Source of the DNA: Deltaproteobacteria bacterium HGW-Deltaproteobacteria-1
GTDB taxonomy: Bacteria; Desulfobacterota; Syntrophia; Syntrophales; Smithellaceae
Length of the DNA stretch: 51,028 nt
Assembly: GCA_002840635.1 (NCBI GenBank)
Contig: PHBN01000038.1
Span: 1 to 51,028, forward strand
Reading direction: 5' to 3'
Shown: positions 1 to 51,028 of the stretch, in pieces
Position numbering within the stretch: the first letter of the stretch is position 1
Layout of the letters: the number at the start of each line of letters is the position of its first letter
Position numbers and translations under genes: made by a program
Notes under the pieces: generated by a model
What the model was told of the DNA's origin: nothing
The model's input: only the letters and a program-made list of their open reading frames with translations
Databases searched by the model: none

Positions 1-222
1 GAAATGACAATTTACGCATCTGGAGGCGTCATTGACTTCGGGGGGGTGATAGCCTTTTTTGTTAAAGACGGAAGAGACCCGCAAAACCTGGCGGGGACAA
101 TTGGCAATGCAAAAACCGCAGCCCTTGCAGCGGTCTTCAATCACAATGACCTGTCCCTGCCTTTTTTTCCGGGATCCATTTTCATCTTGGGGATTGATTT
201 GGTATTTCTTTGTTTTCTGCAT
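1..222 (-). CDS. 4Fe-4S dicluster ferredoxin-domain protein, 5' part only (runs off the window); resembles delta subunits of 2-oxoacid:ferredoxin oxidoreductases
   Basis: Own translation from ATG at 222..220: MQKTKKYQINPQDENGSRKKRQGQVIVIEDRCKGCGFCIANCPRQVLRVSSVFNKKGYHPPEVNDASRCVNCHF... It has a CxxCxxCxxxCP motif plus the start of a second cluster motif. It is absent from the ORF track because no stop lies inside the window. Confidence 0.6.
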   Translation of the reverse strand, partial: MQKTKKYQINPQDENGSRKKRQGQVIVIEDRCKGCGFCIANCPRQVLRVSSVFNKKGYHPPEVNDASRCVNCHF

Positions 223-369
223 TGATTTAACACAATTCCCCTGCATAATTGAATTATACAAGGCGACCTGCCGGATGGATTAATTTGCTTGAATATCGGG
301 GATTTGTACAGGAGACGCTTCCCTAAAGTACCAAATTCCATCAAATGCGTGCAAAGTTGCTAAAAAGGC

Positions 370-396
370 ATTATAAGAATAACGAGGCTCTGTCAA
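370..396 (-). promoter_or_regulatory. sigma70-like promoter candidate for the ferredoxin gene
   Basis: Minus strand reads TTGACA (396..391), a 15-nt spacer, then TATAAT (375..370), about 150 nt upstream of the ATG at 222. The spacer is shorter than optimal. Confidence 0.3.
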
Positions 397-502
397 GAAA
401 AAAAGAGTAATGATTACTGGTTTGTGCCTATCATTCTCTTGTGATATTAAAGCTTTCCGAATTTTCTTTTCCGGCTGGCAACAGAATGACCGGCATATCC
501 AA

Positions 503-2530
503 TTAGATTTTAACCCAGCGTGCCGCTACTAGGGATGTCAGATTTGAGATCGTCCCCAGGATCCGGCGCTGTTCGGGGAGGAGATTTTTAAATTCGTATT
601 GCATACCCACTACACCTAATATCTCTTCATCCTGGGATTTAATCGGCAGAAAGCAGTAGGGGATACTCGGCAGCGTTTCCGTTCCCGCGCCGGCAATTTC
701 CCCGTGAGCAAATGTCCACTTAGCCACGGCCAGGTCATTTTGGTTAATTTCCAAATCCGGGTTGCTCTTAGCCCACAACTGTAAATCGCCTTTCTTTTCT
801 TTAAAGAGAACAAAGCAGGGGACATTAATGACCTTCTGAATATACTTGATCGTAATATTGCTGATGTCATTGATAATGGTCGTTCGCAGGAAGGCCAGGG
901 TGTTCATGGTTTCCTGCGAAAACGCAGCCAGTCCTTCCACCAATTGTTCCAGTGGGGGAAGGGTTAAGAATTCCTTGCTCATCTCTTCAATTAGAACAAC
1001 TCTCTCCAGCCTTAATTGCAGCGCGATGTTCTGTTTTTTTACAATCTTTACCAACTGACCGATTATTATTGCGGTAAAAAGGAAAACCAGTACATTGATT
1101 ATTTCTTTGGGATCTTTCATGGTAAAATTGTATCTGGGTATGGTGAAGAGAAAATCATAAATTAACAGACTTACGATTGAAGTAAATATGGACGGCCACA
1201 TTCCAAATAACAAAGCACTAACACTTGTAGCGATCAAATAGATATAAACCAGCGAAGACGGATCAACGATGCGTTGGAGAATCAGGTTAATCATGGTGAT
1301 CATCACAATCATGCCAAGTGCTTTTAAATAAGGTGACACGTTAAATGCCGCTCGTCTGGGGGGAGGAAGGATATCTTCTTTTTTCTCCTCAATGGTTGGC
1401 GTAATGAGATGGAGCTCGAAATCACCTGCGGCGCGAAGAAGACGGGAAGTGGGGGATCTTTTGAAAAATTCAACAATCGCCGGGCGTAGCGGTTTACCGA
1501 TGACAATTCGGGTAATGTTATTTTCCGTGGCAAAACGAATAATTTCCTCGGCAACATCATCGCCGGAAAGCGTCATGATTTTTGCGCCCAGTTCTTCGGC
1601 AAGATTGAGGGCATCCGTTAAATAAATTTTTGCCCGGCCCGATGGTTCGGTCAGCCCGGTAGGTAGAACATAAACGGCATACCATTCGGCATGAACATTC
1701 TTGGCAATGGCATAAGCCTTGCGGATGAGCTGTTTGGCATAGGGACTGTCCGCGATACAAACAACCAGCTTTTCCGTAGCAGGCCAGGGGCCGGCAATCG
1801 CCTTTGCCCTCATATAATTAATGAGCTCGCTGTCCATTTTCCGGGCAACCAGAGTCAACATGAGTTCGCGTAGCGCAAACAGATTGCCCCGCTGAAAAAA
1901 ATTATCAATGGCGCGCTGGGCCTGCGCAGGAAAATAGACCTTCCCCTCCTTTAATCTCTGGAACAGTTCTTCCCAGGGAATATCAACAACCTGCACCTCG
2001 TCGGTGCGGTCAAAAAAAGTGTCCGGCAATGTTTCCTGCATGCGTACGCCGGTGATCTTGGCCACAGCGTCATTCATGCTCTCAAAGTGCTGGATATTGA
2101 CGGTAGTGTGCACATCAATTCCATGTTCCAGTAACTCTTCAATATCCTGATACCGCTTGGGGTGGCGGCTGCCCTCGATATTGGTATGGGCAAGTTCATC
2201 AACCAGAACAACCGCAGGATGCCTTGTCAGAATTGCATCCAGATCCATTTCACTGACCAGAAGGCCTTTATATTCAATAGACTTTCGGGGTATGACTTCC
2301 AGGCCGGCAAGCAGTGCGTCAGTATCGGCGCGCTTGTGTGTTTCGACAATACCCGCGACGACATCCACGCCGCGTTTTTTCAATACGTGGGCCTCATTGA
2401 GCATGGCATATGTTTTGCCGACTCCCGGCGCATAGCCCAGAAATATTTTCAACCTTCCCTTTTTGACATCATCCTTTTCGATTTCTTTCAAAAGGGCATC
2501 GGGATCGGGTCTTAAATCTTTTTCTTCCAT
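503..2530 (-). CDS. kdpD: KdpD-type sensor protein without the histidine-kinase half (KdpD N-terminal domain, Usp-like domain, 4 TM segments, GAF-like domain)
   Basis: 675 aa. The N-terminus GRLKIFLGYAPGVGKTYAML is the KdpD P-loop signature. A hydrophobic block (MIVMITMINLIL...FLFTAIIIGQLV) is followed by a GAF-like end ...LLPEQRRILGTISNLTSLVAA. No HisKA or HATPase motifs are present, and the ORF stops where E. coli KdpD continues into the kinase. Confidence 0.85.
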   Translation of the reverse strand: MEEKDLRPDPDALLKEIEKDDVKKGRLKIFLGYAPGVGKTYAMLNEAHVLKKRGVDVVAGIVETHKRADTDALLAGLEVIPRKSIEYKGLLVSEMDLDAILTRHPAVVLVDELAHTNIEGSRHPKRYQDIEELLEHGIDVHTTVNIQHFESMNDAVAKITGVRMQETLPDTFFDRTDEVQVVDIPWEELFQRLKEGKVYFPAQAQRAIDNFFQRGNLFALRELMLTLVARKMDSELINYMRAKAIAGPWPATEKLVVCIADSPYAKQLIRKAYAIAKNVHAEWYAVYVLPTGLTEPSGRAKIYLTDALNLAEELGAKIMTLSGDDVAEEIIRFATENNITRIVIGKPLRPAIVEFFKRSPTSRLLRAAGDFELHLITPTIEEKKEDILPPPRRAAFNVSPYLKALGMIVMITMINLILQRIVDPSSLVYIYLIATSVSALLFGMWPSIFTSIVSLLIYDFLFTIPRYNFTMKDPKEIINVLVFLFTAIIIGQLVKIVKKQNIALQLRLERVVLIEEMSKEFLTLPPLEQLVEGLAAFSQETMNTLAFLRTTIINDISNITIKYIQKVINVPCFVLFKEKKGDLQLWAKSNPDLEINQNDLAVAKWTFAHGEIAGAGTETLPSIPYCFLPIKSQDEEILGVVGMQYEFKNLLPEQRRILGTISNLTSLVAARWVKI

Positions 2531-2550
2531 GAGGTTACCTTTGTACTAGT

Positions 2551-3129
2551 TTACCGCTGAACCGCGATACTCTCAAGATCAATATTCAATTGTAAAACGT
2601 TGACCCGTTCCATTCCCCAAATCCCCAGAAGAGGGCCTTCCGTGTTTTGATGGATTATTTTTTCGATGACGGATTGGGGAATCTTTCTTTCCCGGGCGAT
2701 TCGTGATGCCTGGATTCGTGCGGCTTCTACACTGATATGCGGATCAAGACCGCTTGCGGACGACAGCACCAAATCGGCGGGAATGGGCATATTCGAGGGC
2801 AATCCATTTTCCCTGCGAACGAGTTCAATACGCCCTTGGACCTGCTTTAATAGTTTTGCGCTGGATGGCGCCAGATTACTTGCCGACGAATTACTCGCGT
2901 CATAGGGGGGATCAATGGCGGATGGCCGTCCATGAAAATATTCAGGGCGGTTGAATGATTGCCCCAGAAGCTTTGATCCAATGACGATGTCGTTTTGTTT
3001 AATGATACTGGCATTGGATTGCCGGGGAAATACGGTTTGTGATACTGCCGTTATGGCGAGTGGATAAATCAATCCGCAAATGATTGATAATCCCGCAAAA
3101 ACCAGGATGGACCGTTTCAGTTGCAACAT
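2551..3129 (-). CDS. kdpC: potassium-transporting ATPase subunit C
   Basis: 192 aa with a single N-terminal TM segment and conserved KdpC motifs ([13 protein letters not shown]). AGGAG lies 8 nt upstream of the ATG. It sits between kdpB and kdpD. Confidence 0.9.
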
Positions 3130-5158
3130 ACCGCATCTCCTTTATAATAAGTGTAACGTCGATATTAGAAGACGTCGATATTAGAAGATCAATTATTTTT
3201 ATGCCGGCAAAAGGCAGTATTAACCCTCCTATGCCGTAAATTCCGAGATTCCGGCGCAGCAGAGCTGACGCGTTAGATGGAATATAACGCACACCGCGCA
3301 GCGCCAGAGGAATCAGTATGGGTATGATGATGGCATTGAAAATTACTGCCGAAAGAACGGCGCTTTCGGGACTGGAAAGATGCATGATGTCGAGTATTCT
3401 GAGCTGAGGATAGCCAACAATAAAGATGGCCGGGATGATGGCAAAATATTTAGCCACATCATTGGCGACACTGAAAGTTGTCAGCGCGCCTCGGGTTATG
3501 AGAATCTGTTTGCCGATTTCCACCAGATCCAGAAGCTTGGTCGGGTTGGAATCCAGATCAACAATGTTGGCGGCTTCGCGGGCTGCCTGTGTTCCGGCAT
3601 TCATTGCCACGGCGACATCCGCCTGAGCCAGCGCCGGCGCGTCATTTGTGCCATCGCCGATCATGGCTACCAGATGTCCTTTCTCCTGATAGTTGCGAAT
3701 CAGCTCCAATTTTGTCGCCGGTTTGGCCTCGGCCACAAAATCATCGACACCCGCCTCCGCCGCAATGGTGGCCGCGGTCATCGGGTTATCGCCGGTAATC
3801 ATGATGGACTTAATCCCCATTTGCCTGAGTTTGGCAATCCGGCCGCTGATACCCTCTTTGAGAACATCTTTGAGGCGAACCGCGCCGAGAATTTGTTCAT
3901 CCTGCGCAATCAAAAGGGGCGTTGAACCTTCGGCGGCAATAGATGCCACAATATCCTGTGCTTTGGCTGGCAATGGATTGTTCTGCGCTGAAATAAAATC
4001 CCTCACCGCGTCAAACGACCCTTTTCTGATTCGATGACTGTTCCAGTCGATACCGCTCATCCGCGCCTCGGCGCTAAAGGGAAAAAAGACAGCACCTTCG
4101 GGAGCCCGGATATCACTGCCGCGCATGCCCAGTTTTTCTTTTGCCAGAACAACAATACTTCTTCCTTCCGGCGTATCATCAGCAAGAGAAGATAATAACG
4201 CGGCATTGATTAATTCCTTCTCTTTCCCCTCCGTGAGAGCAATAAACTCCGTTGCCATTCTATTGCCCAGCGTGATCGTGCCGGTTTTATCCATGAGCAC
4301 CACATCGACATCTCCCGATGCTTCCACAGCCCGGCCACTTGTCGCTATAAAATTGTACTGTAACAATCTATCCATGCCCGCTATTCCTATGGCCGGCAAT
4401 AATCCACCGATGGTTGTGGGCATTAAGCACACCAGAAGGGCAATGAGCATGGCCGCGTCAACAGGTACGCCCATGTAAGCGGCAAAATATTTTAAAGTGA
4501 CAACCACAACGATAAATACAACAGTCAGCGCTATTAAAAGCAGATTGAGCGCCCGTTCATTGGGCGTTTTTTGTCTTTTCGCGCCCTCAACCATGCCGAT
4601 CATCTGATCGAGAAAACTTTCCCCGGGATTGGCGGTAATGCGAACGGTTATTTTTCCAGAAAGCACGCGGGTGCCCCCGGTCACACCGCTGCGGTCTCCT
4701 CCGTATTCCCGAATGACGGGCGCGGATTCTCCGGTGATGGCCGATTCATCTATCAGTGCCGTCCCGACGGCCACTTCACCATCTCCGGGGATCGTGTCGC
4801 CGTCTTCAAGAAGGATCAGATCTTCTTTTTTCAACTGCAGGGCGGATATGGTTTCTATACTGCCGTCATTCAATAGCCGTTTTGCTTTGGCCTCGGAGCG
4901 GTTCTTTTTGTCGGCAAAATTGGCAAATATAAGCGTGAACCACAGCCACAAGGTAATCTGCAAATCAAAGGTCATCCCGTGGCCGGTAAAAATATCATAT
5001 ATAACAATAAACGTCGTTGCGATGGTCACTATCTCCACAATAAACATCACGGGACTTTTAATCATCATCAGCGGATTGAGCTTTGTAAGCGATTCCTTCA
5101 GCGCGGGGATGATAAACTTTGTCTGCCAGATCTTGATTTTTTTCGATTTCATTTTCAT
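2999..5158 (-). CDS. kdpB: potassium-transporting P-type ATPase subunit B; 3' end altered by a 16-bp duplication (ancestral stop at 3142..3144)
   Basis: P-type ATPase motifs are present: [36 protein letters not shown]. The ORF as given reads 130 nt into kdpC. See the findings for the duplication and for a probable missing AEGRGKAQA segment. Confidence 0.9.
3156..3187. repeat. perfect 16-bp tandem duplication (ACGTCGATATTAGAAG x2) inside the kdpB 3' end
   Basis: Read directly: 3156..3171 is identical to 3172..3187. Confidence 0.95.
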
Positions 5159-5163
5159 TTACC

Positions 5164-6831
5164 TCAAAACGTCTTGCCGATAGCTAAAAGCAGGTGTTCC
5201 AACAGTGGCCCCAATGTTAAGACCGGGAAAAATGTCAACGCTCCGACAACGATAACAACCGCAATCAGCATGAAGGTGAAAAGCAGACTGGCTGTCGGAA
5301 AAGTCGCCACACTTTCTGGAACAATTTTCTTCTCGGCAAGATTTCCTGCAATCGCCAGGGCTGGAAGAATCGTGGAAAACCGTCCGATCAGCATTGCCAA
5401 AGAAGTTGTCAGATTATAAAAAACCGTATTGGCATTGAGTCCGGCAAAGGCAGAACCGTTATTGCCGGAGGCCGAGGCAAAAGCATAAATAATTTCGGAT
5501 AATCCATGCGGCCCGGTATTGCCGAGGCTGGCGACACCCGCCTGTGTGGAGACAGCGATACTCGACAAGATCAGTTGCAAAATAGCGGGAGTTACGATAA
5601 TCACCACCGCCATGACCATTTCCAGAAGCTCCAGTTTTTTACCCATGAATTCCGGAGTCCGGCCGATCATCAATCCTGCCAGAAACAGCGTCAGAATGGC
5701 ATAACTCAGCATGCCGATGAGGCCGGTTCCGACTCCGCCGAAAATGACTTCGCCGATCGCCATATTAAACAACAGAACTATCCCGCTCAAAGGCAGCATG
5801 CTGTCGTGCATACTGTTGACGGCTCCACAGGACGTAACCGTCGTGGACTGGGCAAACAAAGCAGAATTCACGACGCCGAATCGGGTTTCCTTGCCTTCCA
5901 TATTCATTCCAGATGCGATCCCTGCTTTTTCCAGCAGCGGATTGCCCCGCATTTCCGTCCAGGCAAAAATCCCCAGTCCGGTCAGATAAAGGATCATCAT
6001 GGCTGCAAAGACAGCAAAGCCCTGCCGCCTGTTTTTCAACATCGCACCCAGTGTGAAGGGCAGGGCCGCGGCAATCAGCAGCAGTCCCAGCACTTCTAAA
6101 AAATCCGTGAGCGGCGTCGGGTTTTCGAAGGGATGAGCGGAGTTGGTATTAAAGAATCCACCGCCATTCGTGCCGATTTGCTTGATCGCTCTTCCCTCCA
6201 AAGTCCTGGCCTCAATGGAAGGACTCAAGGTTTGTACAGCGCCCTGCGAAACCAGAATGAACGATAAAATTACGACAAGCGGCAGCAGGACGTATAAAAT
6301 ACAGCGGGTCAAATCCACCCAGAAGTTACCGATGGCCGCCGCTGATTTACGGACAAAGCCGCGGATAACGGCAATGACCGCGACAATGCCGATCGCCGCG
6401 GAAATAAAGTTCTGTACGGTCATGCCCATCATCTGCGTCAGGTAACTCATCGTCCGCTCGCCGCTGTAGGTCTGCCAGTTTGTATTGGTGCCGAAAGAGA
6501 CAGCGGCATTGAGTGCCGTATCCCAGCGCACAGCGCCAAATTTCTGCGGATTAAAGGGAAGCCAGCCCTGAATCAGTTGCAAACAGAATAACGCCACAAT
6601 ACCGATGACATTCAAAAGAACCAGGCAGAGAGTATACGTTTTCCAGGACATTTCTTCATTGGGTTCCACGGTAAATATCCTGTAAAGGAATCTTTCGACA
6701 GGCGCTATAACCGGCGAAAGAAATGTTCTATCGCCGCTGAAAACCTTCGCCATGTATATACCCATGGGATAAGCCAGGATCGTTATAATAAAGGGAAACA
6801 GAATGAGGCACAGCCAGTTACCTGTTGTCAT
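5164..6831 (-). CDS. kdpA: potassium-transporting ATPase subunit A
   Basis: 555 aa polytopic membrane protein with KdpA selectivity-filter-like motifs (NTNWQ, TNGGGFF, SCGAVN, SGNNGSAFAG). It lies directly upstream of kdpB. Confidence 0.93.
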   Translation of the reverse strand: MTTGNWLCLILFPFIITILAYPMGIYMAKVFSGDRTFLSPVIAPVERFLYRIFTVEPNEEMSWKTYTLCLVLLNVIGIVALFCLQLIQGWLPFNPQKFGAVRWDTALNAAVSFGTNTNWQTYSGERTMSYLTQMMGMTVQNFISAAIGIVAVIAVIRGFVRKSAAAIGNFWVDLTRCILYVLLPLVVILSFILVSQGAVQTLSPSIEARTLEGRAIKQIGTNGGGFFNTNSAHPFENPTPLTDFLEVLGLLLIAAALPFTLGAMLKNRRQGFAVFAAMMILYLTGLGIFAWTEMRGNPLLEKAGIASGMNMEGKETRFGVVNSALFAQSTTVTSCGAVNSMHDSMLPLSGIVLLFNMAIGEVIFGGVGTGLIGMLSYAILTLFLAGLMIGRTPEFMGKKLELLEMVMAVVIIVTPAILQLILSSIAVSTQAGVASLGNTGPHGLSEIIYAFASASGNNGSAFAGLNANTVFYNLTTSLAMLIGRFSTILPALAIAGNLAEKKIVPESVATFPTASLLFTFMLIAVVIVVGALTFFPVLTLGPLLEHLLLAIGKTF

Positions 6832-7104
6832 TGTAATCTCCTTAATCGTCTTGAGCTATTTTCGCAATTCTCTAAAAAAATAATATAATATCGTTGATTT
6901 GAAAGATGAAGAGCCCCAATAAAATAAAAATATCCGGTATTGAGGCCTGCCTGCAAACAGGAGTTGTGTATTGTCAGGATAGTTAGGCGATATCAGGGCA
7001 TCTGATATGGTTAGATAAGACAGATATGTTTGCACACTGCTTTCTGGACACAGGAAATGTCGAAAAAGCTGCAAAAGAAGAACATTAGACATTTCTTCTT
7101 ATTT

Positions 7105-7215
7105 CCCCCTATATGCCGACGAGGTTAGCTGACGGGCTCGGACTGGGAAATGTCCTATTCTTCGTGTATCAGGCCAAATATTATTAGATCACACCCTCGG
7201 GAAAGAGATAGGCCT
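7105..7215 (-). promoter_or_regulatory. c-di-AMP (ydaO/kimA-class) riboswitch-like leader of the kdp operon; only the 3' conserved strand is recognised
   Basis: The minus strand at 7147..7115 reads CCCAGUCCGAGCCCGUCAGCUAACCUCGUCGGC. The core CCGUCAGCUAACCUCGU matches my recollection of the invariant 3' segment of the ydaO motif. An upstream GGGUGUGAUC resembles the GGGGUGAAUC element. The 5' half was not recognised. Confidence 0.45.
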
Positions 7216-7216
7216 G

Positions 7217-7876
7217 TTGATGGAAGACATTAAAATTAATGATATTGTTAAAATCCTGAAAAAAGAATTGAACCTGGGAGAAATGCCCATTGTGTCCCAC
7301 CTTGCGGAAAGCGAACGCGATCCTTTTGTCATTTTGATATCCACACTGCTCAGCCTGCGAACGAAAGACGAAGTCACAGCTATGGCGACTGAAAGGCTCC
7401 TTGCTCTGGCATCCACTCCCGAAGCAATGTTGAAGGTTCCCCAGGACAAAATCGCCAGGGCTATCTACCCCGTAGGATTTTACCGCAACAAGGCCAGGGG
7501 CATTCACCATGTCTGCCGCGAACTCATTGGCCGGTTTGACTCAAGGGTACCGGATGATCTGGATGAATTGCTGAGCATCAAGGGCATCGGCCGCAAAACA
7601 GCTAACCTGGTCATCACACTGGCTTATGGAAAAGATGGTATCTGCGTGGACACACATGTCCACCGCATCTCCAACCGCCTGGGTTATGTGGTCACCAAAA
7701 CACCGGATGAAACGGAAATGGTCCTGCGAGCCAAACTTCCCCGGAAATACTGGATTATTTACAACACCCTGCTGGTCTTCTTCGGCCGTAAAACCTGCAA
7801 GCCGGTCTCGCCTATTTGCAGTACCTGCCCAATTAGTCGATATTGCGACCGCGCGGGCGTCACCATAAGCCGATAA
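7217..7876 (+). CDS. nth: endonuclease III (DNA glycosylase/AP lyase)
   Basis: HhH-GPD motif (LLSIKGIGRKTANLV), catalytic region VDTHVHRISNRLG, and a C-terminal 4Fe-4S ligand pattern CKPVSPICSTCPISRYC. The ATG at 7220 is the likely start. Confidence 0.9.
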   Translation: MMEDIKINDIVKILKKELNLGEMPIVSHLAESERDPFVILISTLLSLRTKDEVTAMATERLLALASTPEAMLKVPQDKIARAIYPVGFYRNKARGIHHVCRELIGRFDSRVPDDLDELLSIKGIGRKTANLVITLAYGKDGICVDTHVHRISNRLGYVVTKTPDETEMVLRAKLPRKYWIIYNTLLVFFGRKTCKPVSPICSTCPISRYCDRAGVTISR

Positions 7877-8121
7877 TCCTCAAACCATGAAGGGAAAGAA
7901 AATAGTTGACGATTATTCATCATTTGGCTATGATGCCGCGGTTTTTTGGATGACATGCAGGAAAGCGGCCGTCTCGATTAATGAAGATGTATTGAGCATC
8001 ATTCATAAATTCACGGCTGGCAAGGCGGTAAAAGAAGCGTTGAATAAAATGACCGCCGGTGATATGTATCCCTAAGATCATAATGAATTGTTGAAATGAC
8101 ATAATTTAAAGGATGTAAAAG

Positions 8122-8505
8122 ATGACGGTATTTTTAACCATATTGCACATTGTTGTCTGTATTACCTTGATTTTAATCGTCTTGCTTCAGGCAGGCAAAG
8201 GCGCGAACATGGGCGCTGCTTTCGGAGGTTCAAGCCAGACCGTTTTCGGTTCAGGCGGCGCGGGCACTTTTCTGGGAAAGATGACAGCGGCGGTAGCGAT
8301 CATTTTCATGCTCACCTCCATTACATTGACCTACACGGCGTCAAGAAGACCGTCAGGTTTGATGGATAGCGCATCAGCTCCTGCGGCAAGACAGGCGGCT
8401 CCTGTTGCGCCCAAACCCGCAACATCGCCCGCAGCAACATCAGCAAAGGTACCCGCAGCACCGGCAACTGCTCCCGGTGCGGCACCTGCACCTGCGGCTA
8501 AATAA
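8122..8505 (+). CDS. secG: preprotein translocase subunit SecG with an Ala/Pro-rich C-terminal tail
   Basis: Two TM segments flank the Gly-rich loop LLQAGKGANMGAAFGGSSQTVFGSGGAGTFL. It is followed by tRNA-Leu(GAG), as in the E. coli secG-leuU arrangement. Confidence 0.85.
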   Translation: MTVFLTILHIVVCITLILIVLLQAGKGANMGAAFGGSSQTVFGSGGAGTFLGKMTAAVAIIFMLTSITLTYTASRRPSGLMDSASAPAARQAAPVAPKPATSPAATSAKVPAAPATAPGAAPAPAAK

Positions 8506-8591
8506 GATTTGTGCTTTTCTGTCTCCGCAATCTGCAAAACCAATCTGATGATCAGCAGGAACGCGGTGAATGAATTAGGGTTTAAGTTGCT

Positions 8592-8677
8592 GCCGAAGTG
8601 GTGGAATTGGTAGACACGCTATCTTGAGGGGGTAGTGGACAAAATCCGTGCTGGTTCAAGTCCAGTCTTCGGCACCA
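8592..8677 (+). tRNA. tRNA-Leu (anticodon GAG), class II with long variable arm, encoded CCA
   Basis: Acceptor stem GCCGAAG/CTTCGGC. Anticodon stem CTATC/GGTAG with loop TTGAGGG, giving anticodon GAG. T-arm GGTTCAAGTCC, discriminator A, then CCA. The architecture is almost identical to E. coli leuU. Confidence 0.95.
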
Positions 8678-8695
8678 TAATAATAAAGGGGGTTA
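8622..8695. repeat. left copy of a 74-bp direct repeat (tRNA-Leu anticodon loop to 18 nt past the CCA)
   Basis: Matches 11724..11797 at 73 of 74 positions. The single difference is G to A in the anticodon loop. Confidence 0.9.
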
Positions 8696-8727
8696 ACTGA
8701 TTCATTGGTTAACCCTCTTTTTCTTTT
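8690..8727 (+). terminator. rho-independent terminator after tRNA-Leu
   Basis: GGGTTAAC (8690..8697) pairs with GTTAACCC (8708..8715) across a 10-nt loop, followed by TCTTTTTCTTTT. Confidence 0.6.
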
Positions 8728-8851
8728 AAGCGTGTTTGGTCAACACTTTCCAGAAATCCTTCATATTGAGTAACAGCCTTCTGATACGTTCTTCAAACAG
8801 CAAGACTGCATGCTCCGGGATATTTGTCCCCGAGATGACTAAACTACAAAT

Positions 8852-8894
8852 CATTGAATATTCGGATTGACACTCCGAATATTCAATGTATAAT
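8852..8894 (+). promoter_or_regulatory. 15-bp perfect inverted repeat overlapping a consensus sigma70 promoter
   Basis: CATTGAATATTCGGA (8852..8866), a 7-nt spacer, then TCCGAATATTCAATG (8874..8888). TTGACA at 8867..8872, a 16-nt spacer, then TATAAT at 8889..8894. The next ATG is at 8902. Confidence 0.5.
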
Positions 8895-8901
8895 ATCAGC
8901 C

Positions 8902-10050
8902 ATGATTAACAGACCATCCTATATTGATAATTTATCGAAAGCGATACGGCGTTCACCGGTAACGGCGCTCCTGGGGCCTCGGCAATGCGGTAAAACCACT
9001 CTTGCAAGAATGTTTGGTAAAAACCGCGACACCGTTTATTTTGATCTCGAATCCCAACCCGATAAAATGCGTCTGCAAAATCCTGAACTCGCCCTGGGTG
9101 GTTTGAAAGGCACGGTTATTCTGGATGAAATGCAGAACAATCCAGAATTGTTCAACGTTTTGAGAGTACTTGCCGACCGTCCCGGAAACCGGACTCGCTT
9201 TCTTATTTTAGGCAGCGCATCGCCTGATTTGATGAAAAAGGCGTCGGAAACGCTTGCTGGTCGAGTTGAGTTTGTGGAGTTGACGGGGTTTACTCTTTCG
9301 GAAATCAATGCAAAAGATCAGCAAAAACTTTGGTTGCGTGGGGGATTTCCCCGTTCTTTTCTTGCGCAATCCAACACCGATAGCTTGGCCTGGCTTGAGG
9401 GATTCATTAGGACTTTTCTGGAGCGCGATATCCCGCAACTTGGTATTTCCATTCCATCCGTGGCCATGCGACGTTTCTGGACCATGTTGGCTCATTACCA
9501 TGGCCAGATTTGGAATGCTTCGGAATTGGGAAGGGCCATGGGACTTTCCGATAAGACCATGCGTGCATATCTCGACATTCTTACGGGTACCTTCATGATT
9601 CGCCAACTGATGCCCTGGCATGAGAACCTCGGTAAACGGCAGGTTAAAGCACCCAAAATCTATTTTCGTGATTCCGGGATTCTCCATCAATTGCTCAGCC
9701 TCAATGATTTTCACGCATTGAGCGGCCATCCGCGGGTGGGGGCATCGTGGGAAGGATTTGCCCTGGAACAGACGTTGAATATCATCGGGGTGAGTCAGGT
9801 TTATTTTTGGTCAACATACAGCGGGGCGGAACTTGATCTGTTTTTCCTGTATAAGGGAAAGCGATACGGTGTAGAATTCAAATACAGTGAAGCTCCTGTT
9901 GTGACAAAATCCATGCGTTCAGCCATGGAAACATTGAATCTGCATCATTTATGGATCGTTTACCCCGGGAAAACTGAATATCCTGTTCATAAAAAAATTA
10001 CCGTTTATCCGCTAAAAAATATTCCCGGTCTGATCAATCTGATTAAATGA
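8902..10050 (+). CDS. AAA+ ATPase with C-terminal DUF4143-like region (COG1373-type)
   Basis: Walker A GPRQCGKTTL and Walker B-like VILDEMQ. Length and layout are typical of the AAA_14/DUF4143 family. The start is moved from the track's TTG at 8854 to the in-frame ATG at 8902 because the promoter lies between them. Confidence 0.8.
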   Translation: MINRPSYIDNLSKAIRRSPVTALLGPRQCGKTTLARMFGKNRDTVYFDLESQPDKMRLQNPELALGGLKGTVILDEMQNNPELFNVLRVLADRPGNRTRFLILGSASPDLMKKASETLAGRVEFVELTGFTLSEINAKDQQKLWLRGGFPRSFLAQSNTDSLAWLEGFIRTFLERDIPQLGISIPSVAMRRFWTMLAHYHGQIWNASELGRAMGLSDKTMRAYLDILTGTFMIRQLMPWHENLGKRQVKAPKIYFRDSGILHQLLSLNDFHALSGHPRVGASWEGFALEQTLNIIGVSQVYFWSTYSGAELDLFFLYKGKRYGVEFKYSEAPVVTKSMRSAMETLNLHHLWIVYPGKTEYPVHKKITVYPLKNIPGLINLIK

Positions 10051-10268
10051 ATTATTGCCCGGGGTGTCGTAATGTCGAGAAGAGAGCTTCAGTCATGTTG
10101 ACTAAACCAGTTGCATTGTATGTTTAAGAACCCGTAAATATACCTTCGGCATTCGGCGCGTTCGGGGAACGCGCCCTACAATATTTCGCAGGGACTGTTC
10201 ACCGAACAGTCCGAATAATTTCAACTCATCATGCGTTTCATCTGTAAAATATATTTCAGGAGGGCGTC

Positions 10269-11390
10269 ATGAGAACAGCAAAACGAGTAACAATTAATAA
10301 TCTACTCCTTCAATTCTTAACGATATTCATTTTAATCACCTTGGTGACGTCTATAGGAGGCTGTTCTGCCATGTTAGAAGATAAAGATGCGATACAGGAA
10401 TTAAGTTTTTCCCATGATGGCAAGAAGGTGGTCTTTGACCGTTGCCGGAATGAAGGCTGCCAGATACAGGTCTATGATCTGGAAACGGGCGAACTTGCCG
10501 CCTACCAATCTTCGAAAAACGAGCGCTGGACCATGGGAAAATACTCCGATGACGGCAAGAAGATAGCTTTTTCTGTCATACCAGTAAAGCCCAAAGGCGG
10601 CCTTGATTTGGGAAACATGCAGATAGCCGTCATGGATGCCGACGGGAAGAACTACAAAAAAGTAACCACCGGTCCCGGCGCCAAGACAAGCCCGACATTT
10701 TCCCACAATGGGAAGAAGATCCTCTATGCAAAAGCCGCCTATATCAGAGAAAAGGGCAGAACCCCCGCCGCCCAGTATGACGCCTGGGAAATCAATCTGG
10801 AGACAGGCGCAGAAACACAGCTTACCTTCTGCAAATACTTTTACATGGGATACTTAAGCTATTTTCCCGATGATGAGCATTTTATCTATTGGGGAGACAT
10901 GCCGGATGAATATGAAGGAGTACGCATGATGGATCAATCAAACTTCAAAAACAAAATGATTGAACTGGGCAAAAAGGGCATGAATGTCATTGGCGTTGTG
11001 GTGATGAAGGGCAGGGAGATGATTCCGAGACCTTATCATTTTCCGCCGAATACCTTTGCGCAAAGCCCTCTTTTAAGCAGAGACGGTTCAAAGATGATTT
11101 ATGAAAAATCGCAATCAGGGGAATTTTATCTTTATTCGGAAGATGGGAATCATCGGTATGTAAGTGGAGGCGGGTCTATCAATTCCGCCGCCGTATCACC
11201 GAATGGGAAGTTATTGGCATTGATATCTGTCAGTTTAAAAATAAATACCTATACTATCCTAGATGGTAAGTTGCAGCAAAGCCTCTATCTGCCTTGTGCG
11301 CCGAAAAAAATTACAAATTGGAGTATTCCTCCAAAATATAAAAATATATATAAAATGATACCGGAAGAAGCATCACGCATTATTAATTGA
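10269..11390 (+). CDS. lipoprotein with TolB/PD40-like beta-propeller repeats
   Basis: AGGAGG lies upstream. The signal peptide carries the lipobox SIGGC. PD40-type blades recur (SHDGKKVVF, SDDGKKIAF, SHNGKKILY, SRDGSKMIY, SPNGKLLAL). Confidence 0.75.
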   Translation: MRTAKRVTINNLLLQFLTIFILITLVTSIGGCSAMLEDKDAIQELSFSHDGKKVVFDRCRNEGCQIQVYDLETGELAAYQSSKNERWTMGKYSDDGKKIAFSVIPVKPKGGLDLGNMQIAVMDADGKNYKKVTTGPGAKTSPTFSHNGKKILYAKAAYIREKGRTPAAQYDAWEINLETGAETQLTFCKYFYMGYLSYFPDDEHFIYWGDMPDEYEGVRMMDQSNFKNKMIELGKKGMNVIGVVVMKGREMIPRPYHFPPNTFAQSPLLSRDGSKMIYEKSQSGEFYLYSEDGNHRYVSGGGSINSAAVSPNGKLLALISVSLKINTYTILDGKLQQSLYLPCAPKKITNWSIPPKYKNIYKMIPEEASRIIN

Positions 11391-11487
11391 TAATGCATAA
11401 AGAATTTTATGTGCCCATCGTCAGGATAAAAGATGACAGTAGATAAAACTCATAGCAAAGTAAAAAATCTTTAATAAGGAGATTAAT

Positions 11488-11658
11488 ATGTCAGTAGAAA
11501 TATGGACCAATCCCAATGATCCAAAACCAATCAAAACAAAATACCCCATCGGCACCGTCGGCTTGGAGTTAAATAAAGCATCATTCAAGATACTCGATTT
11601 TTTATACGAGACTATAACATTTCAGTATCCTTCCCGCTGGTTCAGTCATGTTGACTGA
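11488..11658 (+). CDS. hypothetical 56-aa protein (below the ORF-track cutoff)
   Basis: AAGGAG lies 7 nt upstream of the ATG. Translation: MSVEIWTNPNDPKPIKTKYPIGTVGLELNKASFKILDFLYETITFQYPSRWFSHVD. The last codons lie in a repeat whose other copy (10089..) also encodes ...FSHVD-stop. Confidence 0.3.
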   Translation: MSVEIWTNPNDPKPIKTKYPIGTVGLELNKASFKILDFLYETITFQYPSRWFSHVD

Positions 11659-11723
11659 ACCAGTTGTTTTGTATGCTGAAACTCAAACCATGGGTTCAAT
11701 CTGCAAGATTGAACCCGCAAAAG

Positions 11724-11797
11724 TCTTGAGAGGGTAGTGGACAAAATCCGTGCTGGTTCAAGTCCAGTCTTCGGCACCATAATAATAAAGGGGGTTA
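11724..11797. repeat. right copy of the 74-bp direct repeat (pseudo-tRNA 3' half 11724..11779 plus 18 nt)
   Basis: The sequence runs from TCTTGAGAGGGTAGTGGACAAAATCCGTGCTGG through TTCAAGTCCAGTCTTCGGCACCA to TAATAATAAAGGGGGTTA, and no tRNA 5' half precedes it. Confidence 0.9.
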
Positions 11798-11858
11798 GCC
11801 AGGTTAAAGGTTAATCCCTTTTTTATTTTGAGTTCATTTGATTACAAATTAAAAAAAA

Positions 11859-12710
11859 TCAGAGGGTGTTTCCATCCAGGATTCGTTCCAGATCACTGCC
11901 GTAGCGCCGGTATTTTTCAGGAGACAGAATTTCCCGGAGGTGGTCCCTGTTTAACACTATTTCGGCGAGCTTATCGTCCGGCAGAAACATGAAAACCGCA
12001 CAGTTGGCCTCCCTGGCGTGCTCAAAACGCCAGGCGTACAGTTTTTTGATCAGTTCTCTCTGCTCGCGGGCAAGCGCGTAATACCCTTTTATTTTCGAGT
12101 ACCCACGGCGGTCAAACATTCTTTCCTGCCAGCTGGCGGCTGCGATTTTAGCAAATGCCTCGCCTGCGGCTTTTTCCAGACCTTTGTCTCGCAATTCCGC
12201 TCGCTGCTTTTCATAAAGCGCGGGCAGGAGGGTCACATCCTGGACGGCATAAGCAAGCTGCTCATCGGTCAACGGACGCTGATCCCACCGCGAACGCTGC
12301 ATCTTCTTGCTTTTTTTAAGTTCCACGCCAAGGAATTCCTTGATCATTTTTTCTAAAGAGAGCTGACGGAATCCTAGCAGCATGGCCGCCCTGTGTGTAT
12401 CAAAAATATTTTGAAATGCAAATCCATAGTCTCTTTTAAGCAGGCGGATGTCATTATCTGCGGCATGGAGGATTTTCACAACGGATTTGCTTTTAAAGGA
12501 TTTGGCTAAAAATGATAAATCCAGATCGGCTGTCACATCAAAGACATAGGTGGTAGGCGTTGCGTAGATTTGGATCAAACAGAGTTTTTCCCTGAAATAT
12601 CTGAAGGAATCGTATTCTGTATCAATGCCTAATATCGTAGCCTGACGCATATGTTCGGCGGCGCGTTTTGCGGTTTCGGGTGAATTTACCAGCAGCCAAT
12701 TCGTATTCAT
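11859..12710 (-). CDS. rnd: ribonuclease D-like 3'-5' exonuclease (DEDDy domain plus HRDC-like C-terminus)
   Basis: Exo motifs GIDTEYD, HAADNDIRLL and YAVQDV. 283 aa. Confidence 0.8.
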   Translation of the reverse strand: MNTNWLLVNSPETAKRAAEHMRQATILGIDTEYDSFRYFREKLCLIQIYATPTTYVFDVTADLDLSFLAKSFKSKSVVKILHAADNDIRLLKRDYGFAFQNIFDTHRAAMLLGFRQLSLEKMIKEFLGVELKKSKKMQRSRWDQRPLTDEQLAYAVQDVTLLPALYEKQRAELRDKGLEKAAGEAFAKIAAASWQERMFDRRGYSKIKGYYALAREQRELIKKLYAWRFEHAREANCAVFMFLPDDKLAEIVLNRDHLREILSPEKYRRYGSDLERILDGNTL

Positions 12711-12885
12711 GGCAAGCTACTTAACCGAAACATCAATTTTATGCCATAAAAATGATGACGTCCGGCCGGCAAAACAATGTTCGTCAGTTGTCTATTTGTT
12801 TAGTTTTATTATGCTTTACAAAATAAAAAGATATGTTAACATTTCGCAAAACGATCAAACACAGGAGAGGATCCCGTCGGCATTT

Positions 12886-13689
12886 ATGAGAAAAATACTG
12901 TTTTTTCTTGTTCTGGCGATATTTTCCGGAGGTTGTGACATGCAAAACAAATTTCTTTATTTTCCCAATGATGATCGGCCGTCCACCCAAATGCTGGCTT
13001 CTGAAAAAATGGAACTGTGGCAGACGGAGGGCTCGGATTACCGGGGGCTGGTTTCCGCCGGCAATAAACCTGCTCCCGGAGGCACCATTGTTCTTTTTCA
13101 CGGTAATGGCGGTACGGCTTTTGACAGGGGCTTTTATCTGGAGCCTTTGTCGGAACTGGGTTTCCGTGTAGTTCTGGCTGAATATCCGCAATACGGAGGC
13201 CGCCCGGGCAGGGTGGGAGAAAAGTCCTTTGTTGCCGACGGTCTGGAAACCGTTCGCATAGTCCATGAGCGATATGGGGATCCCCTTTACCTGCTTGGTG
13301 AATCGCTGGGCTGCGGAGTTGCGGCCGCCGTTGCCAGGCAGACGAAGGTTCCCATTGCCGGAATCATCCTCATTACGCCCTGGGACACGCTGGCGGCTGT
13401 CGCCAAATCACTGTTTCCTTTTCTGCCGGTGAAACTGGTTTTAACGGATAAGTATGACAGCATTTCCAATCTTCAATCGTTTCAGAAAAATATATCCGTG
13501 GTTGGCGCCGAGCGTGACGAAATCCTTCCGATCAAACACGCTCATAATTTGTACGCGAATCTGCCGGAAGGGAAAAAGCGCATGTGGGTTATTAAGGGAG
13601 CGGGCCATAATGACTGGCCGTTTTACGCGGGGGAGAACCTGTGGCGGGAGATGACCGATTTTGTCAGAGTCGATAAAAAAGGTTCATGA
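12886..13689 (+). CDS. alpha/beta-hydrolase lipoprotein
   Basis: The internal ATG at 12886 gives MRKILFFLVLAIFSGGC (lipobox). Oxyanion region LFHGNGG, nucleophile elbow GESLGCG, C-terminal GAGHND. Confidence 0.75.
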   Translation: MRKILFFLVLAIFSGGCDMQNKFLYFPNDDRPSTQMLASEKMELWQTEGSDYRGLVSAGNKPAPGGTIVLFHGNGGTAFDRGFYLEPLSELGFRVVLAEYPQYGGRPGRVGEKSFVADGLETVRIVHERYGDPLYLLGESLGCGVAAAVARQTKVPIAGIILITPWDTLAAVAKSLFPFLPVKLVLTDKYDSISNLQSFQKNISVVGAERDEILPIKHAHNLYANLPEGKKRMWVIKGAGHNDWPFYAGENLWREMTDFVRVDKKGS

Positions 13690-13718
13690 AGTAGGCAAAT
13701 AGAGATTAAGGGGGGCGC

Positions 13719-14483
13719 ATGTCCTCGAATAGATATGACGTCAATAGATTCTTCTTAAAAGATACGATCCGTCAGCGGATTGACTTTTCTGAGACCGCCC
13801 AGAGCAGGGGGCTTCCCGTGCCGCCGCCTCAAAAGAATTGCCCGCCGGGGACGGTCCGAATTAATTTGCCAGACGGTGCCAGGGCGCTGGCGGGCCTGGC
13901 AAAAATGCCGGTAAGCGAAGCCGTTGCTTTACGCGAGAGCGTGCGTCAGTATGCAGCCGCTCCGCTGACTCTGGAGGAGCTTTCCGCAATGTTGTGGGCC
14001 ACCCAGGGCATCCGGAGAATCCTCTCGGCCGAATCGGCGCTTCGGACGGTTCCGTCTGCCGGCGCCCGTCATGCACTGGAAACCTATCTGGTCGTCAATC
14101 GTGTGAATACACTTGCCGCCGGCCTTTACCGTTATCTGCCTTTTGACGGCCAGCTTGCACAGCTTCGGCTCGACGATCAGATCGGCCGTAAAGCGGCCGT
14201 GGCCTGTTTCGGACAGGACTTCATCGCCACGGCTGCCGTGACATTTTTCTGGACGGCGATTCCAGCGAGGATGGAGTGGCGCTACGATCTGGCGGCGCAC
14301 AAAGTCATTGCCATTGACGCCGGTCATGTCTGTCAGAATCTTTATCTGGCCGGTCAGACAATCGGTGCAGGAATTTGTGCTGTTGCCGCTTATGATCAGC
14401 AGGCGTGTGATGAGCTTCTGGGCGTGGACAGTGAAGAGGAATTCACCATTTACCTGGCTGCGGTCGGGAAAAAGTGGCGCTGA
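13719..14483 (+). CDS. SagB-type dehydrogenase / nitroreductase-family protein
   Basis: 254 aa with the nitroreductase-fold pattern (RESVRQY, PSAGARHALE, AIDAGHVCQNLYL) typical of stand-alone SagB/ThcOx-like proteins. Confidence 0.75.
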   Translation: MSSNRYDVNRFFLKDTIRQRIDFSETAQSRGLPVPPPQKNCPPGTVRINLPDGARALAGLAKMPVSEAVALRESVRQYAAAPLTLEELSAMLWATQGIRRILSAESALRTVPSAGARHALETYLVVNRVNTLAAGLYRYLPFDGQLAQLRLDDQIGRKAAVACFGQDFIATAAVTFFWTAIPARMEWRYDLAAHKVIAIDAGHVCQNLYLAGQTIGAGICAVAAYDQQACDELLGVDSEEEFTIYLAAVGKKWR

Positions 14484-14654
14484 AAGAACTCCCGTCTGTC
14501 CGTACAAAAATCCAGACCATCACGGACGTTCAGTGCGTCAGCAGAAAATTTTCTTGATTAAAAATGCCGCAAAGCGTATCGACAGGTTTGAAAAATTCCC
14601 GTCAAACAAGGAGGGAAGAACATCATCTATCGTCGCGTAACCTTAACACGCGTA

Positions 14655-15517
14655 TTGCGAATCAGCGCGCTTCTGTTTCTGTTGTTTTTGATGCTTTGCT
14701 TTGCCGCACTCTGCCTGGGCGCCATCCACATCGCTCCCGCTGACGTATTCAGGGCGGTTTCCGGCGCGATTTTCGGCAACGCGTCCGGTACATCCGAAGA
14801 AGAACTGATCTTATTTTCCGTGCGGCTACCGCGGATTTTATTTGCCGGCATCGTGGGTGCGTCATTGTCGCTAGGAGGAGTTGTTTTTCAGGCGCTTTTG
14901 CGCAATCCGCTGGCTGATCCCTATGTGCTGGGCATTTCCGGCGGTTCAGCGCTTGGTGCGATTGTCGGCATTGTTGTCGGCGCAGCTTCCTTTTATCTGG
15001 GCGTTCCCTTTCTGGCCTTCTGCGGCGCGCTGGCGACCGTTTTTCTGGTTTTTATTGTGGCTGGCGGTTCCAGAGGTGTGCTTCTGGACAATTCGCTTCT
15101 GCTGGCCGGTGTTGTGGTGAACTCCTTTTTCTCCGCTGCGATTCTCTTTGCTCTTTCCGTTGTCAACAGCATGGAACTGCACAGCATCAGCTTCTGGCTC
15201 ATGGGCGATCTTTCCCGGGCGTCCCTGAAGGAGATTTTCGGAACCGCTTTATGTTTCGCGGCATGTTTCGTCCTGCTTTACACTCAGGCCCGCAAACTGA
15301 ATTTAATCGTTCAGGGGGAAGAAACCGCCCTGCAGCTCGGTGTTAATGTCCTGGCGACGAAGTATCTTTTGCTAATTGTCACGTCATTGATCACGGCCAT
15401 TGCTGTTTCATTCGCCGGTATTATCGGTTTCATCGGTATCATGGTTCCGCACATGATGCGCCTGGTGTTCGCGCTCCCTATTTTATTTTTCTCATGAGAA
15501 GAAAGGGGCGCGGATAA
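14655..15517 (+). pseudogene. FecCD-family ABC permease (BtuC/HmuU-like) with an internal gap and frame change near 15471
   Basis: The protein is normal up to ...GFIGIMVPHMMRLVF. The canonical C-terminal end APYFIFLMRRKGRG-stop, with TAATG overlap onto the next gene, sits in another frame. About 45 conserved codons (the DHR...LPxG...T region) are missing relative to E. coli BtuC as I remember it. Confidence 0.75.
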
Positions 15518-16293
15518 TGTCGGTTCTCTGCATGCAGAATATTTCCTTTTGCTATACGGACAAACCCGTGCTGGAAGATATATCGTTGGGCCTGGACAGG
15601 GCCGAAATCGTCGCGGTGATCGGGCCCAACGGATCGGGAAAAACCACGCTGCTTAAATTAATCAACGCCACGCTGTTTCCACTTTCCGGCCGGATGCTCA
15701 TCGAAGGCAAAGACACGAAGCAATGGACGCGCCGCGAGATTGCCCGGACCGTGGCCATTGTTCCGCAGGAATCACCCGCAGTCTTTCCGTTTTTTGCAGA
15801 AGAAATTGTCATGATGGGGCGTTTCCCTTATCGGGGCTCGCTGGCGTTTGAAACCAGGACGGATTACCGCATCGCCCGTGAAGCCATGGCCCGGACAGAC
15901 TGCCTGTCCTTTGCGCAGCGCCGCTTCAATGAACTTTCAGCGGGTGAGCGGCAGCGTGTGCTGATTGCCCGCGCGTTGGCGCAGGAGCCGAAGATTCTGC
16001 TTCTGGATGAAAGCACGGTTTTTCTGGATTTAAAACATCAGGCGCAGTTTCTGTCCCTGCTGAAGCAATTGAACCAGGAACGCCATCTGACAGTGATTTT
16101 TGTCACACACGATGTCAATCTGGCGGCGCAAAACGCCGACCGGCTTCTTTTGCTTTACAAAGGGAAAAAATATGCTATAGGAACTCCCGCGGATGTTTTA
16201 ACCGCGCGAAATATGAAAGAGGTTTATGATGTCGATGTCGGGATTGACCTCAATCCGCATGACGGCTCGACCCGCGTGACATTGTTAACCTGA
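15517..16293 (+). CDS. ABC transporter ATP-binding protein (iron-siderophore/cobalamin class)
   Basis: Walker A GPNGSGKTTL, signature LSAGERQRV, Walker B LLLDESTVFLD, H-loop VTHD. Confidence 0.85.
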   Translation: MSVLCMQNISFCYTDKPVLEDISLGLDRAEIVAVIGPNGSGKTTLLKLINATLFPLSGRMLIEGKDTKQWTRREIARTVAIVPQESPAVFPFFAEEIVMMGRFPYRGSLAFETRTDYRIAREAMARTDCLSFAQRRFNELSAGERQRVLIARALAQEPKILLLDESTVFLDLKHQAQFLSLLKQLNQERHLTVIFVTHDVNLAAQNADRLLLLYKGKKYAIGTPADVLTARNMKEVYDVDVGIDLNPHDGSTRVTLLT

Positions 16294-16295
16294 TC

Positions 16296-16383
16296 AGGCT
16301 GTTCAATAAAAGGAAGCCGGTTTAAATCCGGCGCTGCCCCGCAACTGTAAGCGGAAAGCGCAGAAGGGCAACTCCCGGGAAGA
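16296..16383 (+). promoter_or_regulatory. cobalamin riboswitch, 5'/core portion only
   Basis: AAAAGGAAGCCGGTTTAAATCCGGCGCTGCCCCGCAACTGTAAGCGG fits the conserved core AGGGAA..GGTG.AA..CC...GC.G.CCCGC.ACTGTAA. No B12 box or expression platform is recognisable before coding sequence begins. Confidence 0.6.
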
Positions 16384-16384
16384 T

Positions 16385-18433
16385 TTGACACCTACGGAAG
16401 AAGCACAGAAAGGTGATCCTTCCGACAAGGCTATCCGTATGGAAGAGGTGGTGGTCAGTGCCACGAAGCTTCCTTCGACACGAAAAGACATTCCCAATTC
16501 CGTTATTATCAAGGACAGTAAAGATATTCAGGCGTCGGGATCGAAAACGGTCGGAGAGTTACTGGCGAGTGAACCGGGGATCGATTGGCAGACCTACGGC
16601 AATTACGGTGGAGCGACACAGGAGATCCATATTCGCGGCATGCGGGGCAATGCGACCCAGGTGCTGATCAACGGCGTCAACTTCGGTGCACCGTCACTGG
16701 GTGTTGCGGATGTGGGAAAGATTCCCGTCGACAACATCGGGCGGATCGAAACCGTCAAAGGTTCCGGTTCGCTTCTCTATGGATCGGGAGCTATGGCTGG
16801 AACCGTCAATATCATTACGAAGGAACCGTCAAGGGATAAAATGGATCTGAAGGTCAGCGCCGGTTACGGTACACAAAACACATATCGAATGGCTGCGGAA
16901 AACGGGATGTTCGTCATCGGTGATTTCGGATACTACCTGACTGCCGGCAGAACAGAGACAGACGGGTTCAGGGACAACAGCTGGCTTCGGCAGAATGACG
17001 TGTCCCTGAAGTTGTTGTTTGACAAGAAGGAAAAAATCCATATCAGTCTTTACGGTGATTATATAGACAGGTCATACGGTGTGCCGGGCGTCAAACCGCC
17101 TGCCGGCACACAGGATTATTATGTCGGCGGTGAGAGATTTTACAACAGCGAGTCGGCAACTCTGCTGGATCACAGCAGTGATAAAGACGGGCATCTGGTC
17201 TTGAACGTTAAGGGCAAACCGATCAAATGGTTCGGTTATGACCTGAAAGCTTATTACACAAACCTGGAAAATTACAACTATGCCCGATACGCATTCGACG
17301 GTACGGGGGCGGAAAACTGGGTGAAGAACAGGGTACTGGGAACAGATGGTCATTTGGACGTTTATCCCTTTGAGGGAACCCTGTTGCTGCTGGGTTTCGA
17401 GTACAAGGATTTCAACTGGAAGAATCAAAGTTATGGTCTGGTGGCATCGGGCCTCCGTGACGGGTCCGATTCGACGATAGAGGCTCACGTATTTACACAG
17501 GGTTATTTTATGGAAGCTGAATACAGGCCTTTTAAATACGGGAAAGCTTTTGCCGGTTTCCGTCATGAAATTAACTCCGCATTCGGTTCGGAAAATCTGC
17601 CCCGCGTAGGCATTGTCATCAATCCGTTTGAATCAACAGCGTTGAAGATCAGCCACGGGAAACACTTCCTGGCGCCTACGCTGAACGATCTTTATTGGCC
17701 GGCCGATCCTTACAACAGGGGAAACCCCGATCTTAAGCCCGAGAACGGCTGGCATACGGATGTTACTGTCGAGCAGTCATTGTTCAACGACAAATTATTC
17801 ATGACCATGTCGTATTTTCACTGGAATGTGGATGATAAAATCCAGTGGGAGCCGGATTCGCAGGGGGTATGGAGCCCTATCAACCTGGCCGGCTACAGGG
17901 CGGATGGTATTGAGGCAGGCCTTAAGGTAGGGCCCTTCTATGGAGTATCTCTGGGGTTAAGTTATACGTACACGAAGGCGGAAGAGGAAAACCGTGACTA
18001 TTTGAAGCAGGATTACGGATACCCGCCTGATTTCCCGCCGGATTTTCAGTACCTCATGGTCAAACGGCGCGCCACCATGACACCGGAGAATCAGTTCAAA
18101 GGCGATCTGACATACAAGAGTAATTTCGGGCTGACCGCGACGGCTACGTTGCGGTATGTGGGTGACCAGATTGTTTATAATACAGAGTCCACCACCTATC
18201 CTGATACTCAAACCGTAAACTATACCATCGGGTCATACTGGACAACGGATTTAAAGATCGAACAGCGTCTGTTCAAGCATTGGGTTTTGTCGCTGGCCGG
18301 ATATAACCTGTTTGACAGTCCATACGATACCCGTCTGCAGTCTTTTACCGATCAGACCACTTTCAATACTACGATGTGCGGCTATCCGGGAAGGGGAAGG
18401 TCTGTTTTCGGAAGCGTGTCTTATGAGTTTTAA
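16385..18433 (+). CDS. TonB-dependent outer-membrane receptor (BtuB-like), apparently lacking start codon context and signal peptide
   Basis: TonB-box-like EEVVVSATK, plug domain (IRGMRGNATQVLINGV) and a terminal aromatic residue (...SVSYEF). The open frame begins at a TTG directly abutting the riboswitch fragment, with no hydrophobic leader. Confidence 0.8.
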   Translation: MTPTEEAQKGDPSDKAIRMEEVVVSATKLPSTRKDIPNSVIIKDSKDIQASGSKTVGELLASEPGIDWQTYGNYGGATQEIHIRGMRGNATQVLINGVNFGAPSLGVADVGKIPVDNIGRIETVKGSGSLLYGSGAMAGTVNIITKEPSRDKMDLKVSAGYGTQNTYRMAAENGMFVIGDFGYYLTAGRTETDGFRDNSWLRQNDVSLKLLFDKKEKIHISLYGDYIDRSYGVPGVKPPAGTQDYYVGGERFYNSESATLLDHSSDKDGHLVLNVKGKPIKWFGYDLKAYYTNLENYNYARYAFDGTGAENWVKNRVLGTDGHLDVYPFEGTLLLLGFEYKDFNWKNQSYGLVASGLRDGSDSTIEAHVFTQGYFMEAEYRPFKYGKAFAGFRHEINSAFGSENLPRVGIVINPFESTALKISHGKHFLAPTLNDLYWPADPYNRGNPDLKPENGWHTDVTVEQSLFNDKLFMTMSYFHWNVDDKIQWEPDSQGVWSPINLAGYRADGIEAGLKVGPFYGVSLGLSYTYTKAEEENRDYLKQDYGYPPDFPPDFQYLMVKRRATMTPENQFKGDLTYKSNFGLTATATLRYVGDQIVYNTESTTYPDTQTVNYTIGSYWTTDLKIEQRLFKHWVLSLAGYNLFDSPYDTRLQSFTDQTTFNTTMCGYPGRGRSVFGSVSYEF

Positions 18434-18578
18434 TCCCGCTTGCGCGGGACGAGCGTTAATTCTCTGCAGCTTGCTGTGATATAATAACGTTCATTTCATA
18501 CCTCGACAACTTGCTGCGATGTGGTTGATTGACCGTTCCGTAAGGCCGTTTTATGGCAGATGTTGATGTGAGCAAAAA

Positions 18579-19496
18579 ATGATGTGCAAACGATTAACAA
18601 ACTCTCAGAAGACGTTAATATTTTTATTAACCGTTTTGCTGATGGCTGCTTGCGTATATATATCTTACGCCGATGAATTCAAAGATGAAACAGGCCGTCT
18701 CGTCCGGATCAATTCCGTGCCGCGGCGAATTGTTTCCCTTGCACCCGGCATCACGGAGACGCTTTACGCACTCGGCCTGGAAAGTAGCATCGTTGGTGTA
18801 ACCACTTTTTGTGACTGGCCGGCCGCAGCGCGCTCAAAGCCGCGGATCGGCGGATTTACAAATCCATCCATAGAAAAGATTGTCTCGTTGAAGCCGGATT
18901 TAATTCTTGCCACTGCTGACGGGAATCGCAGGGAAACGATCCTGCAGCTGGAGAGGCTCGGGCTGCCCGTTTATGTGACAAATCCTTCCGACACGCGCGG
19001 AGTTTTGAAAAGCATTTTGCACATCGGTGAAATCACCCGCCAGGAAAAAAATGCGGGGAAGCTTGTGGTCACACTTCAAAAGAGACTGGATCGTGTTACA
19101 GCACAGACCCGGCATAAAAATAAACCGCGTGTTTTTTTCCAGCTTGGTCTGGAGCCCATTGTTACAGCCGGCGGGGGTACATTAATCAATGAAGTCATTG
19201 AGCGTGCCGGGGGCTTTAATGTTGCAGGCACTGACCTGGCCAACTACCCCCGTTACAGCGCAGAAGGTATTATCGGTGCATCGCCCGACATTATTGTATT
19301 TGCGCCGATGATCAATGACAACAAATTTGAAGCGGTAAAAAGATTCTGGAAAAATTTTCCTGAAGTACCGGCGGTAAAAAACCGTAGAATTCATCCGATA
19401 AACGCTGACTTGATTAACAGGGCATCCCCCCGCATTTTTGACGCCGTTGAGATTATGGCATTATTTTTTCATCCGGATATAAATATCTCGAGATGA
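18579..19496 (+). CDS. periplasmic substrate-binding protein of the BtuF/FhuD class
   Basis: Signal peptide followed by RIVSLAPGITETLYALG, typical of cobalamin/siderophore binding proteins. It sits in the B12 cluster. Confidence 0.8.
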   Translation: MMCKRLTNSQKTLIFLLTVLLMAACVYISYADEFKDETGRLVRINSVPRRIVSLAPGITETLYALGLESSIVGVTTFCDWPAAARSKPRIGGFTNPSIEKIVSLKPDLILATADGNRRETILQLERLGLPVYVTNPSDTRGVLKSILHIGEITRQEKNAGKLVVTLQKRLDRVTAQTRHKNKPRVFFQLGLEPIVTAGGGTLINEVIERAGGFNVAGTDLANYPRYSAEGIIGASPDIIVFAPMINDNKFEAVKRFWKNFPEVPAVKNRRIHPINADLINRASPRIFDAVEIMALFFHPDINISR

Positions 19497-19512
19497 TGCA
19501 AAGGAAAACACC

Positions 19513-20556
19513 ATGAATTATCCGTTGATCCCGCCTGTTGATCTGGATGCGGCGAACCACGCCCGAATACGGCAAAACCAGTTGACTAAACCGCCCGGGA
19601 GCCTCGGAAGGCTAGAAGAAATTTCCATCCGACTGGCCGGAATGAAGGCAGATCCCTGTCCCTCCGTTTCCCGCAAAGCGGTCATTGTGATGGCTGCCGA
19701 TCACGGCATCGTTGCGGAAGGAGTCAGCGCTTTCCCTGCAGAGGTCACAAAGCAAATGGTAATGAATTTCCTGCGGGGTGGGGCCGCCGTTAATGTGCTG
19801 GCTCGTCAGGCCGGGGCGTCATTAACTATTGTTGATATAGGTGTTGCATCTGACTTTGACCCCTCCCTCTCCGGACTGCTACACCGCAAGGTCGCCCGTG
19901 GCACGCGCAACATGGCCAAGGGACCGGCCATGACCCAAACAGAAGCCGAAGAAGCTCTTGTTGTCGGCATGGAAGTGCTTGCCGGGGTTGCAGAAAACGG
20001 TCTTGACTTGATTGCAACCGGGGATATGGGAATCGGCAACACCACACCGTCATCGGCCATTGCGGCCATTTTGACCGGATTGCCGGTTGCCGCGGTGACC
20101 GGCCGCGGAACCGGGCTTGACGATGCGGGACTGGCTCACAAAGTGAAAGTGATCGAACAGGCCATTGCTTTGAACAGGCCTGATCCGAAAGACGCGATGG
20201 ATGTTCTGTGCAAAGTCGGAGGTCTGGAAATCGCCGGGCTTGCCGGTGTCATGATTGCCGCGGCCGCCCGCCGCATCCCGGTTGTCGTGGACGGCTTTAT
20301 CTCAACTGCCGCCGCGATGATCTCGGTCGGCCTCGTGCCTGATGTGCGTACTTATTTATTCGGCTCTCATGAATCGGTGGAAATAGGTCATCGGGTGATG
20401 CATAAACATCTCGGTCTGACTCCACTCATTAATTTGAACCTGCGCCTGGGGGAAGGAACCGGGGCGGTGCTGACGTTTCACCTGATCGAAGCCGCGTCCC
20501 GCATCATCAGGGAAATGGCGACATTCGCCGAAGCCGGTGTGAGCGATAAAGGATAG
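19513..20556 (+). CDS. cobT: nicotinate-nucleotide--dimethylbenzimidazole phosphoribosyltransferase
   Basis: 347 aa. LTKPPGSLGRLEE, GDMGIGNTT and LRLGEGTGA are hallmark CobT motifs. Confidence 0.9.
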   Translation: MNYPLIPPVDLDAANHARIRQNQLTKPPGSLGRLEEISIRLAGMKADPCPSVSRKAVIVMAADHGIVAEGVSAFPAEVTKQMVMNFLRGGAAVNVLARQAGASLTIVDIGVASDFDPSLSGLLHRKVARGTRNMAKGPAMTQTEAEEALVVGMEVLAGVAENGLDLIATGDMGIGNTTPSSAIAAILTGLPVAAVTGRGTGLDDAGLAHKVKVIEQAIALNRPDPKDAMDVLCKVGGLEIAGLAGVMIAAAARRIPVVVDGFISTAAAMISVGLVPDVRTYLFGSHESVEIGHRVMHKHLGLTPLINLNLRLGEGTGAVLTFHLIEAASRIIREMATFAEAGVSDKG

Positions 20557-20600
20557 AGGGCGCTTCGACAGGCTCAGCAACCGAAGGATGAAGGGAAATC

Positions 20601-21320
20601 ATGAGGAATCTGCGTATTGCTTTTGGATTATTGACGACGCTGCCATTCGGAATACGGGGAAGCTGGCAGCCCGGCGACAGCGGCCGGGCCGGAATCTGGT
20701 ATCCGATGGTCGGTATTGTGATCGGCGGATTGACCTGGCTTGTATGGTACGTGCTGAAACAGTATTTTCCACCTCTGGCCGTTGGCGTCATGACACTCGT
20801 GGTGTGGGTCTGTCTGACCGGCGGACTGCATCTCGACGGATTGGCGGACTGCTGCGATGGTTTACTGTCTTCAAATGTTCCCGAACGGCGTTTGGAAATC
20901 ATGAAAGACCCGCATCTGGGAACGTTTGGCGGCATCGGCCTGATTCTGGTTTTGTTTTCCAAAATCGTGGCGTTGAGTATCCTCACATCTTCAAACGGTC
21001 TTGGCATCATTCTCGCTGCAACGGTCAGCCGCTGGATGATCCTGCCCGCTTCGCTAATGCCGCTTGCCAATCCCGACGGAATGGCCGCTGATTTCGCTTC
21101 AGGATTCAAGCGGAGTGTCGTTTTTATTTCCGCGGTTTTTCCGCTTGGCCTTGCTTGTTTGCTCGGCATTCCGGGGTTTTTTGCATTGGTTACCGCCGGG
21201 GTTGCAGCGGCCGCCGTGCTGATGCTTTCTTATCGCCGTATAAACGGTGTGACCGGTGATGTTTTCGGTATGCTGGTCGAGGTGGTAGAAGTAGCTGTTT
21301 TGCTGAGTTTAACTGTATGA
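20601..21320 (+). CDS. cobS: adenosylcobinamide-GDP ribazoletransferase (cobalamin synthase)
   Basis: Polytopic 239-aa protein with the GGLHLDGLADCCDG motif. Confidence 0.88.
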   Translation: MRNLRIAFGLLTTLPFGIRGSWQPGDSGRAGIWYPMVGIVIGGLTWLVWYVLKQYFPPLAVGVMTLVVWVCLTGGLHLDGLADCCDGLLSSNVPERRLEIMKDPHLGTFGGIGLILVLFSKIVALSILTSSNGLGIILAATVSRWMILPASLMPLANPDGMAADFASGFKRSVVFISAVFPLGLACLLGIPGFFALVTAGVAAAAVLMLSYRRINGVTGDVFGMLVEVVEVAVLLSLTV

Positions 21321-22117
21321 TAGAAACGAATGGTTTTTCTTTCAGGCTGGGCACGACCTCCTACATCATTCCCGCGGATATTTTGTCCAATGTTCGGTAT
21401 CTGGCGGGGAAAGTACGGGATGTGGAGCTGGTACTGTTCGATGTGGACGATGGCATGAACAATCTGCCGTCGAAAGAGGAAATTGATGAGCTTCGCAGGA
21501 TCGGTTCTGACCAGGACCTGACATACACTGTCCACCTGCCTCTGGATTTGCGTCTGGCAGATGACGGCACTGCGTGCCATGCCTCTATCGACAAGGCCCG
21601 CAGGGTCATCGAAAGCAGTGGCAGGCTTGATCCGTGGGCTTATGTATTGCACCTAAACGGGAAATCAGTCCGTAACGGCGCATCGTCAGGAGTGATGCGG
21701 TACTGGCTGGAACAGGCCGTCCGATCGCTGGAAATTGTCGGAGAATGCGCGGGAGGAGTCGAAAAACTGGCTGTCGAAAACCTGGAAGGTTATCCGCTTG
21801 ATTTCTACGAACCGGTGCTGAAACGGATTGCCGTGAGCCGTACAGTGGACATTGGACATCTTTGGCTCGACGGTCACGATGCGGGTGCTTACTTGCACGG
21901 GGCTCTGCCGCGAACGCGCGTCGTTCACATCCACGGAATCGACGGACGCGATCACAGGTCGCTGGCGAATGTATCGCAGGAAAAACTGCGTGCCGTCCTC
22001 AATGAACTTGTTCGCACCGGCTACCGGGGTGTCCTAACTGTTGAAGTATTTTCAGAGGTGGACTTTCTGACCTCCTCTGCGGCTATTCAAGCAGCGATGA
22101 AAGGAGAACAGGTATGA
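21317..22117 (+). CDS. xylose-isomerase-like/AP-endonuclease-2 TIM-barrel protein, candidate cobamide-remodelling phosphodiesterase (CbiR-like)
   Basis: 266 aa with metal-ligand-like HLPLD, HLNG, VENLE, DIGH and HIHG motifs. ATGA overlaps couple it to cobS upstream and cobU downstream. Confidence 0.55.
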   Translation: MIETNGFSFRLGTTSYIIPADILSNVRYLAGKVRDVELVLFDVDDGMNNLPSKEEIDELRRIGSDQDLTYTVHLPLDLRLADDGTACHASIDKARRVIESSGRLDPWAYVLHLNGKSVRNGASSGVMRYWLEQAVRSLEIVGECAGGVEKLAVENLEGYPLDFYEPVLKRIAVSRTVDIGHLWLDGHDAGAYLHGALPRTRVVHIHGIDGRDHRSLANVSQEKLRAVLNELVRTGYRGVLTVEVFSEVDFLTSSAAIQAAMKGEQV

Positions 22118-22665
22118 TTCCTGAAATCCCCGTAAACGGCCTGACGCTTTTTTTGGGTGGCGCGCGCAGCGGCAAAAGTTCTTTCGCAGAAAAAATCGCC
22201 CGGGATTCAGGAAAATCCGTTCTTTACATCGCCACGGCCGCAGCCGGCGATGATGAAATGGCCGAGCGCATCCGCAACCATCAGGCATCGCGTCCGGCCC
22301 AATGGCAGACGCTTGAATGTCCGCTCAATATCGGCCGTCGTCTTGACGCACCGCGGGCCGAAGTGGTGATCGTTGACTGCATTACTCTGCTGGTCAGCAA
22401 TATTCTCCTTTCCTTTCGGGAAGAAACGCCTGCCGAAACCATCATGCACAAAGTCAGTATTGAAATGGAAGAAATTATTGACGCGCAGTCCAGGATCAGC
22501 GGGCAGTGGCTGGTCGTGTCCAATGAAGTGGGCCTGGGTCTTGTGCCGCCCTATCCGCAGGGACGCATTTACCGCGACGTGCTGGGCCGGGCCAATCAAA
22601 TTCTGGCTAAGGCCGCGAGTCGTGTCATCCTGATGGTTGCCGGAATTCCGATGGTGGTTAAGTAG
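22114..22665 (+). CDS. cobU: bifunctional adenosylcobinamide kinase / cobinamide-phosphate guanylyltransferase
   Basis: 183 aa. P-loop GGARSGKSSFAE, then VVSNEVGLGLVP. Confidence 0.88.
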   Translation: MIPEIPVNGLTLFLGGARSGKSSFAEKIARDSGKSVLYIATAAAGDDEMAERIRNHQASRPAQWQTLECPLNIGRRLDAPRAEVVIVDCITLLVSNILLSFREETPAETIMHKVSIEMEEIIDAQSRISGQWLVVSNEVGLGLVPPYPQGRIYRDVLGRANQILAKAASRVILMVAGIPMVVK

Positions 22666-23691
<1,026 letters not shown>

Positions 23692-23704
23692 ATGCCGATG
23701 CGGG

Positions 23705-24463
23705 GTGGGAATGATTATGAAGCGCAAAATCATTAAAATTGACGAAGAAAAATGCACCGGCTGTGGATTGTGCGTGCCGGGCTGTGCCGAAGAAGCCATT
23801 AAAATCATCGACGGCAAGGCCAAGCTGGTCAGCGATGTTTTCTGCGATGGATTGGGGGCCTGTATCGGTGAGTGTCCCGAAGGCGCGCTTACTCTTGAAG
23901 AGCGTGACGCGGATCCCTTTGACGTAAACAAAGTTCAGGAGGCGATTGCCCCGAAAAAAGGCCAGGCAGTGCCGCAAAATCTTCATGTCATGGGCGGAGC
24001 CGGCTCTTGTCCCGGTTCAGCTCACGCCGTCTTTGAACGAAAGGATCAGGTTCCCGGCAAGGCGCAAACGTCCGGGCAGCCGTCCGAGCTGACTCACTGG
24101 CCGGTTCAACTGCACCTGATAAATCCCGCCGCCGACTTTTTCCGCGGCAAAGACGTCGTGCTGGCCGCGGATTGCGTCGCGTTTGCCCTGGGGGATTTTC
24201 ATGAGCGATTTTTAAAAGGCAAAAGCCTGGCCATTGCGTGTCCCAAGCTCGATGAGGGATTGGATGAATATGTTGAAAAAATCCGGCGGATGGTGGATGA
24301 GGCCCGGATCAACACGCTCACCGTGGTGACGATGCAGGTGCCCTGCTGCCGGGGATTAATGCAGATTGCCCAGGCCGCCCTGCAGAAGTCAACAAGAAAA
24401 GTGCCGCTGAAATCTGTGGTCATCAGCATCCAGGGTGACGTGCTTTCTGAGGAATGGGTGTAG
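23705..24463 (+). CDS. 4Fe-4S dicluster-domain protein with a Cys-rich C-terminal domain
   Basis: CTGCGLCVPGCAEEA and CDGLGACIGECPEGA motifs, with a later VPCCRG. 252 aa. Confidence 0.7.
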   Translation: MGMIMKRKIIKIDEEKCTGCGLCVPGCAEEAIKIIDGKAKLVSDVFCDGLGACIGECPEGALTLEERDADPFDVNKVQEAIAPKKGQAVPQNLHVMGGAGSCPGSAHAVFERKDQVPGKAQTSGQPSELTHWPVQLHLINPAADFFRGKDVVLAADCVAFALGDFHERFLKGKSLAIACPKLDEGLDEYVEKIRRMVDEARINTLTVVTMQVPCCRGLMQIAQAALQKSTRKVPLKSVVISIQGDVLSEEWV

Positions 24464-24517
24464 GATAGGGCAAGCCCTGTTAACAAATGGATCATGCATC
24501 ATCAGGGAGAATGAACG

Positions 24518-25192
24518 ATGCCTTTCTTTACAGCCGATGACGGTGTCCGTCTGCATTATCAGACAAGCGGCGCCGGGAAACCGGTTTTGTTCATTCACGG
24601 ACTGACGGCAAGTTCCCTTTTCTTCCGAAAACAAATTCCCGAACTGGCAGGACGCTTTCAAGTCATTGCACCCGATTTGCGCGGCCATGGACTGTCTGAG
24701 GCAGCAACGGATCACCTGACCATCCGGAGGCTGGCTGAAGATTTAAGACAGTTGATCGACCACCTCAATTTATCTGAAATATCATTGATCGGCTGGTCGA
24801 TGGGCGCGCACGTGATTTTCGAATACATCAAGAACTATTCCTGCGCCGGAATAGAAAAAATTCTGATTATCGAGAAAAAGAACAACGCATCGGTCATCGC
24901 CGCTTTCTGGATCGCCATGGCGGTGCAGGATTACCGGCCGGTTTTGAAAAGCATTTCGGTTCCCTGCCTCCTGGTTTACGGAACCGAAAGCAATTATTAT
25001 CCCGCAGCAAATTATGACTACATGCAAAAGCAGATACCCGATGCCAGGGTTGCCGCTTTTGAGGGCTGCGGGCATGCCCTGCATATTCAGGACCCGGAAT
25101 TATTCAACCGCATGGCAATGGATTTTTTACTGACGGGTTTTTCTGCTTGCGAGGGCCAGCAGGACGCCTCCGAGCCCGAAGGTGATGGCTAA
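24518..25192 (+). CDS. alpha/beta hydrolase (unusually short lid region)
   Basis: FIHGLTAS, nucleophile elbow GWSMGA, C-terminal GCGHALHIQDPE. Only about 18 residues occupy the position where homologues usually carry a 50-70 residue cap. Confidence 0.7.
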   Translation: MPFFTADDGVRLHYQTSGAGKPVLFIHGLTASSLFFRKQIPELAGRFQVIAPDLRGHGLSEAATDHLTIRRLAEDLRQLIDHLNLSEISLIGWSMGAHVIFEYIKNYSCAGIEKILIIEKKNNASVIAAFWIAMAVQDYRPVLKSISVPCLLVYGTESNYYPAANYDYMQKQIPDARVAAFEGCGHALHIQDPELFNRMAMDFLLTGFSACEGQQDASEPEGDG

Positions 25193-25952
25193 CGTCTTGA
25201 TCAACATTCCGATGCAAAAAGGTATCCATCCGAGAAGCCACAGCAAACACAACCCCACCAGTGTTTCTTTCACTATTGATTTCTGATATCCGCGGAATAT
25301 TTTGGTGATGATAATGTTGCCAAGAAGTGAACCACACGCGGTAAAGCCGATGATAGCCGCCAGCAACAGTGCCGTGAACGCCAGCGGTATCAATAAGATG
25401 CCGATGACAGAGATCGCCAGCAGCATAAAGAAGGGCACGATCATTAACGTTGCCAGAAATCCCCAGAAAAAAGATTTTAAGGTGTAGGTCCGGATAGTGC
25501 TGACAACAGCATCCCAGCGCCATGATCAGTGCGATAATCAGGATGATGGCGAAAAAGCACAAAGAAATAACATTGAGAATTAAAGACCAGCCTTCCAGTT
25601 CCCCCCTCATGGCCGCGTTAATGGAATCCGCAAGGGTGGTGGAGTTTACTTCCGTAACGTCACCGAAAATGAGAGAACCGCTGCCTTTTACCACAATACC
25701 GCCAACCACGATAACATTCCCGCGGACAACGGCATTATTGGTCAATACGACGGATCCGCCAACGGTAATGACATTCTGCTCAACCAGCCCGTTTATTGTT
25801 GCCTGTCCGCCGACAACAACCACATTTTCCACCGTTTGTCCCTGTTCCACCGTAACGTCGCGGCCGGCCATGAAGATGTTTTTTGCCTCGACGGGCAGTG
25901 AAAGGAGAAGCAATAATGCCAACGTGCTAATAACTGTAAGTTTCGTTCTCAT
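25127..25952 (-). pseudogene. secreted bactofilin-like beta-helix repeat protein with a C-terminal polytopic membrane domain; frame change near 25505-25525
   Basis: From the ATG at 25952: signal peptide MRTKLTVISTLALLLLLSLPVEA, then repeats VVVVGGQATINGLVEQNVITVGGSVVLTNNAVVRGNVIVVGG. The membrane part continues in another frame (WDAVVSTIRTYTLKSFFWGFLATLMIVPFF..., the 25127..25444 ORF). Confidence 0.6.
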
Positions 25953-25969
25953 TAATTGACCTTTATTAT

Positions 25970-26623
25970 CTATGCCGTTTTTTGCCGGGTGATCATTTTC
26001 TGACGAATGTATGCAATGACACCCGGCATCACGGAAATTATAATGATCGCAAGAATAACGATTGTAAAGTTTCTTTTGACCGCCGGAATATTGCCGAAGA
26101 AATAGCCGCCCAGCAGGAAAACGCAAACCCATGTGATGCCGCCGACAATATTATATAAAATGAATTTGGGATAACTCATTGCCCCGACACCGGCCACAAA
26201 AGGGGCAAAGGTTCGAATAAACGGCATAAATCGGGCGATAATAATGGTTTTTCCACCGTGCCTTTCATAAAATTCATGTGTTTTTATAAGATATTGCTTT
26301 TTGAAGAAACGGCTTTCCTCGTAATGAAAGACTTTGGGGCCGATGTAATGGCCGATCGCATAGTTGACACTGTCCCCGGCGATGGCGGCAATGCTAAGCA
26401 GAATCAGTAAGGCTTCAATGTTAAGCGCCCCCAGTGCGGCCAGTGTCCCCAGAGTGAAAAGCAGTGAATCGCCCGGCAGAACCGGTGTGACAACGAGGCC
26501 GGTTTCGCAAAATATGACTATAAATACAATGACGTAAGCCCAGACGCCAAAACTGTCGACAATCATGGGCAGATACTTGTCGAGGTGGATAAAAAAATCC
26601 ATGATGAAGAGAATTATGTCCAT
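25970..26623 (-). CDS. DedA-family (VTT domain) membrane protein
   Basis: 217 aa. Typical DedA motifs are present (ETGLVVTPVLPGDSLLF, ARFMPFIRTFAPFVAG). Confidence 0.85.
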   Translation of the reverse strand: MDIILFIMDFFIHLDKYLPMIVDSFGVWAYVIVFIVIFCETGLVVTPVLPGDSLLFTLGTLAALGALNIEALLILLSIAAIAGDSVNYAIGHYIGPKVFHYEESRFFKKQYLIKTHEFYERHGGKTIIIARFMPFIRTFAPFVAGVGAMSYPKFILYNIVGGITWVCVFLLGGYFFGNIPAVKRNFTIVILAIIIISVMPGVIAYIRQKMITRQKTA

Positions 26624-26831
26624 AATTATTTTATACTCTTTTTTAGTCAGAAAATTAAAAAAAATTGTGAGACACCCTATATAGGGTTAACAGGGCGAGT
26701 GTCAACATGAAAAAGGTCGACGATGAGAGAAGAAAGATGCCGAAATGGGAATAATCATGATTATATAAAAGGGTTTCTCTAAACGCAGTGTGAGATGCAT
26801 TGTCATATTTGTCGTACAGGGTGATGCAATC

Positions 26832-27320
26832 TTACAGGAAATAGTAAGACATAAAGGTTACCGGGAAAACAAGTTGCGGGAAAATTTTTTCTTCCACTTT
26901 TTCAAATCCAAGTTTTTCATACCAGTCATGCAATTCCCGGTGTTCGGCAATAATACCGATCTGCACGCGAAAAACGCCGAGGTTCCTCGCTTCCGACAAG
27001 GCGTGCTTCACCAGTGCTTCACCAAATCCCTGCCGGCGCTGCCCGGGTAAAACCGCGAGACGTTCCAGATAACAGACCTCATCGCTTATCTTTTCCAGAG
27101 CAACACATCCCACGGGCTGTTCCCCGTTTTCAAGAATATAGTAGGTGACGCCCCGGTTCATTTCCCGTATGATCCATTCAGAGCTGCAATTGGAAGGGTG
27201 GGTCGGGCTGTTCTGCGGGGTGAGCCCAAACCGTTCGGCCACATCCAGGAAAGAATCCTGTATGATCGCGGTCAGAACATCGATGTCCGTACTTGTCCCC
27301 AAGCGTATCCGGTATTCCAT
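26832..27320 (-). CDS. GNAT-family N-acetyltransferase
   Basis: 162 aa with the acetyl-CoA binding motif LAVLPGQRRQGFGEALV. Confidence 0.85.
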   Translation of the reverse strand: MEYRIRLGTSTDIDVLTAIIQDSFLDVAERFGLTPQNSPTHPSNCSSEWIIREMNRGVTYYILENGEQPVGCVALEKISDEVCYLERLAVLPGQRRQGFGEALVKHALSEARNLGVFRVQIGIIAEHRELHDWYEKLGFEKVEEKIFPQLVFPVTFMSYYFL

Positions 27321-27407
27321 TGTTCAACCTCCCTCAATCCCTGTTTGCAGGCAATACTAAACTATATCAGCCTTCAGCACAAGGCCGTTCAGGAAACCCA
27401 AATATTA

Positions 27408-27590
27408 TTATGGGTCGTCGCCAGGCTTGTCACACGCTACAATATGCAAATGGTTTTTGAAACTGCCCGCATGTATTCCGGGACGGTTCCTGCTCTGCCT
27501 TTGAATAAAATATTCGGGGTGACCAGCTTCGAACTGGGTTAGCAGCTCTTTTTCTTCGGAGCGCAGTCTTATTATGCCAGGGCCGGTGAA
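27408..27590 (-). pseudogene. possible C-terminal fragment of a HIT-family protein (no start codon)
   Basis: The open frame reads ...LRSEEKELLTQFEAGHPEYFIQRQSRNRPGIHAGSFKNHLHIVACDKPGDDP-stop. The AGxxxxHLHI stretch resembles the histidine-triad region. The N-terminal half is absent. Confidence 0.3.
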
Positions 27591-27621
27591 TCAGGCAGGG
27601 GCTTTTTGACCCTGCCTGATT
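27589..27621. other. 12-bp perfect-stem hairpin (AATCAGGCAGGG / CCCTGCCTGATT, 9-nt loop)
   Basis: Read directly. It lies just downstream (minus strand) of the stop at 27643, with no U-tract on either strand. Confidence 0.7.
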
Positions 27622-27642
27622 TGAATGTGTGTGTCCTGAATA

Positions 27643-28385
27643 TTAACGTCTCCATGGAGGCGGCGGTGCGTAGCCGTTATTGTTCCAGATCCGGTTTGAT
27701 GAATATCGATCGGATGAGCCATAGCAATCAACGATATTCTTTTTGCAGAGAGTTTCACGCCATTCGTATTTAATCAGAATGGACTCCGCGGCCTTTCTTT
27801 CGGGATTGAATGAAACACGGTAAGAAGGTGAATATTCTTCCCGGCCATAGCCGGTTCGGCTTCGGAGCGATCCCTCTTCCACGGCGCAGAGAAAAAACCG
27901 TCCTTATAGGGACGGAAGCGACGCTTTTCGGGATAAGCCACCACGGCGATAACTCCCATGGCGGACTCGTCGCCAAATGCCGCGGCATACGAATCCGGGA
28001 CATCGGTAAAGTAGAAACGGTTGATGGTGTCCTGTGCCGACCGCCAGCCTGAATATTCATTGGTCGTGTAGGGTTCAAGAACATACATTCTTTCATGATT
28101 TTTGAGCCATGACTTTTGTCCCGAAATGATATTCCTGCCGTCCACTGCGACAACAACGCCAACTCTCCGGTTGAGTTTGTTGCGTACAACAATCCGATAA
28201 TGATCGCCTTTTACAGCTTCTGCGTAAACCTTTTTCAGCGCCGGATGATCTTTCACGTGGTAGAATGGCAGCATGCGGCCGTTATCGGACACAATGCTGA
28301 CTTCTATCGTATCGCCGATGGTTTCGGCAGCGGCAAAGCTGACCCACATGAATAAAACCGCACACACTGCTAATAATGATTTCAT
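27643..28385 (-). pseudogene. secreted hypothetical protein split by a frameshift in an A6 run (27892..27897)
   Basis: AGGAGG lies upstream of the ATG at 28385. Signal peptide MKSLLAVCAVLFMWVSFAAA. The ORFs 27774..28418 and 27643..27882 join into one 247-aa frame if the run were A7. Confidence 0.6.
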
Positions 28386-28597
28386 GACGTTTCCTCCTTT
28401 GATGTGAAAATGTTCCATTCTTTTTGTTATTTAGACAAAACCAAAGGGGGAAAAGTTCCAGCCTCTTTTTTTATAACTGCCTATTTTACTTACAAACTGA
28501 AATACTCAATATTATTAGACATTGTACGAATAATAGGAAAATCGGCTCGTCCGGACACTGTGAACAGGGCACTACTTTTTATATAATTATTATCCTC

Positions 28598-28626
28598 TTG
28601 ACAAACAAGACACCCTCTCCTATATT
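28598..28626 (+). promoter_or_regulatory. near-consensus sigma70 promoter upstream of the GC-rich cassette
   Basis: TTGACA (28598..28603), a 17-nt spacer, then TATATT (28621..28626), 45 nt before the ATG at 28671. It is embedded in AT-rich DNA. Confidence 0.5.
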
Positions 28627-28670
28627 CATGCCCGCTAAAATGAAACTGTTATCATTTTAAAAAACGAAAT

Positions 28671-30965
28671 ATGACATCCAGCGCCGTCCCTCCCGCGAAC
28701 ACTGAAAAATCACTGCCCAATTCCTGGCGTGGCGATGTGCAAAACTGCCTCGTCGCCGGTGAAACCGTTGAGTCCTGGGTGGAGACCGATCTCGACGCCC
28801 GCCTCCACTTTGCCGACAACCTGGTGGTTATCACCAACCGACGCCTTTTGGCGCACATTCCGGGCAACGGCGAATGGAAAAGCTGGGATTTCCGTGCGGG
28901 ACTCTCCCTCCGCCATCGCAGCCATGTCGGCGTAGGCACGCTGGAGCTGGTGGACGACGGCGGTCGTCTGGCCATCTGGCACTATACCATGAACCGCAAC
29001 ATGGCCGCCCTCAGCGTCAGGAGGGCTTTTGAGGAGCAACTCGATAGCACCATCACCGGCCAGCCGGTGGCTAAACATGAGGAAATCCTATGTCCCAGGT
29101 GCAAATTGCCCCTTGAGCCTGGTATCGAGGAGTGTCCGATCTGCACCCGGGAAACGCAGACACCGCCTTCCACATGGACGCTCTTCCGCCTGTGGCGCTT
29201 TGCCAGGCCTTACAAGGGTCGTCTGCTGGCTGGCTTCCTGCTGACACTGGCCTCCACCGGCGCCACCCTGGTACCTCCCTACCTGACCATGCCGCTAATG
29301 GACAACGTGCTGATCCCGTTCCAGAACGGCAAGCCCATCGACGTTCGCCTGGTAGAGCTATACCTCAGCGGCTTGCTGGGCGCCGCCCTGCTTGCCTGGG
29401 GCTTGGGCTGGGCCCGCACCTATATTCTGGCCCTGGTGTCCGAGCGGATCGGTCGTGACCTGCGTACCGCTACCTTTGAGCACTTGTTACAGCTGTCGCT
29501 GGAGTACTTCGGCGGCAAGCGCACCGGTGACCTGATGGCCCGCATCGGTTCGGAGACGGACCGCATCAACCTCTTCCTCTCGCTGCACCTTCTGGATTTC
29601 GCCACAGACGTTCTGATGATCCTCCTCACTGCGATAATCCTTTTCTCCATCCATCCATGGCTGGCGCTGGTCACCCTGCTCCCTCTGCCCATCATCGCCT
29701 GGATGATCCATAACGTGCGCGACCGCCTGCGCACCGGTTTCGAGAAGGTGGACCGCATTTGGGCCGAGGTTGCCAACGTGCTGTCTGACGTCATCCCCGG
29801 TATCCGTGTGGTCAAGGCCTTCGCCCAGGAAAAGCGCGAGGCCGCCCGTTTCCGTGAAGCCAACTTACATAACCTGGTATTAAACGACCGCATTAACAAG
29901 ATATGGGCCCTCTTCAGTCCCACAGTGACTCTGTTCACCGAAGTCGGTCTGCTGGTTGTGTGGGGTTTCGGCATCTGGCAAATCAGCAAAGGCGAGATCA
30001 CCGTCGGCGTGCTCACGGCCTTCCTTGCTTACATCGGTCGATTCTACACTCGCCTCGATTCCATGAGCCGCATTGTTTCAGTGACCCAGAAGGCCGCCGC
30101 AGGCACCAAGCGCATCTTCGATATCCTCGATCACGTTTCCAGCGTACCGGAGCCTGTCAACCCGGTGCATCTCATGGACGTTCGCGGCGAAATTGAGTTA
30201 CGCAACGTCGGCTTCCGCTATGGCACCCGCGCTGTAACGCATGATGTCAGCCTGACGATCAAGTCCGGCGAAATGATCGGACTCGTCGGTCATTCCGGCT
30301 CCGGCAAGACCACTCTTGTGAATCTCATCTGCCGCTTCTACGACGTAACCGAGGGCTCCGTGCTTATCGACGGTGTGGACGTGCGTTCTGTGCCGGTGGC
30401 CGAGTTCCGCAGAAACATCGGCCTGGTTCTGCAGGAGCCCTTTCTCTTCTTCGGCACTATCGCCGAAAACATCGCCTATGGCAAACCGGACGCCACCCGC
30501 GAAGAAATCATCGCCGCCGCCCGCGCAGCCCATGCCCACGAGTTTATCCTGGGCCTGCCCAATGGCTATGACTCTCTGCTGGGTGAGCGCGGCCAGGGCC
30601 TCTCTGGCGGCGAGCGCCAGCGTATATCCATCGCCCGGGCCCTCCTCATCAATCCGAAGATCCTCATCCTTGACGAGGCCACCTCCTCAGTCGACACCGA
30701 GACCGAGAAGGAAATCCAGAAGGCCCTGGACAACCTCGTACGCGGCCGCACTACTATTGCTATCGCCCATCGCCTGTCCACCCTGCGTAAGGCCGACCGA
30801 CTCGTGGCCATGGACCGCGGCCAGGTGGTGGAAATGGGCAGCCACGATGAACTGATGGCTAAGGAAGGCCACTATTACCGTCTCTACCAGGCCCAGGCCC
30901 GCAATGTCGATACCGAACCGGAAATCCCGCGTGCCGTTGACCGGTTCAGGGAGCACGCAGCATGA
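28671..30965 (+). CDS. ABC exporter (fused TMD-NBD, type I) with a ~165-aa N-terminal PH-like domain plus CxxC-x10-CxxC zinc ribbon
   Basis: 764 aa. N-terminal GETVESWVETD...LVVITNRRLL (bacterial PH-like), CPRCKLPLEPGIEECPIC at 29091..29144, six TM helices, Walker A GHSGSGKTT, signature LSGGERQR, Walker B ILILDEATS, H-loop IAHRLST. Confidence 0.9.
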   Translation: MTSSAVPPANTEKSLPNSWRGDVQNCLVAGETVESWVETDLDARLHFADNLVVITNRRLLAHIPGNGEWKSWDFRAGLSLRHRSHVGVGTLELVDDGGRLAIWHYTMNRNMAALSVRRAFEEQLDSTITGQPVAKHEEILCPRCKLPLEPGIEECPICTRETQTPPSTWTLFRLWRFARPYKGRLLAGFLLTLASTGATLVPPYLTMPLMDNVLIPFQNGKPIDVRLVELYLSGLLGAALLAWGLGWARTYILALVSERIGRDLRTATFEHLLQLSLEYFGGKRTGDLMARIGSETDRINLFLSLHLLDFATDVLMILLTAIILFSIHPWLALVTLLPLPIIAWMIHNVRDRLRTGFEKVDRIWAEVANVLSDVIPGIRVVKAFAQEKREAARFREANLHNLVLNDRINKIWALFSPTVTLFTEVGLLVVWGFGIWQISKGEITVGVLTAFLAYIGRFYTRLDSMSRIVSVTQKAAAGTKRIFDILDHVSSVPEPVNPVHLMDVRGEIELRNVGFRYGTRAVTHDVSLTIKSGEMIGLVGHSGSGKTTLVNLICRFYDVTEGSVLIDGVDVRSVPVAEFRRNIGLVLQEPFLFFGTIAENIAYGKPDATREEIIAAARAAHAHEFILGLPNGYDSLLGERGQGLSGGERQRISIARALLINPKILILDEATSSVDTETEKEIQKALDNLVRGRTTIAIAHRLSTLRKADRLVAMDRGQVVEMGSHDELMAKEGHYYRLYQAQARNVDTEPEIPRAVDRFREHAA

Positions 30966-31429
30966 GTACCCTCAACCTTCAATTGGTCCGCAATCCCTTT
31001 GGCAGACTGATGCTCACCACCGCCCAGGGCACCGAGGAAGAAGTTGTTCCAGTGCGATCCTTTCCCATTGCCGCCCCGGAAAATAGCATTTCCCTGGTGA
31101 GCATGGATGGCCACGAACTGGCCTGGATCGAACATCTTGCCGACCTGCCCGACGCCCAGCGCCGATTGGTGGAAGAAGAACTGGCCAGCCGCGAGTTTGT
31201 GCCTGAGATCCGTGCCATTAAAACCATTTCCAGTTTCGCGACGCCCAGCACATGGCAGGTGGACACCGACCGCGGTCCCTTCGCCCTGGTGCTTGAGAGC
31301 GAGGATGACATCCGCCGTATTTCCCGGACCATGCTCATGATTTCCGACAGCAACGGCATCCAGTTCCTGGTGCGTGATCTGACCAAACTGGACCGGAGCA
31401 GCCGCAAGTTACTGGATGGTTTCCTATGA
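30962..31429 (+). CDS. DUF1854-family protein
   Basis: 155 aa. The start overlaps the ABC stop (ATGA). The sequence pattern (PFGRLMLT...VRSFPI...ISLV...EL..I..L..LP...R.L...EL..REF.PEI..I) fits my memory of DUF1854 proteins that accompany such transporters next to cphA. Confidence 0.7.
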   Translation: MSTLNLQLVRNPFGRLMLTTAQGTEEEVVPVRSFPIAAPENSISLVSMDGHELAWIEHLADLPDAQRRLVEEELASREFVPEIRAIKTISSFATPSTWQVDTDRGPFALVLESEDDIRRISRTMLMISDSNGIQFLVRDLTKLDRSSRKLLDGFL

Positions 31430-31541
31430 TTCACTTTGATAAAATAAGTAAAGTGATCGATAATTTTGACATCCAATCCGATGTGAAAACGATACCAGGC
31501 GATCCCCCGCATCCTGCGCGGGTACCCGGAAAGACACTATT

Positions 31542-33739
31542 ATGAGCAAAAAAGATATCGAATTCCTGAAGATCGTTCCCCTGCGCGGCCCTAACATGTG
31601 GACCTATCGTCCCGTGCTGGAGGCCTGGGTCAACATCCATGGCCTGGAGGATACCAACTCCAGCGCTTTACCCGGATTCTACGAGCGTCTGTCAGCCTGG
31701 CTCCCCTCCCTGGTTGAGCATCGCTGCAGCTATGGGGAGCGGGGCGGCTTCCTGCGCCGGGTGAAAGAGGGCACCTGGCCCGGTCATATCCTGGAGCACG
31801 TCACCCTGGAACTGCAAAACCTGGCCGGCCTCCCCGGCGGCTTCGGCAAGGCCCGCGAGACCAACCGCCGTGGAATCTACAAAGTGGTTATACGAGCCTG
31901 GCAGGAGGATGTCACCCGCGCTGCCCTTTATGCCGCCCGCGATCTGATCCTGGCGGCCATGGAGGACCGCTCCTTCGATGTGGCCGGCACCATCGAGCGC
32001 CTCACCGACATGGCGGACTCTCTCTGTCTCGGTCCCAGCACGGCTAGCATTGTTGATGCCGCAACCGAACGAGGCATCCCCACCATCCGTCTTCTGCCCG
32101 GCGGCAACCTGGTGCAGATCGGTTACAGTGCCGCCATGCGCAGGATATGGACAGCGGAAACCGACCGGACCAGTGCAATCGCCGAAACCATTTCCCGCGA
32201 CAAGGACCTGACCAAGACATTGCTTTCCTCCTGTGGCGTCCCCGTACCCGAAGGCCGCGAGGTGGACAGCGCGGGAGATGCCTGGGAAGCCGCCCAGAAC
32301 ATCGGTCTGCCGGTCTGTGTCAAACCCATCGACGGCAATCACGGTCGCGGTGTCTTTATCGACGTAAAGACCAGAGAAGAAGTGGAAATGGCCTATTCCT
32401 TTGCCGTCAATGAAGGCAGTGGCGTTCTCGTCGAGCGATCCATTCCGGGCACCGAGCACCGTCTGCTCATTGTCGGCGGCAAGCTGGCCGCCGCTACCCG
32501 CGGCGACGTAGTGCATGTAGAAGGCGACGGCAAATCCACCATGAGGGAACTGATCGAGATTCAGATCAATTCCGACCCGCGCCGCGGACCGACCGAACTG
32601 CATCCGCTCTCCGGCATTATTATAGATTCCATTGTCACCATGGAGCTGGCTCGCCAAGGCTTTAACGCGGAATCCGTTCCGGCAGCGGGCAAAAAAATTC
32701 TGATCCAGCGTACGGACAGCCACGCCTACGACGTTACCGACGAGGTACACCCTGACAATGCTGTCCTGGCCGCTTTGGCCGCACGAATCATCGGCCTCGA
32801 TATCGCCGGCATCGATCTGGTAGCGGAAAATATATCGAAACCCCTGTTCGAGCAACGCGGAGCGATCGTCGAGGTCAACGCCGGCCCCAGCCTGCTCATG
32901 CACCTTAAGCCAGCCGTCGGCCAGCCACGCCCGGTAGGCAAGGCCATTGTTGATTACCTCTTCCCCAAAGGCGAGACGGGGCGCATTCCCATCGTCGGCA
33001 TTTCGGGTTCCAGGGGCAAGACGTCAGTTGCCCGTTGCCTCGACCACCTGGTTCGTCTGTCCGGCAAGCATGTCGGTCTTGCCAGCAGCGACGGCCTCTT
33101 CCTGAATGGCCGCCACGTGCAGAAGACTGACGCCTCCAACTGGACTTCCGCCCGCCGGTTGCTGCTGAACCGTTCCGTTGAAACCGCCATTCTGGAGAAT
33201 GGCATCCGTGCTATTCTCGGCGAGGGTCTGGCTTACGATCGTTGTCAGGTGGGCGTGTTGACCAATCTGATGATCTCTACAAGGTGTTGCGCACCCAGGT
33301 GGATGTCGTTCTCAAGAGCGGCACTTGCATCCTCAATGCAGCTGACCCGCAATTGGTGGAAATGGCAAAACTCTCCGACGGTGAGGTGATCTTTTTTGCC
33401 CGGGAGGCTGACAGTCCTGTTGTAATCGAGCATTGCGCCGGAGGTGGGCGCGCCGTTATCGCGAAGAAAAACGAGATCATGCTGATTGCCGGCAATATTG
33501 AAACCCGCCTGGCCAGTCTGACCGATATTCCCAGCGTGCAGTTGGGTAACGAATCCTTTCGCATTGACAACGTCCTGGCCGCTTTGGCTGCCGGCTGGGC
33601 TTTGAATGTACCGCTGGAATTGCTGTCTGCCGGCATCAATGCTTTCGAACAGGAAGAACTGCACCCCAAAGGTCGTAACAACAACGGCCGCAAGCGCCAG
33701 AAGAAGAACAGACAGGGCAACCGTGCCCATTTGAAATAG
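31542..33739 (+). pseudogene. cphA: cyanophycin synthetase paralogue 1 (N domain, ATP-grasp, truncated Mur-ligase-like domain); frame change at ~33268-33272
   Basis: LRGPNMWTYRPVLEAWV, LGPSTASIVDAA, ATP-grasp core and P-loop GISGSRGKTS. Reading switches from the 31542..33389 frame to the 33242..33739 frame between VGVLTNL and DDLYKVLRTQ. It ends in a basic tail, GRNNNGRKRQKKNRQGNRAHLK. Confidence 0.85.
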
Positions 33740-33751
33740 AAAGAGGAATTC

Positions 33752-36153
33752 ATGGAAGTTTCACGCATCCGGGCCCTGCGGGGTCCCAACCTGTGGAGTC
33801 GGAATACGGCCATCGAGGCCATCGTTACGTGCAACGAGAACGAGCGCTCCCTCGACGCCCTCCCCGGTTTCGAAGAACGCCTGCGGGAACGATTTCCGGA
33901 AATTGGTTTTCTGAATGCCACCGGTCATTACAAAGATGTGCCCCTGGCCCGGGTCCTGGAATTTTCCGTTCTGGGCCTGCAGGCCCAGGCCGGTTGTCCT
34001 GTGACCTTCAGCCGCACATCGGAGACCATCAATAGTGGCACCTACCAGGTGGTGGTCGAATACAGCGAGGAAGATGTCGGACGGCTTGCCTTCGATCTGG
34101 CCGAACAACTCATCAAGGCCGCACTTGAAAATAAGCCCTTCGACCGTGCCAACGCTCTTAGCCGCCTCAAGAAATTGGATGAGAATGTCCGCCTCGGCCC
34201 CTCCACTGCCTCCATCGTCGAGGCCGCTGTTTCCCGTGGCATCCCTTACCGCCGACTGACCCAGGGCAGCCTCGTACAATTCGGCTGGGGCAGCAAGCAG
34301 CGTCGCATTCAGGCCGCCGAGACCGATCTCTCCAATGCCATTGCCGAATCCATTGCCCAGGATAAAGAACTAACCAAGCAATTACTGCATGCCACGGGTG
34401 TGCCGGTGCCTTTGGGCCGCCCGGTCACCAGCGCTGAGGATGCGTGGACCGCCGCCCAGGAAATCGGCGGCCCGGTAGTGGTGAAACCCCGTTATGGCAA
34501 TCAGGGTAAAGGCATTTCGGTCAACATCCAGACATGCGAGGAGATCACGGCGGCCTATAACACGGCCATCGAATTTTGCGATGAAGTCCTGGTGGAGCGT
34601 TACCTGCCGGGTCACGACTACCGCTTCCTGGTCATCGGCAACAAGCTGGTTGCCGCTGCCCGCCGCGACCCGCCACAGGTAATCGGTGATGGTATACACA
34701 CCGTGCGCGAATTGGTCGACCAGGTGAACGCCGATCCGCGTCGCGGCGAAGGCCATGCCACGTCCCTTACCAAGATCCGCTTTGATGACATCGCCCTGTC
34801 TCGCCTGGTCATGCAGGGTTTCGACGCCAACTCCGTGCCGCCCAGAGGCACCCGCATCATCCTGCGCAACAATGCCAACCTCTCCACCGGTGGCACCGCC
34901 ACCGACATCACCGACGACGTCCATCCGGAACTGGCTGCCTGCGCAGAGGCCGCCGCCCAGACCGTTGGCCTCGACATCTGCGGTATCGATGTAGTCTGCG
35001 AGACGGTATTGAAACCCCTGGAAGAACAGGGAGGCGGCATCGTCGAGGTGAACGCGGCCCCCGGCCTGCGCATGCACCTTTCGCCCTCCTATGGCAAGGG
35101 TCGCCCTGTGGGGGAAGCCATCGTTTCCATGATGTTCAAGCCGGGTGAGGATGCCCGCATTCCTGTCGTGGCTGTTGCCGGGACGAACGGAAAGACCACT
35201 ACAACGCGCCTCATCAGTAATATCCTGGCCAGGAACGGCAGGCGTGTGGGCCTGACCAGTACCGACGGCGTCTACGTTGAAGGCAGGCGTATTGACAGAG
35301 GTGACTGCAGCGGCCCTAAAAGCGCTCGCAACGTCTTACTGCATCCCTGTGTAGACATTGCCGTGTTTGAGACCGCACGTGGCGGCGTGCTGCGTGAGGG
35401 TCTCCGGCGATGGCTGCCACCTGCCCGGGTAGTGTCATCTACTTCGCCCGCGACAGCTTCCATCCGGTCATAGCTACTCACCGCGCTCAGGGGAAACGTG
35501 TGGTCTATGCCGAAGGCGACTACATCGTCCGTGCCGAAGGCAGGGACGAGCATCGTATTCCCCTTGCTGCCATCCCCATCACCGGCGGCGGCACCTTCGG
35601 CTTCCAGATCGAGAATGCCATGGCGGCCACGGCAGCCTGCTGGGCCCTGGGACTGTCCTGGGACACGATCTCCGCCGGTCTTGCTGGCTTCGTGAACGAC
35701 GCCCGGACGGCGCCTGGACGGTTCAACGTCTTCAACTACCACGGCGCCACTCTCATCGCCGACTACGGGCACAATCCGGACGCCATCCGGGCACTGGTCG
35801 ACGCCATAGAGACCATGCCGGCCAAAAAGCGGTTGGTGGTCATCAGTGGCGCCGGTGATCGCCGCAATGAAGATATCCGCCGTCAGACGGAAATTCTCGG
35901 CACCGCCTTCGACGAGGTCATCCTTTACCAGGATGCCTGCCAGCGCGGCCGTCAGGATGGTGAAGTCCTGACCCTCCTGCGTGAAGGCCTCTGCGGGGCC
36001 GAACGCACCTGCCACATCGAGGAGATCTACGGCGAGTTTCTGGCCATTGATAATGCCTTCAACCGCCTCAAAAGAGGCGATCTCTGCCTGATCCTCATCG
36101 ACCAGGTGGAAAAGGCCCTTGATCACATCGCCAGACGCATCGCCGAGGACTGA
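33752..36153 (+). pseudogene. cphA: cyanophycin synthetase paralogue 2 (full architecture) with an internal gap and frame change at ~35404-35409
   Basis: LRGPNLWSRNTAIEAIV, LGPSTASIVEAA, P-loop GTNGKTTT. After ARGGVLREGL the frame changes and resumes at AATCPGSVIYFARD. About 57 codons that are present in paralogue 1 and in reference CphA are absent. The C-terminal PGRFNVF...DYGHNPDA...GAGDRR region is intact. Confidence 0.85.
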
Positions 36154-36247
36154 TCAACAAAGCCCACTAAAGATTACAACAAAGATCGCAGAACGTAACC
36201 TTTAAGAAGGAACCGGTGGCGCTAAAGAGAAGAGCGTATGGTGGAAT

Positions 36248-36691
36248 ATGAATAATTTAAAGAATTATCGTCATTATCTTTTAATTCTGCCGCTGTTTTT
36301 TGTATCCTGTTACCCCGTGGCATATAAAAATCTTGAGTGCACACATTATTATGGCGGTTCCACTCAATCCATGCTTGTAACGCCGGTGACAAATCCTTAC
36401 ATGGTAGAAGCAACACAAATTACAATTAATAATTCTGATGCTGAAGGAGAGATGGTCAAAACAAATTTTCTTTTTAAGGTTGTCTATGTTTTGCCTCCAG
36501 CCGATGATGCTGCGATTAATATTTATGTTTATTATCTCTCGGATGCAGGGCAAGTGCCTGTTCATCAGGTGAAGTATTTGCCTCCATTTCCAGTTCGGGA
36601 TGACGACCAGCCATTTGGATTTACGGGCTTACAAAATGTTTATGAACCCACTCTGGGACGAGTCTTTCAATATTGCTGCCGCTGGAAATAA
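36248..36691 (+). CDS. hypothetical lipoprotein
   Basis: 147 aa. Signal peptide with lipobox LFFVSC. AT-rich, and no recognisable domain. Confidence 0.5.
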   Translation: MNNLKNYRHYLLILPLFFVSCYPVAYKNLECTHYYGGSTQSMLVTPVTNPYMVEATQITINNSDAEGEMVKTNFLFKVVYVLPPADDAAINIYVYYLSDAGQVPVHQVKYLPPFPVRDDDQPFGFTGLQNVYEPTLGRVFQYCCRWK

Positions 36692-36709
36692 ATATTTAAA
36701 AAGGGAAAT

Positions 36710-37708
36710 ATGCAAATATTTCGAATAATATGTTTTTTGATATTTCTTTTAATTTTCCCCAGGGCAGGTTTTGCTCACGACCAGATTGTGCGGGTCAACT
36801 TCGTGGGAGACGTAATGATAGCAATGCTGCCGGGTGACCTTATTATAAAAGGCCGGGACCCTTTTACTGGATTTGCTGATATTTTTAAATCCGGTGATAT
36901 TAATATAGGAAACCTGGAAACATCGGTTGCGTCAGGTGGTAAGCCATTGAGCAAGCCGTATGTTTTTCGGGCAACTCCTGCAGCAGTACCCGTCTTAAAA
37001 AAGTATTTTCATGCCATGTCACTGGCCAATAATCATACGGGAGATTATGGTCAAAGCGCCTTGCAGGAAACATTTCAAAACCTGAAAAAGGGCGGACTTA
37101 ACTACTTTGGAGCCGGCTATAATTTATCTGAAGCGCATACCCCGCTGATCTTTGAGCGAAAGGGATTACGAATTGCTCTTTTAGGATACAACGAATTTTT
37201 TCCAAGACAATTTGAAGCGGGCGCAAGCAGGCCGGGAGTTGCCTGGAGTTCTGAAGATGAACAGGTGATTGCCGATATTAAAAGAACGCTGAAGCAATAT
37301 GGCGCAGATATTGTGATCACTTACATGCATTGGGGTTGGGAAGACGAGCCGCTTCCCAGTGAAAGACAACGAACCCTGGCTCGCAAAATGATTGATGCCG
37401 GTGCCACCGTTGTGATAGGCAGCCATCCGCATATCCTTCAAACCGTTGAATCCTACAAAGGGGGCTTGATTGCATATAGTCTGGGTAATTTCGTATTCGA
37501 TGAATATGATGATGACGCTGGTTGTACCGGCTGGCTTCTTCGATTAAATTTTGATCGCAAAGGTCTTTTGAGTTGGGACACCATCGTTTCATATATTGAT
37601 CCAAAAACCGGTTTCCCAAATCCCAGACTGAATGTGAAAAGTCCCTGCGGAAACAGGCAACACCCTGAGATTGGCTTCTGCGTTGCAGGAAAGCCTTTGA
37701 AAGAGTGA
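36710..37708 (+). CDS. CapA-family (PGA_cap) metallophosphatase-like protein
   Basis: Signal peptide, then VNFVGDVM, GNLET, ANNH, HWGWE and GSHPH motifs, characteristic of the CapA/YwtB family. Confidence 0.8.
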   Translation: MQIFRIICFLIFLLIFPRAGFAHDQIVRVNFVGDVMIAMLPGDLIIKGRDPFTGFADIFKSGDINIGNLETSVASGGKPLSKPYVFRATPAAVPVLKKYFHAMSLANNHTGDYGQSALQETFQNLKKGGLNYFGAGYNLSEAHTPLIFERKGLRIALLGYNEFFPRQFEAGASRPGVAWSSEDEQVIADIKRTLKQYGADIVITYMHWGWEDEPLPSERQRTLARKMIDAGATVVIGSHPHILQTVESYKGGLIAYSLGNFVFDEYDDDAGCTGWLLRLNFDRKGLLSWDTIVSYIDPKTGFPNPRLNVKSPCGNRQHPEIGFCVAGKPLKE

Positions 37709-37940
37709 TTTCAGCCGGATATCAAAAATTCAGAGGTCAGCGCACATATACCGACTATCAATATGAATTGACAAATGACCGCCTTTCCTATACTGCGCGT
37801 CAATAAAAAGAAGATCTTCTGATTTTGCTTTGAAAAGACTTAATGGGGCATCATCGGTCATGTCGAATATCCATCAGGGTATTCTGGTATATTCATGATT
37901 TCAAATCAACGCAAGGAAATATCAAAGGAGTAAAAACATT

Positions 37941-39938
37941 TTGGTTTCACGTACACTTTTTCACCGTAAACACTATTGGGTGATCTGCGCCTTCGGACTA
38001 TTGCTCAGCCTGGCCTTTGCGTCATCGGCCTTTGCCGTGGAAAATATCGCCGCTTATCCCTATTTACCAAAGGGGTATAAATCCATCCGGGTATTTGACA
38101 GCCATGGGAGATTCGTCGGCCGGGTTCTGGCGGATAAGCGTTACTGGGTTGAAATCGATCAAATTCCCATCTTTCTGCAAAAAGCGCTCATCGCCGTCGA
38201 GGATGTCCGCTTTTACGAACATGGCGGGATTGACATGCGGGGGATTGCCCGCGCGCTTGTAAAGGATGTGATGAAGGGGCGCATGGCCGAGGGCGGTTCG
38301 ACGATTACGCAGCAGCTTATCAAAAACAAGTATTTCAAAGGGGAGAAGACGATTGAACGAAAGGTCCGGGAAGGAATCCTGGCCATGGAATATGAGCAGA
38401 AATACACAAAGAAGCAGATCCTGGAGATGTATTTCAACGAGGTCTATTTCGGAAACGGGGCATGGGGTATCGCGCAGGCCGCACGGCTTTATTTTGACAA
38501 AACGCCCCAGGAGTTGAACGAGATGGAATGTATCCTTCTGGCCGCAACTCCCAAAGCTCCGACGCACTATAACCCTTTGGGTGACCCGGCAATGATCGAC
38601 AGGCGGAAGAAACTTATTCTAAGTCAGATGGTAAACCTGAAAATGATCACCGCCCGGAAAGCAAAAGAATTGCGCTTGCGGCGCGTTTTCTTCACGAAAC
38701 AGGGAGAAGCCCCATATTATGTGGCCCATGTCCGTATCAAACTGATTGAGCAATACGGGCCGGAGATCATCGAACAAGGCGGACTGGATGTCATCACGGC
38801 CATGGATTTGCGCATGCAGCGCCTGGCCGAGAAAACATTGAAGGAAGGCGTAGGGCGTATCAACCCGCAGCTTCAGGGCGCACTCGTGGCCCTTAATCCG
38901 AATACGGGAGACATCCTGGCGGCCGTGGGTGGTATAGATTTCGTCCAGAATCCTTACGACAGGGCTTTCTTTGCCAAACGACAGCCCGGTTCCGCCATCA
39001 AACCCCTGATCTACGCGGCAGCGCTTGAAAAAGGCTTTACGGCGGGAACAATTTTAAACGATGATCCTGTATCTTACGAGAGGGGAAACAGCAGAAAATG
39101 GACCCCCAAAAACTTCCAACGGAAATATTACGGAGATTTAAGCCTCCGGCAGGCTCTGGCTTATTCAAACAATGTCATTTCCGTGAAGCTCCTCGAAGCC
39201 ATCGGAGTTCCTTTTTTTATTGATTTTGCTTCCAGGCTCGGGCTGACGTTAAGCACCGCCAATGACCTCACTCTGGCTCTTGGTTCCGGTGAAGTTACCC
39301 TGCATGACCTTGTCTCCGCTTATGTTCCATTTGCGAATGGCGGCCTGCGGCCGCGATCCAGGACCATCATCCGCGTCTATGATCGCAATCGCCGGACCTG
39401 GACGGAAACACCCCTGTCCATGTCCGCGGTCCTTTCCCCCGCTTCAGCTTTTGTGACAACTCAGATGATGGAAGACGTCCTTACTTACGGCACCGCTAAA
39501 ACATTGAAAAGCTTTGTCGCAAAACGGCCGGCTGCCGGGAAAACGGGCACGACCGACGATTACCGGGACGCATGGTTCATCGGCTATACCCCGCAGATCA
39601 TCACGGGAGTCTGGGTTGGTTACGACAGGCCAAGGCCGGGAGGGGCAGGTTTTACGGGCGGGTCCGTTTGCGCGCCTGTCTGGGGCCGCTTCATGCGCGG
39701 AGCCCTGGCCGGGAAACCTGTTATTGATTTTTCGAAACCCGATACAGTTGTCGGTGTTATGATTGACCCGGAAACAAATGAACTGGCAACGCCTTTGTGC
39801 CCCGTTCAGCGCGAAGAATTTTATATTGCGGGTACACAGCCGACAAAACCCTGCTGGAAACACGGAGTTCCTGACCGCGAACCCGCCCCCGTTCCTGAGC
39901 CTCCACCGCCGCCGATGCAGCAAATGGAAATTCGCTAA
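37941..39938 (+). CDS. mrcA: class A penicillin-binding protein (PBP1A-type transglycosylase/transpeptidase)
   Basis: GT51 motifs EDVRFYEHGGID, GGSTITQQL and RKVRE. Transpeptidase motifs SAIKP, SNN and KTGTT. TTG start with AAAGGAG upstream. Confidence 0.9.
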   Translation: MVSRTLFHRKHYWVICAFGLLLSLAFASSAFAVENIAAYPYLPKGYKSIRVFDSHGRFVGRVLADKRYWVEIDQIPIFLQKALIAVEDVRFYEHGGIDMRGIARALVKDVMKGRMAEGGSTITQQLIKNKYFKGEKTIERKVREGILAMEYEQKYTKKQILEMYFNEVYFGNGAWGIAQAARLYFDKTPQELNEMECILLAATPKAPTHYNPLGDPAMIDRRKKLILSQMVNLKMITARKAKELRLRRVFFTKQGEAPYYVAHVRIKLIEQYGPEIIEQGGLDVITAMDLRMQRLAEKTLKEGVGRINPQLQGALVALNPNTGDILAAVGGIDFVQNPYDRAFFAKRQPGSAIKPLIYAAALEKGFTAGTILNDDPVSYERGNSRKWTPKNFQRKYYGDLSLRQALAYSNNVISVKLLEAIGVPFFIDFASRLGLTLSTANDLTLALGSGEVTLHDLVSAYVPFANGGLRPRSRTIIRVYDRNRRTWTETPLSMSAVLSPASAFVTTQMMEDVLTYGTAKTLKSFVAKRPAAGKTGTTDDYRDAWFIGYTPQIITGVWVGYDRPRPGGAGFTGGSVCAPVWGRFMRGALAGKPVIDFSKPDTVVGVMIDPETNELATPLCPVQREEFYIAGTQPTKPCWKHGVPDREPAPVPEPPPPPMQQMEIR

Positions 39939-40014
39939 AGGGCAGCGACGGAAGTCAGAGGGGATGAACGCACTCACGGGCACGACCAGTTTAAAAAAAT
40001 AAAATGATCACCCT

Positions 40015-40197
40015 CTAGAAAAGCAGCCAGATCGCAATCAGCGGCACGAGGTTAAGCATGATGACGGCGATTTTATAAATGGCCAGACCCGCGTAGTGAA
40101 TGGCATCGAATGTCTCAACAGGGATTTTGAACCAGCGGCTGTGCAATTTGACAGTGACACAAAAAAGAAGAAAATCCTTGATTTCATTTGTTGTCAT
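40015..40197 (-). CDS. small two-TM membrane protein, hypothetical
   Basis: 60 aa. GGAGG lies 7 nt upstream of the ATG. The C-terminus is hydrophobic (IAVIMLNLVPLIAIWLLF). Confidence 0.5.
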   Translation of the reverse strand: MTTNEIKDFLLFCVTVKLHSRWFKIPVETFDAIHYAGLAIYKIAVIMLNLVPLIAIWLLF

Positions 40198-40327
40198 GAT
40201 AAACCTCCGTGGAATTCTTTAAGAGATTATTTATTTCACGAGCTGTCATTCATGAAGTTCAAACAATCCACTGACGGCAATCTTTTATCGAGCCTCCGCC
40301 AACCTGTTGTCTGTCAGCAAGGAAGCA

Positions 40328-40576
40328 CTATCTTTTTATCAGGCGATAAAGAATCAACAGAAGAAGAGCTCCTCCAATGGCAAGCATTAAGCTTACCAGA
40401 TTGAATCCGGTTATTGTCCCGATTCCCAGAAAAGATCCGATATACCCTCCAAGGAAAGCACCGGCGATGCCTATCAGGATGGTAATGATGATTCCTCCCG
40501 GATCTTTGCCCGGCATGATTAATTTTGCAAGAACGCCCACGATTAATCCCATCACGATCCATGATAAGATTCCCAT
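40328..40576 (-). CDS. GlsB/YeaQ/YmgE-family stress-response membrane protein
   Basis: 82 aa. The sequence MGILSWIVMGLIVGVLAKLIMPGKDPGG...GAFLGG is the family signature. AAGGAG lies upstream. Confidence 0.85.
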   Translation of the reverse strand: MGILSWIVMGLIVGVLAKLIMPGKDPGGIIITILIGIAGAFLGGYIGSFLGIGTITGFNLVSLMLAIGGALLLLILYRLIKR

Positions 40577-40692
40577 GATAAATCTCCTTTATGTTTTTGA
40601 AAGGTTAATATAAACGAACGCCTTGCCCGTACCGGGGCAGAATTGTTTCTTTTATGTGTCTTTATTATAACATACTTGACGTTCCGGTCAAA

Positions 40693-41269
40693 CTAATCCA
40701 CTCCCTGCACCTTAAAACGCCTGCGGAATTCCCGTGGCCGTTCGTATTCCGGCAGCGACCATATTCCTCTTTTTGCTGATCTTGCTTCCCTGCGGGCATC
40801 AAGAAACGGTTTCCGGTAAGGATATCGAAGGAATTCAATATAAGTGTCCGCGTATCCTTCCCTGAGCATTTCCAGATTGATATTTCTGTTTTCCAGCCGG
40901 ATAACTCCAACCATGCGTCTATACTGGTCAACTTCAATAATGTCCAGTTTCACCTTATTGCCGAGGAGTTTATTTTTAAGAGCTCTGCCTGATTCTTTTC
41001 CATAGGATTGTCCGGGGATATTCATTCGACCGGTCCGGTAATCGATTTTAGGCGTTTCGGGCGCATCAATGCCATACAGCCTGACCCTGAGGATGGTTTG
41101 ATTCGGTGTTGTTAATTGAATTGTGTCGCCGTCATACACCCGGGTGACCGTTCCTTTCACTGTGCGGAGCGTGTCGGAATAAACAGTCGATTCTGTAAAT
41201 AGTGCGAGGAAAATGAAGACAGGTGTTAAGAAAAAAAAAATTAACGAGAAATCCTTTTGACCGCATCAT
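40693..41269 (-). pseudogene. secreted thermonuclease (SNase-like); signal-peptide exon out of frame because of an A10 run
   Basis: Catalytic part VTRVYDGDTIQL...VRLYGIDAPE...EARSAKRGIW (the 40693..41160 ORF). Upstream, the ATGATG at 41269 encodes MMRSKGFLVNFFF. This joins LTPVFIFLALFTESTVYSDTLRTVKG in frame only if the run 41231..41240 were 9 nt. Confidence 0.75.
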
Positions 41270-41431
41270 GATGGCAATTCCCCTGTTGTCTTATGTGTGA
41301 GCATAAAGGGAAGGAGATTGATTGTCAAAACAATTGTGTCAAGCTTTTGGAATTCATATCTGTGTTTTCAGTTCGAAGGGACGCTGCAATGGGGAATAAA
41401 GGATTGGTAAATAATATTTCAGATCTGCAAG

Positions 41432-42511
41432 TCAATAACGCACGTAACTGTAATAATCATAGACGCTGTCAAGGCTTTTTTCTATTTCCGATGATTTTGC
41501 AATGCAAAAAACGATATGTTTTTCTTTGGGTGTGGCTTTTTCAAGATACTCAAAGACTGATAAATGTGGGTCTGCGATCGCTACGGTTAATTTCCTGGCG
41601 CTGTTATTTATAACGACAATACGATTCTCCAGGGCGTATTCTTCTCCTATGGCTTTCTGCATGGCGCGGGATACGGTGTAACCTTTTAAAGAAACAACGG
41701 GCATGCTGAAGTGAGCAGACAGAGCATGAACATAATCTTTTTCGCTTATCATCTTGCTTCTGGCGAGCAGGTGACCCAGATGCTTGTGTATGCCGAAGTA
41801 TTTTTGTTGCTTCTGCTGATTGAGTATGTCATTTAACTGCTCCCGGGTTATGATATTCAGTTCAATGAGAATTTCTCCCAGTTTTTTTCTCTTGTTGCTG
41901 TAGTAGAGACCTTTCATAATTTTGGACTGGGGAAGGCCCATTTCACAGAGTATTTGTCCGAGATATTTTTCGGGTTCCCGTTTTTTCAGATCCATGGCCG
42001 TATTTAAATCAGATTCCGATATGATTCCCTTCGACACGAGAATCTGACCGATTTTATTGGACGAAGACTCCGCCTCATGAATTTTGGATTCCAGCTTTTT
42101 TGTTACATTATTGAGACTGCTTAATGCTTTGCTGATATTCATATAGGAATTGGCCTGGATAAGACCCATTTCACGAAGTATTTGTGCCGGTGTTTTGTCA
42201 GGTTCTCGTTTTTGCCTTTCCATGGCTTCGCTTAAATCGTCTATCGTGATATTTCTTTTCGCAACGACAAGCTTGCTGTCTTTCTCAGACGAGAACTCAG
42301 CCTGTTTCATTCTGGATTCGAGCTTTTTTGCCGCATTGTTCAGGGTGTTTAATGCATTATTGATTTGGGCGCTGGATTGTTGAGAGACTATTTCATGAAG
42401 AATACGTTCCGGTGGTTTGTCCGGTTCACGTTTCTTTCTTTGCATGGCTTCGCTTAAATCTTTTATTGAGATGTGTTTTTTCAGACTTGGAATATGAAAC
42501 ATAGGCTTCAC
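41432..42511 (-). CDS. T2SSE_N/MshEN-like domain protein with three tandem 74-76-aa repeats
   Basis: 359 aa. Repeats start at residues 14, 88 and 164 (I[ST]I.DLSEAM..[QK]KREPDK...IL.E). DNA period is 222/228 nt (CATGGCTTCGCTTAAATC at 42221 and 42443). The C-terminal part resembles GspE/PilB N-terminal domains. Confidence 0.65.
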   Translation of the reverse strand: MKPMFHIPSLKKHISIKDLSEAMQRKKREPDKPPERILHEIVSQQSSAQINNALNTLNNAAKKLESRMKQAEFSSEKDSKLVVAKRNITIDDLSEAMERQKREPDKTPAQILREMGLIQANSYMNISKALSSLNNVTKKLESKIHEAESSSNKIGQILVSKGIISESDLNTAMDLKKREPEKYLGQILCEMGLPQSKIMKGLYYSNKRKKLGEILIELNIITREQLNDILNQQKQQKYFGIHKHLGHLLARSKMISEKDYVHALSAHFSMPVVSLKGYTVSRAMQKAIGEEYALENRIVVINNSARKLTVAIADPHLSVFEYLEKATPKEKHIVFCIAKSSEIEKSLDSVYDYYSYVRY

Positions 42512-43448
42512 ATACTAGACTCTGCAGAATGATCACCGATGGTTATTTCTCTGATGAAACATAATTCCCGTTCAGATGATTTCTCGGGTTTGCCGAATTC
42601 AAAGCCCGTTTCGGGTATCCATCATTCAGCATTTAACAAAAGAACAGGATTAAGCCAACAAGACAGATAAAAATAACCATCAAAAAAACTGCGTCCGATA
42701 GAAATATCCAGTATTTCTCTTGCAGTTCAACATAAATAAACCTTATAAACAATGCAAAACAAATGCCATGAACCTAATTATAAACCAGAAACTGCGCAAA
42801 TCGATTTTATTCTCATATTTGAAAATGAAAAAGGCGAGACGATGACATCAGTATAACTGACAAGCCGCCTGCAGAATGTATTACAAGTAGTTGTTTTTGC
42901 TGTTTTAATAATTTATCATAATAAATACAAATACTTTTGAAAAATCTTACCGGATGGGTCATGGAGAGTGCCTCGTACGAGCCCCGTAACTTATTTATAT
43001 CTCATGAGATATAAATATAATCCCCCAATCCGGGACTTCTACACAGAAGGGCATATGTTGTAACAAGTTATTATGTAAAACGATCGATGCTATACTGATA
43101 CAGTCAATGAAAAAAATCACCAGGAAAGGGTAGCGATGAATTGTTGAAGCTTTCCAAGGCATGAATTATATAAATCGAGCTATTATATTTAAGGGATTGA
43201 GCAACATTTTTTGGAGACAAGTCAGGTTTTTTTGTAGATGCGCCTGACCTGCATCTAGAAAGAAATAAAACGATCTAAAATGTAAAGTCGTTCAATATCA
43301 ACAAATTAATAATAATTTCTAATAGTTCAAATCATCTGTGCAAAGCCGTCCGTCCATGATGGTTTTTTTTACTTATATTCCGGTAATTTTCAGCACTCGC
43401 ATGGTAACATTTGGTGAATGTACCCTCAGTCCCCTTCACTCAATGGTC

Positions 43449-43955
43449 TTATTTCCGGGCTTTTCTATTTAATGTAATTGAATAACTCCATTGGCATTCC
43501 ATGCCGTCGGGATGAACATACCGTGAACTTGCATTCCCGGTGGCAAGTTCATTGGTTAACACAGTCAATCTGAATGCATTTGTTACTTCTCCGCCCTCAT
43601 CATCGACCTTTGCTTCGTTGACAAAAACAAGTTCATTGCCCGTCAGTGTGCCACGGAAGGTACATAGAGATGCAGGATTGCACACTCTGCCTGACTGAAA
43701 AACAAGAATGTAAGGACGAGGTCCGCTGCCTTTAGCGATTGTCAATGTGCCTGATGCCGCGCTGCCGGCAGGACACATACCCTGTATGGTCGGCATTGTT
43801 GCATTATAATTCCATGTGCCGGTGATCTTGATCAGTTTCGGGTTAATCGGCTTTACGAGAGGTACCAGGGGAATATCATTCTGGCAAAGGGCTGAACCAC
43901 CACTTAAAACGAAAGCCAGTATTATACTGACCATTGCAGCTTTTATCTTTTTCAT
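43449..43955 (-). CDS. secreted hypothetical protein
   Basis: AGGAGG lies upstream of the ATG at 43955. Signal peptide MKKIKAAMVSIILAFVLSGGSALC. Four further Cys residues, and no recognisable domain. Confidence 0.55.
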   Translation of the reverse strand: MKKIKAAMVSIILAFVLSGGSALCQNDIPLVPLVKPINPKLIKITGTWNYNATMPTIQGMCPAGSAASGTLTIAKGSGPRPYILVFQSGRVCNPASLCTFRGTLTGNELVFVNEAKVDDEGGEVTNAFRLTVLTNELATGNASSRYVHPDGMECQWSYSITLNRKARK

Positions 43956-44062
43956 GATTTCCTCCTTTATAGAAATGATCATGTGTACCGATAAATTCAG
44001 CCGAAGCTGTGATCGAAAGGCTAAGGGGTCTGGCTTGGGTTAAAAAAAACACTTTAAATTAC

Positions 44063-44827
44063 TTATTTCAGCTCAAACGCAAAGGTGCTGACGACCCGTA
44101 TCTTTTTCAATGGAGTACTTGTCGGGCTGTAGGGAGCCGATTCATCGTTGCCGTCGCTGCCAAATATCTGAATCATACCCTGGTTTGCAGACGAAATTTT
44201 TCCGACCGTGGTGCCGGAATCGGAAGCAAACTGCGAAGCGGTAAGTCGCGCATTTTTTGTGGCTTCTGCAAGGAGCTGCGGTCGCAGGTCATTAAACGTT
44301 GTGACAACATATCGAGGGTTCGCCATACCTTCCCCCTGCTGTCCATCAAGTAGCACGCCTGATTTGAGCAATTCCTCTGTGGCCCCCAGAGCGTTGGTCA
44401 CAAGGTCGATATTTGTGGTCGTTACCTTCACGGAACTGGTTACAACATAGCGGAATCTTTCACCCGCCTGGTTTTGACTATAGTCACGGGCAAGTTTATC
44501 AATGGTCCGTGTCGGCTGCCGGCTTATTTCCTTATCCTTGAAGCCCTGCTTTTTGAGGAATGCAACGGTGGTGTCGCGGTCAAAGGTGATTTTCGTGTGA
44601 GTGTCCATGATGTCTTCACCGGCTCTCCTGAAATTCAACAGCCAGATCGCCTGGTCTGCCTTGACCTCTTTTTCCACCAGGCCCTTGACTGTGACTGTGC
44701 GTGCATCCGACTTGAAACGGGTAACACCCTTTCCCACAAAGTATCCCCCGAGAGTAAGTCCTGCAATTAGAGAAATTCCAAGAATGATGGCCGCTAAAAC
44801 AAGATTTGGGCTTTCATTTGATGCCAT
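44063..44827 (-). CDS. SIMPL-domain (DUF541) periplasmic/membrane-anchored protein
   Basis: GGAGGG lies upstream of the ATG at 44827. N-terminal anchor, then a pattern typical of 26-kDa periplasmic immunogenic protein homologues (...VVSTFAFELK end). Confidence 0.7.
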   Translation of the reverse strand: MASNESPNLVLAAIILGISLIAGLTLGGYFVGKGVTRFKSDARTVTVKGLVEKEVKADQAIWLLNFRRAGEDIMDTHTKITFDRDTTVAFLKKQGFKDKEISRQPTRTIDKLARDYSQNQAGERFRYVVTSSVKVTTTNIDLVTNALGATEELLKSGVLLDGQQGEGMANPRYVVTTFNDLRPQLLAEATKNARLTASQFASDSGTTVGKISSANQGMIQIFGSDGNDESAPYSPTSTPLKKIRVVSTFAFELK

Positions 44828-44958
44828 GACATTTCCCTCCACGCATTAATTATATTAATTGTCTGATGGTAGTCTTTACATCAGTCATTTCTACCAAGAG
44901 ACTGTGTCGATGCCATGTTTTTCATCACGATAACGTCAGGCACAGGATGGCAAATATC

Positions 44959-47485
44959 TCAATGGGTCAGAAGCTTTTCCAGTGCCGGGAAAACTTGACT
45001 TAGATTTTCCGGCTGGCTTCCGCCGGCCTGGGCCATGTCGGGGCGGCCGCCGCCTTTGCCGCCAACGATAGGGGCCAGTTCCTTGATGATGTTGCCGGCG
45101 TGGTATTTTCCGGCCAGGTCCTTGGTGATCATGCACAGGAGCATTGCTTTATCGTCCGCCTTGCTGCCCAGAAGAATGATGCCCGACGCCATTTTGTCGC
45201 GCAGCTTGTCGCCGAAGTCGCGCAGGGTTTTAGCATCGGAAATGTTCACTTCCTCCGCAAGCACGTTCACGCCTGCAATTTCCCTTACCCGGTTCATCAG
45301 GTCTCCGGAATCCTTCGCGGCAAGCTTTCCTTTCAGACCTTCAATTTCTTTTTCGAGTTCTCTGACGTTCTTGAGCAGTTTTTCGGCCCGGTCATAAACT
45401 TCAAAGTGTCCCGCCTTGAACAGGCCCGCCGTCTGTTGTAATTCTTCTTCGGCTTTTTGAATGTGCAAAACGGCTTCCCGGCCGGTGACGGCTTCGATTC
45501 TTCGAACGCCCGCGGCAATGGCCGATTCATGAACGATTTTCAAAAGTCCGATGTCTCCGGTTCGCTCCACGTGCGTTCCGCCGCAAAGTTCCATGCTCAT
45601 TTCGCCCATTTTCACAATGCGTACGGTCGCGCCGTATTTTTCGTCAAACACCGCTGTGGCGCCCGTCTTAAGGGCGTCTTCCAGCGTGCAGACTTCCGTC
45701 TGAACCGTCAGGTTTTTGCGGATCATGTCGTTGGCGATGGTTTCCACGCGCCGAAGTTCTTCATCGCTGATTTTGGAAAAGTGGAATGGCTTTTCGTCTT
45801 TCCGGATCGACCGTTAAATTTGCTGTTGCGCCGATTTTGATTTCGCCGCTTTTCACCACGCCCTTGTGGACGATGAAGTTCTCGACCGGCTTTTTTGTAT
45901 CCAAAACGGTGAAATTGAAGTCAGTTCCTTCCAGGTATCCTGAGTCTCCTGACTGACCGCCTGATTCGCCGTAAAAAGTCGTGGCATCCAGGACAATTTC
46001 GGCCTGTTGCCCCTCGCGTGCAATTTCCGCCGGTTTGCCATCCACAAAAATAGCTGTAACTTTCGTCTGTTCTTTAGTTACGCCTTCATAACCGCAAAAC
46101 TCGCTGAGGATTCCGGAACTTGATACTTTCAGGTAGCATTCGGCGACGGCCTCTTCGCCACTGCCTTTCCAGGCGCCGCGGGCACGTTCCCGCTGCTGTT
46201 CCATTTCGGCCTCAAAGCCCTCATTGTCCAGCGTAAAGCCGTCACGCTTGACAATGTCCGCCGTTAAATCGGTCGGGAATCCAAAAGTATCATAGAGCTT
46301 GAAAATCAGTGAACCCGGCAAAACCGATTTGCCCGCCTGTTTGAGCAACTCTGTTTCGTCCTGCAAAATGCGCAGCCCCGCGTCCAGTGTCTCCATGAAA
46401 CGCTGCTCTTCGTTGAGAATCACTTTGGTAATGTAGGAGGCTTTATCGGCCAGATCCGGATACGTGTATTTCATCATGTCGATGACGATCATGGCCGCCT
46501 TGTTCAGGAACGGTTTATTGATGCCGAGCATTTTCCCGTGGCGGGCGGCGCGGCGCAGGATGCGGCGCAGCACATAGCCGCGGCCTTCGTTCGACGGCAT
46601 AATCCCGTCGCCTATTAAGAATGTGACGGCACGGCTGTGATCCGCAATGACGCGGACGGAGATATCATGATCAGTATTTTTGCCGTAGATTTTGCCGGAT
46701 GCTTTTTCGACAAAATGGATGAGCGGTGCAAACAGATCGGTATCGTAGTTGCTTTTGACACCCTGGATGACAGCGGTGAGGCGCTCCAGCCCCATGCCGG
46801 TATCAATGCTAGGCTTGGCCAGCGGAGTCAACTTGCCGGTTTCATCGCGGTCGTACTGTGTGAAAACGTTGTTCCATATTTCCAGGTGGCGGTCGCAGTC
46901 GCAATAAACATCGCATTCGGGACGGTCGCAGCCGGTGCCTTCGCCCTGGTCATAGAGGATTTCGGAACAGGGGCCGCAGGGGCCGGTTTCCCCCATCATC
47001 CAGAAATTGCTTTTTTCTCCCATACGGACGATGCGTTCCTTGGGCACTTTCATTTTTTCGTGCCAGATTTTAAAAGCCTCGTCGTCGTTTTCAAAAATTG
47101 TCACCCAGAGTTTATCTTTGGGCAGTTTGACCACGTCGATGAGATATTCCCACGCCCAGGAAATCGCATCTTCCTTGAAATAGTCGCCGAAGGAAAAATT
47201 GCCCAGCATTTCAAAGAAGGTGTGATGGCGCGCGGTAACTCCGACGTTTTCCAGGTCGTTGTGCTTGCCCCCGGCGCGTGCGCATTTCTGGCAGGAGACG
47301 GCCCGCGTATAACCCCGGTTCTCAAGGCCGAGAAATGCGTTTTTAAACTGCACCATTCCCGCGTTGGTAAAAAGGAGGGTGGGGTCATCCTTGGGAATCA
47401 GCGATGAACTTGGAACCCGCGTGTGTCCCTTGCCTTCAAAAAATTTAATAAAACTTTCCCGTATTGCGTCGCCTGTTTTAACCAT
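44959..47485 (-). pseudogene. alaS: alanine--tRNA ligase with an internal gap and frame change at ~45784
   Basis: N-terminal piece 45761..47485 (FTNAGMVQFK, class II motifs) and C-terminal piece 44959..45747 (ELCGGTHV, DHHA1-like end). The junction reads VDPERRKAI | HFSKISDEELRRVETIAN. About 39 codons, including the editing-domain H-x-x-x-H region, are absent. Confidence 0.85.
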
Positions 47486-48011
47486 CTGTTTCTTCCTCCG
47501 CTGTCTTTCCCAGTTGATTTAAGATCAAGCCCGGAGGGAAACCGCGTCCCATCAGGCTTTGAAATATTCTCTGTTTTTCTTTGACGTTATGCACCGCCGA
47601 TTTCTTTCCGGTCGCCCGTTTTTTAATCAAAATGGCAATGGCGTTTTCTTCCGTCATTTCCTGCCGCGCCGAAGCCACGGCATCGTTGATCAAACGAGCC
47701 GGTACGCCTTTTTCCTGCAGGCTGGCGATGATTTTTCGATTGCCCCACAGTTTGTTTGCCGCAAGATTTCGCGCCCACTGCATGGCAAAAGACGCGTCAT
47801 TGAGATACTTCAAATCGAGGAGTTTTTCCAGCGCTTCTTTTACGACGACTGCGGGAAATCCCTTCTCCCGCAGCTTTTTTTCCAGTTCTTTTTCCGAATG
47901 CGGCCGCATCGATAAAAGACGATACGCTTTTTGTTTGGCTGCCGCGAGGTCTAAAGATTTCACACTATGCTTCCTGCTCTTTATCCACGATTCCCAGTTT
48001 TTCCCGGACAT
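47478..48011 (-). CDS. recX: recombination regulator RecX
   Basis: 177 aa of helical repeats typical of RecX, between recA and alaS. An alternative GTG start at 47963 would abut the recA stop. Confidence 0.8.
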
Positions 48012-48860
48012 CTTTCTCTATAGCTGCAAGTACATCCGGATTATCTTTAAGGAAAACCCGCGAATTATCGCGTCCCTGGCCCAGCCGGTCGCCCTTATAG
48101 GAATACCAGGCTCCGCTTTTTTCAACAATGCCGTTTTCCGCCGCGAGGTCCAGCACATCGCCTTCGCGCGAGATGCCTTCGCCAAAAATGATGTCAAATT
48201 CCGCTTCCCGGAAAGCGCATTGCCGCCTGTTGTGGTTTCGGGATTGCCGAAAAAGACGCCGATTTTCATGCGCAGCTGATTGATGAAAATAACGGTCGTT
48301 TTGGATTTGCTGATGCTGCCGGTGAGTTTGCGCAGTGCCTGCGACATGAGGCGCGCCTGCAAGCCCATCTGGGCATCGCCCATTTCCCCTTCGAGCTCCG
48401 CCTTGGGGACCAGCGCCGCCACGGAATCGACGACCAGCACGTCGAGCGCTCCGCTGCGCACCAGCGTCTCGGCGATTTCGAGGGCCTGTTCACCGGTGTC
48501 CGGCTGGGAGATCAGGAGTTCGTCTGTGTTGACGCCGATTTTTTTTGCGTAGGTCATATCCAGGGCGTGCTCTGCGTCAATGTAAGCCGCGATGCCGTTT
48601 TTCTTTTGCGCCTCGGCGACGATGTGCAGCGCCAGCGTCGTTTTCCCGCCGGATTCCGGCCCGTAAATCTCCACTACCCGGCCGCGTGGAACACCGAACG
48701 TCCCCAGAGCAATGTCGAGGCTCAGCGAGCCGGTGGAAATGGCCGGTACGTCCGCCACGCGATCATGGCTGCCCAGTTTCATGATGGATCCCTTGCCGAA
48801 CTGCCGTTCAATCTGCGTGATTGCCAAATCCACCGCTTTTGATCTGTCCACCTCCTTCAC
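47965..48860 (-). pseudogene. recA: recombinase RecA with an internal gap and frame change at ~48211-48214
   Basis: N-terminal 48018..48860 ([41 protein letters not shown]). C-terminal 47965..48156 continues in another frame from [30 protein letters not shown]. About 39 codons ([12 protein letters not shown]...KNK.APP in E. coli) are missing. Confidence 0.85.
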
Positions 48861-48956
48861 CCTTTAATTTGTAATTTATTTTTCAAATATTTCCTGGATT
48901 CCAGATCGCACTTCGTTTGTCCGGAATGACCAGATGGTAAAATCGTTGCTGCGCCT

Positions 48957-49538
48957 TTATCCCGCCGGGAATGCCGCCAGTTTTGTATAAACTGCTCCCT
49001 GCGGCATCAGGCGGCTCTGAAACAGGACCAGTTCCCGGCAGACAAATTCTCCGGCGGTAAATGCGCCGTGTTTGGCAAGGGCTTCGCCGATTCCCGATAC
49101 TCCGCGTGGATCTTTGATCCGGGCCAGTGTTAAATGCGCCCGAAAAGGCCTGTCTTCTTCAGGAAACCCGAGAGCATCAAAATCGATGTCCAGCTGTTTC
49201 TGGAGGACAGAGAGTTGCGCCACATCGCCTGCCATGCCGCACCAGAGAACCCGGGGTTTGCGGGCATCCGGAAACACGCCCAGTTTTTCCACTTTCAGAT
49301 TCAGGGACAATCCCGATGCCACCCGGTTTTGCACAGCGGCGGAAATCTTATCCACGTCCTCCATCGAAACATCGCCAAAGAACTTCAATGTGAGGTGCCG
49401 CCCCTCCGGCCTCGTCCAGCTTATTTTGCCGCTTACATCGCGTTTCAGTTTTTCCTGCAGGCCCGACATTGCCTGCAAAATATCTTCAGGAGGCTCAATG
49501 GCCAGAAAGGCGCGGATATTTTTTTCGGCATTTGCCAT
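48957..49538 (-). CDS. thpR: RNA 2',3'-cyclic phosphodiesterase (2H family, LigT/ThpR)
   Basis: Two H-x-T-x motifs (HLTLKFFG and HLTLARI). 193 aa. Confidence 0.85.
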   Translation of the reverse strand: MANAEKNIRAFLAIEPPEDILQAMSGLQEKLKRDVSGKISWTRPEGRHLTLKFFGDVSMEDVDKISAAVQNRVASGLSLNLKVEKLGVFPDARKPRVLWCGMAGDVAQLSVLQKQLDIDFDALGFPEEDRPFRAHLTLARIKDPRGVSGIGEALAKHGAFTAGEFVCRELVLFQSRLMPQGAVYTKLAAFPAG

Positions 49539-50785
49539 CAGACCTTATCCTGTAAATAGTTTTTCAGCATCATCAGCGCCACCTCGGAGGACACCAGCTT
49601 GTTTCTTTTGCGGTCCCAGCGGAATGCATGATGTCGGCAAACCGTTTGGTTGCCATCGGCCAGCGCCACGTAGACTGTGCCGACCGGTTTTTCTTTGCTT
49701 CCGCCGGTGGGGCCTGCAATACCGGTGGATGAAAGGCCGATATCGGTATTCGCAATTTTGCGGACGCCTTCGGCCATCAGGCGCGCCGTTTCTTCGCTTA
49801 CGGCGCCGTGCTTTTCAATGATATCGGCAGGAACGTTCAGCATGCTGATCTTCGCTTCATTGCTGTAGGTTACAAGGCCGCGTTCAAAATAAACGGAGCT
49901 GCCGGAAACATCGGTGAGGCGATTGGCAATCAAACCTCCCGTGCAGGATTCTGCAACGGCTATGGTCAGTTTCTTTTCGGTCATCGCCCTGGCGATAATT
50001 TCTTCCAGCGTCTGCTCACCGTAGGAAAAAATATAATCGGAAAGGCGAGCCGTCACTTCATCCTGTGCTTTTTGCAGATTTTTTTGCGCCAGTTCTAGAG
50101 AGTCGGACCGCGCAATCAACACCAGATGGTTTTCCGGGAAAACGGGATAAAACCCGACGCTCACGTCCAGGTCTTCAAAATTTACATCCGCCAACTTTTG
50201 GTCCACCGCTCCTTCGCCCAGCCCGAATGTTTTAATGGTCTGTTTGAGTGTATGTCCGACGGGCTGCGGAAAATGTCGGCGCAATACCGGAATAACGCCT
50301 TCAGGCAGCATTCGTTGCGTTTCGGAGGGAACGCCGGGAATCACAAAAACCAGTTTGCCGTTCACCGGCAAAGCAAAGCCCGGTGCCGTACCAACCGGAT
50401 TGACGATTACTTCCGAGCCTTGAGGAAACACGGCTTGTTTGGCGTTATTCTCTATCCATTGAAAATTGTATTTGGCAAATCTGTCTTTGATGCCCTGCAA
50501 AACGGCCTCATCCGTGAACAGCGGCAGATCAAAAGCCTGGGCAATTGCGGCCGTGGTAATATCATCAGCAGTCGGGCCAAGACCGCCGGTGCAGATCACC
50601 GCGTCGGTGAGTGTCAGCAGATCATGCAGGCGGCTTTTGATGGCGGCAAAGTCGTCGCCCACCGACATCATGATTTCAACTTGCCAGCCCTGCAGACTGA
50701 TCTCCCGGGCAATAAACGATGAATTTGTATCGGCAGTACGTCCGCTCATCAATTCGTTGCCGATGGTTAATATTCCAATCTTCAT
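49538..50785 (-). CDS. cinA: CinA-family protein (MoCF-like domain plus nicotinamide-nucleotide amidohydrolase PncC domain)
   Basis: 415 aa. MKIGILTIGNELMSGRTADTN at the N-terminus and AVAESCTGGL in the C-terminal domain. Confidence 0.88.
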   Translation of the reverse strand: MKIGILTIGNELMSGRTADTNSSFIAREISLQGWQVEIMMSVGDDFAAIKSRLHDLLTLTDAVICTGGLGPTADDITTAAIAQAFDLPLFTDEAVLQGIKDRFAKYNFQWIENNAKQAVFPQGSEVIVNPVGTAPGFALPVNGKLVFVIPGVPSETQRMLPEGVIPVLRRHFPQPVGHTLKQTIKTFGLGEGAVDQKLADVNFEDLDVSVGFYPVFPENHLVLIARSDSLELAQKNLQKAQDEVTARLSDYIFSYGEQTLEEIIARAMTEKKLTIAVAESCTGGLIANRLTDVSGSSVYFERGLVTYSNEAKISMLNVPADIIEKHGAVSEETARLMAEGVRKIANTDIGLSSTGIAGPTGGSKEKPVGTVYVALADGNQTVCRHHAFRWDRKRNKLVSSEVALMMLKNYLQDKV

Positions 50786-51028
50786 AGAACACCTGTTAAT
50801 TTTAATAAGAACAATACCAATCCGCCGTATACACCGGCACCGAGATCATCGGCCACCACGCCCCATCCTCCCGGGAACTTTTGAAAACGGTTCAGCGGAA
50901 AGGGCTTCCAGATATCAAAAATCCGAAACAGAACAAACGCCAGCAGAAGATGCAGGCCGGTGATGGCCACCGGCAGCATTGTGACCTGAACGCCGGCGAT
51001 TTCATCAATGACAATCCGTTGATCATCT
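50782..51028 (-). CDS. pgpA: phosphatidylglycerophosphatase A, 3' part (5' end outside the window)
   Basis: ...IVIDEIAGVQVTMLPV...FRIFDIWKPFP...GGWGVVADDLGAGVYGG are PgpA signatures. Its stop overlaps the cinA start. Confidence 0.8.
   Translation of the reverse strand, partial: DDQRIVIDEIAGVQVTMLPVAITGLHLLLAFVLFRIFDIWKPFPLNRFQKFPGGWGVVADDLGAGVYGGLVLFLLKLTGVL

Follow-up and report, generated by a model that had tools for sequence, protein, structure and literature searches.

Genomes in reductive decay with mass pseudogenisation, such as those of Mycobacterium leprae and of recent insect symbionts like Sodalis, accumulate a mixture of lesions: premature stop codons, frameshifts of 1 bp, inserted IS elements, and deletions of any size. 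Selection on them is relaxed, and their aminoacyl-tRNA synthetases stay intact. Interrupted genes are also produced by assembly: scaffolds of metagenome-assembled genomes (MAGs) from assemblers of the IDBA-UD type contain local misassemblies and faulty joins, through which erroneous gene sequences reach databases (Chen, Anantharaman, Shaiber, Eren & Banfield 2020, Genome Res 30:315, PMC7111523). The same paper describes the mirror-image error, in which true overlaps remain unmerged and sequence is duplicated at the join, and gives as an example a 1.13-Mb genome with 13 errors.

The window analyzed here, a stretch of 51,028 nt, is one scaffold, the longest of the 558-piece MAG assembly of Deltaproteobacteria bacterium HGW-Deltaproteobacteria-1. 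As in reductive decay, many conserved genes appear interrupted genome-wide; unlike in decay, the join-type lesions of the assembly are nearly all co-linear gaps of 10 to 273 nt, dN/dS is ≤0.09, and alaS is among the genes hit. A fragmented scaffold, N-runs of variable length, probable errors at contig joins, and incomplete or wrong public genes are shared with the cases of Chen et al. (2020), but the lesions are much denser here than in the published example (~1 per 9 kb of coding sequence versus 13 in 1.13 Mb). In addition, a gap underestimate of ~150 to 390 nt, which would erase the Ns of short gaps, is seen here and is not described in PMC7111523. Scaffold gaps marked by N likewise represent unassembled sequence between read-pair-linked contigs, whereas the gaps in the window carry no N and look like deletions when neither a reference nor reads are at hand.

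The assembly, a metagenome bin built from short reads and scaffolded by read pairs, is fragmented into 558 scaffolds with an N50 of 9.7 kb; its record serves as a species representative. Its completeness is 83%, and its completeness/contamination profile fits that of an ordinary metagenome bin. Every lesion was compared with at least one close relative and most with two independent ones. These were the same-genus MAGs G005 and G002 (~90 to 95% nucleotide identity to the window; the record of G002 is titled “scaffold_45864”), G038 (84% nucleotide identity), the complete same-genus genome G006, and the JGI metagenome contigs Ga0105104_10002024 and Ga0316605_10002541 (~92% identity to the window), with G003 and G008 for some genes. 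To find the same population in an independent assembly, the recX protein was looked up exactly, with no match; a metagenome scan yielded only contigs of ~92% identity, and a scan of genome contigs only G002.

Lesions in the window

A preliminary description of the window had reported multiple lesions in conserved genes, including alaS, and comparison with relatives placed 11 of its 12 listed lesions in the deposited sequence. Four unlisted ones were found, at 24875, 40150, 48851, and 12816. The orthologue alignments and microhomology check that it had proposed showed that the missing segments are present in relatives and private to the window's assembly, every sized gap being filled in one to six relatives (the two JGI contigs among them), and that the junctions are clean, with microhomology of 0 to 2 nt only. 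With so little microhomology, deletion between direct repeats, whether by replication slippage or by collapse of a de Bruijn graph, was rejected. A constant deletion size tied to k-mer length, hinted at by the similar gaps in alaS (116 nt) and recA (118 nt), was rejected, as other gaps span 8 to 273 nt.

The alaS gene (44959 to 47485, minus strand) lacks 116 nt at the junction 45784/45785, as seen in alignments with G002, G005, G003, G008, and both JGI contigs; a gap of ~39 codons had been proposed at ~45784. The reading frame shifts at the gap, and the beginning of the editing domain (positions 554 to 605 of the NCBIfam alaS profile) is lost. alaS is single-copy in the assembly, and its sole locus is the broken one, in an assembly that is 83% complete. 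The recA gene (48018 to 48860, minus strand) lacks 118 nt at 48213 to 48215, close to the ~39-codon gap previously suggested at ~48212; the frame shifts past profile position 211 of 321, and the segment is filled in the same six relatives as for alaS. A further 23-nt gap at 48850/48851 (minus strand), unlisted before, takes out the recA ATG start codon and spacer; G002, G005, and the Ga0105104 contig all carry this segment. The relaxed selection expected of pseudogenes was found neither in alaS (dN/dS of 0.09 upstream and 0.07 downstream of the frameshift) nor in recA (dN/dS of 0), by a test that is blind to a very recent deletion.

Two plus-strand gaps lie among the B12-uptake genes. The gene for a BtuC/FecCD-type permease (14655 to 15497) lacks 133 nt at 15470/15471 relative to G005 (contig C333) and G002 (contig C158), and the resulting frameshift costs the protein its last ~50 residues. 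The match to the NCBIfam BtuC profile ends at position 307 of 366. Downstream, 247 nt are absent at 16355 to 16357, which leaves the cobalamin riboswitch without its 3′ half and btuB (16385 to 18433) without ribosome binding site, start codon, and signal peptide. The riboswitch scores 35.4 bits against Rfam in the window versus 101.2 bits for the intact copy of G005, and the TonB-B12 profile match of btuB begins at position 25. Both losses had been recognized from the sequence, as a FecCD permease gap at ~15471 and as a missing riboswitch 3′ half and receptor signal peptide at ~16381. An intergenic gap of 8 nt at 12815/12816, where G002 and G005 carry ATTATACT, had escaped notice.

So had a 252-nt in-frame gap at 24874 to 24876 in an α/β hydrolase gene (24518 to 25192, plus strand), sized with G005 (contig C283) and G002 (contig C158) and recurring in the comparison with G006. 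The hydrolase is left without ~84 residues, and the best Pfam Abhydrolase_1 stretch covers only profile positions 1 to 89 of 245. A frame change reported at ~25510 in a membrane protein gene (25104 to 26132, minus strand) corresponds to 17 nt absent at 25514 to 25516; these are carried by G002 and G005, and the gap is also seen against G006.

Two entries of the preliminary description stood only in part. The “HIT-like fragment” at 27408 to 27590 is a fragment but not of the HIT family: it has no Pfam HIT match, with a better match on the other strand, and 27435 to 27542 (plus strand) holds the last ~36 codons of a GNAT-type gene (~290 amino acids). The odd segment of ~141 nt here (27447 to 27589, plus strand) occupies a place where G005 and G038 carry ~1.7 kb with two other genes; it may be genuine variation or a small contig put in the wrong place, and it need not share the cause of the gaps. 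The “A6 frameshift” at 27892 to 27897 is a genuine frame change, with a 70-nt gap at 27855 to 27857 (minus strand) as its cause rather than the A6 run. This gap splits a secreted-protein gene, the ORF at 27774 to 28418 being separated from that at 27643 to 27882, and adding the 70 nt found in contig C50 of G038 puts both in one frame.

The same G038 contig sized frameshifting gaps in both plus-strand cyanophycin synthetase genes, near the predicted sites (~33270 and ~35405). cphA-1 (31542 to 33739) lacks 43 nt at 33268 to 33270, which interrupts the cyanophycin synthetase profile between positions 574 and 584, and cphA-2 (33752 to 36153), an open frame of 860 amino acids in G038, lacks 169 nt at 35404 to 35410, with the profile interrupted between positions 561 and 620. 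A small membrane protein gene (Pfam DUF6868; 40018 to 40218, minus strand) has a previously unlisted in-frame gap at 40148 to 40150; the 60 nt that it lacks are carried by both JGI contigs. The A10 homopolymer at 41231 to 41240 (minus strand) is A9 in both JGI contigs, in agreement with the frameshift proposed there, and cuts off the staphylococcal-nuclease-like body at 40693 to 41160 (Pfam SNase) from its signal peptide and start codon (MMRSKGFLV...). This 1-nt difference is another kind of lesion than the gaps and need not share their cause.

In kdpB (minus strand), both reported lesions were verified. A perfect 16-bp tandem duplication at the 3′ end (3156 to 3187) is evident on direct reading and in Tandem Repeats Finder (repeat at 3156 to 3188, period 16, 2.1 copies, 100% match); the final 5 codons and the stop are thrown out of frame, and the ORF continues into kdpC. 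On direct reading, KdpB would otherwise stop 14 nt ahead of the kdpC ATG. The in-frame gap, thought to be of ~15 codons at ~4911, is one of 42 nt (14 codons) at 4904 to 4909 (~4906): the conserved ALAEGQGRAQAESL after TM2 is absent from KdpB of the window when compared with G006 KdpB (tblastn, 73% amino acid identity) and with E. coli KdpB (6hra_B; phmmer). Sized only against a 73%-identical relative, this gap possibly need not be a scaffold gap. The kdp operon as a whole is unlikely to be a chimeric misjoin; its two flanks adjoin each other in relatives, and it was taken as a real insertion.

Genome-wide pattern

The whole assembly was compared with 1.2 Mb of G006, covering 515 orthologous ORFs and 161,011 aligned amino acids. 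This revealed 55 clean, private junction deletions of 10 to 273 nt on 41 scaffolds, a few of which could be real lineage differences, as G006 is only ~70 to 85% identical to the assembly. The frame is shifted by 50 of the 55; their sizes modulo 3 split 5:23:27, a ratio biased by the folding of short in-frame gaps into one alignment by tblastn. The density is ~1 deletion per 9 kb of conserved coding sequence, whether the gene is essential or not. The reverse comparison, of G006 against the assembly, gave only 1 to 2 candidates, one of the two from an antisense ORF. Join-type events are nearly all gaps of 10 to 273 nt, with only ~4 small frame changes.

The assembly also contains 92 N-runs of 1 to 213 nt. 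In 9 of the 10 cases assessable against G006, the N-run is shorter than the true gap, by 151 to 393 nt; the exception, on C449, has 126 N for a true gap of 79 nt and lies off the offset pattern. True gaps at N-runs measure 79 nt and 192 to 482 nt, and the unmarked deletions end at 273 nt. Perfect tandem duplications with complex units of 12 to 67 nt number 39 in the assembly, that of kdpB included, versus none in 400 kb of G006, and one of 56 nt on C159 likewise disrupts a conserved gene. Other scaffolded MAGs of the genus have lesions of the same kind at different sites: alaS is short of 149 nt in G002 and split in G001, and 708 nt as well as portions of another gene are absent from G005.

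Origin of the lesions

We consider it highly probable (roughly 90%) that the lesions are collapsed, or hidden, scaffold gaps and thus an artefact of assembly rather than biology, a judgment made from sequence comparisons. It follows from the lesions being private, genome-wide, one-directional (55 versus 1 to 2), and capped in size at the N-run shortfall. The preliminary description had ranked assembly or consensus error above real decay; this ranking is supported, and the probable cause can be narrowed to scaffold joins made without N.

The lengths of the N-runs in the bin derive from estimated gap sizes, and the assembly's estimated distance between neighboring contigs is too short by ~150 to 390 nt. 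On this basis the following mechanism is proposed. Where the true gap was smaller than the offset, the estimate would fall to zero or below, and the assembler, if it handles negative distances in this way, would write the contigs end to end without N. Gaps below the offset would receive no N, which agrees with the sizes of the deletions seen. In the record, each such join would appear as a clean internal deletion of 10 to 273 nt without microhomology, with the downstream frame a matter of chance. Contig ends that truly overlap by 12 to 67 nt, joined in the same manner, would give perfect tandem duplications; the kdpB duplication is most likely of this type, two contig ends overlapping by 16 nt having been joined end to end. 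From this pattern we infer an IDBA-UD-like assembler. The organism itself would have intact alaS, recA, btuC, btuB with its riboswitch, both cphA genes, kdpB, and the rest. Against collapsed scaffold gaps stand the N-run on C449 and the density itself: with ~1 hidden join in 9 kb, there would be several times more of these than of N-runs, which requires most true gaps to be short.

A metagenome assembly is a population consensus, and strain variation commonly breaks contigs (Chen et al. 2020, PMC7111523); real deleted alleles, from a minority of defective genomes or from dead or relic DNA, might have been picked by the assembler. Such a mixed population seems very unlikely, since a deleted allele, and almost never an insertion, would be needed at ~55 of 515 genes, and a size bound at the scaffolder's gap offset would be a coincidence. 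Moreover, de Bruijn assemblers take the better-covered path, so that minority deletion alleles should seldom win. Fixed deletions in a decaying lineage, for example, a syntroph that recently became dependent on a host or partner, would mean that ~10% of conserved genes, alaS and recA included, had just been inactivated by deletions of 10 to 270 bp. The lesions do stand in the deposited sequence, and a second alaS is conceivable, since only one is seen in an incomplete assembly. Nevertheless, AlaRS is essential, no second copy is seen, and purifying selection is still strong past the alaS frameshift, which speaks against the “strikingly degraded genome” entertained previously. Decay would also leave the 39 tandem duplications unexplained, together with the near-uniformity of lesion type and size range, the latter capped at 273 nt in coincidence with the N-run underestimate, and complete genomes of the genus are without such lesions while other scaffolded MAGs have them elsewhere. 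We regard decay as extremely improbable.

Multiple displacement amplification (MDA) from a single cell or a low-biomass sample can create chimeras that fuse nearby sequences and drop what lies between, and these could have been carried into the assembly. Most joins in MDA chimeras are inverted and bridge distances that vary more widely, whereas all joins here are co-linear and span <280 nt. The completeness/contamination profile is that of an ordinary metagenome bin, with which the like pattern in other MAGs of the genus also agrees. Amplification accounts for neither the short N-runs nor the tandem duplications, and we regard it as extremely improbable. Chimeric amplification and a mixed population had both been offered in the preliminary description; neither is needed, and both leave the N-run bias unexplained. 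It is likewise extremely doubtful that some of the junctions are real, in a natural Smithella-like population, or a sub-clone or relic-DNA pool within it, with many recent, microhomology-free deletions of 10 to 270 bp, alaS and recA among the targets. Such deletions could have arisen when broken DNA was repaired in a burst of end joining, and the genomes would survive only if intact siblings cross-fed or complemented them.

Consequences for the record and the organism

Collapsed scaffold gaps would place an unmarked gap in about 1 of 10 conserved genes of a species representative record. If every ~9 kb of coding sequence holds one such join, 3.3 Mb would by extrapolation contain a few hundred. 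Whatever is built from the record takes over the truncated and frameshifted proteins: gene calls, counts of pseudogenes, estimates of completeness (83% here), reconstructed pathways, and alignments of protein families. Such joins may be detected without reads by measuring the N-runs against the true gap sizes found in a relative, as a systematic shortfall predicts both the existence of hidden gaps and their maximum size. As for the organism, its alaS, recA, B12-uptake, cyanophycin, and kdp genes are very likely normal.

Interrupted genes and the sizes of the missing segments

The break points of conserved genes were located with NCBIfam profiles, and gaps were sized on DNA against the same-genus genomes G002 and G005 (∼90 to 95% identity), G038 (84%), G003, G008, and G006, together with the JGI metagenome contigs Ga0105104_10002024 and Ga0316605_10002541 (∼92%), found by a 36-nt pattern beside the alaS junction. 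The preliminary description reported many broken conserved genes, including alaS and recA; these lesions are present, and profiles and DNA alignment to relatives revealed further ones. The alaS product matches profile positions 2 to 553 and 606 to 847 of 847, with 116 nt missing at 45784/5. RecA matches positions 1 to 211 of 321, with 118 nt missing at ∼48214, and a further 23 nt, from the recA spacer and ATG, is missing at 48851. In G003, the alaS 3' end appears to be partly duplicated on contig C6 (L009 to L012; ∼49767 to 50667), ∼740 nt from the full gene, and window positions 44959 to 45117 match two places on that contig.

The anticipated losses in the B12 region were also measured. The BtuC-type permease matches its profile up to position 307 of 366, with 133 nt missing at 15470/1, and 247 nt is missing at 16356, comprising the riboswitch 3' half, the ribosome binding site, and the btuB start and signal peptide. 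The btuB profile match begins at 25, and the riboswitch scores 35 bits, versus 101 bits for the intact G005 copy. Just downstream of btuB, a ∼103-nt intergenic repeat (18428 to 18532) has at least 40 copies in the assembly (84 to 92% identity) and occurs in many genus genomes; it matched no Rfam family at the gathering threshold and may be a MITE- or REP-like element. A shorter relative forms a 78-nt insertion in Ga0316605 at the equivalent of window position 40292. Another repeat, of ∼40 nt (20557 to 20600), lies between cobT and cobS, where relatives differ by numerous small indels, and matches many G005 and G002 contigs.

Further gaps affect an alpha/beta hydrolase gene (24875; 252 nt, in frame), a membrane protein gene (25515; 17 nt, at the frame change described near 25510), a secreted-protein gene (27856; 70 nt), a DUF6868 gene (40150; 60 nt), and an intergenic site (12816; 8 nt). 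A frame break attributed to an A6 run is real but stems from the 70-nt gap 36 nt away and not from the run. Likewise, a reported HIT-like fragment is a gene fragment, but not of a HIT protein: it represents the final ∼36 codons of a GNAT-type gene of ∼290 aa on the other strand, a full-length homologue of which lies elsewhere in G006. A ∼141-nt segment (27447 to 27589) holds this tail at the site of two genes (346 and 147 aa; ∼1.7 kb) in G005 and G038; it reflects either genuine replacement or misplacement of a small contig into the wrong gap.

Both suspected cyanophycin synthetase lesions were recovered: cphA-1 matches profile positions 1 to 574 and then 584 to 727 (43 nt missing at 33269), and cphA-2 matches 1 to 561 and then 620 to 866 (169 nt missing at ∼35405). 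These tandem paralogues (31542 to 36153; G038 contig C50 [L112], 1652 to 5539) are 45 to 47% identical to each other, and among 31 genus genomes searched, the pair was seen only in the window genome and G038, the G005 contig ending where the cassette starts. The first is shorter by nature, with a match to the profile that ends at 727 of 871; the open frames in G038 encode 770 and 860 aa.

Fourteen conserved residues of the G006 and Escherichia coli KdpB proteins are missing from window KdpB, where an in-frame gap of ∼15 codons had been proposed, and the 16-bp duplication noted in kdpB is a perfect tandem repeat at the 3' end. In G005, G002, and other members of the genus, the sequences that flank the whole kdp locus of the window (404 to 7234; a kdpD-like sensor gene, kdpC, kdpB, and kdpA) are separated by only ∼172 nt. 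G002 and G006 have their kdp operons at other positions, with only ∼70% DNA identity, and the window locus resembles a lineage-specific insertion or a second-type kdp locus gained by horizontal transfer. The A10 run suspected of a frameshift is A9 in both JGI contigs; it separates the start and signal peptide of a nuclease from its body.

The suggested orthologue alignments showed the gaps to be filled in relatives, and every junction was clean, with microhomology of 0 to 2 nt. No independent assembly of the same population was found; the metagenome contigs recovered were ∼92% identical.

Unmarked gaps across the assembly

The window spans contig C224 from end to end. This contig is the longest of the 558 pieces in an assembly of 3.30 Mb (N50, 9.7 kb; 6,982 N; completeness, 83%; contamination, 4.9%), and these figures are those of a short-read metagenome bin. 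The assembly contains 92 N-runs of 1 to 213 nt each and was therefore scaffolded with estimated gap sizes; the 51,028-nt window contains no N.

ORFs of ≥150 aa from 1.2 Mb of the complete genome G006 were searched against the whole assembly for alignment pieces that abut in the assembly but lie 10 to 273 nt apart in G006. Such junction gaps affected 55 of 515 orthologous ORFs (161,011 aligned residues), on 41 scaffolds, and changed the frame in 50 cases. With one such gap for every ∼9 kb of conserved coding sequence, about 1 conserved gene in 10 is broken. Because G006 is only ∼70 to 85% identical, a small number of the 55 events may instead represent genuine differences between lineages. A single case runs in the opposite direction: within a conserved gene, contig C6 of the window assembly (∼3127 to 3261) has ∼112 to 127 nt more than G006 (∼2211174), and the frame changes there. 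This could reflect a G006 pseudogene or a different kind of join error in the assembly.

Where both flanks aligned to G006, N-runs were 151 to 393 nt too short in 9 of 10 well-aligned cases (e.g., 37 N for 237 nt, 15 N for 268 nt, and 89 N for 482 nt). A scaffolder with such a bias would estimate a distance of zero or below for true gaps smaller than roughly 170 to 280 nt and would write both contigs end to end without N; we infer that the assembly program handles negative distances in this way. The hidden deletions span 10 to 273 nt, the range expected from this bias, and are therefore called hidden scaffold gaps; N-marked gaps start at ∼190 to 240 nt, with one outlier. By the same behavior, truly overlapping contig ends would be written twice. 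Perfect tandem duplications of complex 12- to 67-nt units number 39 in the assembly versus 0 in 400 kb of G006; the kdpB duplication is one of them, and a 56-nt example on C159 disrupts another conserved gene.

Genuine decay or assembly error

Genuine genome decay, with real deletions, is very improbable. The assembly has a single alaS, and dN/dS against G005 is 0.09 upstream and 0.07 downstream of the alaS frameshift and 0 for recA, so any real deletion would be very recent. Other scaffolded metagenome-assembled genomes of the genus carry the same type of lesion at different sites: alaS lacks 149 nt in G002, a scaffolded wetland-soil genome whose isolate name occurs in PMC8084988, and is split in G001. 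From G005, 708 nt of a nitroreductase gene is absent, as are large portions of a gene intact at 27774 to 28418 in the window. In contrast, complete genomes lack such lesions, the reverse search of assembly ORFs against G006 giving two candidates, one from an antisense ORF.

Assembly error, already the preferred cause in the preliminary description, is backed by the genome-wide gaps, short N-runs, and tandem duplications and can be narrowed: with a probability of about 0.9, the window lesions are collapsed scaffold gaps and not a biological feature. Other causes may apply to the A10/A9 difference, to the ∼141-nt segment, and to the 42-nt kdpB gap, for which the only size reference was a protein of 73% identity. 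Chen et al. (PMC7111523) describe local assembly errors and scaffolding joins with overlapping flanks and warn that errors left uncurated propagate incorrect gene sequences to databases; the window assembly is a dense instance of this error class.

Follow-up and report, generated by a model that had tools for sequence, protein, structure and literature searches.

Regulation of potassium uptake by cyclic di-AMP at the RNA level is best described in Bacillota. In Bacillus thuringiensis and the B. cereus group, which produce c-di-AMP, the kdpFABC operon carries an RF00379 aptamer and an intrinsic terminator in its 5′ leader, KdpE is absent, and a KdpD lacking the histidine-kinase part (365 aa, N-terminal domains only) is encoded after kdpC (PMC6488665). 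The kimA/ktrAB (ydaO) riboswitches of Bacillus subtilis belong to the same RNA family and likewise turn K+ uptake genes off at high c-di-AMP, for other transporter genes. At the protein level, the N-terminal domain of KdpD is a serine kinase that acts on KdpB, and versions without the DHp and CA domains exist, mainly in Campylobacterota and Archaea, where kdp is perhaps constitutive (Silberberg et al. 2024, PMC11018627); that work mentions riboswitch control solely for Bacillota with a short KdpD/Usp form. Finally, in Staphylococcus aureus, a c-di-AMP producer, KdpD, a full histidine kinase paired with KdpE, binds c-di-AMP via its Usp domain, for which the motif (A/G/C)-X-S-X-S-X2-N-(Y/F), including Ser244 and Asn249, has been defined (PMC8214093, PMC4686210).

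The locus studied here lies in a stretch of 51,028 nucleotides (the window) from a Syntrophaceae/Smithellaceae-type deltaproteobacterium. It resembles the Bacillus system in its riboswitch and terminator, in that no KdpE was found, in the position and missing histidine-kinase part of KdpD, and in belonging to a c-di-AMP producer; it differs in its host, a syntrophic, Gram-negative deltaproteobacterium of the Desulfobacterota, a phylum also distinct from that of B. subtilis, and in that KdpD retains transmembrane and GAF regions (675 aa). The homology, scores, deletions, domains, motifs and predicted folds described below make it quite probable that the locus combines a riboswitch OFF switch with a serine-kinase KdpD and, in the window alone, an artefactual deletion; we infer the ligand response, the OFF logic, the serine-kinase role and the artefact origin.

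The kdp operon and its riboswitch

The kdpA-B-C-D operon is genuine. On the minus strand, Pfam matches identify kdpA (5164–6831; 555 aa in the window vs 568 aa in conspecific contigs), a kdpB ORF (2999–5158; 719 vs 680 aa) and kdpC (2551–3129; 192 aa, Pfam KdpC at 228.7 bits), while kdpD (503–2530) is identified by Pfam together with motifs. Its divergent neighbour on the plus strand is nth, encoding endonuclease III (7220–7876), with identical synteny in L033. At the other end, a gene for a 4Fe-4S dicluster protein is represented by its 5′ part (1–228, minus strand); in conspecific contigs it encodes 94 aa and heads a 2-oxoacid:ferredoxin oxidoreductase cluster. The original prediction described this gene as an unrelated ferredoxin with its own promoter; the protein is indeed of the 4Fe-4S dicluster type, but the promoter scan did not call the candidate site before it, TTGACA (396–391) and TATAAT (375–370) separated by 15 nt.

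Upstream of kdpA, the conserved strand CCGUCAGCUAACCUCGU that had been attributed to a c-di-AMP riboswitch was located at 7135–7119 of the minus strand, within the surviving 3′ half of an RF00379 aptamer (7112–7166, minus strand). The conserved 3′-half elements UAGGAC...GUCCGAGCCCGUCAGCUAACCUCG...GGC are present at 7157–7115, and the core of this half (about 7142–7119) shows no variation when the window is compared with five relatives; agreement with conspecific contigs extends throughout. The RF00379 match in the window scores 31.7 bits, below the gathering score of 38, with E-values of 2.5e-5 in 1 kb (cmscan) and 1.9e-5 per genome. Homology is limited to the 3′ half (about 7166–7112); the conserved 5′ half, comprising the P1 5′ strand, the P2 hairpin, ACGGGGGA-CC, GGGGCG and the 5′ strand of the next helix, is deleted, and the 5′ part of the cmscan alignment is unrelated DNA in which pairs are broken in four helices. 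The sequence that cmscan forced into the model's 5′ half is the intergenic DNA adjoining nth (7172–7219), which is identical in conspecific contigs and there lies upstream of the real promoter. The predicted RF00379 match is therefore homologous in its 3′ half only and stays below threshold. A reading of the 52 nt that separate nth from CACGAAG as the remains of a decayed aptamer 5′ half was also considered, and was rejected since the conspecific contigs place the same 48 nt upstream of the promoter. Apart from RF00379, a permissive Rfam scan of the leader gave chance matches only.

Could the half aptamer in the window nevertheless work, as a minimal or variant sensor of c-di-AMP or as a sensor of another ligand, with the upstream CAGGCC...GGCCUG inverted repeat as its new closing stem? 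The cmscan alignment is full-length at E = 2.5e-5, and a 6-bp inverted repeat (7215–7210 and 7177–7172) could close such a stem; however, in conspecific contigs the upstream 48 nt lie outside the riboswitch, before its promoter, ACGGGGGA-CC and GGGGCG are absent, four helices lack their 5′ strands, no promoter-like site is left upstream, and, the RNA being pseudo-dimeric, neither ligand pocket can form from one half alone (structures cited in PMC5575661). We regard this reading as hardly credible.

The intact form of the riboswitch is found in the conspecific contigs. At the same locus, RF00379 scores 85 bits over model positions 1–134 in three of them (L088, L089 and L090) and 73.9 bits in a fourth (L091) that is cut at its 3′ end, all four with flanks 100% identical to the window. 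Altogether, flanks 100% identical to those of the window occur in at least eight contigs, which come from three assembly sources and are 140 nt longer here; these 140 nt hold a conserved TTGACA-17-TAGCAC promoter-like site together with the aptamer 5′ half (P1 5′ strand, P2, ACGGGGGAUCC and GGGGCGUAUUUCU). The promoter scan did not call this site, whose −10 box, TAGCAC, is non-consensus. The conspecific riboswitch thus scores above the gathering threshold, lies upstream of kdpA and has a terminator after the aptamer. Judged by its sequence, the organism appears to have a canonical c-di-AMP (ydaO-type, RF00379) OFF switch on kdp, with a presumed ligand response and OFF logic. The proposal that K+ uptake is wired to c-di-AMP at the RNA level accordingly fits the organism, which has the 85-bit aptamer plus terminator, but not the window copy, from which the promoter and the aptamer 5′ half have been lost.

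The terminator hairpin, AAGAAGAAAU/AU-UUCUUCUU followed by a U-rich tract, occupies 7075–7100 of the minus strand (−5.7 kcal/mol), and an equivalent hairpin and U-run follow the aptamer in all seven of seven relatives. From there to kdpA runs a leader of ~240 nt (6832–7074, minus strand), conserved in L033, L005 and L094, which contains a conserved hairpin at about 7068–7035. Hairpin and leader had both been predicted, the hairpin as AT-only, but it includes two G-C pairs. Inspection of the 240-nt leader by eye gave nothing convincing for a kdpF ORF or for sigma-54 boxes; relative to Bacillus kdpFABC, the locus thus differs in having no kdpF that we could see, in this 240-nt leader after the terminator and, in the window copy, in its 5′ truncation.

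A predicted antiterminator (7077–7163, minus strand) pairs GAAGAAUAGGACAUUUC (7163–7147), within the aptamer, with GAAAUGUCUAAUGUUCUUC (7095–7077), the terminator loop and 3′ arm. This 17-bp duplex is part of the minimum-free-energy fold, and its energy of −19.5 kcal/mol compares with −5.4 ± 2.1 kcal/mol in shuffled sequences, 0 of 1000 of which reach −19.5. In the mechanism that we propose, kdpABC-kdpD would be transcribed from the conserved promoter-like site through the riboswitch. With no ligand, GAAGAAUAGGACAUUUC would pair with the terminator loop and 3′ arm, forming the antiterminator and allowing transcription to continue to kdpA; once c-di-AMP binds (high K+), GAAGAAUAGGACAUUUC would be held in the aptamer, so that the weak AU-rich terminator could form and kdp would be off. 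The exact expression platform may differ from this model, given the weak stem (−5.7 kcal/mol) and a fold in which part of the terminator U-tract can pair into the conserved downstream hairpin. Constitutive termination by the truncated window copy was considered and rejected: folding places the antiterminator entirely within the sequence that is retained, so any transcript of the window copy would be expected to read through.

Lesions in the window

The 140-nt deletion joins at TGATA (7167–7171, minus strand), and the missing sequence is present in every conspecific contig checked across the region. It is one of many such differences: over ~40 kb, the window differs from the conspecifics by 11 deletions (17–252 nt) and one 16-nt duplication vs only 2 substitutions. 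In kdpB, the 16-nt tandem duplication (3156–3187) shifts the frame at the 3′ end and a 42-nt deletion at 4910/4911 removes the conserved EALAEGQGRAQADSL; in kdpA, a 39-nt deletion at 6190/6191 removes SKQVIAVGPVASQV. The lesions, most with 0–3 nt of microhomology, damage conserved stretches or reading frames in kdpA, kdpB, FecCD, a TonB receptor and cphA. Because the 12 indels stand against 2 substitutions and affect conserved regions in kdpA, kdpB and further genes, the 140-nt truncation is, by sequence comparison, most likely an assembly or scaffolding artefact.

If the truncation and the other lesions were instead real, the window would represent a natural variant whose kdp operon has lost its promoter and c-di-AMP sensing, and would be either silent and decaying or unregulated, with the intact antiterminator forming constitutively on read-through transcripts. 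This is unlikely, though several features speak for it: the 5-nt direct repeat (TGATA) at the junction is typical of slippage deletions, the internal deletions of kdpA and kdpB are both in frame (39 and 42 nt), 4 of the 12 lesions fall within the kdp operon, and k-mer assemblers seldom make junctions on 0–5 nt of identity. Against these stand the scarcity of substitutions, the spread of lesions across the whole window, where unrelated genes, FecCD and cphA among them, are put out of frame, and the intact form in all other contigs checked at the site and in a 93–95% identical strain (L094). An exact-match scan of JGI metagenome contigs did not find the junction either, which is weak evidence because the set may omit the window's own record. 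Caution is due in that the dozen or so mid-sized deletions of this MAG contig mimic regulatory and coding novelties, so that its odd features need comparison with other assemblies before any interpretation.

KdpD without a histidine-kinase end

The 675-aa KdpD contains the Pfam domains KdpD (23–231; 319 bits), Usp (253–368), DUF4118 transmembrane (401–501) and GAF_3 (555–667); neither HisKA nor HATPase_c (DHp/CA) is detected by Pfam. The protein was thus correctly described as stopping after its GAF-like domain. The absence of kinase or response-regulator remnants from the next 280 nt was borne out as well, tblastn giving only noise (E ≥ 0.01, < 22 bits) when queried with the kinase halves of six KdpD proteins and with two KdpE-like regulators. 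The length is identical across the conspecific contigs, with the exact protein on 5 other contigs, and the architecture and stop position are shared with the relatives L005 (675 aa, 88% identity) and L006 (696 aa); since the length is constant among conspecifics and conserved in relatives, the short KdpD is not a recent deletion.

In the window and the conspecific contigs alike, the features are those of the DHp/CA-truncated, atypical serine-kinase type of KdpD (PMC11018627). The Walker A motif GYAPGVGKT (G-X5-GKT) and the Walker B motif VDEL within VVLVDEL (D-E) are both present, the Usp, transmembrane and GAF parts are kept, and KdpB has the target serine in TGES (ITGESAPV, Ser159 in the intact conspecific KdpB). 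No KdpE was found, the best OmpR-type matches in this 83%-complete MAG being 33–37% identical. The difference is that kdp is coupled, here and in relatives, to a c-di-AMP riboswitch. Without DHp/CA domains, and with no KdpE partner found, KdpD would have no role in controlling transcription. Inhibition of the pump after translation has been shown for the KdpD of E. coli and of Deinococcus. By analogy, and because the Walker A/B serine-kinase domain and the TGES serine of KdpB are kept, KdpD is most likely a serine kinase that inhibits KdpB post-translationally.

The original prediction also extended c-di-AMP control to KdpD itself, and here the sequence does not lend support. The Usp domain reads C-I-A-D-S-P-Y-A-K...WYAVY, in which the β2 strand is of the E. 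coli type (WXAVY) and the S. aureus-type binding motif is lacking, with Ala at the positions of both Ser244 and Asn249; protein-level control by c-di-AMP is unsupported because of this missing motif. Deinococcus KdpD responds to c-di-AMP. The missing S. aureus motif would thus not by itself be decisive against binding of c-di-AMP by the Usp domain. What KdpD senses would probably be K+, through the transmembrane/GAF part, and not c-di-AMP through the Usp domain.

As had been proposed, a KdpDE phosphorelay appears to be missing: KdpD has no kinase domains, a KdpD-type kinase half was not found in the 83%-complete genome, and conspecific contigs show no kdpE-like gene closer than 10 kb to the operon, so that the canonical arrangement (DHp and CA in KdpD, adjacent kdpE) is not seen. 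It is very improbable that kdp is driven from another locus by a two-component system (the kinase half of a split KdpD plus KdpE, as in the relatives L013–L018), with the riboswitch secondary. Related deltaproteobacterial loci do pair a histidine kinase-less KdpD of 678 aa with a separate regulator and carry a ~500-aa DUF4118-GAF-HisKA-HATPase kinase upstream of kdpA, and elsewhere in the 83%-complete MAG there are two OmpR-family regulators with 33–37% identity to KdpE-like proteins. In the organism's own genome, however, the kinase halves match generic HisKA/HATPase regions only (~30% identity), and the one strong DUF4118 match besides KdpD (C251) lacks a kinase domain, with a further match being sub-threshold. 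Moreover, the riboswitch is absent from all the split-system loci and from all those whose KdpD has at least 880 aa, and the riboswitch loci have neither a kinase nor a regulator beside kdp; riboswitch and KdpDE are mutually exclusive according to Wang et al. (PMC6488665).

Distribution and meaning of riboswitches before kdp

The genome search for c-di-AMP cyclases that had been suggested returned two DAC-domain diadenylate cyclases, one CdaA-type and one DacZ-type, and a second RF00379 riboswitch (90 bits) precedes kup. Tentatively, and with slightly more doubt than trust, we propose that in Syntrophia (and, it seems, in some Thermodesulfovibrionales and Omnitrophota) Kdp transcription is controlled by the c-di-AMP riboswitch only, while Kdp activity is controlled by a serine-kinase-only KdpD with E. 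coli-type, K+-sensing transmembrane/GAF regions and a Usp domain, likewise of E. coli type, that does not bind c-di-AMP. If true, this would be an undescribed combination in which two separate K+-status signals act on Kdp, a hybrid of Bacillus and E. coli logic, and the riboswitch would have replaced the DHp/CA-KdpE arm repeatedly across several phyla. The locus itself links the kdp riboswitch to a different form of histidine kinase-less KdpD, in keeping with the riboswitch/KdpDE exclusion rule, and offers a plausible answer to how organisms with a DHp/CA-truncated KdpD regulate kdp transcription.

Wang et al. 2019 (PMC6488665), the only systematic survey, found the kdp riboswitch only in Bacillales; the present loci extend it to Gram-negative anaerobes, namely many Syntrophaceae/Smithellaceae species and single loci in Thermodesulfovibrionales and Omnitrophota. 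Five relatives with kdpA downstream have RF00379 scores of 75.5–85.3 bits, and L053 and L019 score 93.9 and 73.1 bits. The arrangement, predicted to be unusual outside Firmicutes, does go beyond the Bacillales of the earlier survey, but it is common in its own family: the riboswitch occurs in 35 of 61 genomes, and among the 29 riboswitch loci examined in the family about 10 precede kdpA and about 12 precede kup.

A truncated aptamer in the kdp leader

The kdp operon lies on the minus strand as kdpA (5164-6831), kdpB (ORF 2999-5158), kdpC (2551-3129) and kdpD (503-2530), each with a strong Pfam match and with nth (7220-7876, plus strand) as divergent neighbour; KdpA similarity marks the host as a Syntrophaceae/Smithella-type deltaproteobacterium. 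At the Rfam gathering threshold, a scan of the window returns no riboswitch before kdpA. A permissive scan places RF00379, the ydaO-type c-di-AMP riboswitch, where the original prediction expected it (7099-7224, minus strand), with 31.7 bits where the gathering score is 38. Only the 3' half, starting at about 7166, aligns well; in the 5' half, pairs are broken in four helices. The 48 nt placed on this 5' half by cmscan belong to ordinary intergenic sequence that lies upstream of the real promoter.

Five relatives with the same operon carry full aptamers that score 75.5-85.3 bits, and a conserved TTGACA-17-TAGCWN site precedes each of them; the related locus L033 has the nth-kdp synteny of the window with an intergenic region about 200 nt longer. 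Contigs that encode an identical Nth (ENA ERZ27239240, -41 and -43 and Logan SRR3546454, among the matches listed, with at least three similar places more) have flanks 100% identical to the window and 140 nt extra. A TGATA direct repeat (window 7167-7171) flanks this stretch, which holds a promoter-like site, the P1 5' strand, P2, ACGGGGGAUCC and GGGGCGUAUUUCU; RF00379 scores 85 bits in the three complete conspecific versions. The intact form also occurs in one further ENA contig and in two JGI contigs, one of which belongs to a strain with 93-95% identity to the window. That the copy in the window falls short of RF00379 membership has a trivial cause. The predicted riboswitch leader holds for the organism, but not for this copy. 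A promoter-like TTCGCA-17-TATAAT site (10/12; 6861-6889, plus strand), antisense to the kdp leader and directed toward the riboswitch and nth, is present also in L033 and the conspecific contigs.

Along about 40 kb, comparison of the window with ENA contig k141_7606 gives 2 substitutions as against 12 indel lesions, of which 11 are deletions (17-252 nt) and one is a tandem duplication of 16 nt. The duplication (3156-3187) causes a frameshift at the kdpB 3' end; the deletions remove 42 nt from kdpB at 4910, with loss of the conserved EALAEGQGRAQADSL, 39 nt from kdpA at 6190, with loss of the conserved SKQVIAVGPVASQV, 140 nt at 7167 (kdp promoter and aptamer 5' half), 65 nt at 10086, 133 nt at 15472 (FecCD), 247 nt at 16357 (3' part of a cobalamin riboswitch and start of a TonB receptor), 252 nt at 24876, 17 nt at 25515, 70 nt at 27858, and 43 nt at 33271 and 169 nt at 35405, each in a cphA paralogue. 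Microhomology is 0-3 nt at all lesions except the TGATA one. JGI Ga0246094_001036 differs from the first 12 kb of the window by the same lesions, and the deletion junction was not found in JGI metagenome contigs. Because the 12:2 ratio of indels to substitutions is unlike natural divergence, and because the frameshifts relative to the conspecific contigs fall in unrelated genes, the lesions, including the 140-nt deletion, are most likely an assembly or scaffolding artefact. The cobalamin riboswitch match (16279-16439, plus strand) lies just above threshold, at 35.4 versus 31.5 bits.

Predicted action of the intact switch

The aptamer is followed by a hairpin, AAGAAGAAAU...AU-UUCUUCUU (7100-7075, -5.7 kcal/mol), and then a U-rich tract; hairpin and U-run recur at the same place in every relative, with strong classical terminators there in L053 (Thermodesulfovibrionales) and L019 (Omnitrophota). 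When the ligand-free leader is folded to minimum free energy, GAAGAAUAGGACAUUUC (7163-7147), within the aptamer, forms 17 bp with GAAAUGUCUAAUGUUCUUC (7095-7077), the loop and 3' arm of the terminator; this antiterminator duplex has an energy of -19.5 kcal/mol versus -5.4 +/- 2.1 in shuffles, none of 1000 reaching it. From these folds we infer an OFF logic in which c-di-AMP binding would hold the GAAGAAUAGGACAUUUC strand in the aptamer, and its sequestration would let the terminator form and switch kdp off, in agreement with what experiments have shown for the kdp riboswitch of B. thuringiensis (PMC6488665). Immediately downstream of the terminator (about 7068-7035, minus strand) follows a conserved hairpin, CUUUUUCGACAUU...GUGUCCAGAAAG, which shows compensatory changes among relatives and takes up part of the terminator U-tract.

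A KdpD without histidine kinase

The 675-aa KdpD consists of KdpD-N (23-231), Usp (253-368), DUF4118 (401-501) and GAF_3 (555-667), and a Pfam scan of the protein found neither HisKA nor HATPase_c, as expected for the kinase-less KdpD originally described; nor do the 280 nt downstream of kdpD contain kinase or regulator remnants. The gene that follows encodes a 4Fe-4S dicluster protein and, in the conspecific contigs, opens a 2-oxoacid:ferredoxin oxidoreductase cluster. This is no recent truncation, since five further contigs encode the very same protein and lengths are alike in L005 (675 aa, 88% identical, with DNA homology to the window stopping at the kdpD stop) and L006 (696 aa). The same architecture, at about 640-690 aa, occurs in many of the 80 fetched kdpA loci, Methanothrix among them.

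DHp/CA-truncated KdpD versions are known, mostly from species without KdpE, and constitutive expression has been suggested for them; the N-terminal domain of KdpD acts as an atypical serine kinase that phosphorylates the KdpB TGES serine and so inhibits the pump (Silberberg et al. 2024, PMC11018627). The window KdpD has Walker A (GYAPGVGKT; G-X5-GKT) and Walker B (VDEL), and KdpB keeps the ITGES motif.

A separate kinase of about 500 aa (DUF4118-GAF-HisKA-HATPase) lies upstream of kdpA in five related deltaproteobacterial and Endomicrobiales loci (L013, L014, L015, L017 and L018), most with a kinase-less KdpD of about 650-690 aa, two (L014 and L018) with an OmpR-type regulator beside the kinase, and none with a riboswitch. 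Searched against the window's own genome (a MAG of 3.3 Mb in 558 contigs, 83% complete), these kinase halves matched nothing but generic HisKA/HATPase regions, with an identity of about 30%, consistent with the proposed lack of a phosphorelay. The sole other strong DUF4118 protein in this genome (C251:7486-8403; a third match, on C169, is sub-threshold) is paralogous to the C-terminal half of KdpD: it has about 300 aa with TM and GAF_3, ends like KdpD at its C terminus and lacks a kinase domain. A membrane-anchored PtsI/enzyme-I-like protein of 733 aa is encoded upstream of it, the two spanning C251:5126-8403.

The S. aureus c-di-AMP site requires (A/G/C)-X-S-X-S-X2-N-(Y/F), and S244A and N249A abolish binding (PMC4686210, PMC8214093). 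The window Usp reads C-I-A-D-S-P-Y-A-K, followed by WYAVY at a distance of 20 residues from the Ser; Ala occupies the two key positions and the beta-2 strand is of the E. coli type (WXAVY), and therefore the motif does not support protein-level c-di-AMP sensing by KdpD, although its Usp domain may bind c-di-AMP in some different mode. The original prediction, that K+ uptake is wired to c-di-AMP at both RNA and protein levels in place of a phosphorelay, is thus supported in part: the RNA level stands for the organism and the phosphorelay is most likely missing, but control through the Usp domain is unsupported.

c-di-AMP signalling and riboswitch distribution

C346 and C269 of the window's own genome carry two diadenylate cyclases, both unusual in build. 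One is a CdaA_N-DAC-YbbR fusion of about 484 aa, the other a DacZ_P-DAC protein of about 290 aa. A second, intact c-di-AMP riboswitch (90.4 bits, C376:3625-3760) lies directly upstream of kup (PF02705). Among 61 species genomes sampled from the family, 35 have RF00379, and the 29 riboswitch loci examined stand about equally often before kup (~12) and kdpA (~10).

A model built from the relatives' riboswitches and run over the 80 kdpA loci matched the five Syntrophia loci, L053 and L019, but no locus whose KdpD has 880-900 aa. Where kdpD is readable at the riboswitch loci (L005, L006, L019 and L053; in L033 the gene is in fragments, and L007 and L027 do not cover it), it encodes 638-696 aa and the kinase end is absent. 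The kdp riboswitch was reported from 12 species, all of them Bacillales that lack KdpE and have a KdpD of 365 aa reduced to the N-terminal part, and riboswitch and KdpDE were proposed to be mutually exclusive (Wang et al. 2019, PMC6488665); in Silberberg et al. 2024 (PMC11018627), such control comes up for Bacillota alone. The system here is of the same kind, but the phylum is new and KdpD is truncated to a different form. In L053 (3073-4843), a 280-aa ORF without a Pfam match lies between the 93.9-bit riboswitch and kdpA.

Follow-up and report, generated by a model that had tools for sequence, protein, structure and literature searches.

The window analysed here, a stretch of 51,028 nucleotides from a contig (PHBN01000038.1) of the metagenome-assembled genome (MAG) of Deltaproteobacteria bacterium HGW-Deltaproteobacteria-1, carries a small islet between a tRNA-Leu(GAG) gene and rnd. 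The native left flank is secG (8122-8505, forward strand; Pfam SecG, E 3.8e-22), followed by the tRNA-Leu(GAG) gene on the same strand (8592-8677), an order kept in all relatives examined. ARAGORN calls this gene as the sole tRNA in the window, and an Rfam search of positions 8000-12500 recovers it with 48.4 bits and finds no RNA family besides tRNA. The native right flank is the gene for RNase D, rnd (11859-12710, reverse strand), recognized by its Pfam DNA_pol_A_exo1 and HRDC domains. Three cargo genes lie in between, encoding, as first described, an AAA+/DUF4143 ATPase, a PD40 lipoprotein and a 56-aa open-reading frame (ORF).

The islet is bounded by two copies of a 74-nt, att-like repeat in direct orientation. 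The left copy (8622-8695, forward strand) begins at tRNA position 31, 2 nt ahead of the anticodon loop, and continues through the CCA end (tRNA positions 31-86) and 18 nt beyond it. The right copy (11724-11797, forward strand) consists of a tRNA-derived part, 11724-11779, and the 18 nt that follow. The two copies are identical at 73 of 74 positions, the sole mismatch (G8629 versus A11731) falling on tRNA position 37, within the anticodon loop; the coordinates and the single mismatch given in the preliminary description are both reproduced. That description had also called for a genome-wide search for further copies and had raised the prospect that the second copy belongs to a decayed duplicate tRNA gene. 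Scanning the whole MAG (558 contigs) returns only these two copies, and no 5′ tRNA half is found upstream of the right one.

Each copy is associated with a terminator-like hairpin (8685-8720 and 11787-11822), and the two hairpins are related to each other, as had been noticed at the outset. The left hairpin, termA, was located by terminator scan on the forward strand and also occurs 3′ of the tRNA where an island has kept its integrase gene intact. The right hairpin, termB, together with the spacer that precedes the rnd stop codon (11787-11858, forward strand), is collinear with the sequence directly 3′ of the intact tRNA gene in the empty sites of three relatives (L102, L101 and G005).

Independent assemblies and empty sites in relatives

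A repeat of this kind could in principle be an assembly artefact created by the chimeric joining of tRNA regions from two strain variants, and several small deletions in the window contig with respect to other assemblies indicate that its assembly is not flawless. Against this, four contigs from four other assemblies (three MEGAHIT-style ENA assemblies and one from JGI) contain both copies and both junctions in a form identical to the window, including the G/A mismatch, and the islet interior is spanned by a Logan contig. The contigs of other assemblies refute the artefact explanation, to which we assign practically no probability. The site is occupied in all five assemblies, which stem from at least three datasets.

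The comparison with relatives recommended in the preliminary description identifies an uninterrupted secG-tRNA-rnd site in two other Smithella genomes, and this empty site is equal to the joined flanks of the islet. When positions 8500-8697 and 11800-12000 are concatenated, the resulting sequence aligns end to end with both empty sites, at 88.5% identity over 401 nt for L102 and at 81.5% over 400 nt for L101, whereas the alignment of the real left junction to L102 ends at approximately position 8691. In empty sites rnd adjoins the tRNA gene, and the tRNA is directly followed by rnd in G005 and G013 too. The preliminary description had also asked whether relatives carry the same genes here without repeats; none has the islet genes at the secG-tRNA-rnd site, either with or without them. 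The islet is shown by these comparisons to be an insertion relative to the empty sites of relatives, bounded by the two repeat copies.

Among public metagenome and genome contigs from outside the islet's own genome, exact patterns for the right junction and for the core had no match, and a shorter tRNA pattern yielded 11 Smithella loci. In other Smithella genomes, the tRNA is followed by genes that encode a GGDEF protein, a MinD-like ATPase, a beta-CASP nuclease, a porin and CcdA. The idea of an integration hotspot harboring other islands in the genus was rejected, as these downstream genes look chromosomal by eye, and no PF00589 match is present near the tRNA sites in question. The differing downstream genes are synteny differences and not islands.

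An integrase remnant and its family

To the right of the left repeat copy, on the reverse strand, tblastn, profile and DNA homology searches identify the remnant of a tyrosine integrase gene (8709-8792), comprising its last 27 codons (RTYQKAVTQYEGFLESVDQTRLKEKEG) and the stop codon. The stop codon (TAA, 8709-8711) lies inside termA, and an in-frame stop is present upstream, at 8793-8795. Residues 363-390 of the intact G063 integrase match the remnant with 61% identity (tblastn, E 0.03); a profile of six integrase C-termini searched against the six-frame translation of the window returns it as the top match (E 1.1e-4, the next being 0.045); and positions 8591-8781 are 79% identical over 205 nt, at the DNA level, to the tRNA and integrase 3′ end in the intact island of G186. 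The remnant is short and its scores, taken alone, are modest; its weight comes from position, strand and DNA-level homology. No Phage_integrase match occurs between the repeats, and the initial statement that the islet contains no recombinase stands for intact genes and fails for this C-terminal fragment. A mosaic generated by recombination of two haplotypes was likewise considered and ruled out, the segment labelled X in that scheme being the 3′ end of the integrase gene.

An intact counterpart occurs in Smithella sp. SPRUCE 404, where a 390-aa integrase (Pfam Phage_integrase, E 1.9e-24) is encoded after nth-secG and convergently to tRNA-Leu(GAG), in the same place and orientation as the remnant; in this genome a displaced tRNA fragment, starting at tRNA position 29, is located on another contig. 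Intact homologues are found convergent to, and approximately 15-45 nt from, tRNA-Leu(GAG/CAG) genes in six genomes (G063, G186, G128, G037, G066 and G161). The family, with members at 59-81% identity, has matches with E ≤ 1e-30 in 36 of 151 genomes, spanning 24 genera across the order, and all of the five further family loci examined sit beside tRNA-Leu(GAG) or tRNA-Leu(CAG). Complete family islands measure 21.3 kb, with a 55-nt repeat, and 71.5 kb, with a 56-nt repeat, and their repeats begin at the anticodon loop. The family of the remnant uses tRNA-Leu, and specifically the anticodon-loop sublocation. Truncated integrase C-termini beside tRNA-Leu(GAG) are present at 7 of 41 loci, and in G186 a new island lies in tandem next to an old remnant, an instance of accretion.

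The anatomy of the repeat bears on a reading that dispenses with site-specific recombination, according to which the second copy arose through local duplication of the tRNA 3′ part or through illegitimate recombination with DNA of a related strain, and some other process placed the genes between the two. The islet repeat, however, has its left boundary within 0-4 nt of the att boundary in four intact-integrase islands of the family. The left copy is followed on its right by integrase-gene DNA, which the integration model predicts, and the right copy by native flank. The identity between copies also falls abruptly past the ends of the block. What speaks for such an origin is that the flanks resemble different relatives (termA and the integrase stub being closest to G002 and G021, and termB with its spacer to G005 and L102), that a hairpin repeat immediately adjoins the right copy and that the att-like repeat extends 18 nt beyond the tRNA end, compared with 0-1 nt in intact islands. 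This 18-nt extension may stem from the relatedness of the terminators or from gene conversion. An origin without site-specific recombination is largely refuted by the remnant of the integrase gene and by the agreement in att anatomy, and we regard it as very improbable.

Cargo modules and a dispersed hairpin repeat

The first cargo gene (8902-10050, forward strand) encodes an ATPase of the AAA_14/DUF4143 type, as identified with Pfam, and matches seven PADLOC models of PDC-S01 (best E 7.7e-80). The module starts with a palindrome with 15-bp arms (8852-8894, forward strand) that contains a predicted sigma-70 promoter with 12/12 consensus positions (TTGACA at 8867-8872 and TATAAT at 8889-8894), and this palindrome/promoter element is kept at the start of homology in five orthologous loci. 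The ATPase module appears to carry its own promoter. Orthologues with 81-85% amino acid identity are found at unrelated loci in six Smithella genomes, and the ATPase family shows a patchy distribution and occurs in multiple copies within the genus. The protein is cargo and, by its match to models for AAA_14/DUF4143, COG1373-like ATPases, belongs to the candidate defence family PDC-S01; the function of this family, which is a candidate family only, is putative, and so is a defence role for the islet ATPase. A limited literature search found no mention of the term PDC-S01.

The second module consists of a gene for a PD40/TolB-like beta-propeller lipoprotein (Pfam PD40; 10269-11390, forward strand) and its partner, the 56-aa ORF (11488-11658, forward strand). 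The lipoprotein has two paralogues in its own genome (C78 and C42; 63-65% identity) and more in relatives. The 56-aa ORF has no Pfam match, and a homologue (42% identity over 48 aa) is located 3′ of the PD40 orthologue in G014. PADLOC gives no match for either the PD40 protein or the 56-aa ORF.

The PD40 gene and its partner have a dispersed repeat on both sides. A full copy of this two-hairpin repeat (11633-11722, forward strand; ~87 nt), with hairpin 1 at 11636-11664, containing the stop codon of the 56-aa ORF, and hairpin 2 at 11692-11716, abuts the right att copy, and a decayed copy of hairpin 1, D3a, is present at 10088-10127 on the forward strand, directly preceded in other assemblies by 64 extra bases. 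The fold of the repeat has a z-score of -7.4, the repeat is found in multiple copies in the same and in other Smithella genomes, and four PD40 copies are bracketed by hairpin 1. Integron-like cassettes were considered and dropped by eye on account of the perfect 12-bp stem, the 3-nt loop, the second hairpin and the lack of a GTTRRRY core. We deem it unlikely that the two-hairpin repeat constitutes the recombination or insertion site of a new Smithella cassette-shuffling system or that the islet is mobilized in trans by incoming tRNA-Leu islands; such a system would move PD40 genes, and maybe the PDC-S01 module as well, into decaying islands.

The cargo modules of the islet occur elsewhere and are not common to the intact islands. 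The left arm, made up of terminator and integrase 3′ end, has been kept, and the two-hairpin repeat stands in place of the right arm; the DNA beside the right copy does not resemble the right arms of the G063, G186 and G037 islands.

Origin, relation to known systems and implications

We consider it highly probable that the islet is what decay has left of a genomic island placed by a tyrosine integrase in the tRNA-Leu(GAG) gene 3′ of secG. The empty sites, the integrase remnant and the intact integrases at the same position bear out the original proposal of a tyrosine-integrase element that entered an anticodon-loop attB and lost its mobility genes. Recombination would have taken place in or beside the anticodon loop, with the island bringing its own tRNA 3′ part, a terminator and an integrase gene reading towards the tRNA. 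Integration would have regenerated the tRNA gene at the left end, so that in the extant gene the 5′ part would be native and everything from the anticodon loop onward island-supplied, and would have shifted the native 3′ fragment (the tRNA-derived part of the right copy) and the native terminator 3.1 kb rightward, next to rnd. Later deletions would then have taken nearly the whole island, reducing the integrase to its last 27 codons, and the stub probably survived because it overlaps the terminator that now serves the tRNA. The present content (the ATPase module, the PD40/56-aa cassette and the hairpin-repeat copies) would not derive from the island's intact relatives, but from independently shuffled elements that also occur in different contexts within the genus. 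In G002 the right repeat is missing, and a left-end remnant (termA and integrase stub) leads into the hairpin repeat and rnd; from this end structure we infer that additional deletions form part of the islet's history.

The lack of an integrase and of a recognizable right island arm, together with the anticodon-loop mismatch in the right copy, makes the islet most likely a fixed, immobile fossil. The alternative, already contemplated in the preliminary description as a satellite mobilized in trans, is an integrase-less, att-flanked element that remains mobile by means of a family integrase supplied from another locus or by an incoming island. In its favour, the order is rich in integrases of the cognate family, the repeat copies are nearly identical (73/74) and the tandem accretion in G186 implies that recombination between an incoming island and the outer att site is possible in principle. 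Yet neither tblastn nor genome search finds a cognate (G063-type) integrase in the islet's own genome, a MAG that is 83% complete, and the right copy adjoins the dispersed hairpin repeat, unlike the right arms of intact islands. The mismatch, moreover, affects the presumed crossover region, and every one of the five assemblies has the occupied site. Mobility in trans is on this evidence disfavoured, and we judge it improbable.

Islander-type tRNA-gene islands (Williams 2002, NAR 30:866, as cited in PMC4383910) provide the closest frame for these observations; a regenerated tRNA gene and a displaced fragment mark the ends of such islands, and an anticodon-centred att class ('A') has been defined (Hudson et al. 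2015, PMC4383910). The islet is alike in having a regenerated tRNA at one end and a displaced 3′ fragment at the other, a repeat that starts at the anticodon loop, a tRNA-adjacent integrase, here a stub, and empty sites in relatives. It differs in that its integrase is cut to 27 codons, its size is just 3.1 kb, its repeat extends 18 nt past the tRNA and a dispersed repeat occupies the place of its right arm.

Two other systems invite comparison. CIMEs (cis-mobilisable elements) are att-flanked remnants of integrative elements without recombination genes, described for the ICESt elements of Streptococcus thermophilus. Like them, the islet has att repeats at its bounds, lacks an integrase and derives by deletion from an integrase-bearing element, and the tandem arrangement of remnant and newer island in G186 resembles accretion; unlike them, the islet shows no sign of mobilization, no cognate integrase was found in its genome and its arms have apparently been lost. 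The Haemophilus phage HP1 uses the anticodon stem-loop of a tRNA-Leu gene as its integration site. Shared features are a tyrosine integrase, a tRNA-Leu target, an identity block from the anticodon region to the 3′ end and restoration of the gene, but the host lineages are unrelated, the likeness is one of anatomy, and no phage genes are evident in the parts of Smithella islands examined.

The islet is an ordinary type of feature, a known kind of tRNA-targeting island in decay, and it leaves the current understanding of island biology unchanged. As a clean and well-bounded case of such decay, it illustrates what survives: the att repeats, the island-supplied tRNA 3′ half, the terminator and an integrase stub overlapping it. 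For annotation, the analysis accounts for an 'integrase-less' islet and points to a candidate defence ATPase among its cargo. A tRNA-Leu-specific integrase family spanning an order of syntrophic bacteria is defined as well; the truncated-end loci (7 of 41) and the one tandem accretion suggest that, through successive rounds of integration and decay, the 3′ half and terminator of tRNA-Leu(GAG) may be replaced again and again.

A repeat-bounded insertion at tRNA-Leu(GAG)

The sole tRNA gene identified by ARAGORN in the window, with which Rfam concurs, is a tRNA-Leu(GAG) at 8592-8677. Repeat finding and pairwise alignment confirm that 8622-8695 recurs at 11724-11797 with one mismatch (G8629 versus A11731). 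The repeated block extends from tRNA position 31, two bases ahead of the anticodon loop, to the CCA end and 18 nt beyond, and in pairwise alignment the identity of the two copies collapses past its end. Mutually related terminator-like hairpins follow the two copies (8685-8720 and 11787-11822), which enclose an AAA_14/DUF4143 ATPase, a PD40 protein and a 56-aa ORF, all in agreement with the preliminary description. The left flank is nth-secG, and the right flank comprises rnd (RNase D), an alpha/beta hydrolase and a nitroreductase. The window is an entire contig (C224) of a 3.3 Mb metagenome-assembled genome (MAG; 558 contigs, 83% complete), and a search of all 558 contigs returned exactly these two copies. 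Had the second copy been part of a decayed duplicate tRNA gene, it should have retained its own 5' half, of which pairwise alignment found no trace upstream of it.

Exact-protein look-ups traced the same locus to four contigs, in ENA assemblies ERZ27239240, ERZ27239241 and ERZ27239242 and in JGI 3300038334, and a Logan contig from SRR3546455 covers the islet interior. Each of the four contigs includes the two repeat copies, the two junctions and the G/A mismatch of the window, to which it is 100% identical across the islet; the repeat-bounded structure is real, and an assembly artefact is excluded. Five short stretches present in these four independent assemblies, which are otherwise 100% identical to it, are missing from the window contig (42 bp at 4910/4911, 39 bp at 6190/6191, 135 bp at 7167-7171, 64 bp at 10086/10087, within the islet, and 132 bp at 15471); contig-specific deletion or an error of assembly is the probable cause. 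Three of the five lie in frame in kdpB, kdpA and a FecCD permease.

The comparison with relatives for an empty secG-tRNA-Leu-rnd site, proposed in the preliminary description, is provided by congeneric genomes. In three of them (G002, G005 and G013) rnd directly follows the tRNA, and the site is a compact tRNA-terminator-rnd arrangement in two Smithella MAG contigs, CAZXIP010000063.1 (L102) and CAYMYR010000003.1 (L101). When the window flanks 8500-8697 and 11800-12000 were joined in silico, they aligned end to end with the uninterrupted sites of L102 (88.5% over 401 nt) and L101 (81.5% over 400 nt), whereas the alignment of the true left junction to L102 ends at about 8691. The DNA right of the second copy is thus the native flank, and the 3,102 bp separating the two copies are extra DNA, an insertion.

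An integrase remnant and its family

The approximately 80 nt after the left copy, consisting of the island-borne terminator and the sequence following it (X), are likewise found behind the tRNA in G002 and G021; G005 is of the right-hand type. A reading of the site as a mosaic was dropped once this stretch was traced to the 3' end of an integrase gene through Smithella sp. SPRUCE 404 (G063). In that genome nth-secG-tRNA-Leu(GAG) is followed, within about 40 nt, by a convergent, intact 390-aa tyrosine integrase (Pfam Phage_integrase, E 1.9e-24), the last codons of which reach into the terminator downstream of the tRNA. The window encodes a C-terminal remnant at 8709-8792 on the minus strand, RTYQKAVTQYEGFLESVDQTRLKEKEG-stop, corresponding to residues 363-390 of the G063 integrase (...RKAVDQMEGFLKSVDQNVDQAPLKEREG-stop). 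In an unfiltered search of all six-frame peptides of the 51-kb window with a profile of six integrase C-termini, this peptide ranks first (E 1.1e-4; runner-up 0.045), and 8591-8781 shows 79% DNA identity over 205 nt to the tRNA and integrase 3' end of the G186 island, whose integrase is intact. Given its integrase homology, X is DNA of the island, which is what the integration model leads one to expect on the right-hand side of the left copy. The integrase reported as lacking had thus been missed and is not absent, and the main inference of a decayed tyrosine-integrase element at an anticodon-loop attB is supported.

Matches to the G063 integrase at E <= 1e-30 occur in 36 of 151 genomes, spanning 24 genera of the order, with family members in many genera 59-81% identical to it; in all five further loci examined the integrase is convergent to a tRNA-Leu with anticodon GAG or CAG. 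A regenerated tRNA gene and a displaced fragment mark the ends of tRNA islands, for which an anticodon-centred att class has been described (PMC4383910), and the window repeat agrees with this class in its left boundary. Two complete tRNA-Leu islands share that boundary: one of 21.3 kb in G186 (C72:28200-49599; L117, L123), with a 55-nt perfect repeat, and one of 71.5 kb in G037 (C8, about 121545-193093; L115, L120-L122), with a 56-nt perfect repeat. Their repeats start at the anticodon loop and end 0-1 nt beyond the tRNA, whereas that of the window continues for 18 nt; the native and island-borne terminators are related, and gene conversion is a possible cause of the extra identity. On another G063 contig, a displaced 3' fragment of tRNA-Leu begins at tRNA position 29; its T-arm is unlike that of the regenerated gene, a difference compatible with an island that brought its own tRNA 3' half.

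At 7 of 41 tRNA-Leu(GAG) loci examined, a truncated integrase C-terminus is present 13-74 nt from the tRNA gene. An older C-terminal stub just past the right repeat of the complete G186 island indicates tandem or serial integration. G063 also encodes a second family integrase (C77, L114, 274-1580; 66% identical) beside another tRNA-Leu-like gene. Both of its integrase contigs begin 273 bp ahead of the integrase start codon, suggesting a repeat common to the interiors of both islands.

Cargo modules

The islet has no genes in common with the intact islands. In PADLOC, its ATPase (8902-10050) hits the candidate family PDC-S01 (E 7.7e-80). Members of the broader family occur in multiple copies and with a patchy distribution across the genus, and orthologues with 81-85% amino acid identity occupy unrelated loci in six genomes. 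A 12/12 consensus promoter is embedded in a perfect palindrome (8852-8894), and its -10 box is followed 7 nt later by the ATPase ATG; 8852-10050 forms a self-contained 1.2-kb ATPase module. At five loci of other Smithella genomes, each in a different context, homology sets in precisely at the palindrome and runs as far as the stop codon.

The PD40-lipoprotein gene (10269-11390) has two paralogues in its own genome and further ones in relatives, and a homologue of the 56-aa ORF (11488-11658) follows the PD40 orthologue in G014. In four instances the PD40 gene is bracketed by hairpin 1 of a two-hairpin repeat of about 87 nt. Its hairpins are strong, one having a 12-bp stem and a 3-nt loop and the other a stem of 10-11 bp; the repeat corresponds to no Rfam family and is scattered through several Smithella genomes, a single one of which can hold up to 14 matches. 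One full copy (11633-11722) lies directly against the right att copy, with a decayed one at 10088-10127; others in the same MAG are at C42:4238-4323, 5526-5556 and 6028-6059, C78:18801-18862 and C491:3060-3125. The islet content looks like independently shuffled modules in place of the original island body.

By visual inspection, a copy of the two-hairpin repeat in G005 (C333, L035 8700-9020), broken by about 230 bp, occupies the very 3' end of rnd and alters its last codons, and G002 has this rnd end in common with G005. In G002 the left remnant is joined to the hairpin repeat and rnd and the right copy is missing, an arrangement that requires extra deletions, plausibly between hairpin-repeat copies like that in G005 rnd.

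Mobility of the islet

The preliminary description also considered a satellite mobilised in trans. Against this reading, the family integrase has no match in the islet's own 83%-complete genome, the right arm has been replaced by the dispersed repeat, the sole mismatch between the copies falls in the anticodon loop of the displaced one, and the site is occupied in all five assemblies. For these reasons we rate an immobile fossil far above such a satellite. The islet is a further member of a well-known kind of element.

Follow-up and report, generated by a model that had tools for sequence, protein, structure and literature searches.

Organisation of the cassette and its promoter

The window analysed here is a stretch of 51,028 nucleotides. 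It matches HGW-Deltaproteobacteria-1 at 100% and a Smithellaceae MAG at 97%, which assigns the host to Smithellaceae (Syntrophales), within the population of the MAG 'Deltaproteobacteria bacterium HGW-Deltaproteobacteria-1'. Four co-directional genes were found on the forward strand at positions 28671-36153, encoding an ABC transporter, a DUF1854 protein, and a short and a long cyanophycin synthetase paralogue, respectively. The features of this cassette are as follows.

28590..28645, + strand: predicted promoter block with TTGACA (28598-28603), a 17-nt spacer and TATATT (28621-28626); 11/12 consensus positions
28671..30965, + strand: cyanophycin-associated ABC half-transporter, 764 aa, intact; NF052233, 1406.6 bits (cutoff 880)
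28719..29144, + strand: accessory region at the N-terminus of the ABC protein, made up of a PH-like domain (residues ~17-129) and, after it, a CxxC...CxxC zinc ribbon; AF2 model and Foldseek hits
30962..31429, + strand: DUF1854 protein, 155 aa, intact, with an ATGA overlap with the ABC stop; NF052234, 222.6 bits (cutoff 150)
31436..31464, + strand: second promoter-like site, TTGATA-17-GATAAT, in the 112-nt spacer between the DUF1854 gene and cphA; a 10/12 consensus match only
31542..33739, + strand: short cyanophycin synthetase paralogue (cphA'-type), 746 aa when intact, frame-broken here; NF010623
31725..31799, + strand: Cx19HxxEH zinc-peptidase motif in the N domain of the short paralogue, C62...H82-I-L-E85-H86, by the definition in PMC9262961
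33740..33751, + strand: 12-nt spacer with the ribosome-binding site AAAGAGGA, read directly from the sequence
33752..36153, + strand: long cyanophycin synthetase paralogue (cphA-type), 856 aa when intact, frame-broken here; NF010623

The initial annotation had described four linked co-directional genes with an ATGA overlap between the first two, a 12-nt gap before the second cphA, long antisense open reading frames and a near-consensus TTGACA-17-TATATT promoter at the left border. All of these were recovered: the stop/start overlap lies at 30962-30965, the gap at 33740-33751 reads aaagaggaattc, antisense open reading frames within the cassette region reach 403 aa, and the promoter at 28598-28626 matches the consensus at 11 of 12 positions. 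The profile searches it had proposed gave matches to NF052233, NF052234 and PF08909 (1.7e-50 for the DUF1854 protein), and the other two genes matched cyanophycin synthetase. No flanking IS elements were present in the gene tables of the locus, and no cyanophycinase (Peptidase_S51) was found in the tables covering positions 539-41157 of the window, approximately 40 kb of annotated context. A PGA_cap (CapA-like) gene of host-like GC adjoins the cassette in Smithellaceae and is absent from the betaproteobacterial cassette loci.

A 50-nt promoter block recurred at approximately 92% identity in the Smithellaceae loci L009 and L010, despite a coding dS of 0.56-0.80 between the lineages compared, and was absent from the Rhodocyclaceae loci L011 and L012. 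These results show that the predicted promoter block, from which the cassette would be driven, is conserved only in the recipient lineage. Among the 80 loci examined, which were the closest of at least 575 DUF1854 loci and are biased toward near relatives, DUF1854 directly followed this ABC subtype in 80/80, and the short and long cphA genes were adjacent wherever the contig reached. In this sample, the association of this ABC subtype and DUF1854 with cphA that had been proposed earlier is therefore borne out.

The ABC transporter and DUF1854

The ABC protein is identical to PKN88297.1 of HGW-Deltaproteobacteria-1. It carries ABC_membrane (residues 185-458) and ABC_tran (residues 524-672) domains, and its translation contains Walker A (GHSGSGKTT), signature (LSGGERQR), Walker B (ILILDEATS) and H-loop (AHRL) motifs. 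Residues ~165-745 matched the structures of ABCB, MsbA, Sav1866 and TM287/288, indicating an exporter fold. The N-terminal region had been labelled a sensor domain, and this label found no support: a Pfam search with the domain gave no match, and the AF2 model (pLDDT 85.6, seven strands and a long C-terminal helix) matched only PH, PTB or FERM-F3 domains in Foldseek (probability ~1.0, TMt ≤ 0.66, E ~1e-3). The zinc-ribbon cysteines C141, C144, C155 and C158 are nearly invariant, and all homologues of the domain that were found are N-termini of the same ABC subtype. The region thus models as a PH-like fold plus a Cys4 zinc ribbon, and it is placed in the cytoplasm because exporter-fold ABC half-transporters usually have their N-terminus inside.

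The AF2 model of the DUF1854 protein (pLDDT 83) consists of two beta-rich modules, each followed by a helix, and no solved structural homologue of the model was found. Natural fusions of ABC_membrane, ABC_tran and DUF1854 exist (P0308 and P0347). These fusions and the PH-like and zinc-ribbon nature of the former 'sensor' domain are new here.

Complementary motifs in the two synthetase paralogues

The short paralogue is represented in the window by open reading frames 31542-33389 and 33242-33739, matching positions 1-574 and 584-727 of the NF010623 profile, and the long paralogue by 33752-35473 and 35410-36153, matching positions 1-561 and 620-866, respectively. The intact short protein scored 1021.9 with NF010623 (cutoff 877) and only 738.8 with TIGR02068 (cutoff 850). 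The intact long protein scored 992.6 with TIGR02068 (cutoff 850) and aligned with SuCphA1 (7LG5) at 640 bits over residues 2-850.

Residues with known roles in CphA (PMC9262961, PMC9427784) were scored in 52 short and 64 long copies. The Cx19HxxEH motif, defined in PMC9262961, was present in 52/52 short and 0/64 long copies, and the N-L-S-x-G-G loop in 0/52 and 64/64, respectively. Arg458 was replaced by Leu in all 52 short copies, only three of which had the DH motif and three of which exceeded 800 aa. Among the long copies, His267 was replaced by Gln in 64/64, and the DH motif and the P-loop were each present in 63/64. The short copy thus keeps the N-domain peptidase site and is without the Asp-binding loop, Arg458 and the M-domain motifs, and the long copy shows the reverse; both depart from canonical CphA1 at residues shown to matter. 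This complementary loss of motifs between the paralogues, seen across the 52 short and 64 long copies, is new here.

Origin of the cassette and integrity of the cphA genes

The GC content of the cassette was 0.598, compared to 0.494 on its left and 0.481 on its right (approximately 0.49 for the rest of the window). For the cassette genes, GC3 was 0.70-0.75 compared to a mean of 0.545 (sd 0.076) in 37 other open reading frames (z = 2.0-2.7, Mann-Whitney p = 8e-4). When 2.5-kb windows were compared with the remaining sequence by tetranucleotide frequency, the Pearson correlation was 0.32-0.51 inside the cassette and 0.69-0.90 outside. The compositionally foreign character noted in the initial annotation therefore held in all three checks. 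Its low value of 27% GC at 36241-36300 was reproduced (0.267), but the right border is not AT-rich as had been claimed: the intergenic spacer has a GC of 0.436, and the AT-rich sequence belongs to the next gene.

Each of the four gene trees grouped the Smithellaceae copies in a single clade (bootstrap 80-100), with Syntrophales monophyly at 95 for the ABC protein, 98 for DUF1854, 100 for the short and 80 for the long paralogue. Their sisters were Rhodocyclaceae/Azonexaceae MAGs, inside a betaproteobacterial family. The nearest non-Syntrophales loci, L011 and L012, have the same co-directional layout and showed 85% (ABC), 77-78% (short) and 80-84% (long) identity. The GC excess of the cassette over its flanks was approximately 0.10-0.15 in Smithellaceae loci and approximately 0-0.05 in betaproteobacterial loci. 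Loci L008 and L009 carry the cassette at the same chromosomal site. The cassette occurs in at least four Smithellaceae lineages, where dN/dS values of 0.04-0.20 show purifying selection; this indicates a single old transfer into Smithellaceae. Horizontal acquisition, as the initial annotation had proposed, is well supported by composition and four-gene phylogeny, and these point to betaproteobacteria, with a Rhodocyclales-like origin.

Neither cphA gene is one open frame in the window, which the initial annotation had missed. Relative to otherwise identical contigs, the short gene lacks 43 nt at 33269/33270, a loss that takes out NPEEKYVDFAIEDV, and the long gene lacks 169 nt at approximately 35405-35408, which costs it the TNIGTGDHLG region of the M domain; each deletion breaks the frame. 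Intact genes of 746 and 856 aa were found in five near-identical (~100%) metagenome contigs from independent assemblies (L001-L005). The intact proteins each occurred in three contigs, with many 90%-cluster relatives. Over 40 kb, the window differed from L001 and L088 by only three substitutions, yet it carried 11 deletions of 39-252 nt, and alaS and recA were likewise broken. Because five near-identical contigs are without the deletions, and because at least 11 similar lesions occur in the record and alaS and recA are also broken, both frame-breaking deletions are most likely assembly-like errors of the sequence record and not biology.

Two other accounts of these data were weighed. If the cassette were native, its high GC would come from protein composition or expression level; betaproteobacterial cassettes too are often 0.01-0.05 richer in GC than their flanks, and one unrelated open reading frame of the window reaches a GC3 of 0.73. 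This is very improbable. Vertical descent would not leave proteins 77-85% identical to those of Rhodocyclales, which belong to another phylum, and the trees place the genes within Rhodocyclales. In addition, the tetranucleotide signature lies far outside the range of the window, and an excess of 0.10-0.15 is limited to Syntrophales hosts. The second account, a decaying pseudogene cluster in which the deletions are real and polymer synthesis has been lost, would agree with both broken frames and with the NCBI protein records, from which the broken cphA reading frames and the intact proteins are absent while the ABC and DUF1854 proteins of the MAG are present, a pattern that fits pseudogene calls in the deposited MAG. 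It is nevertheless decidedly unlikely given the intact genes in five independent assemblies, the ratio of deletions to substitutions, the like lesions in recA and in the essential alaS, and dN/dS values in sister lineages showing that the genes are maintained.

Function: export, storage or import

The four genes have been studied in betaproteobacteria. Price et al. (bioRxiv 10.1101/072470) reported that DUF1854, the ABC transporter, cphA and cphA' are cofit in Acidovorax 3H11 and Cupriavidus basilensis 4G11, that knockouts show motility and stress phenotypes and not nitrogen phenotypes, and that the homologous Cupriavidus necator pair made no cyanophycin in earlier work; their proposal was a transporter that effluxes an amino-acid polymer, with DUF1854 as one of its subunits. 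The earlier statement that no experimental role was known for the ABC protein or DUF1854 is outdated by these cofitness data.

Judged from motif patterns alone, the long and short paralogues may form one machine with divided labour. The long subunit, with its Asp-binding loop, Arg458 and Mur-ligase-like M domain all preserved, would probably extend the Asp backbone and add the side-chain amino acid. In the short subunit the phosphate-binding residues of the ATP-grasp domain and the zinc endopeptidase site of the N domain are preserved, whereas the elements for aspartate binding, the catalytic motifs of the M domain and its lid are gone; this subunit would probably supply primer generation or chain cutting, perhaps non-canonical ligation. 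The product would be handed to a homodimeric exporter-fold ABC half-transporter, where the cytoplasmic PH-like/zinc-ribbon domain and the NBD-associated DUF1854 may recruit polymer or synthetase, and the polymer would leave the cytoplasm instead of being stored in granules. As counterpoints, the change of His267 to Gln in the long subunit might itself impair catalysis, and no periplasmic or outer-membrane partner genes adjoin the cassette.

Some exporter-fold ABC proteins, such as IrtAB and YbtPQ, are importers. An importer of this kind, taking up polymer fragments or precursors for the synthetases, would fit an N-terminal cytoplasmic accessory domain loosely reminiscent of IrtAB, and nothing in the sequence fixes the direction of transport; it is highly unlikely here, as no substrate-binding protein or scavenging genes (cyanophycinase, isoaspartyl dipeptidase) lie nearby, the best NCBIfam relatives of the ABC protein are exporters (MsbA, HlyB (TIGR01846) and a glucan exporter), and the published hypothesis from fitness data is efflux (bioRxiv 10.1101/072470). 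Classical intracellular storage of nitrogen and carbon is a minority possibility of somewhat greater weight. Cyanophycin granules would then be formed, with the ABC protein and DUF1854 as accessories in amino acid or dipeptide movement or in regulation and no export of polymer. In its favour, profile searches identify both paralogues as cyanophycin synthetases, with the long one above the TIGR02068 equivalog cutoff and alignable to SuCphA1 from end to end, and genome papers on Gallionellaceae take the pair as storage enzymes (PMC5178258). On the other side stand the strict linkage to an exporter-fold ABC protein, the cofitness of the four genes together with knockout phenotypes in motility and stress but not in nitrogen (bioRxiv 10.1101/072470), and the report that no cyanophycinase had been detected in betaproteobacterial genomes (PMC5178258). 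The 'storage module' of the initial annotation is not favoured because of the exporter fold, the lack of a cyanophycinase in 539-41157 and the deviation of both paralogues from CphA1 at functionally tested residues. Export of the polymer is favoured over storage, and the cassette probably makes and exports an amino-acid polymer. As a whole, we find it reasonably probable that this is an acquired betaproteobacterial cphA/cphA'-ABC-DUF1854 operon with divided-labour synthetases and an exported polymer, in which the deletions are record errors.

Comparison with known systems

In PgsBCA/CapBCA, a Mur-ligase-family enzyme makes non-ribosomal poly-gamma-glutamate that ends up outside the cell. The likeness to the cassette is conceptual, together with the CapA-like gene next to it in Smithellaceae; the components are unrelated except for the Mur-ligase fold. 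HlyB, with its C39-like domain, and the PCAT transporters are ABC exporters with an N-terminal cytoplasmic accessory domain, and they share with the cassette protein a half-transporter (TMD + NBD) with an extra N-terminal domain as a possible cargo dock. In contrast, a PH-like domain plus a zinc ribbon stands here in place of C39, DUF1854 is an additional partner, and no membrane-fusion or outer-membrane genes are adjacent.

The N-G-M architecture is common to the paralogues and CphA1 (SuCphA1 7LG5, TeCphA1 7WAC), and the long paralogue is alike over 850 residues. Unlike CphA1, the long paralogue is without Cx19HxxEH and has Gln for His267, and the short paralogue is without the G-omega Asp-binding loop, Arg458, the ETARGG and DH motifs and the M lid. 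The cyanobacterial CphA2 (8FXH) polymerises beta-Asp-Arg dipeptides and has a reduced M domain, and the M domain of the short paralogue is likewise truncated and motif-poor. With 505 bits to CphA1 and 193 bits to CphA2, the short paralogue is nevertheless far nearer to CphA1, and it keeps the N-domain HxxEH that CphA2 is without (PMC9262961).

The closest system is the betaproteobacterial operon (bioRxiv 10.1101/072470; NF052233/NF052234; 'Group 1' cphA cluster, PMC10687191), which shares all four genes, their co-directional order (that of Rhodocyclaceae/Azonexaceae), the motif pattern of both paralogues and the lack of a nearby cyanophycinase. The cassette differs in its anaerobic Smithellaceae host, where it is foreign in composition, in its recipient-specific conserved promoter, in having no flanking IS elements, and in the interruption of both cphA genes in this record. 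The NCBIfam names NF052233 and NF052234 already call the transporter and DUF1854 cyanophycin-associated. The cassette does not represent a novel type of system, being the betaproteobacterial cphA/cphA'-ABC-DUF1854 operon.

Gene content of the cassette

The cassette was found to consist of four co-directional genes on the + strand at 28671-36153, and the profile-HMM searches gave the following assignments.

28671-30965, + strand: gene 1, ABC transporter, 764 aa; NF052233 "cyanophycin metabolism-associated ABC transporter", 1406.6 bits (cutoff 880)
30962-31429, + strand: gene 2, DUF1854 protein, 155 aa; NF052234 "cyanophycin metabolism-associated DUF1854 family protein" and PF08909
31542-33389 and, in another frame, 33242-33739, + strand: short cphA paralogue (cphA' type), split; NF010623, profile positions 1-574 and 584-727
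33752-35473 and 35410-36153, + strand: long cphA paralogue, split; NF010623, profile positions 1-561 and 620-866

The NF052233 match spanned residues 4-752 of the 764 in the ABC protein, and the DUF1854 protein scored 170.6 bits against PF08909 (cutoff 26.8) and 222.6 bits against NF052234 (cutoff 150). The initial annotation had placed two cphA paralogues after the DUF1854 gene. A cyanophycin synthetase was indeed matched twice there, but both genes are frame-broken in the window, which that reading had not seen. The other details that it described were present in the sequence, namely the ATGA overlap between the ABC and DUF1854 genes, the 12-nt spacer aaagaggaattc ahead of the second cphA and a TTGACA-17-TATATT promoter, located at 28598-28626 and agreeing with consensus at 11 of 12 positions. 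A riboswitch or leader RNA 5' of the ABC gene was rejected, since the only Rfam matches in the window were a tRNA-Leu and a cobalamin riboswitch, both elsewhere.

Integrity of the synthetase genes and of the sequence record

Exact-protein look-up of the DUF1854 product matched seven metagenome contigs (JGI, ENA and Logan). Five of these were long enough to share the gene order of the window, and in them the two synthetases were intact, with 746 and 856 aa, respectively. When the window was compared with these near-identical contigs by BLASTN over approximately 40 kb, it differed by 3 substitutions and 11 deletions of 39-252 nt. The deletion junctions (within window 539-41157) were at 4910/4911, 6190/6191, 7167-7171, 10086, 15471, 16355/6, 24875, 27855-60, 33269/70, 35405-8 and 40148-53. 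In the short gene, a 43-nt deletion at 33269/33270 takes out NPEEKYVDFAIEDV, and in the long gene a 169-nt deletion at 35405-35408 takes out the M-domain TNIGTGDHLG region. Also struck were kdp genes, the leader of a TonB-dependent receptor, the gene of an alpha/beta hydrolase and that of a hypothetical protein of 281 aa, among others. Further along, at 44959-48860, alaS was found in fragments (TIGR00344 profile positions 2-553 and 606-847) and recA was matched at profile positions 1-211 of 321 before the frame was lost. No record of the alaS fragment of the window was found by exact look-up, as would be expected if the fragment itself were an artefact.

To our knowledge, a living population cannot carry an essential tRNA synthetase in broken form, and natural sequence drift does not proceed almost wholly by deletions. 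Because alaS is broken and the divergence consists almost entirely of deletions, it is highly probable that the synthetase breaks are errors of the sequence record, and the biology is therefore to be read from the intact versions on the reference contig, L001. The whole record looks defective, beyond the cassette. Real pseudogenisation of the cassette in this strain is quite unlikely on the same evidence. The ABC and DUF1854 proteins were identical to NCBI records of HGW-Deltaproteobacteria-1, and the synthetases, intact or broken, were not in the NCBI protein records, as would be expected had they been called as pseudogenes when the MAG was deposited; with so many deletion artefacts, such calls made from the record alone would be wrong. 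For the cphA genes, programmed frameshifting was rejected: the change of frame is due to the 43 nt and 169 nt that identical contigs have and the window lacks, and not to a slippery site. An assembly break at the cphA deletions caused by strain mixing was also rejected, as strain SNPs were clustered only at the hydrolase deletion.

Two side observations were made in the same comparison. At locus positions 1-3754, contigs L002 and L004 differed from L001 and L003, being 92.7% identical to them left of the hydrolase gene and approximately 100% identical right of it; this sharp recombination boundary between two co-existing strains coincides with the 251-nt deletion of the window (window 21301-24875 plus the adjacent deleted stretch). 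The cobalamin riboswitch (16279-16439; 35.4 bits, gathering score 31.5), which lies 5' of the TonB-dependent receptor and beside the salvage genes CobT, CobS and CobU, is severed by a 247-nt deletion at 16355/6.

Composition, distribution and origin of the cassette

The view that the cassette is compositionally foreign and horizontally acquired was upheld. Its GC content was 0.598, compared to 0.494 on the left and 0.481 on the right. GC3 of the cassette genes was 0.70-0.75, compared to a mean of 0.545 (sd 0.076) for the 37 other ORFs (z = 2.0-2.7; Mann-Whitney p = 8e-4), and, in 2.5-kb windows, tetranucleotide usage correlated with that of the remaining sequence at 0.32-0.51 in the cassette and at 0.69-0.90 outside it. 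Across loci, the GC excess of the cassette over its flanks was 0.10-0.15 in Syntrophales and 0-0.05 in betaproteobacteria.

The DUF1854 protein shared 100% identity with its counterpart in HGW-Deltaproteobacteria-1 and 97% with the one in a Smithellaceae MAG, and the next named relatives were from Rhodocyclaceae, at approximately 71% identity. When the DUF1854 profile was run against one genome per GTDB species, at least 575 loci were obtained, of which the best 80 were analysed; this set consists of near relatives and is biased toward them. The genome of the window is absent from the GTDB representatives, and the best match among these was a Smithella MAG (88% identical). The proposed association of DUF1854 with this ABC subtype was borne out, the DUF1854 gene being directly 3' of the same ABC subtype in all 80 of these near-relative loci. 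The short and long cphA genes were adjacent wherever the contig extended that far. The layout was co-directional in Syntrophales, Rhodocyclaceae and Azonexaceae, and divergent in Burkholderiales, Nitrosomonadales-type taxa and others.

In neighbour-joining trees of all four genes (100 bootstraps), the four Syntrophales copies formed one clade (bootstrap 95 for ABC, 80 for long, 100 for short and 98 for DUF1854) with Rhodocyclaceae/Azonexaceae MAGs as sisters, a placement at odds with the lineage of the host. Two other Smithellaceae lineages carry the cassette at this same chromosomal site, and between them dN/dS was 0.04-0.20 for all four genes. A 50-nt block in the promoter region was approximately 92% identical among the Syntrophales copies despite a synonymous divergence of 0.56-0.80, and was absent from the Rhodocyclaceae loci. 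The reading that fits these findings best is a single old transfer out of a donor of Rhodocyclales type, after which the genes were retained and a promoter of recipient type evolved. The identity of the operon and its horizontal transfer are close to certain, and a native origin, which would have to accommodate both the composition and the trees, is scarcely credible. A composite transposon has been suggested for the cphA cluster (PMC10687191). Here, a composite transposon or a genomic island with att sites was rejected, as IS elements, integrases and tRNAs are absent from the borders and repeats do not rise above chance level.

The cassette was also seen on L013, an 8.8-kb contig from an Actinomycetota-labelled MAG, where cassette GC was 0.67 and the rest 0.65 and the ABC protein was 83% identical to that of the window. 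This is probably a binning error and possibly another transfer.

Other features beside the cassette and in the window

Genes for a 147-aa hypothetical protein and a PGA_cap (CapA/MslH-like) protein, with host-like low GC, adjoin the cassette in three Smithellaceae lineages, at 36248-37708 in the window, 6651-8107 in L008 and 6067-7532 in L010, where they are on the opposite side of the cassette. They were absent from the betaproteobacterial loci, and a functional tie to the polymer is conceivable. Elsewhere in the window, the 3' half of a tRNA-Leu(GAG) and approximately 45 nt that follow it recur at a distance of 3.1 kb with approximately 90% identity (8592-8727 and 11724-11829). Between the repeats lies a segment of lower GC with genes for an AAA_14/DUF4143 ATPase and a Tricorn/PD40-like beta-propeller protein. 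It could be a small integrated islet, but no integrase was seen. On the - strand, a 359-aa ORF at 41432-42511 contains three or four repeats of approximately 60 aa (DLSEAM..KREPDK.P..IL.EMGL) and lies in the stretch of lowest GC in the window (41-44 kb, 0.38-0.42).

Complementary motif loss in the two synthetases

Residues defined experimentally (PMC9262961, PMC9427784) were scored in every paralogue that the 80 loci yielded. The roles of the Asn394/Ser396 loop, Arg458 and His267 are described in PMC9427784.

Catalytic and binding motifs in the short (n = 52, median 737 aa) and long (n = 64, median 856 aa) paralogues
Cx19HxxEH zinc-peptidase motif, N domain: short 52/52; long 0/64
P-loopG residue 267: short His, 44/44 where the motif was located; long Gln, 64/64
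Asn394/Ser396 "large loop", substrate-aspartate binding: short 0/52; long 64/64
Arg458: short Leu instead, 52/52; long kept, 57/57 where located
ETARGG motif: short 0/52; long 64/64
TNx..DH motif, M domain: short 3/52; long 63/64
M-domain P-loop: short 25/52; long 63/64
C-terminal M lid (length >800 aa): short 3/52; long 64/64

A complete Mur-ligase-like M domain (P-loop, ETARGG, TNxxxDHLG and lid) was thus intact in 63-64 of the 64 long paralogues and lacking in the short ones; in the long gene of the window itself, the DHLG region is deleted. The intact long paralogue of L001 scored 992.6 bits against the TIGR02068 equivalog and passed its cutoff of 850, while the two fragments in the window scored 683.9 and 195.4 bits separately. 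The intact short paralogue fell below that cutoff (738.8 bits) and passed the NF010623 subfamily model (1021.9 bits, cutoff 877). The reciprocal pattern is clean and conserved across the family, which argues, judged from sequence, that the short and long proteins may act together with divided labour. In L010 (Syntrophaceae), a third cphA-like gene was observed directly 3' of the long one (15359-17392), its product being 37% identical to the long protein over residues 1-652.

The ABC transporter and the DUF1854 protein

Residues ~165-745 of the ABC protein form a standard exporter-fold half-transporter with intact ATPase motifs. The N-terminal 165 residues had no Pfam match, with only sub-threshold zinc-ribbon-like matches at E up to 10, and this region was found only on this ABC subtype. 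Its AlphaFold model (pLDDT 85.6) has seven strands and a long helix cap, and all of its Foldseek matches were to PH, PTB or FERM-F3 domains (probability approximately 1.0, TMt up to 0.66). The PH-like domain is followed by a ribbon of four near-invariant cysteines and then by a conserved PPSTWTLFRLWRFARPY segment leading into the membrane. The region had initially been called a sensor domain. As transporters with this fold generally have a cytoplasmic N-terminus, it would not be a sensor of the outside. Peptides are the typical ligands of PTB/F3-type PH folds, so a role of the modelled domain in docking the polymer or the synthetase would fit.

The DUF1854 model (pLDDT 83) contains two small beta-rich modules with a helix after each. 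In Foldseek searches of the PDB, it had no match at E <1e-3 and TM-scores did not exceed 0.29, with a faint tandem PH/polo-box likeness. By hhalign, the N-terminal domain of the ABC protein and DUF1854 showed no homology (probability 0.5%). The family comprises approximately 2,100 clusters at 50% identity, mostly stand-alone proteins of 150-180 aa, and some members follow the ABC NBD as a C-terminal fusion (the natural fusion proteins P0308 and P0347). These fusions would place DUF1854 on the cytoplasmic face, beside the ATPase, and together with the ATGA translational overlap they would be compatible with DUF1854 being a physical partner of the ABC protein.

Proposed function

In the model that we favour, the long subunit would polymerise the backbone and add the side chains, the short subunit would use its N-domain peptidase site to cut or prime chains and may also perform a non-canonical ATP-grasp ligation, and the ABC dimer with DUF1854 would export the product. 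Taken as one package of identity, transfer, heteromer and export, this model is somewhat more probable than its rivals together. Two of its parts are finely balanced: a short-long heteromer has about the same chance of being right as of being wrong, and so has outward transport of a cyanophycin-like polymer by the ABC protein, for which the grounds are indirect, namely the exporter fold and published cofitness. A stricter form can be proposed only tentatively. In it, the heteromeric polymerase would be obligate, the three CphA1 activities would be split so that the short subunit carries the endopeptidase and primer site and the long one performs Asp and side-chain ligation, and the enzyme would be coupled through the PH-like/zinc-ribbon region and DUF1854 to a dedicated ABC exporter.

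Cyanophycin is regarded as an intracellular nitrogen store for which no export route is known (PMC9974463). The cassette might serve classical intracellular storage; given the linked exporter-fold protein and the cofitness of its gene with the synthetases, this is unlikely. That the ABC/DUF1854 pair is an importer with an exporter fold is very unlikely. The favoured export model predicts that polymer would build up inside cells once the ABC or DUF1854 gene is removed, and the family-wide complementary motif loss predicts which subunit does which step and which point mutants abolish which. The module moved as one unit across phyla and was kept under selection in a strict anaerobe, which argues for a self-contained function. 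Pairs of cphA and cphA' are widespread in betaproteobacteria, without cyanophycinase and without an established product. If true, the heteromer-exporter reading would make this the first pathway by which a cyanophycin-like polyamide is secreted, and one that gene transfer has carried from aerobic betaproteobacteria to anaerobic syntrophs.

Comparison with known systems

Genes for DUF1854, the ABC transporter, cphA and cphA' were reported to be cofit in Acidovorax 3H11 and Cupriavidus basilensis 4G11, the phenotypes concerning motility and stress; the same study noted ABC-DUF1854 fusions and stated that the homologous enzyme pair of C. necator did not make cyanophycin (Price et al., bioRxiv 10.1101/072470). 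The same cluster, with two cphA genes and an ABC transporter and without cphB, was found in an activated-sludge survey (PMC10687191). Beyond Price et al., the literature searched yielded nothing on a CphA heteromer, on secreted cyanophycin or on a third class of synthetase. The four-gene module is therefore not new; it is a genuine member of a known operon family, recorded here in a new host lineage. The motif complementarity and the PH-like accessory domain are new observations, which sharpen the question posed by this family and do not constitute a new kind of system.

Follow-up and report, generated by a model that had tools for sequence, protein, structure and literature searches.

The locus considered here raises the question of what is carried across the membrane by an ABC half-transporter that bears an additional cytoplasmic head and is encoded together with a DUF1854 protein and two cyanophycin synthetases, and of what the head and DUF1854 contribute to this transport. 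Cyanophycin is usually regarded as an intracellular nitrogen store. The genes lie in a window of 51,028 nucleotides (the whole stretch of DNA analysed) in the order ABC, DUF1854, cphA', cphA, and all the features described below are on the plus strand. The host is a Smithellaceae (Desulfobacterota) genome, in which the module sits inside a GC-rich block.

The original prediction took the ABC–DUF1854 pair for an uncharacterised two-protein unit and a new kind of exporter. This part has to be withdrawn, because NCBIfam equivalogs exist for both proteins (the transporter model including the head) and export has already been proposed by Price et al. In that study, two Betaproteobacteria showed cofitness of DUF1854 with cphA/cphA' and the ABC gene, and DUF1854 was proposed to be a subunit of an amino-acid polymer exporter (bioRxiv 10.1101/072470). 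The mutants exhibited motility or stress phenotypes, not nitrogen-storage ones, and many module-bearing genomes lacked cyanophycinase, whose frequent absence argues against a storage role; furthermore, CphA and CphA' from C. necator made no classical cyanophycin, which leaves room for another polymer as the substrate (10.1101/072470). Besides Price et al., our literature search found no paper discussing DUF1854, and an activated-sludge study described a cluster of two cphA genes and an ABC transporter from which cphB was absent. The system has so far been characterised by genetic phenotypes rather than biochemistry. With the gene pair and the export proposal already on record, the description of the head is the sole new element presented here.

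The transporter and its cytoplasmic head

The ABC half-transporter gene (28671..30965) encodes a protein of 764 residues (PKN88297.1) that belongs to the NCBIfam equivalog NF052233, "cyanophycin metabolism-associated ABC transporter", with 1406.6 bits against a cutoff of 880. The alignment extends from residues 4 to 752 of the protein over positions 4–753 of the 766 in the model, so that the head is covered as well. The protein is 82–85% identical to transporters from Rhodocyclaceae/Azonexaceae and Syntrophaceae. A promoter-like site, TTGACA-17-TATATT (28598..28626), was found by consensus scan (11/12 matches) approximately 45 nt upstream of the start codon, although such a pattern match does not by itself imply function.

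The transporter exhibits the architecture of a B-family (type IV) exporter, in which the six-helix ABC_membrane domain precedes an ATP-binding domain whose catalytic motifs are intact. The membrane portion (29166..30110), delimited by Pfam, AlphaFold2 and conservation, comprises a nearly invariant elbow helix (PPSTWTLFRLWRFARPY), which is modelled by AlphaFold2 at residues 168–177, and a six-helix exporter-type transmembrane domain, where Pfam ABC_membrane (PF00664) spans residues 185–458. The nucleotide-binding domain (30111..30920), matched by Pfam ABC_tran (PF00005) at residues 524–672, holds the canonical Walker A (540), LSGG (644), Walker B with the catalytic Glu (664) and H-loop (699) motifs. 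In the orthologue alignment, both domains have a mean conservation of 0.88. All top-scoring characterised families are exporters (MsbA, HlyB, the glucan exporters NdvA/ChvA, HepA and TAP). The best-scoring characterised relatives of the core are MsbA (TIGR02203; 458.5 bits) and the cyclic-glucan exporters NdvA/ChvA (402 bits), which share the order of a six-helix membrane domain and then an ATP-binding domain; nevertheless, the equivalog cutoffs of 602 and 733, respectively, are not reached, and these proteins hold neither a PH-like head nor a zinc ribbon, nor do they have a DUF1854 partner.

The soluble head of about 165 residues that had been placed ahead of the membrane domain was recovered, as Pfam ABC_membrane begins at residue 185 and, under a strict Kyte-Doolittle threshold, no hydrophobic segment lies ahead of residue ~223. 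No Pfam family was matched over residues 1–165. The AlphaFold2 model of residues 1–183 (mean pLDDT 84.6, and 94–98 for residues 20–130) predicts seven strands (33–106) followed by a helix (107–129). The PH-like pattern that had been read from the sequence is consistent with this model, since a seven-strand sandwich with a C-terminal helix is predicted and the top Foldseek matches are mostly PH, PTB or F3 domains. Most of the top 50 PDB matches, including most of the highest-ranked ones, are PH, PTB or FERM-F3 folds, with a best E-value of 2e-3, a probability of ~1.0 and a target-normalised TM-score of up to 0.66. The predicted structure therefore supports a PH/PTB-like beta-sandwich with a C-terminal helix, cytoplasmic and comprising residues ~15–130 (28713..29060). 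Domains of the PH/PTB fold class commonly bind extended peptides.

This resemblance is found at the level of the modelled fold. None of the PH-type Pfam profiles matched any head among 28 orthologues, with hits accepted up to E = 10, and the Pfam searches, including those of the orthologous heads, found no signature of a ligand-binding family. A PDB sequence search with the head returned nothing meaningful, and a search with the head alone retrieved only 58 matches, all of them short gene fragments. The mean column conservation of the PH-like region is 0.62 in the orthologue alignment, and the domain contains a conserved His-rich loop with the consensus HHDHAGVG.

The PH-like domain is followed by a linker (29061..29165) bearing a zinc-ribbon-like pair of knuckles. 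The motif CPRC-x10-CPIC was located exactly where it had been claimed, at 29091-29144, with the cysteines at C141 (29091), C144, C155 and C158 (29142-29144). The CxxC-x10-CxxC motif is present in 65 of the 70 full-length orthologues, always with a spacing of 10, which is a conservation beyond chance. In the five remaining orthologues all four cysteines are missing together, and these five lineages hold an acidic linker in their place. The paired CxxC knuckles and their constant spacing are those of a zinc ribbon, a putative metal site; Pfam zinc-ribbon matches are recurrent among the orthologues yet sub-threshold (DZR, for example, in 25/28), and the four-Cys linker is modelled by AlphaFold2 with a pLDDT of ~75. 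Because five lineages carry an acidic linker instead, the ribbon cannot be a sensor on which the system depends.

DUF1854 and its pairing with the transporter

The DUF1854 gene (30962..31429) encodes a protein of 155 residues (PKN88298.1), which matches PF08909 (E = 1.7e-50; 170.6 bits, cutoff 26.8) and is a member of NF052234, "cyanophycin metabolism-associated DUF1854 family protein" (222.6 bits, cutoff 150). In the genome collection, no fewer than 583 species carry DUF1854, and 44 of its 155 positions are invariant among 25 sequences. In the AlphaFold2 model (pLDDT 83, pTM 0.54), the protein is predicted to consist of a pair of beta-rich subdomains with a helix after each. Foldseek provided only matches with low TM-scores and high rmsd for this model, and the fold analogues that it proposed (the Plk4 polo box and HIN-200, among others) were dropped; the poor result is likely due to the uncertain relative placement of the two subdomains, as indicated by the pTM. 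A PDB sequence search with DUF1854 returned nothing meaningful. Shared ancestry between the head and DUF1854 was also considered, and it was rejected on a profile–profile comparison probability of 0.5%.

The ATGA overlap between the ABC stop and the DUF1854 start codons, from which co-expression had been proposed, is present in the sequence at 30962..30965. Among the orthologous pairs, the two genes overlap in 48 of 83 cases (by 4 nt in 40 of them), and a gap of ≤20 nt separates them in another 25. In the best-matching 80 loci, the ABC gene lies directly upstream of DUF1854 without exception (80/80). Both proteins are also found as natural fusions, exemplified by P0317 (913 aa), which passes both NCBIfam cutoffs, and by P0276; in the two of them, DUF1854 follows the ATP-binding domain. 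Taken together, the invariable adjacency, the overlapping or closely spaced (≤20 nt) arrangement of most pairs and the natural fusions argue for DUF1854 as a dedicated partner of the transporter.

Whether DUF1854 is linked to the head in particular is a separate matter. Co-evolution was examined by correlating the distance matrices of the PH, zinc-ribbon, membrane and ATP-binding regions with that of DUF1854. All four regions correlate with DUF1854 via phylogeny, with partial r values of 0.35 for the PH region, 0.06 for the zinc ribbon, 0.25 for the membrane region and 0.29 for the ATP-binding region, and the head–DUF1854 correlation does not stand out from phylogeny (0.35 versus 0.29 for the ATP-binding domain). 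In the lineages lacking the ribbon, no matching change was found at the conserved DUF1854 positions. The head and DUF1854 are consistently net acidic across the family, which might suit an Arg-rich ligand, although net charge is a weak indication.

The synthetase genes and the wider locus

Two synthetase genes were identified by profile matches: cphA' (31542..33739), a paralogue that lacks the C-terminal part of the Mur-ligase-like domain, and cphA (33752..36153), a full-length cyanophycin synthetase. In the window, each of the two genes is interrupted by a record-specific deletion, of 41 bp near 33270 in cphA' and of 166 bp near 35405 in cphA. Five further assemblies of this organism carry an unbroken cphA' of 746 aa, and cphA is likewise intact (856 aa) in other assemblies. 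The intact cphA' passes PRK14016 (1021.9 bits, cutoff 877) and misses TIGR02068 (738.8 bits, cutoff 850); the intact cphA, taken from another assembly of the same organism, reaches 992.6 bits against the same TIGR02068 cutoff of 850.

A link of the pair to cyanophycin synthetase genes is borne out by its neighbourhood. Among the 72 loci having enough flank, cphA or cphA' lies within 10 kb of the pair in 70, the exceptions being two Nitrosomonas loci where the pair is present and no cphA is found within 10 kb. The synthetase genes are divergent from the pair in 44 of the 70 linked loci and co-directional in 26, and therefore the linkage survives rearrangement. The closest known system is represented by NF052233/NF052234 and by the genes of Acidovorax 3H11 and Cupriavidus basilensis 4G11 (RR42_RS04420 and neighbours), and the locus studied here shares with the system of Price et al. 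the domain order including the head, the adjacency of cphA' and cphA, and the tight coupling between the ABC and DUF1854 genes.

Unlike those betaproteobacterial loci, the present one belongs to a Smithellaceae host, and two further genes are linked to it. The first (36248..36691) encodes a small predicted lipoprotein of 147 residues, with a signal sequence ending in ...LFFVSC, for which no Pfam or NCBIfam family was matched. The second (36710..37708) encodes a secreted CapA-like protein of 332 residues with an N-terminal signal sequence and a PGA_cap domain (PF09587, 9.9e-72). The CapA-like gene is found only in the Syntrophales loci L001–L003, and the lipoprotein is likewise tied to the module only in Syntrophales, with a different arrangement in L003; the betaproteobacterial loci hold neither of them. 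This linkage fits polymer handling outside the cytoplasm in Syntrophales. ORF clustering over the 80 loci revealed no common neighbour past the four core genes; the next commonest neighbours, encoding a nirS-type cytochrome cd1 and heme d1 functions, are lineage-specific.

Proposed mechanism and competing readings

The reading that we prefer, and to which we would give an about even chance, is that the four genes (ABC, DUF1854, cphA' and cphA) form a module whose polymer, a cyanophycin-type poly(amino acid), is synthesised and then carried through the inner membrane, either as such or as oligomers. In this model, the ABC protein would act as a catalytically competent, homodimeric B-family exporter of the MsbA/HlyB-like type. 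Each protomer would hold its PH/PTB-like domain beside the cytoplasmic entrance, positioned by the zinc-ribbon spacer and the elbow helix. DUF1854 would be produced in roughly equal amounts through translational coupling, and it would bind the transporter from the cytoplasmic side, with a probable site close to where the ATP-binding domain ends. The head, possibly together with DUF1854, may serve as a docking module that captures either the end of the polymer or the CphA/CphA' synthetase and feeds the transporter, whose substrate would be the polymer made by CphA/CphA'. The anatomy, conservation, synteny, coupling, fusions and family membership come from the present analysis, while the cofitness with cphA/cphA' and the export proposal are taken from the literature.

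Such docking would have parallels in HlyB-type exporters, with their N-terminal C39-like domains, and in Wzt, with its carbohydrate-binding domain. HlyB (type I secretion) and PCAT transporters, which are B-family half-transporters too, carry an additional N-terminal domain in the cytoplasm ahead of the elbow helix, and this C39 or C39-like domain binds the polypeptide substrate. The differences are nonetheless considerable: the ABC protein scores 419.4 bits against HlyB (TIGR01846), under the cutoff of 725.55; its head is PH/PTB-like with a zinc ribbon instead of a papain-like C39 fold; those systems have nothing corresponding to DUF1854; and no conserved membrane-fusion or outer-membrane partner is encoded nearby here. 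The Wzm-Wzt O-antigen transporter, where the carbohydrate-binding domain of Wzt recognises and loads the polymer, is similar only in the idea that an ABC exporter carries an accessory beta-sandwich in the cytoplasm. It is a type V system with a separate membrane subunit, a C-terminal accessory domain and a lipid-linked glycan substrate, and the Wzt domain is unrelated to the head in sequence and fold. The poly-gamma-glutamate system PgsBCA/CapBCA offers a further parallel, as there too an ATP-dependent amide ligase produces a non-ribosomal poly(amino acid) that ends up outside the cell, and a CapA-family protein is also encoded here; however, that system holds no ABC transporter and uses another synthetase family, and the CapA link of the present locus is lineage-restricted.

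Several observations count against an export module. MsbA-like exporters normally carry lipids, peptides or oligomers, and not polymers of 25–100 kDa that are insoluble at neutral pH. No conserved envelope partner is encoded nearby, the two Nitrosomonas loci hold no cphA within 10 kb, and the additional genes are found only in Syntrophales. The lack of classical cyanophycin from the C. necator enzymes, the DUF1854 fold search without a usable analogue and the unremarkable head–DUF1854 correlation weigh on the same side.

In another reading, which we consider unlikely, the exported compound is a small product, such as beta-Asp-Arg dipeptides, short oligomers or an arginine/aspartate overflow, with the head and DUF1854 only modulating the transport. 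It is in agreement with the characterised B-family relatives, which carry lipids, peptides, drugs or oligosaccharides, and with the 80 loci, where no conserved periplasmic adaptor, membrane-fusion or outer-membrane partner is encoded nearby. cphA' presumably also resembles the truncated, dipeptide-acting synthetases exemplified by the cyanobacterial CphA2, which we count in its favour. On the other hand, polymer handling accounts more readily for the tight linkage to two polymerising enzymes and for the cofitness with them, and no peptidase able to yield such products is conserved in the module across the 80 loci.

The original prediction itself, in which the head is a sensor gating the exporter in response to a cytosolic ligand or polymer state and DUF1854 is an adaptor tethering cyanophycin granules to the membrane, appears rather improbable, and the proposed role in granule tethering or beta-Asp-Arg handling is speculation. 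A separate, conserved cytoplasmic head joined to the elbow helix is indeed in a position to affect gating, its His-rich loop could bind a ligand, and DUF1854 is highly conserved, with its 44 invariant positions. However, the Pfam searches detected no ligand-binding signature, the zinc ribbon is dispensable in five lineages, cyanophycinase is often absent, and the mutant phenotypes concern the envelope and motility rather than nitrogen storage (10.1101/072470). A role of the pair other than transport of the product, whether as a scaffold at the membrane, as a regulator of CphA/CphA' driven by ATP or as an exporter of an unrelated compound serving the same physiology, would agree with the two loci that hold the pair and no nearby cphA, and with cofitness reporting a shared phenotype and not a shared substrate, but it is very improbable given the intact catalytic motifs, the cphA linkage in 70/72 loci, and a transmembrane domain conserved equally to the ATP-binding domain, as expected of a working translocation pathway.

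Returning to export of the CphA/CphA' product, the head, the zinc ribbon and DUF1854 could even constitute an undescribed substrate-loading apparatus that couples CphA/CphA' to the exporter, so that the polymer is threaded out during its synthesis. This extension is tentative and somewhat doubtful; under it, the cyanophycin-like polymers found in hundreds of species outside the cyanobacteria would belong to the envelope or the cell exterior instead of serving as nitrogen stores. If the product is exported, the role of the polymer would need rethinking, including in the Accumulibacter/Azonexus group from wastewater and in the syntrophic Smithellaceae, and the phenotypes in envelope, motility, biofilm and stress would become understandable. 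The domain map, with its PH-like head, dispensable zinc-ribbon spacer, elbow helix and a DUF1854 that follows the ATP-binding domain in the natural fusions, provides targets for mutagenesis and structural work.

The gene pair and its family

Judged by their sequences, the ABC transporter (28671..30965, + strand; 764 aa, exact sequence match to PKN88297.1) and the DUF1854 protein (30962..31429, + strand; 155 aa, exact sequence match to PKN88298.1; PF08909, E = 1.7e-50) belong to a known, curated and biochemically uncharacterised family. The transporter scores 1406.6 bits (cutoff 880) against the NCBIfam equivalog NF052233, "cyanophycin metabolism-associated ABC transporter", in an alignment spanning residues 4 to 752, so that the family model takes in the N-terminal head. 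The small protein scores 222.6 bits (cutoff 150) against the equivalog NF052234, "cyanophycin metabolism-associated DUF1854 family protein". Close relatives are found in Smithellaceae, and one of them already bears the NCBIfam title. The original prediction of a unit of an unknown kind is therefore superseded by these two equivalogs and by the work of Price et al. (bioRxiv 10.1101/072470), the only mention of DUF1854 in the literature searched. These authors reported that DUF1854 is cofit, in two Betaproteobacteria, with the ABC gene and with cphA/cphA', recorded phenotypes in motility or stress, noted that cyanophycinase is often missing and that ABC–DUF1854 fusions occur rarely, and proposed the export of the polymer. 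What is new here is the account of the head at domain level, with the comparative statistics. The question of whether a cyanophycin-like polymer is exported is testable and had already been raised in the literature.

The layout first read from the sequence is correct in all details, including both ORFs, the ATGA overlap between the transporter stop and the DUF1854 start (30962-30965, + strand), the four Cys codons of the CPRC-x10-CPIC motif (29091-29144, + strand), and a soluble head preceding the membrane domain. No Pfam match and no hydrophobic segment were found in residues 1-165. They are followed by an exporter-type ABC_membrane domain (Pfam, residues 185-458) and an ABC_tran domain (Pfam, residues 524-672) holding canonical Walker A, LSGG, Walker B with the catalytic Glu, and H-loop motifs. 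This core most resembles exporters (MsbA, HlyB, the glucan exporters NdvA/ChvA, HepA, and TAP) but falls below the cutoff of each of them, so that it is a distinct B-family exporter.

Conserved neighborhood and the DUF1854 partner

DUF1854 is present in at least 583 species (one genome scanned per species), among which the best 80 loci were examined. In every one of the 80, DUF1854 is immediately preceded by the ABC gene, and each locus that includes the 5' end of the ABC gene also encodes the head. Including the window, 83 pairs were compared: the two genes overlap in 48, with an overlap of 4 nt in 40 of these, and 25 more pairs are separated by 20 nt or less. Of the 72 loci with sufficient flanking sequence, 70 have the cyanophycin synthetase paralogue gene cphA' and the full-length cyanophycin synthetase gene cphA (31542..33739 and 33752..36153 in the window, both + strand) no more than 10 kb away, which bears out the suspected link to cyanophycin. 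Both genes are divergent and upstream in 44 of the linked loci, and co-directional and downstream in the remaining 26. These counts define a conserved core formed by a bicistronic ABC–DUF1854 unit and a cphA'–cphA unit, with no further gene broadly conserved beside it among the 80 best loci. Two Nitrosomonas-type loci (L064 and L080) hold the pair, with the head and the 4-nt overlap, and no cphA or cphA' within 10 kb on either side. By consensus match only, promoter-like sites occur in the window at 28598-28626 and, with 10/12 matches, at 31436-31464, inside the 112 bp that separate DUF1854 from cphA'. The latter site fits two separable gene pairs, as in the 44 divergent loci; a consensus scan of the window returned no terminator-like site 3' of DUF1854.

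DUF1854 shows strong conservation, with 44 of its 155 positions invariant among 25 sequences from Syntrophales and Betaproteobacteria. The AlphaFold2 model (pLDDT 83, pTM 0.54) predicts two subdomains rich in beta structure, with a helix after each; Foldseek returned no convincing structural analogue. Kinship between DUF1854 and the head was considered and rejected, as profile–profile comparison shows no relationship. Searching 1.84 billion representative proteins with a DUF1854 profile retrieved 2101 clusters at E <= 0.001, with members mostly of 150-180 aa, and two fusions, P0317 (913 aa) and P0276 (866 aa), where DUF1854 sits after the ATP-binding domain. P0317 retains both the PH-like head and CxxC-x10-CxxC and, with 1069.8 and 154 bits, exceeds the two NCBIfam cutoffs, providing good evidence that DUF1854 serves as a cytoplasmic part of the transporter at 1:1 stoichiometry. 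Natural fusions, the frequent gene overlap and the invariable adjacency support its proposed role as the partner of the transporter. The head of P0276 appears shortened, possibly owing to a miscalled start.

The N-terminal head and the export model

The AlphaFold2 model of the head, obtained from an alignment of 28 homologous N-terminal regions, has a mean pLDDT of 84.6. It comprises a short helix (residues 17-26), seven strands (33-106) and a long helix (107-129), all with pLDDT 94-98, followed by the Cys region (pLDDT about 75) and a helix (168-177) leading into the membrane domain. The top 50 Foldseek matches in the PDB are mostly PH-superfold proteins (PTB, PH, FERM-F3, SSRP1, and Rtt106), with a probability of about 1.0, a best E-value of 2e-3, and target-normalised TM-scores of up to 0.66. 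As no match reaches E = 0.001, the predicted PH/PTB-like fold of the residues preceding the Cys region is assigned at the fold-class level. The modelled topology and these matches back the PH-like beta-sandwich originally proposed; no PH-type Pfam profile matched any of the 28 heads. Across 70 full-length orthologues, mean column conservation is 0.62 for the PH-like domain and 0.57 for the zinc-ribbon linker, versus 0.88 for both the membrane and the ATP-binding domains. The segment PPSTWTLFRLWRFARPY, joining the head with the first membrane helix, hardly varies either in these orthologues or in the 28-region alignment.

In that alignment, C155 and C158 never vary and C141 and C144 are almost constant, the seeming exceptions being a one-column shift or frameshifted fragments, and most of the 28 heads give weak sub-threshold matches to the Pfam zinc-ribbon profiles DZR, Zn_Ribbon_1, and Zn_ribbon_3. 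Conservation of the four Cys, as CxxC-x10-CxxC, holds for 65 of the 70 full-length orthologues from genome loci, with a spacing of 10 every time, but not for the other five (L024, L039, and L075 from Herminiimonas, L049 from Oxalicibacterium, and L042 from Rubrivivax), which have lost all four at once and bear instead a linker of comparable length that is acidic and of low complexity. This all-or-none pattern fits a metal-binding unit. The loss in five lineages also shows that the zinc-ribbon-like region is dispensable, suggesting that it serves as a structural spacer and not as a sensor the transporter depends on.

In the model favored here, to which we give roughly an even chance, the transporter would export the product of CphA/CphA', the PH/PTB-like head would dock the polymer or the synthetase, and DUF1854 would form a stoichiometric subunit on the cytoplasmic side. 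How such a unit may work can be compared with the C39-like domain of HlyB and the carbohydrate-binding domain of Wzt, a working analogy for the head rather than a claim of membership. Export is suggested jointly by the genetic evidence of Price et al. (10.1101/072470), the synteny, the fusions, and the N-terminal position of the head, just before the elbow helix. The consistently net acidic character of the head and DUF1854 fits this model weakly, as does the link in Syntrophales to a small predicted lipoprotein (36248-36691) and a predicted secreted CapA-family (PGA_cap) protein (36710-37708), both encoded 3' of cphA in the window. In another Syntrophaceae genome (L003), these two genes lie upstream of the ABC gene in a differing arrangement, and the betaproteobacterial loci examined have neither. 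Against the export model, this transporter class is not known to carry large insoluble polymers, and no conserved outer-membrane partner was found among the 80 best loci. Likewise, the C. necator enzymes made no classical cyanophycin (Price et al., 10.1101/072470). Export of small products is considered unlikely beside the conserved linkage to synthetase genes. Ligand-gated export, as the original prediction had it, could draw on the soluble head, and appears distinctly unlikely with a ribbon that several lineages dispense with. A role other than transport appears very unlikely, with a membrane domain as conserved as the ATP-binding domain and all catalytic motifs intact.

Origin of the block and assembly differences

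The four-gene block (28671-36153) has a GC content of 0.54-0.62 in 2-kb bins, against 0.47 and 0.43 in the flanking bins, and its identity to Rhodocyclaceae orthologues (85% for the transporter, 81-85% for CphA) is unusually high across phyla. Both features suggest horizontal acquisition, possibly by transfer between Betaproteobacteria and Syntrophales.

Short deletions set the window apart from five independent assemblies of the same organism: at 24875 (about 251 bp), near 27855-27860 (about 63 bp), near 33270 (41 bp), near 35405 (166 bp), and near 40150 (about 53 bp). Those of 41 and 166 bp explain why cphA' and cphA seem frameshifted here. Both genes are intact in the five assemblies (746 and 856 aa), and the intact cphA scores 992.6 bits against the cyanophycin synthetase equivalog (cutoff 850). 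The deletions look like an assembly or record artefact, not pseudogenisation. The stretch holding the ABC–DUF1854 pair (27855-33270) is 100% identical to the five assemblies, so the findings on this pair are unaffected. In two of the assemblies of this organism (L084 and L086), positions 1-3575, corresponding to 21304-24875 of the window, show only 92.7% identity to the window, against 100% in the ABC–DUF1854 region, a divergence that suggests strain-level recombination or mixed populations.
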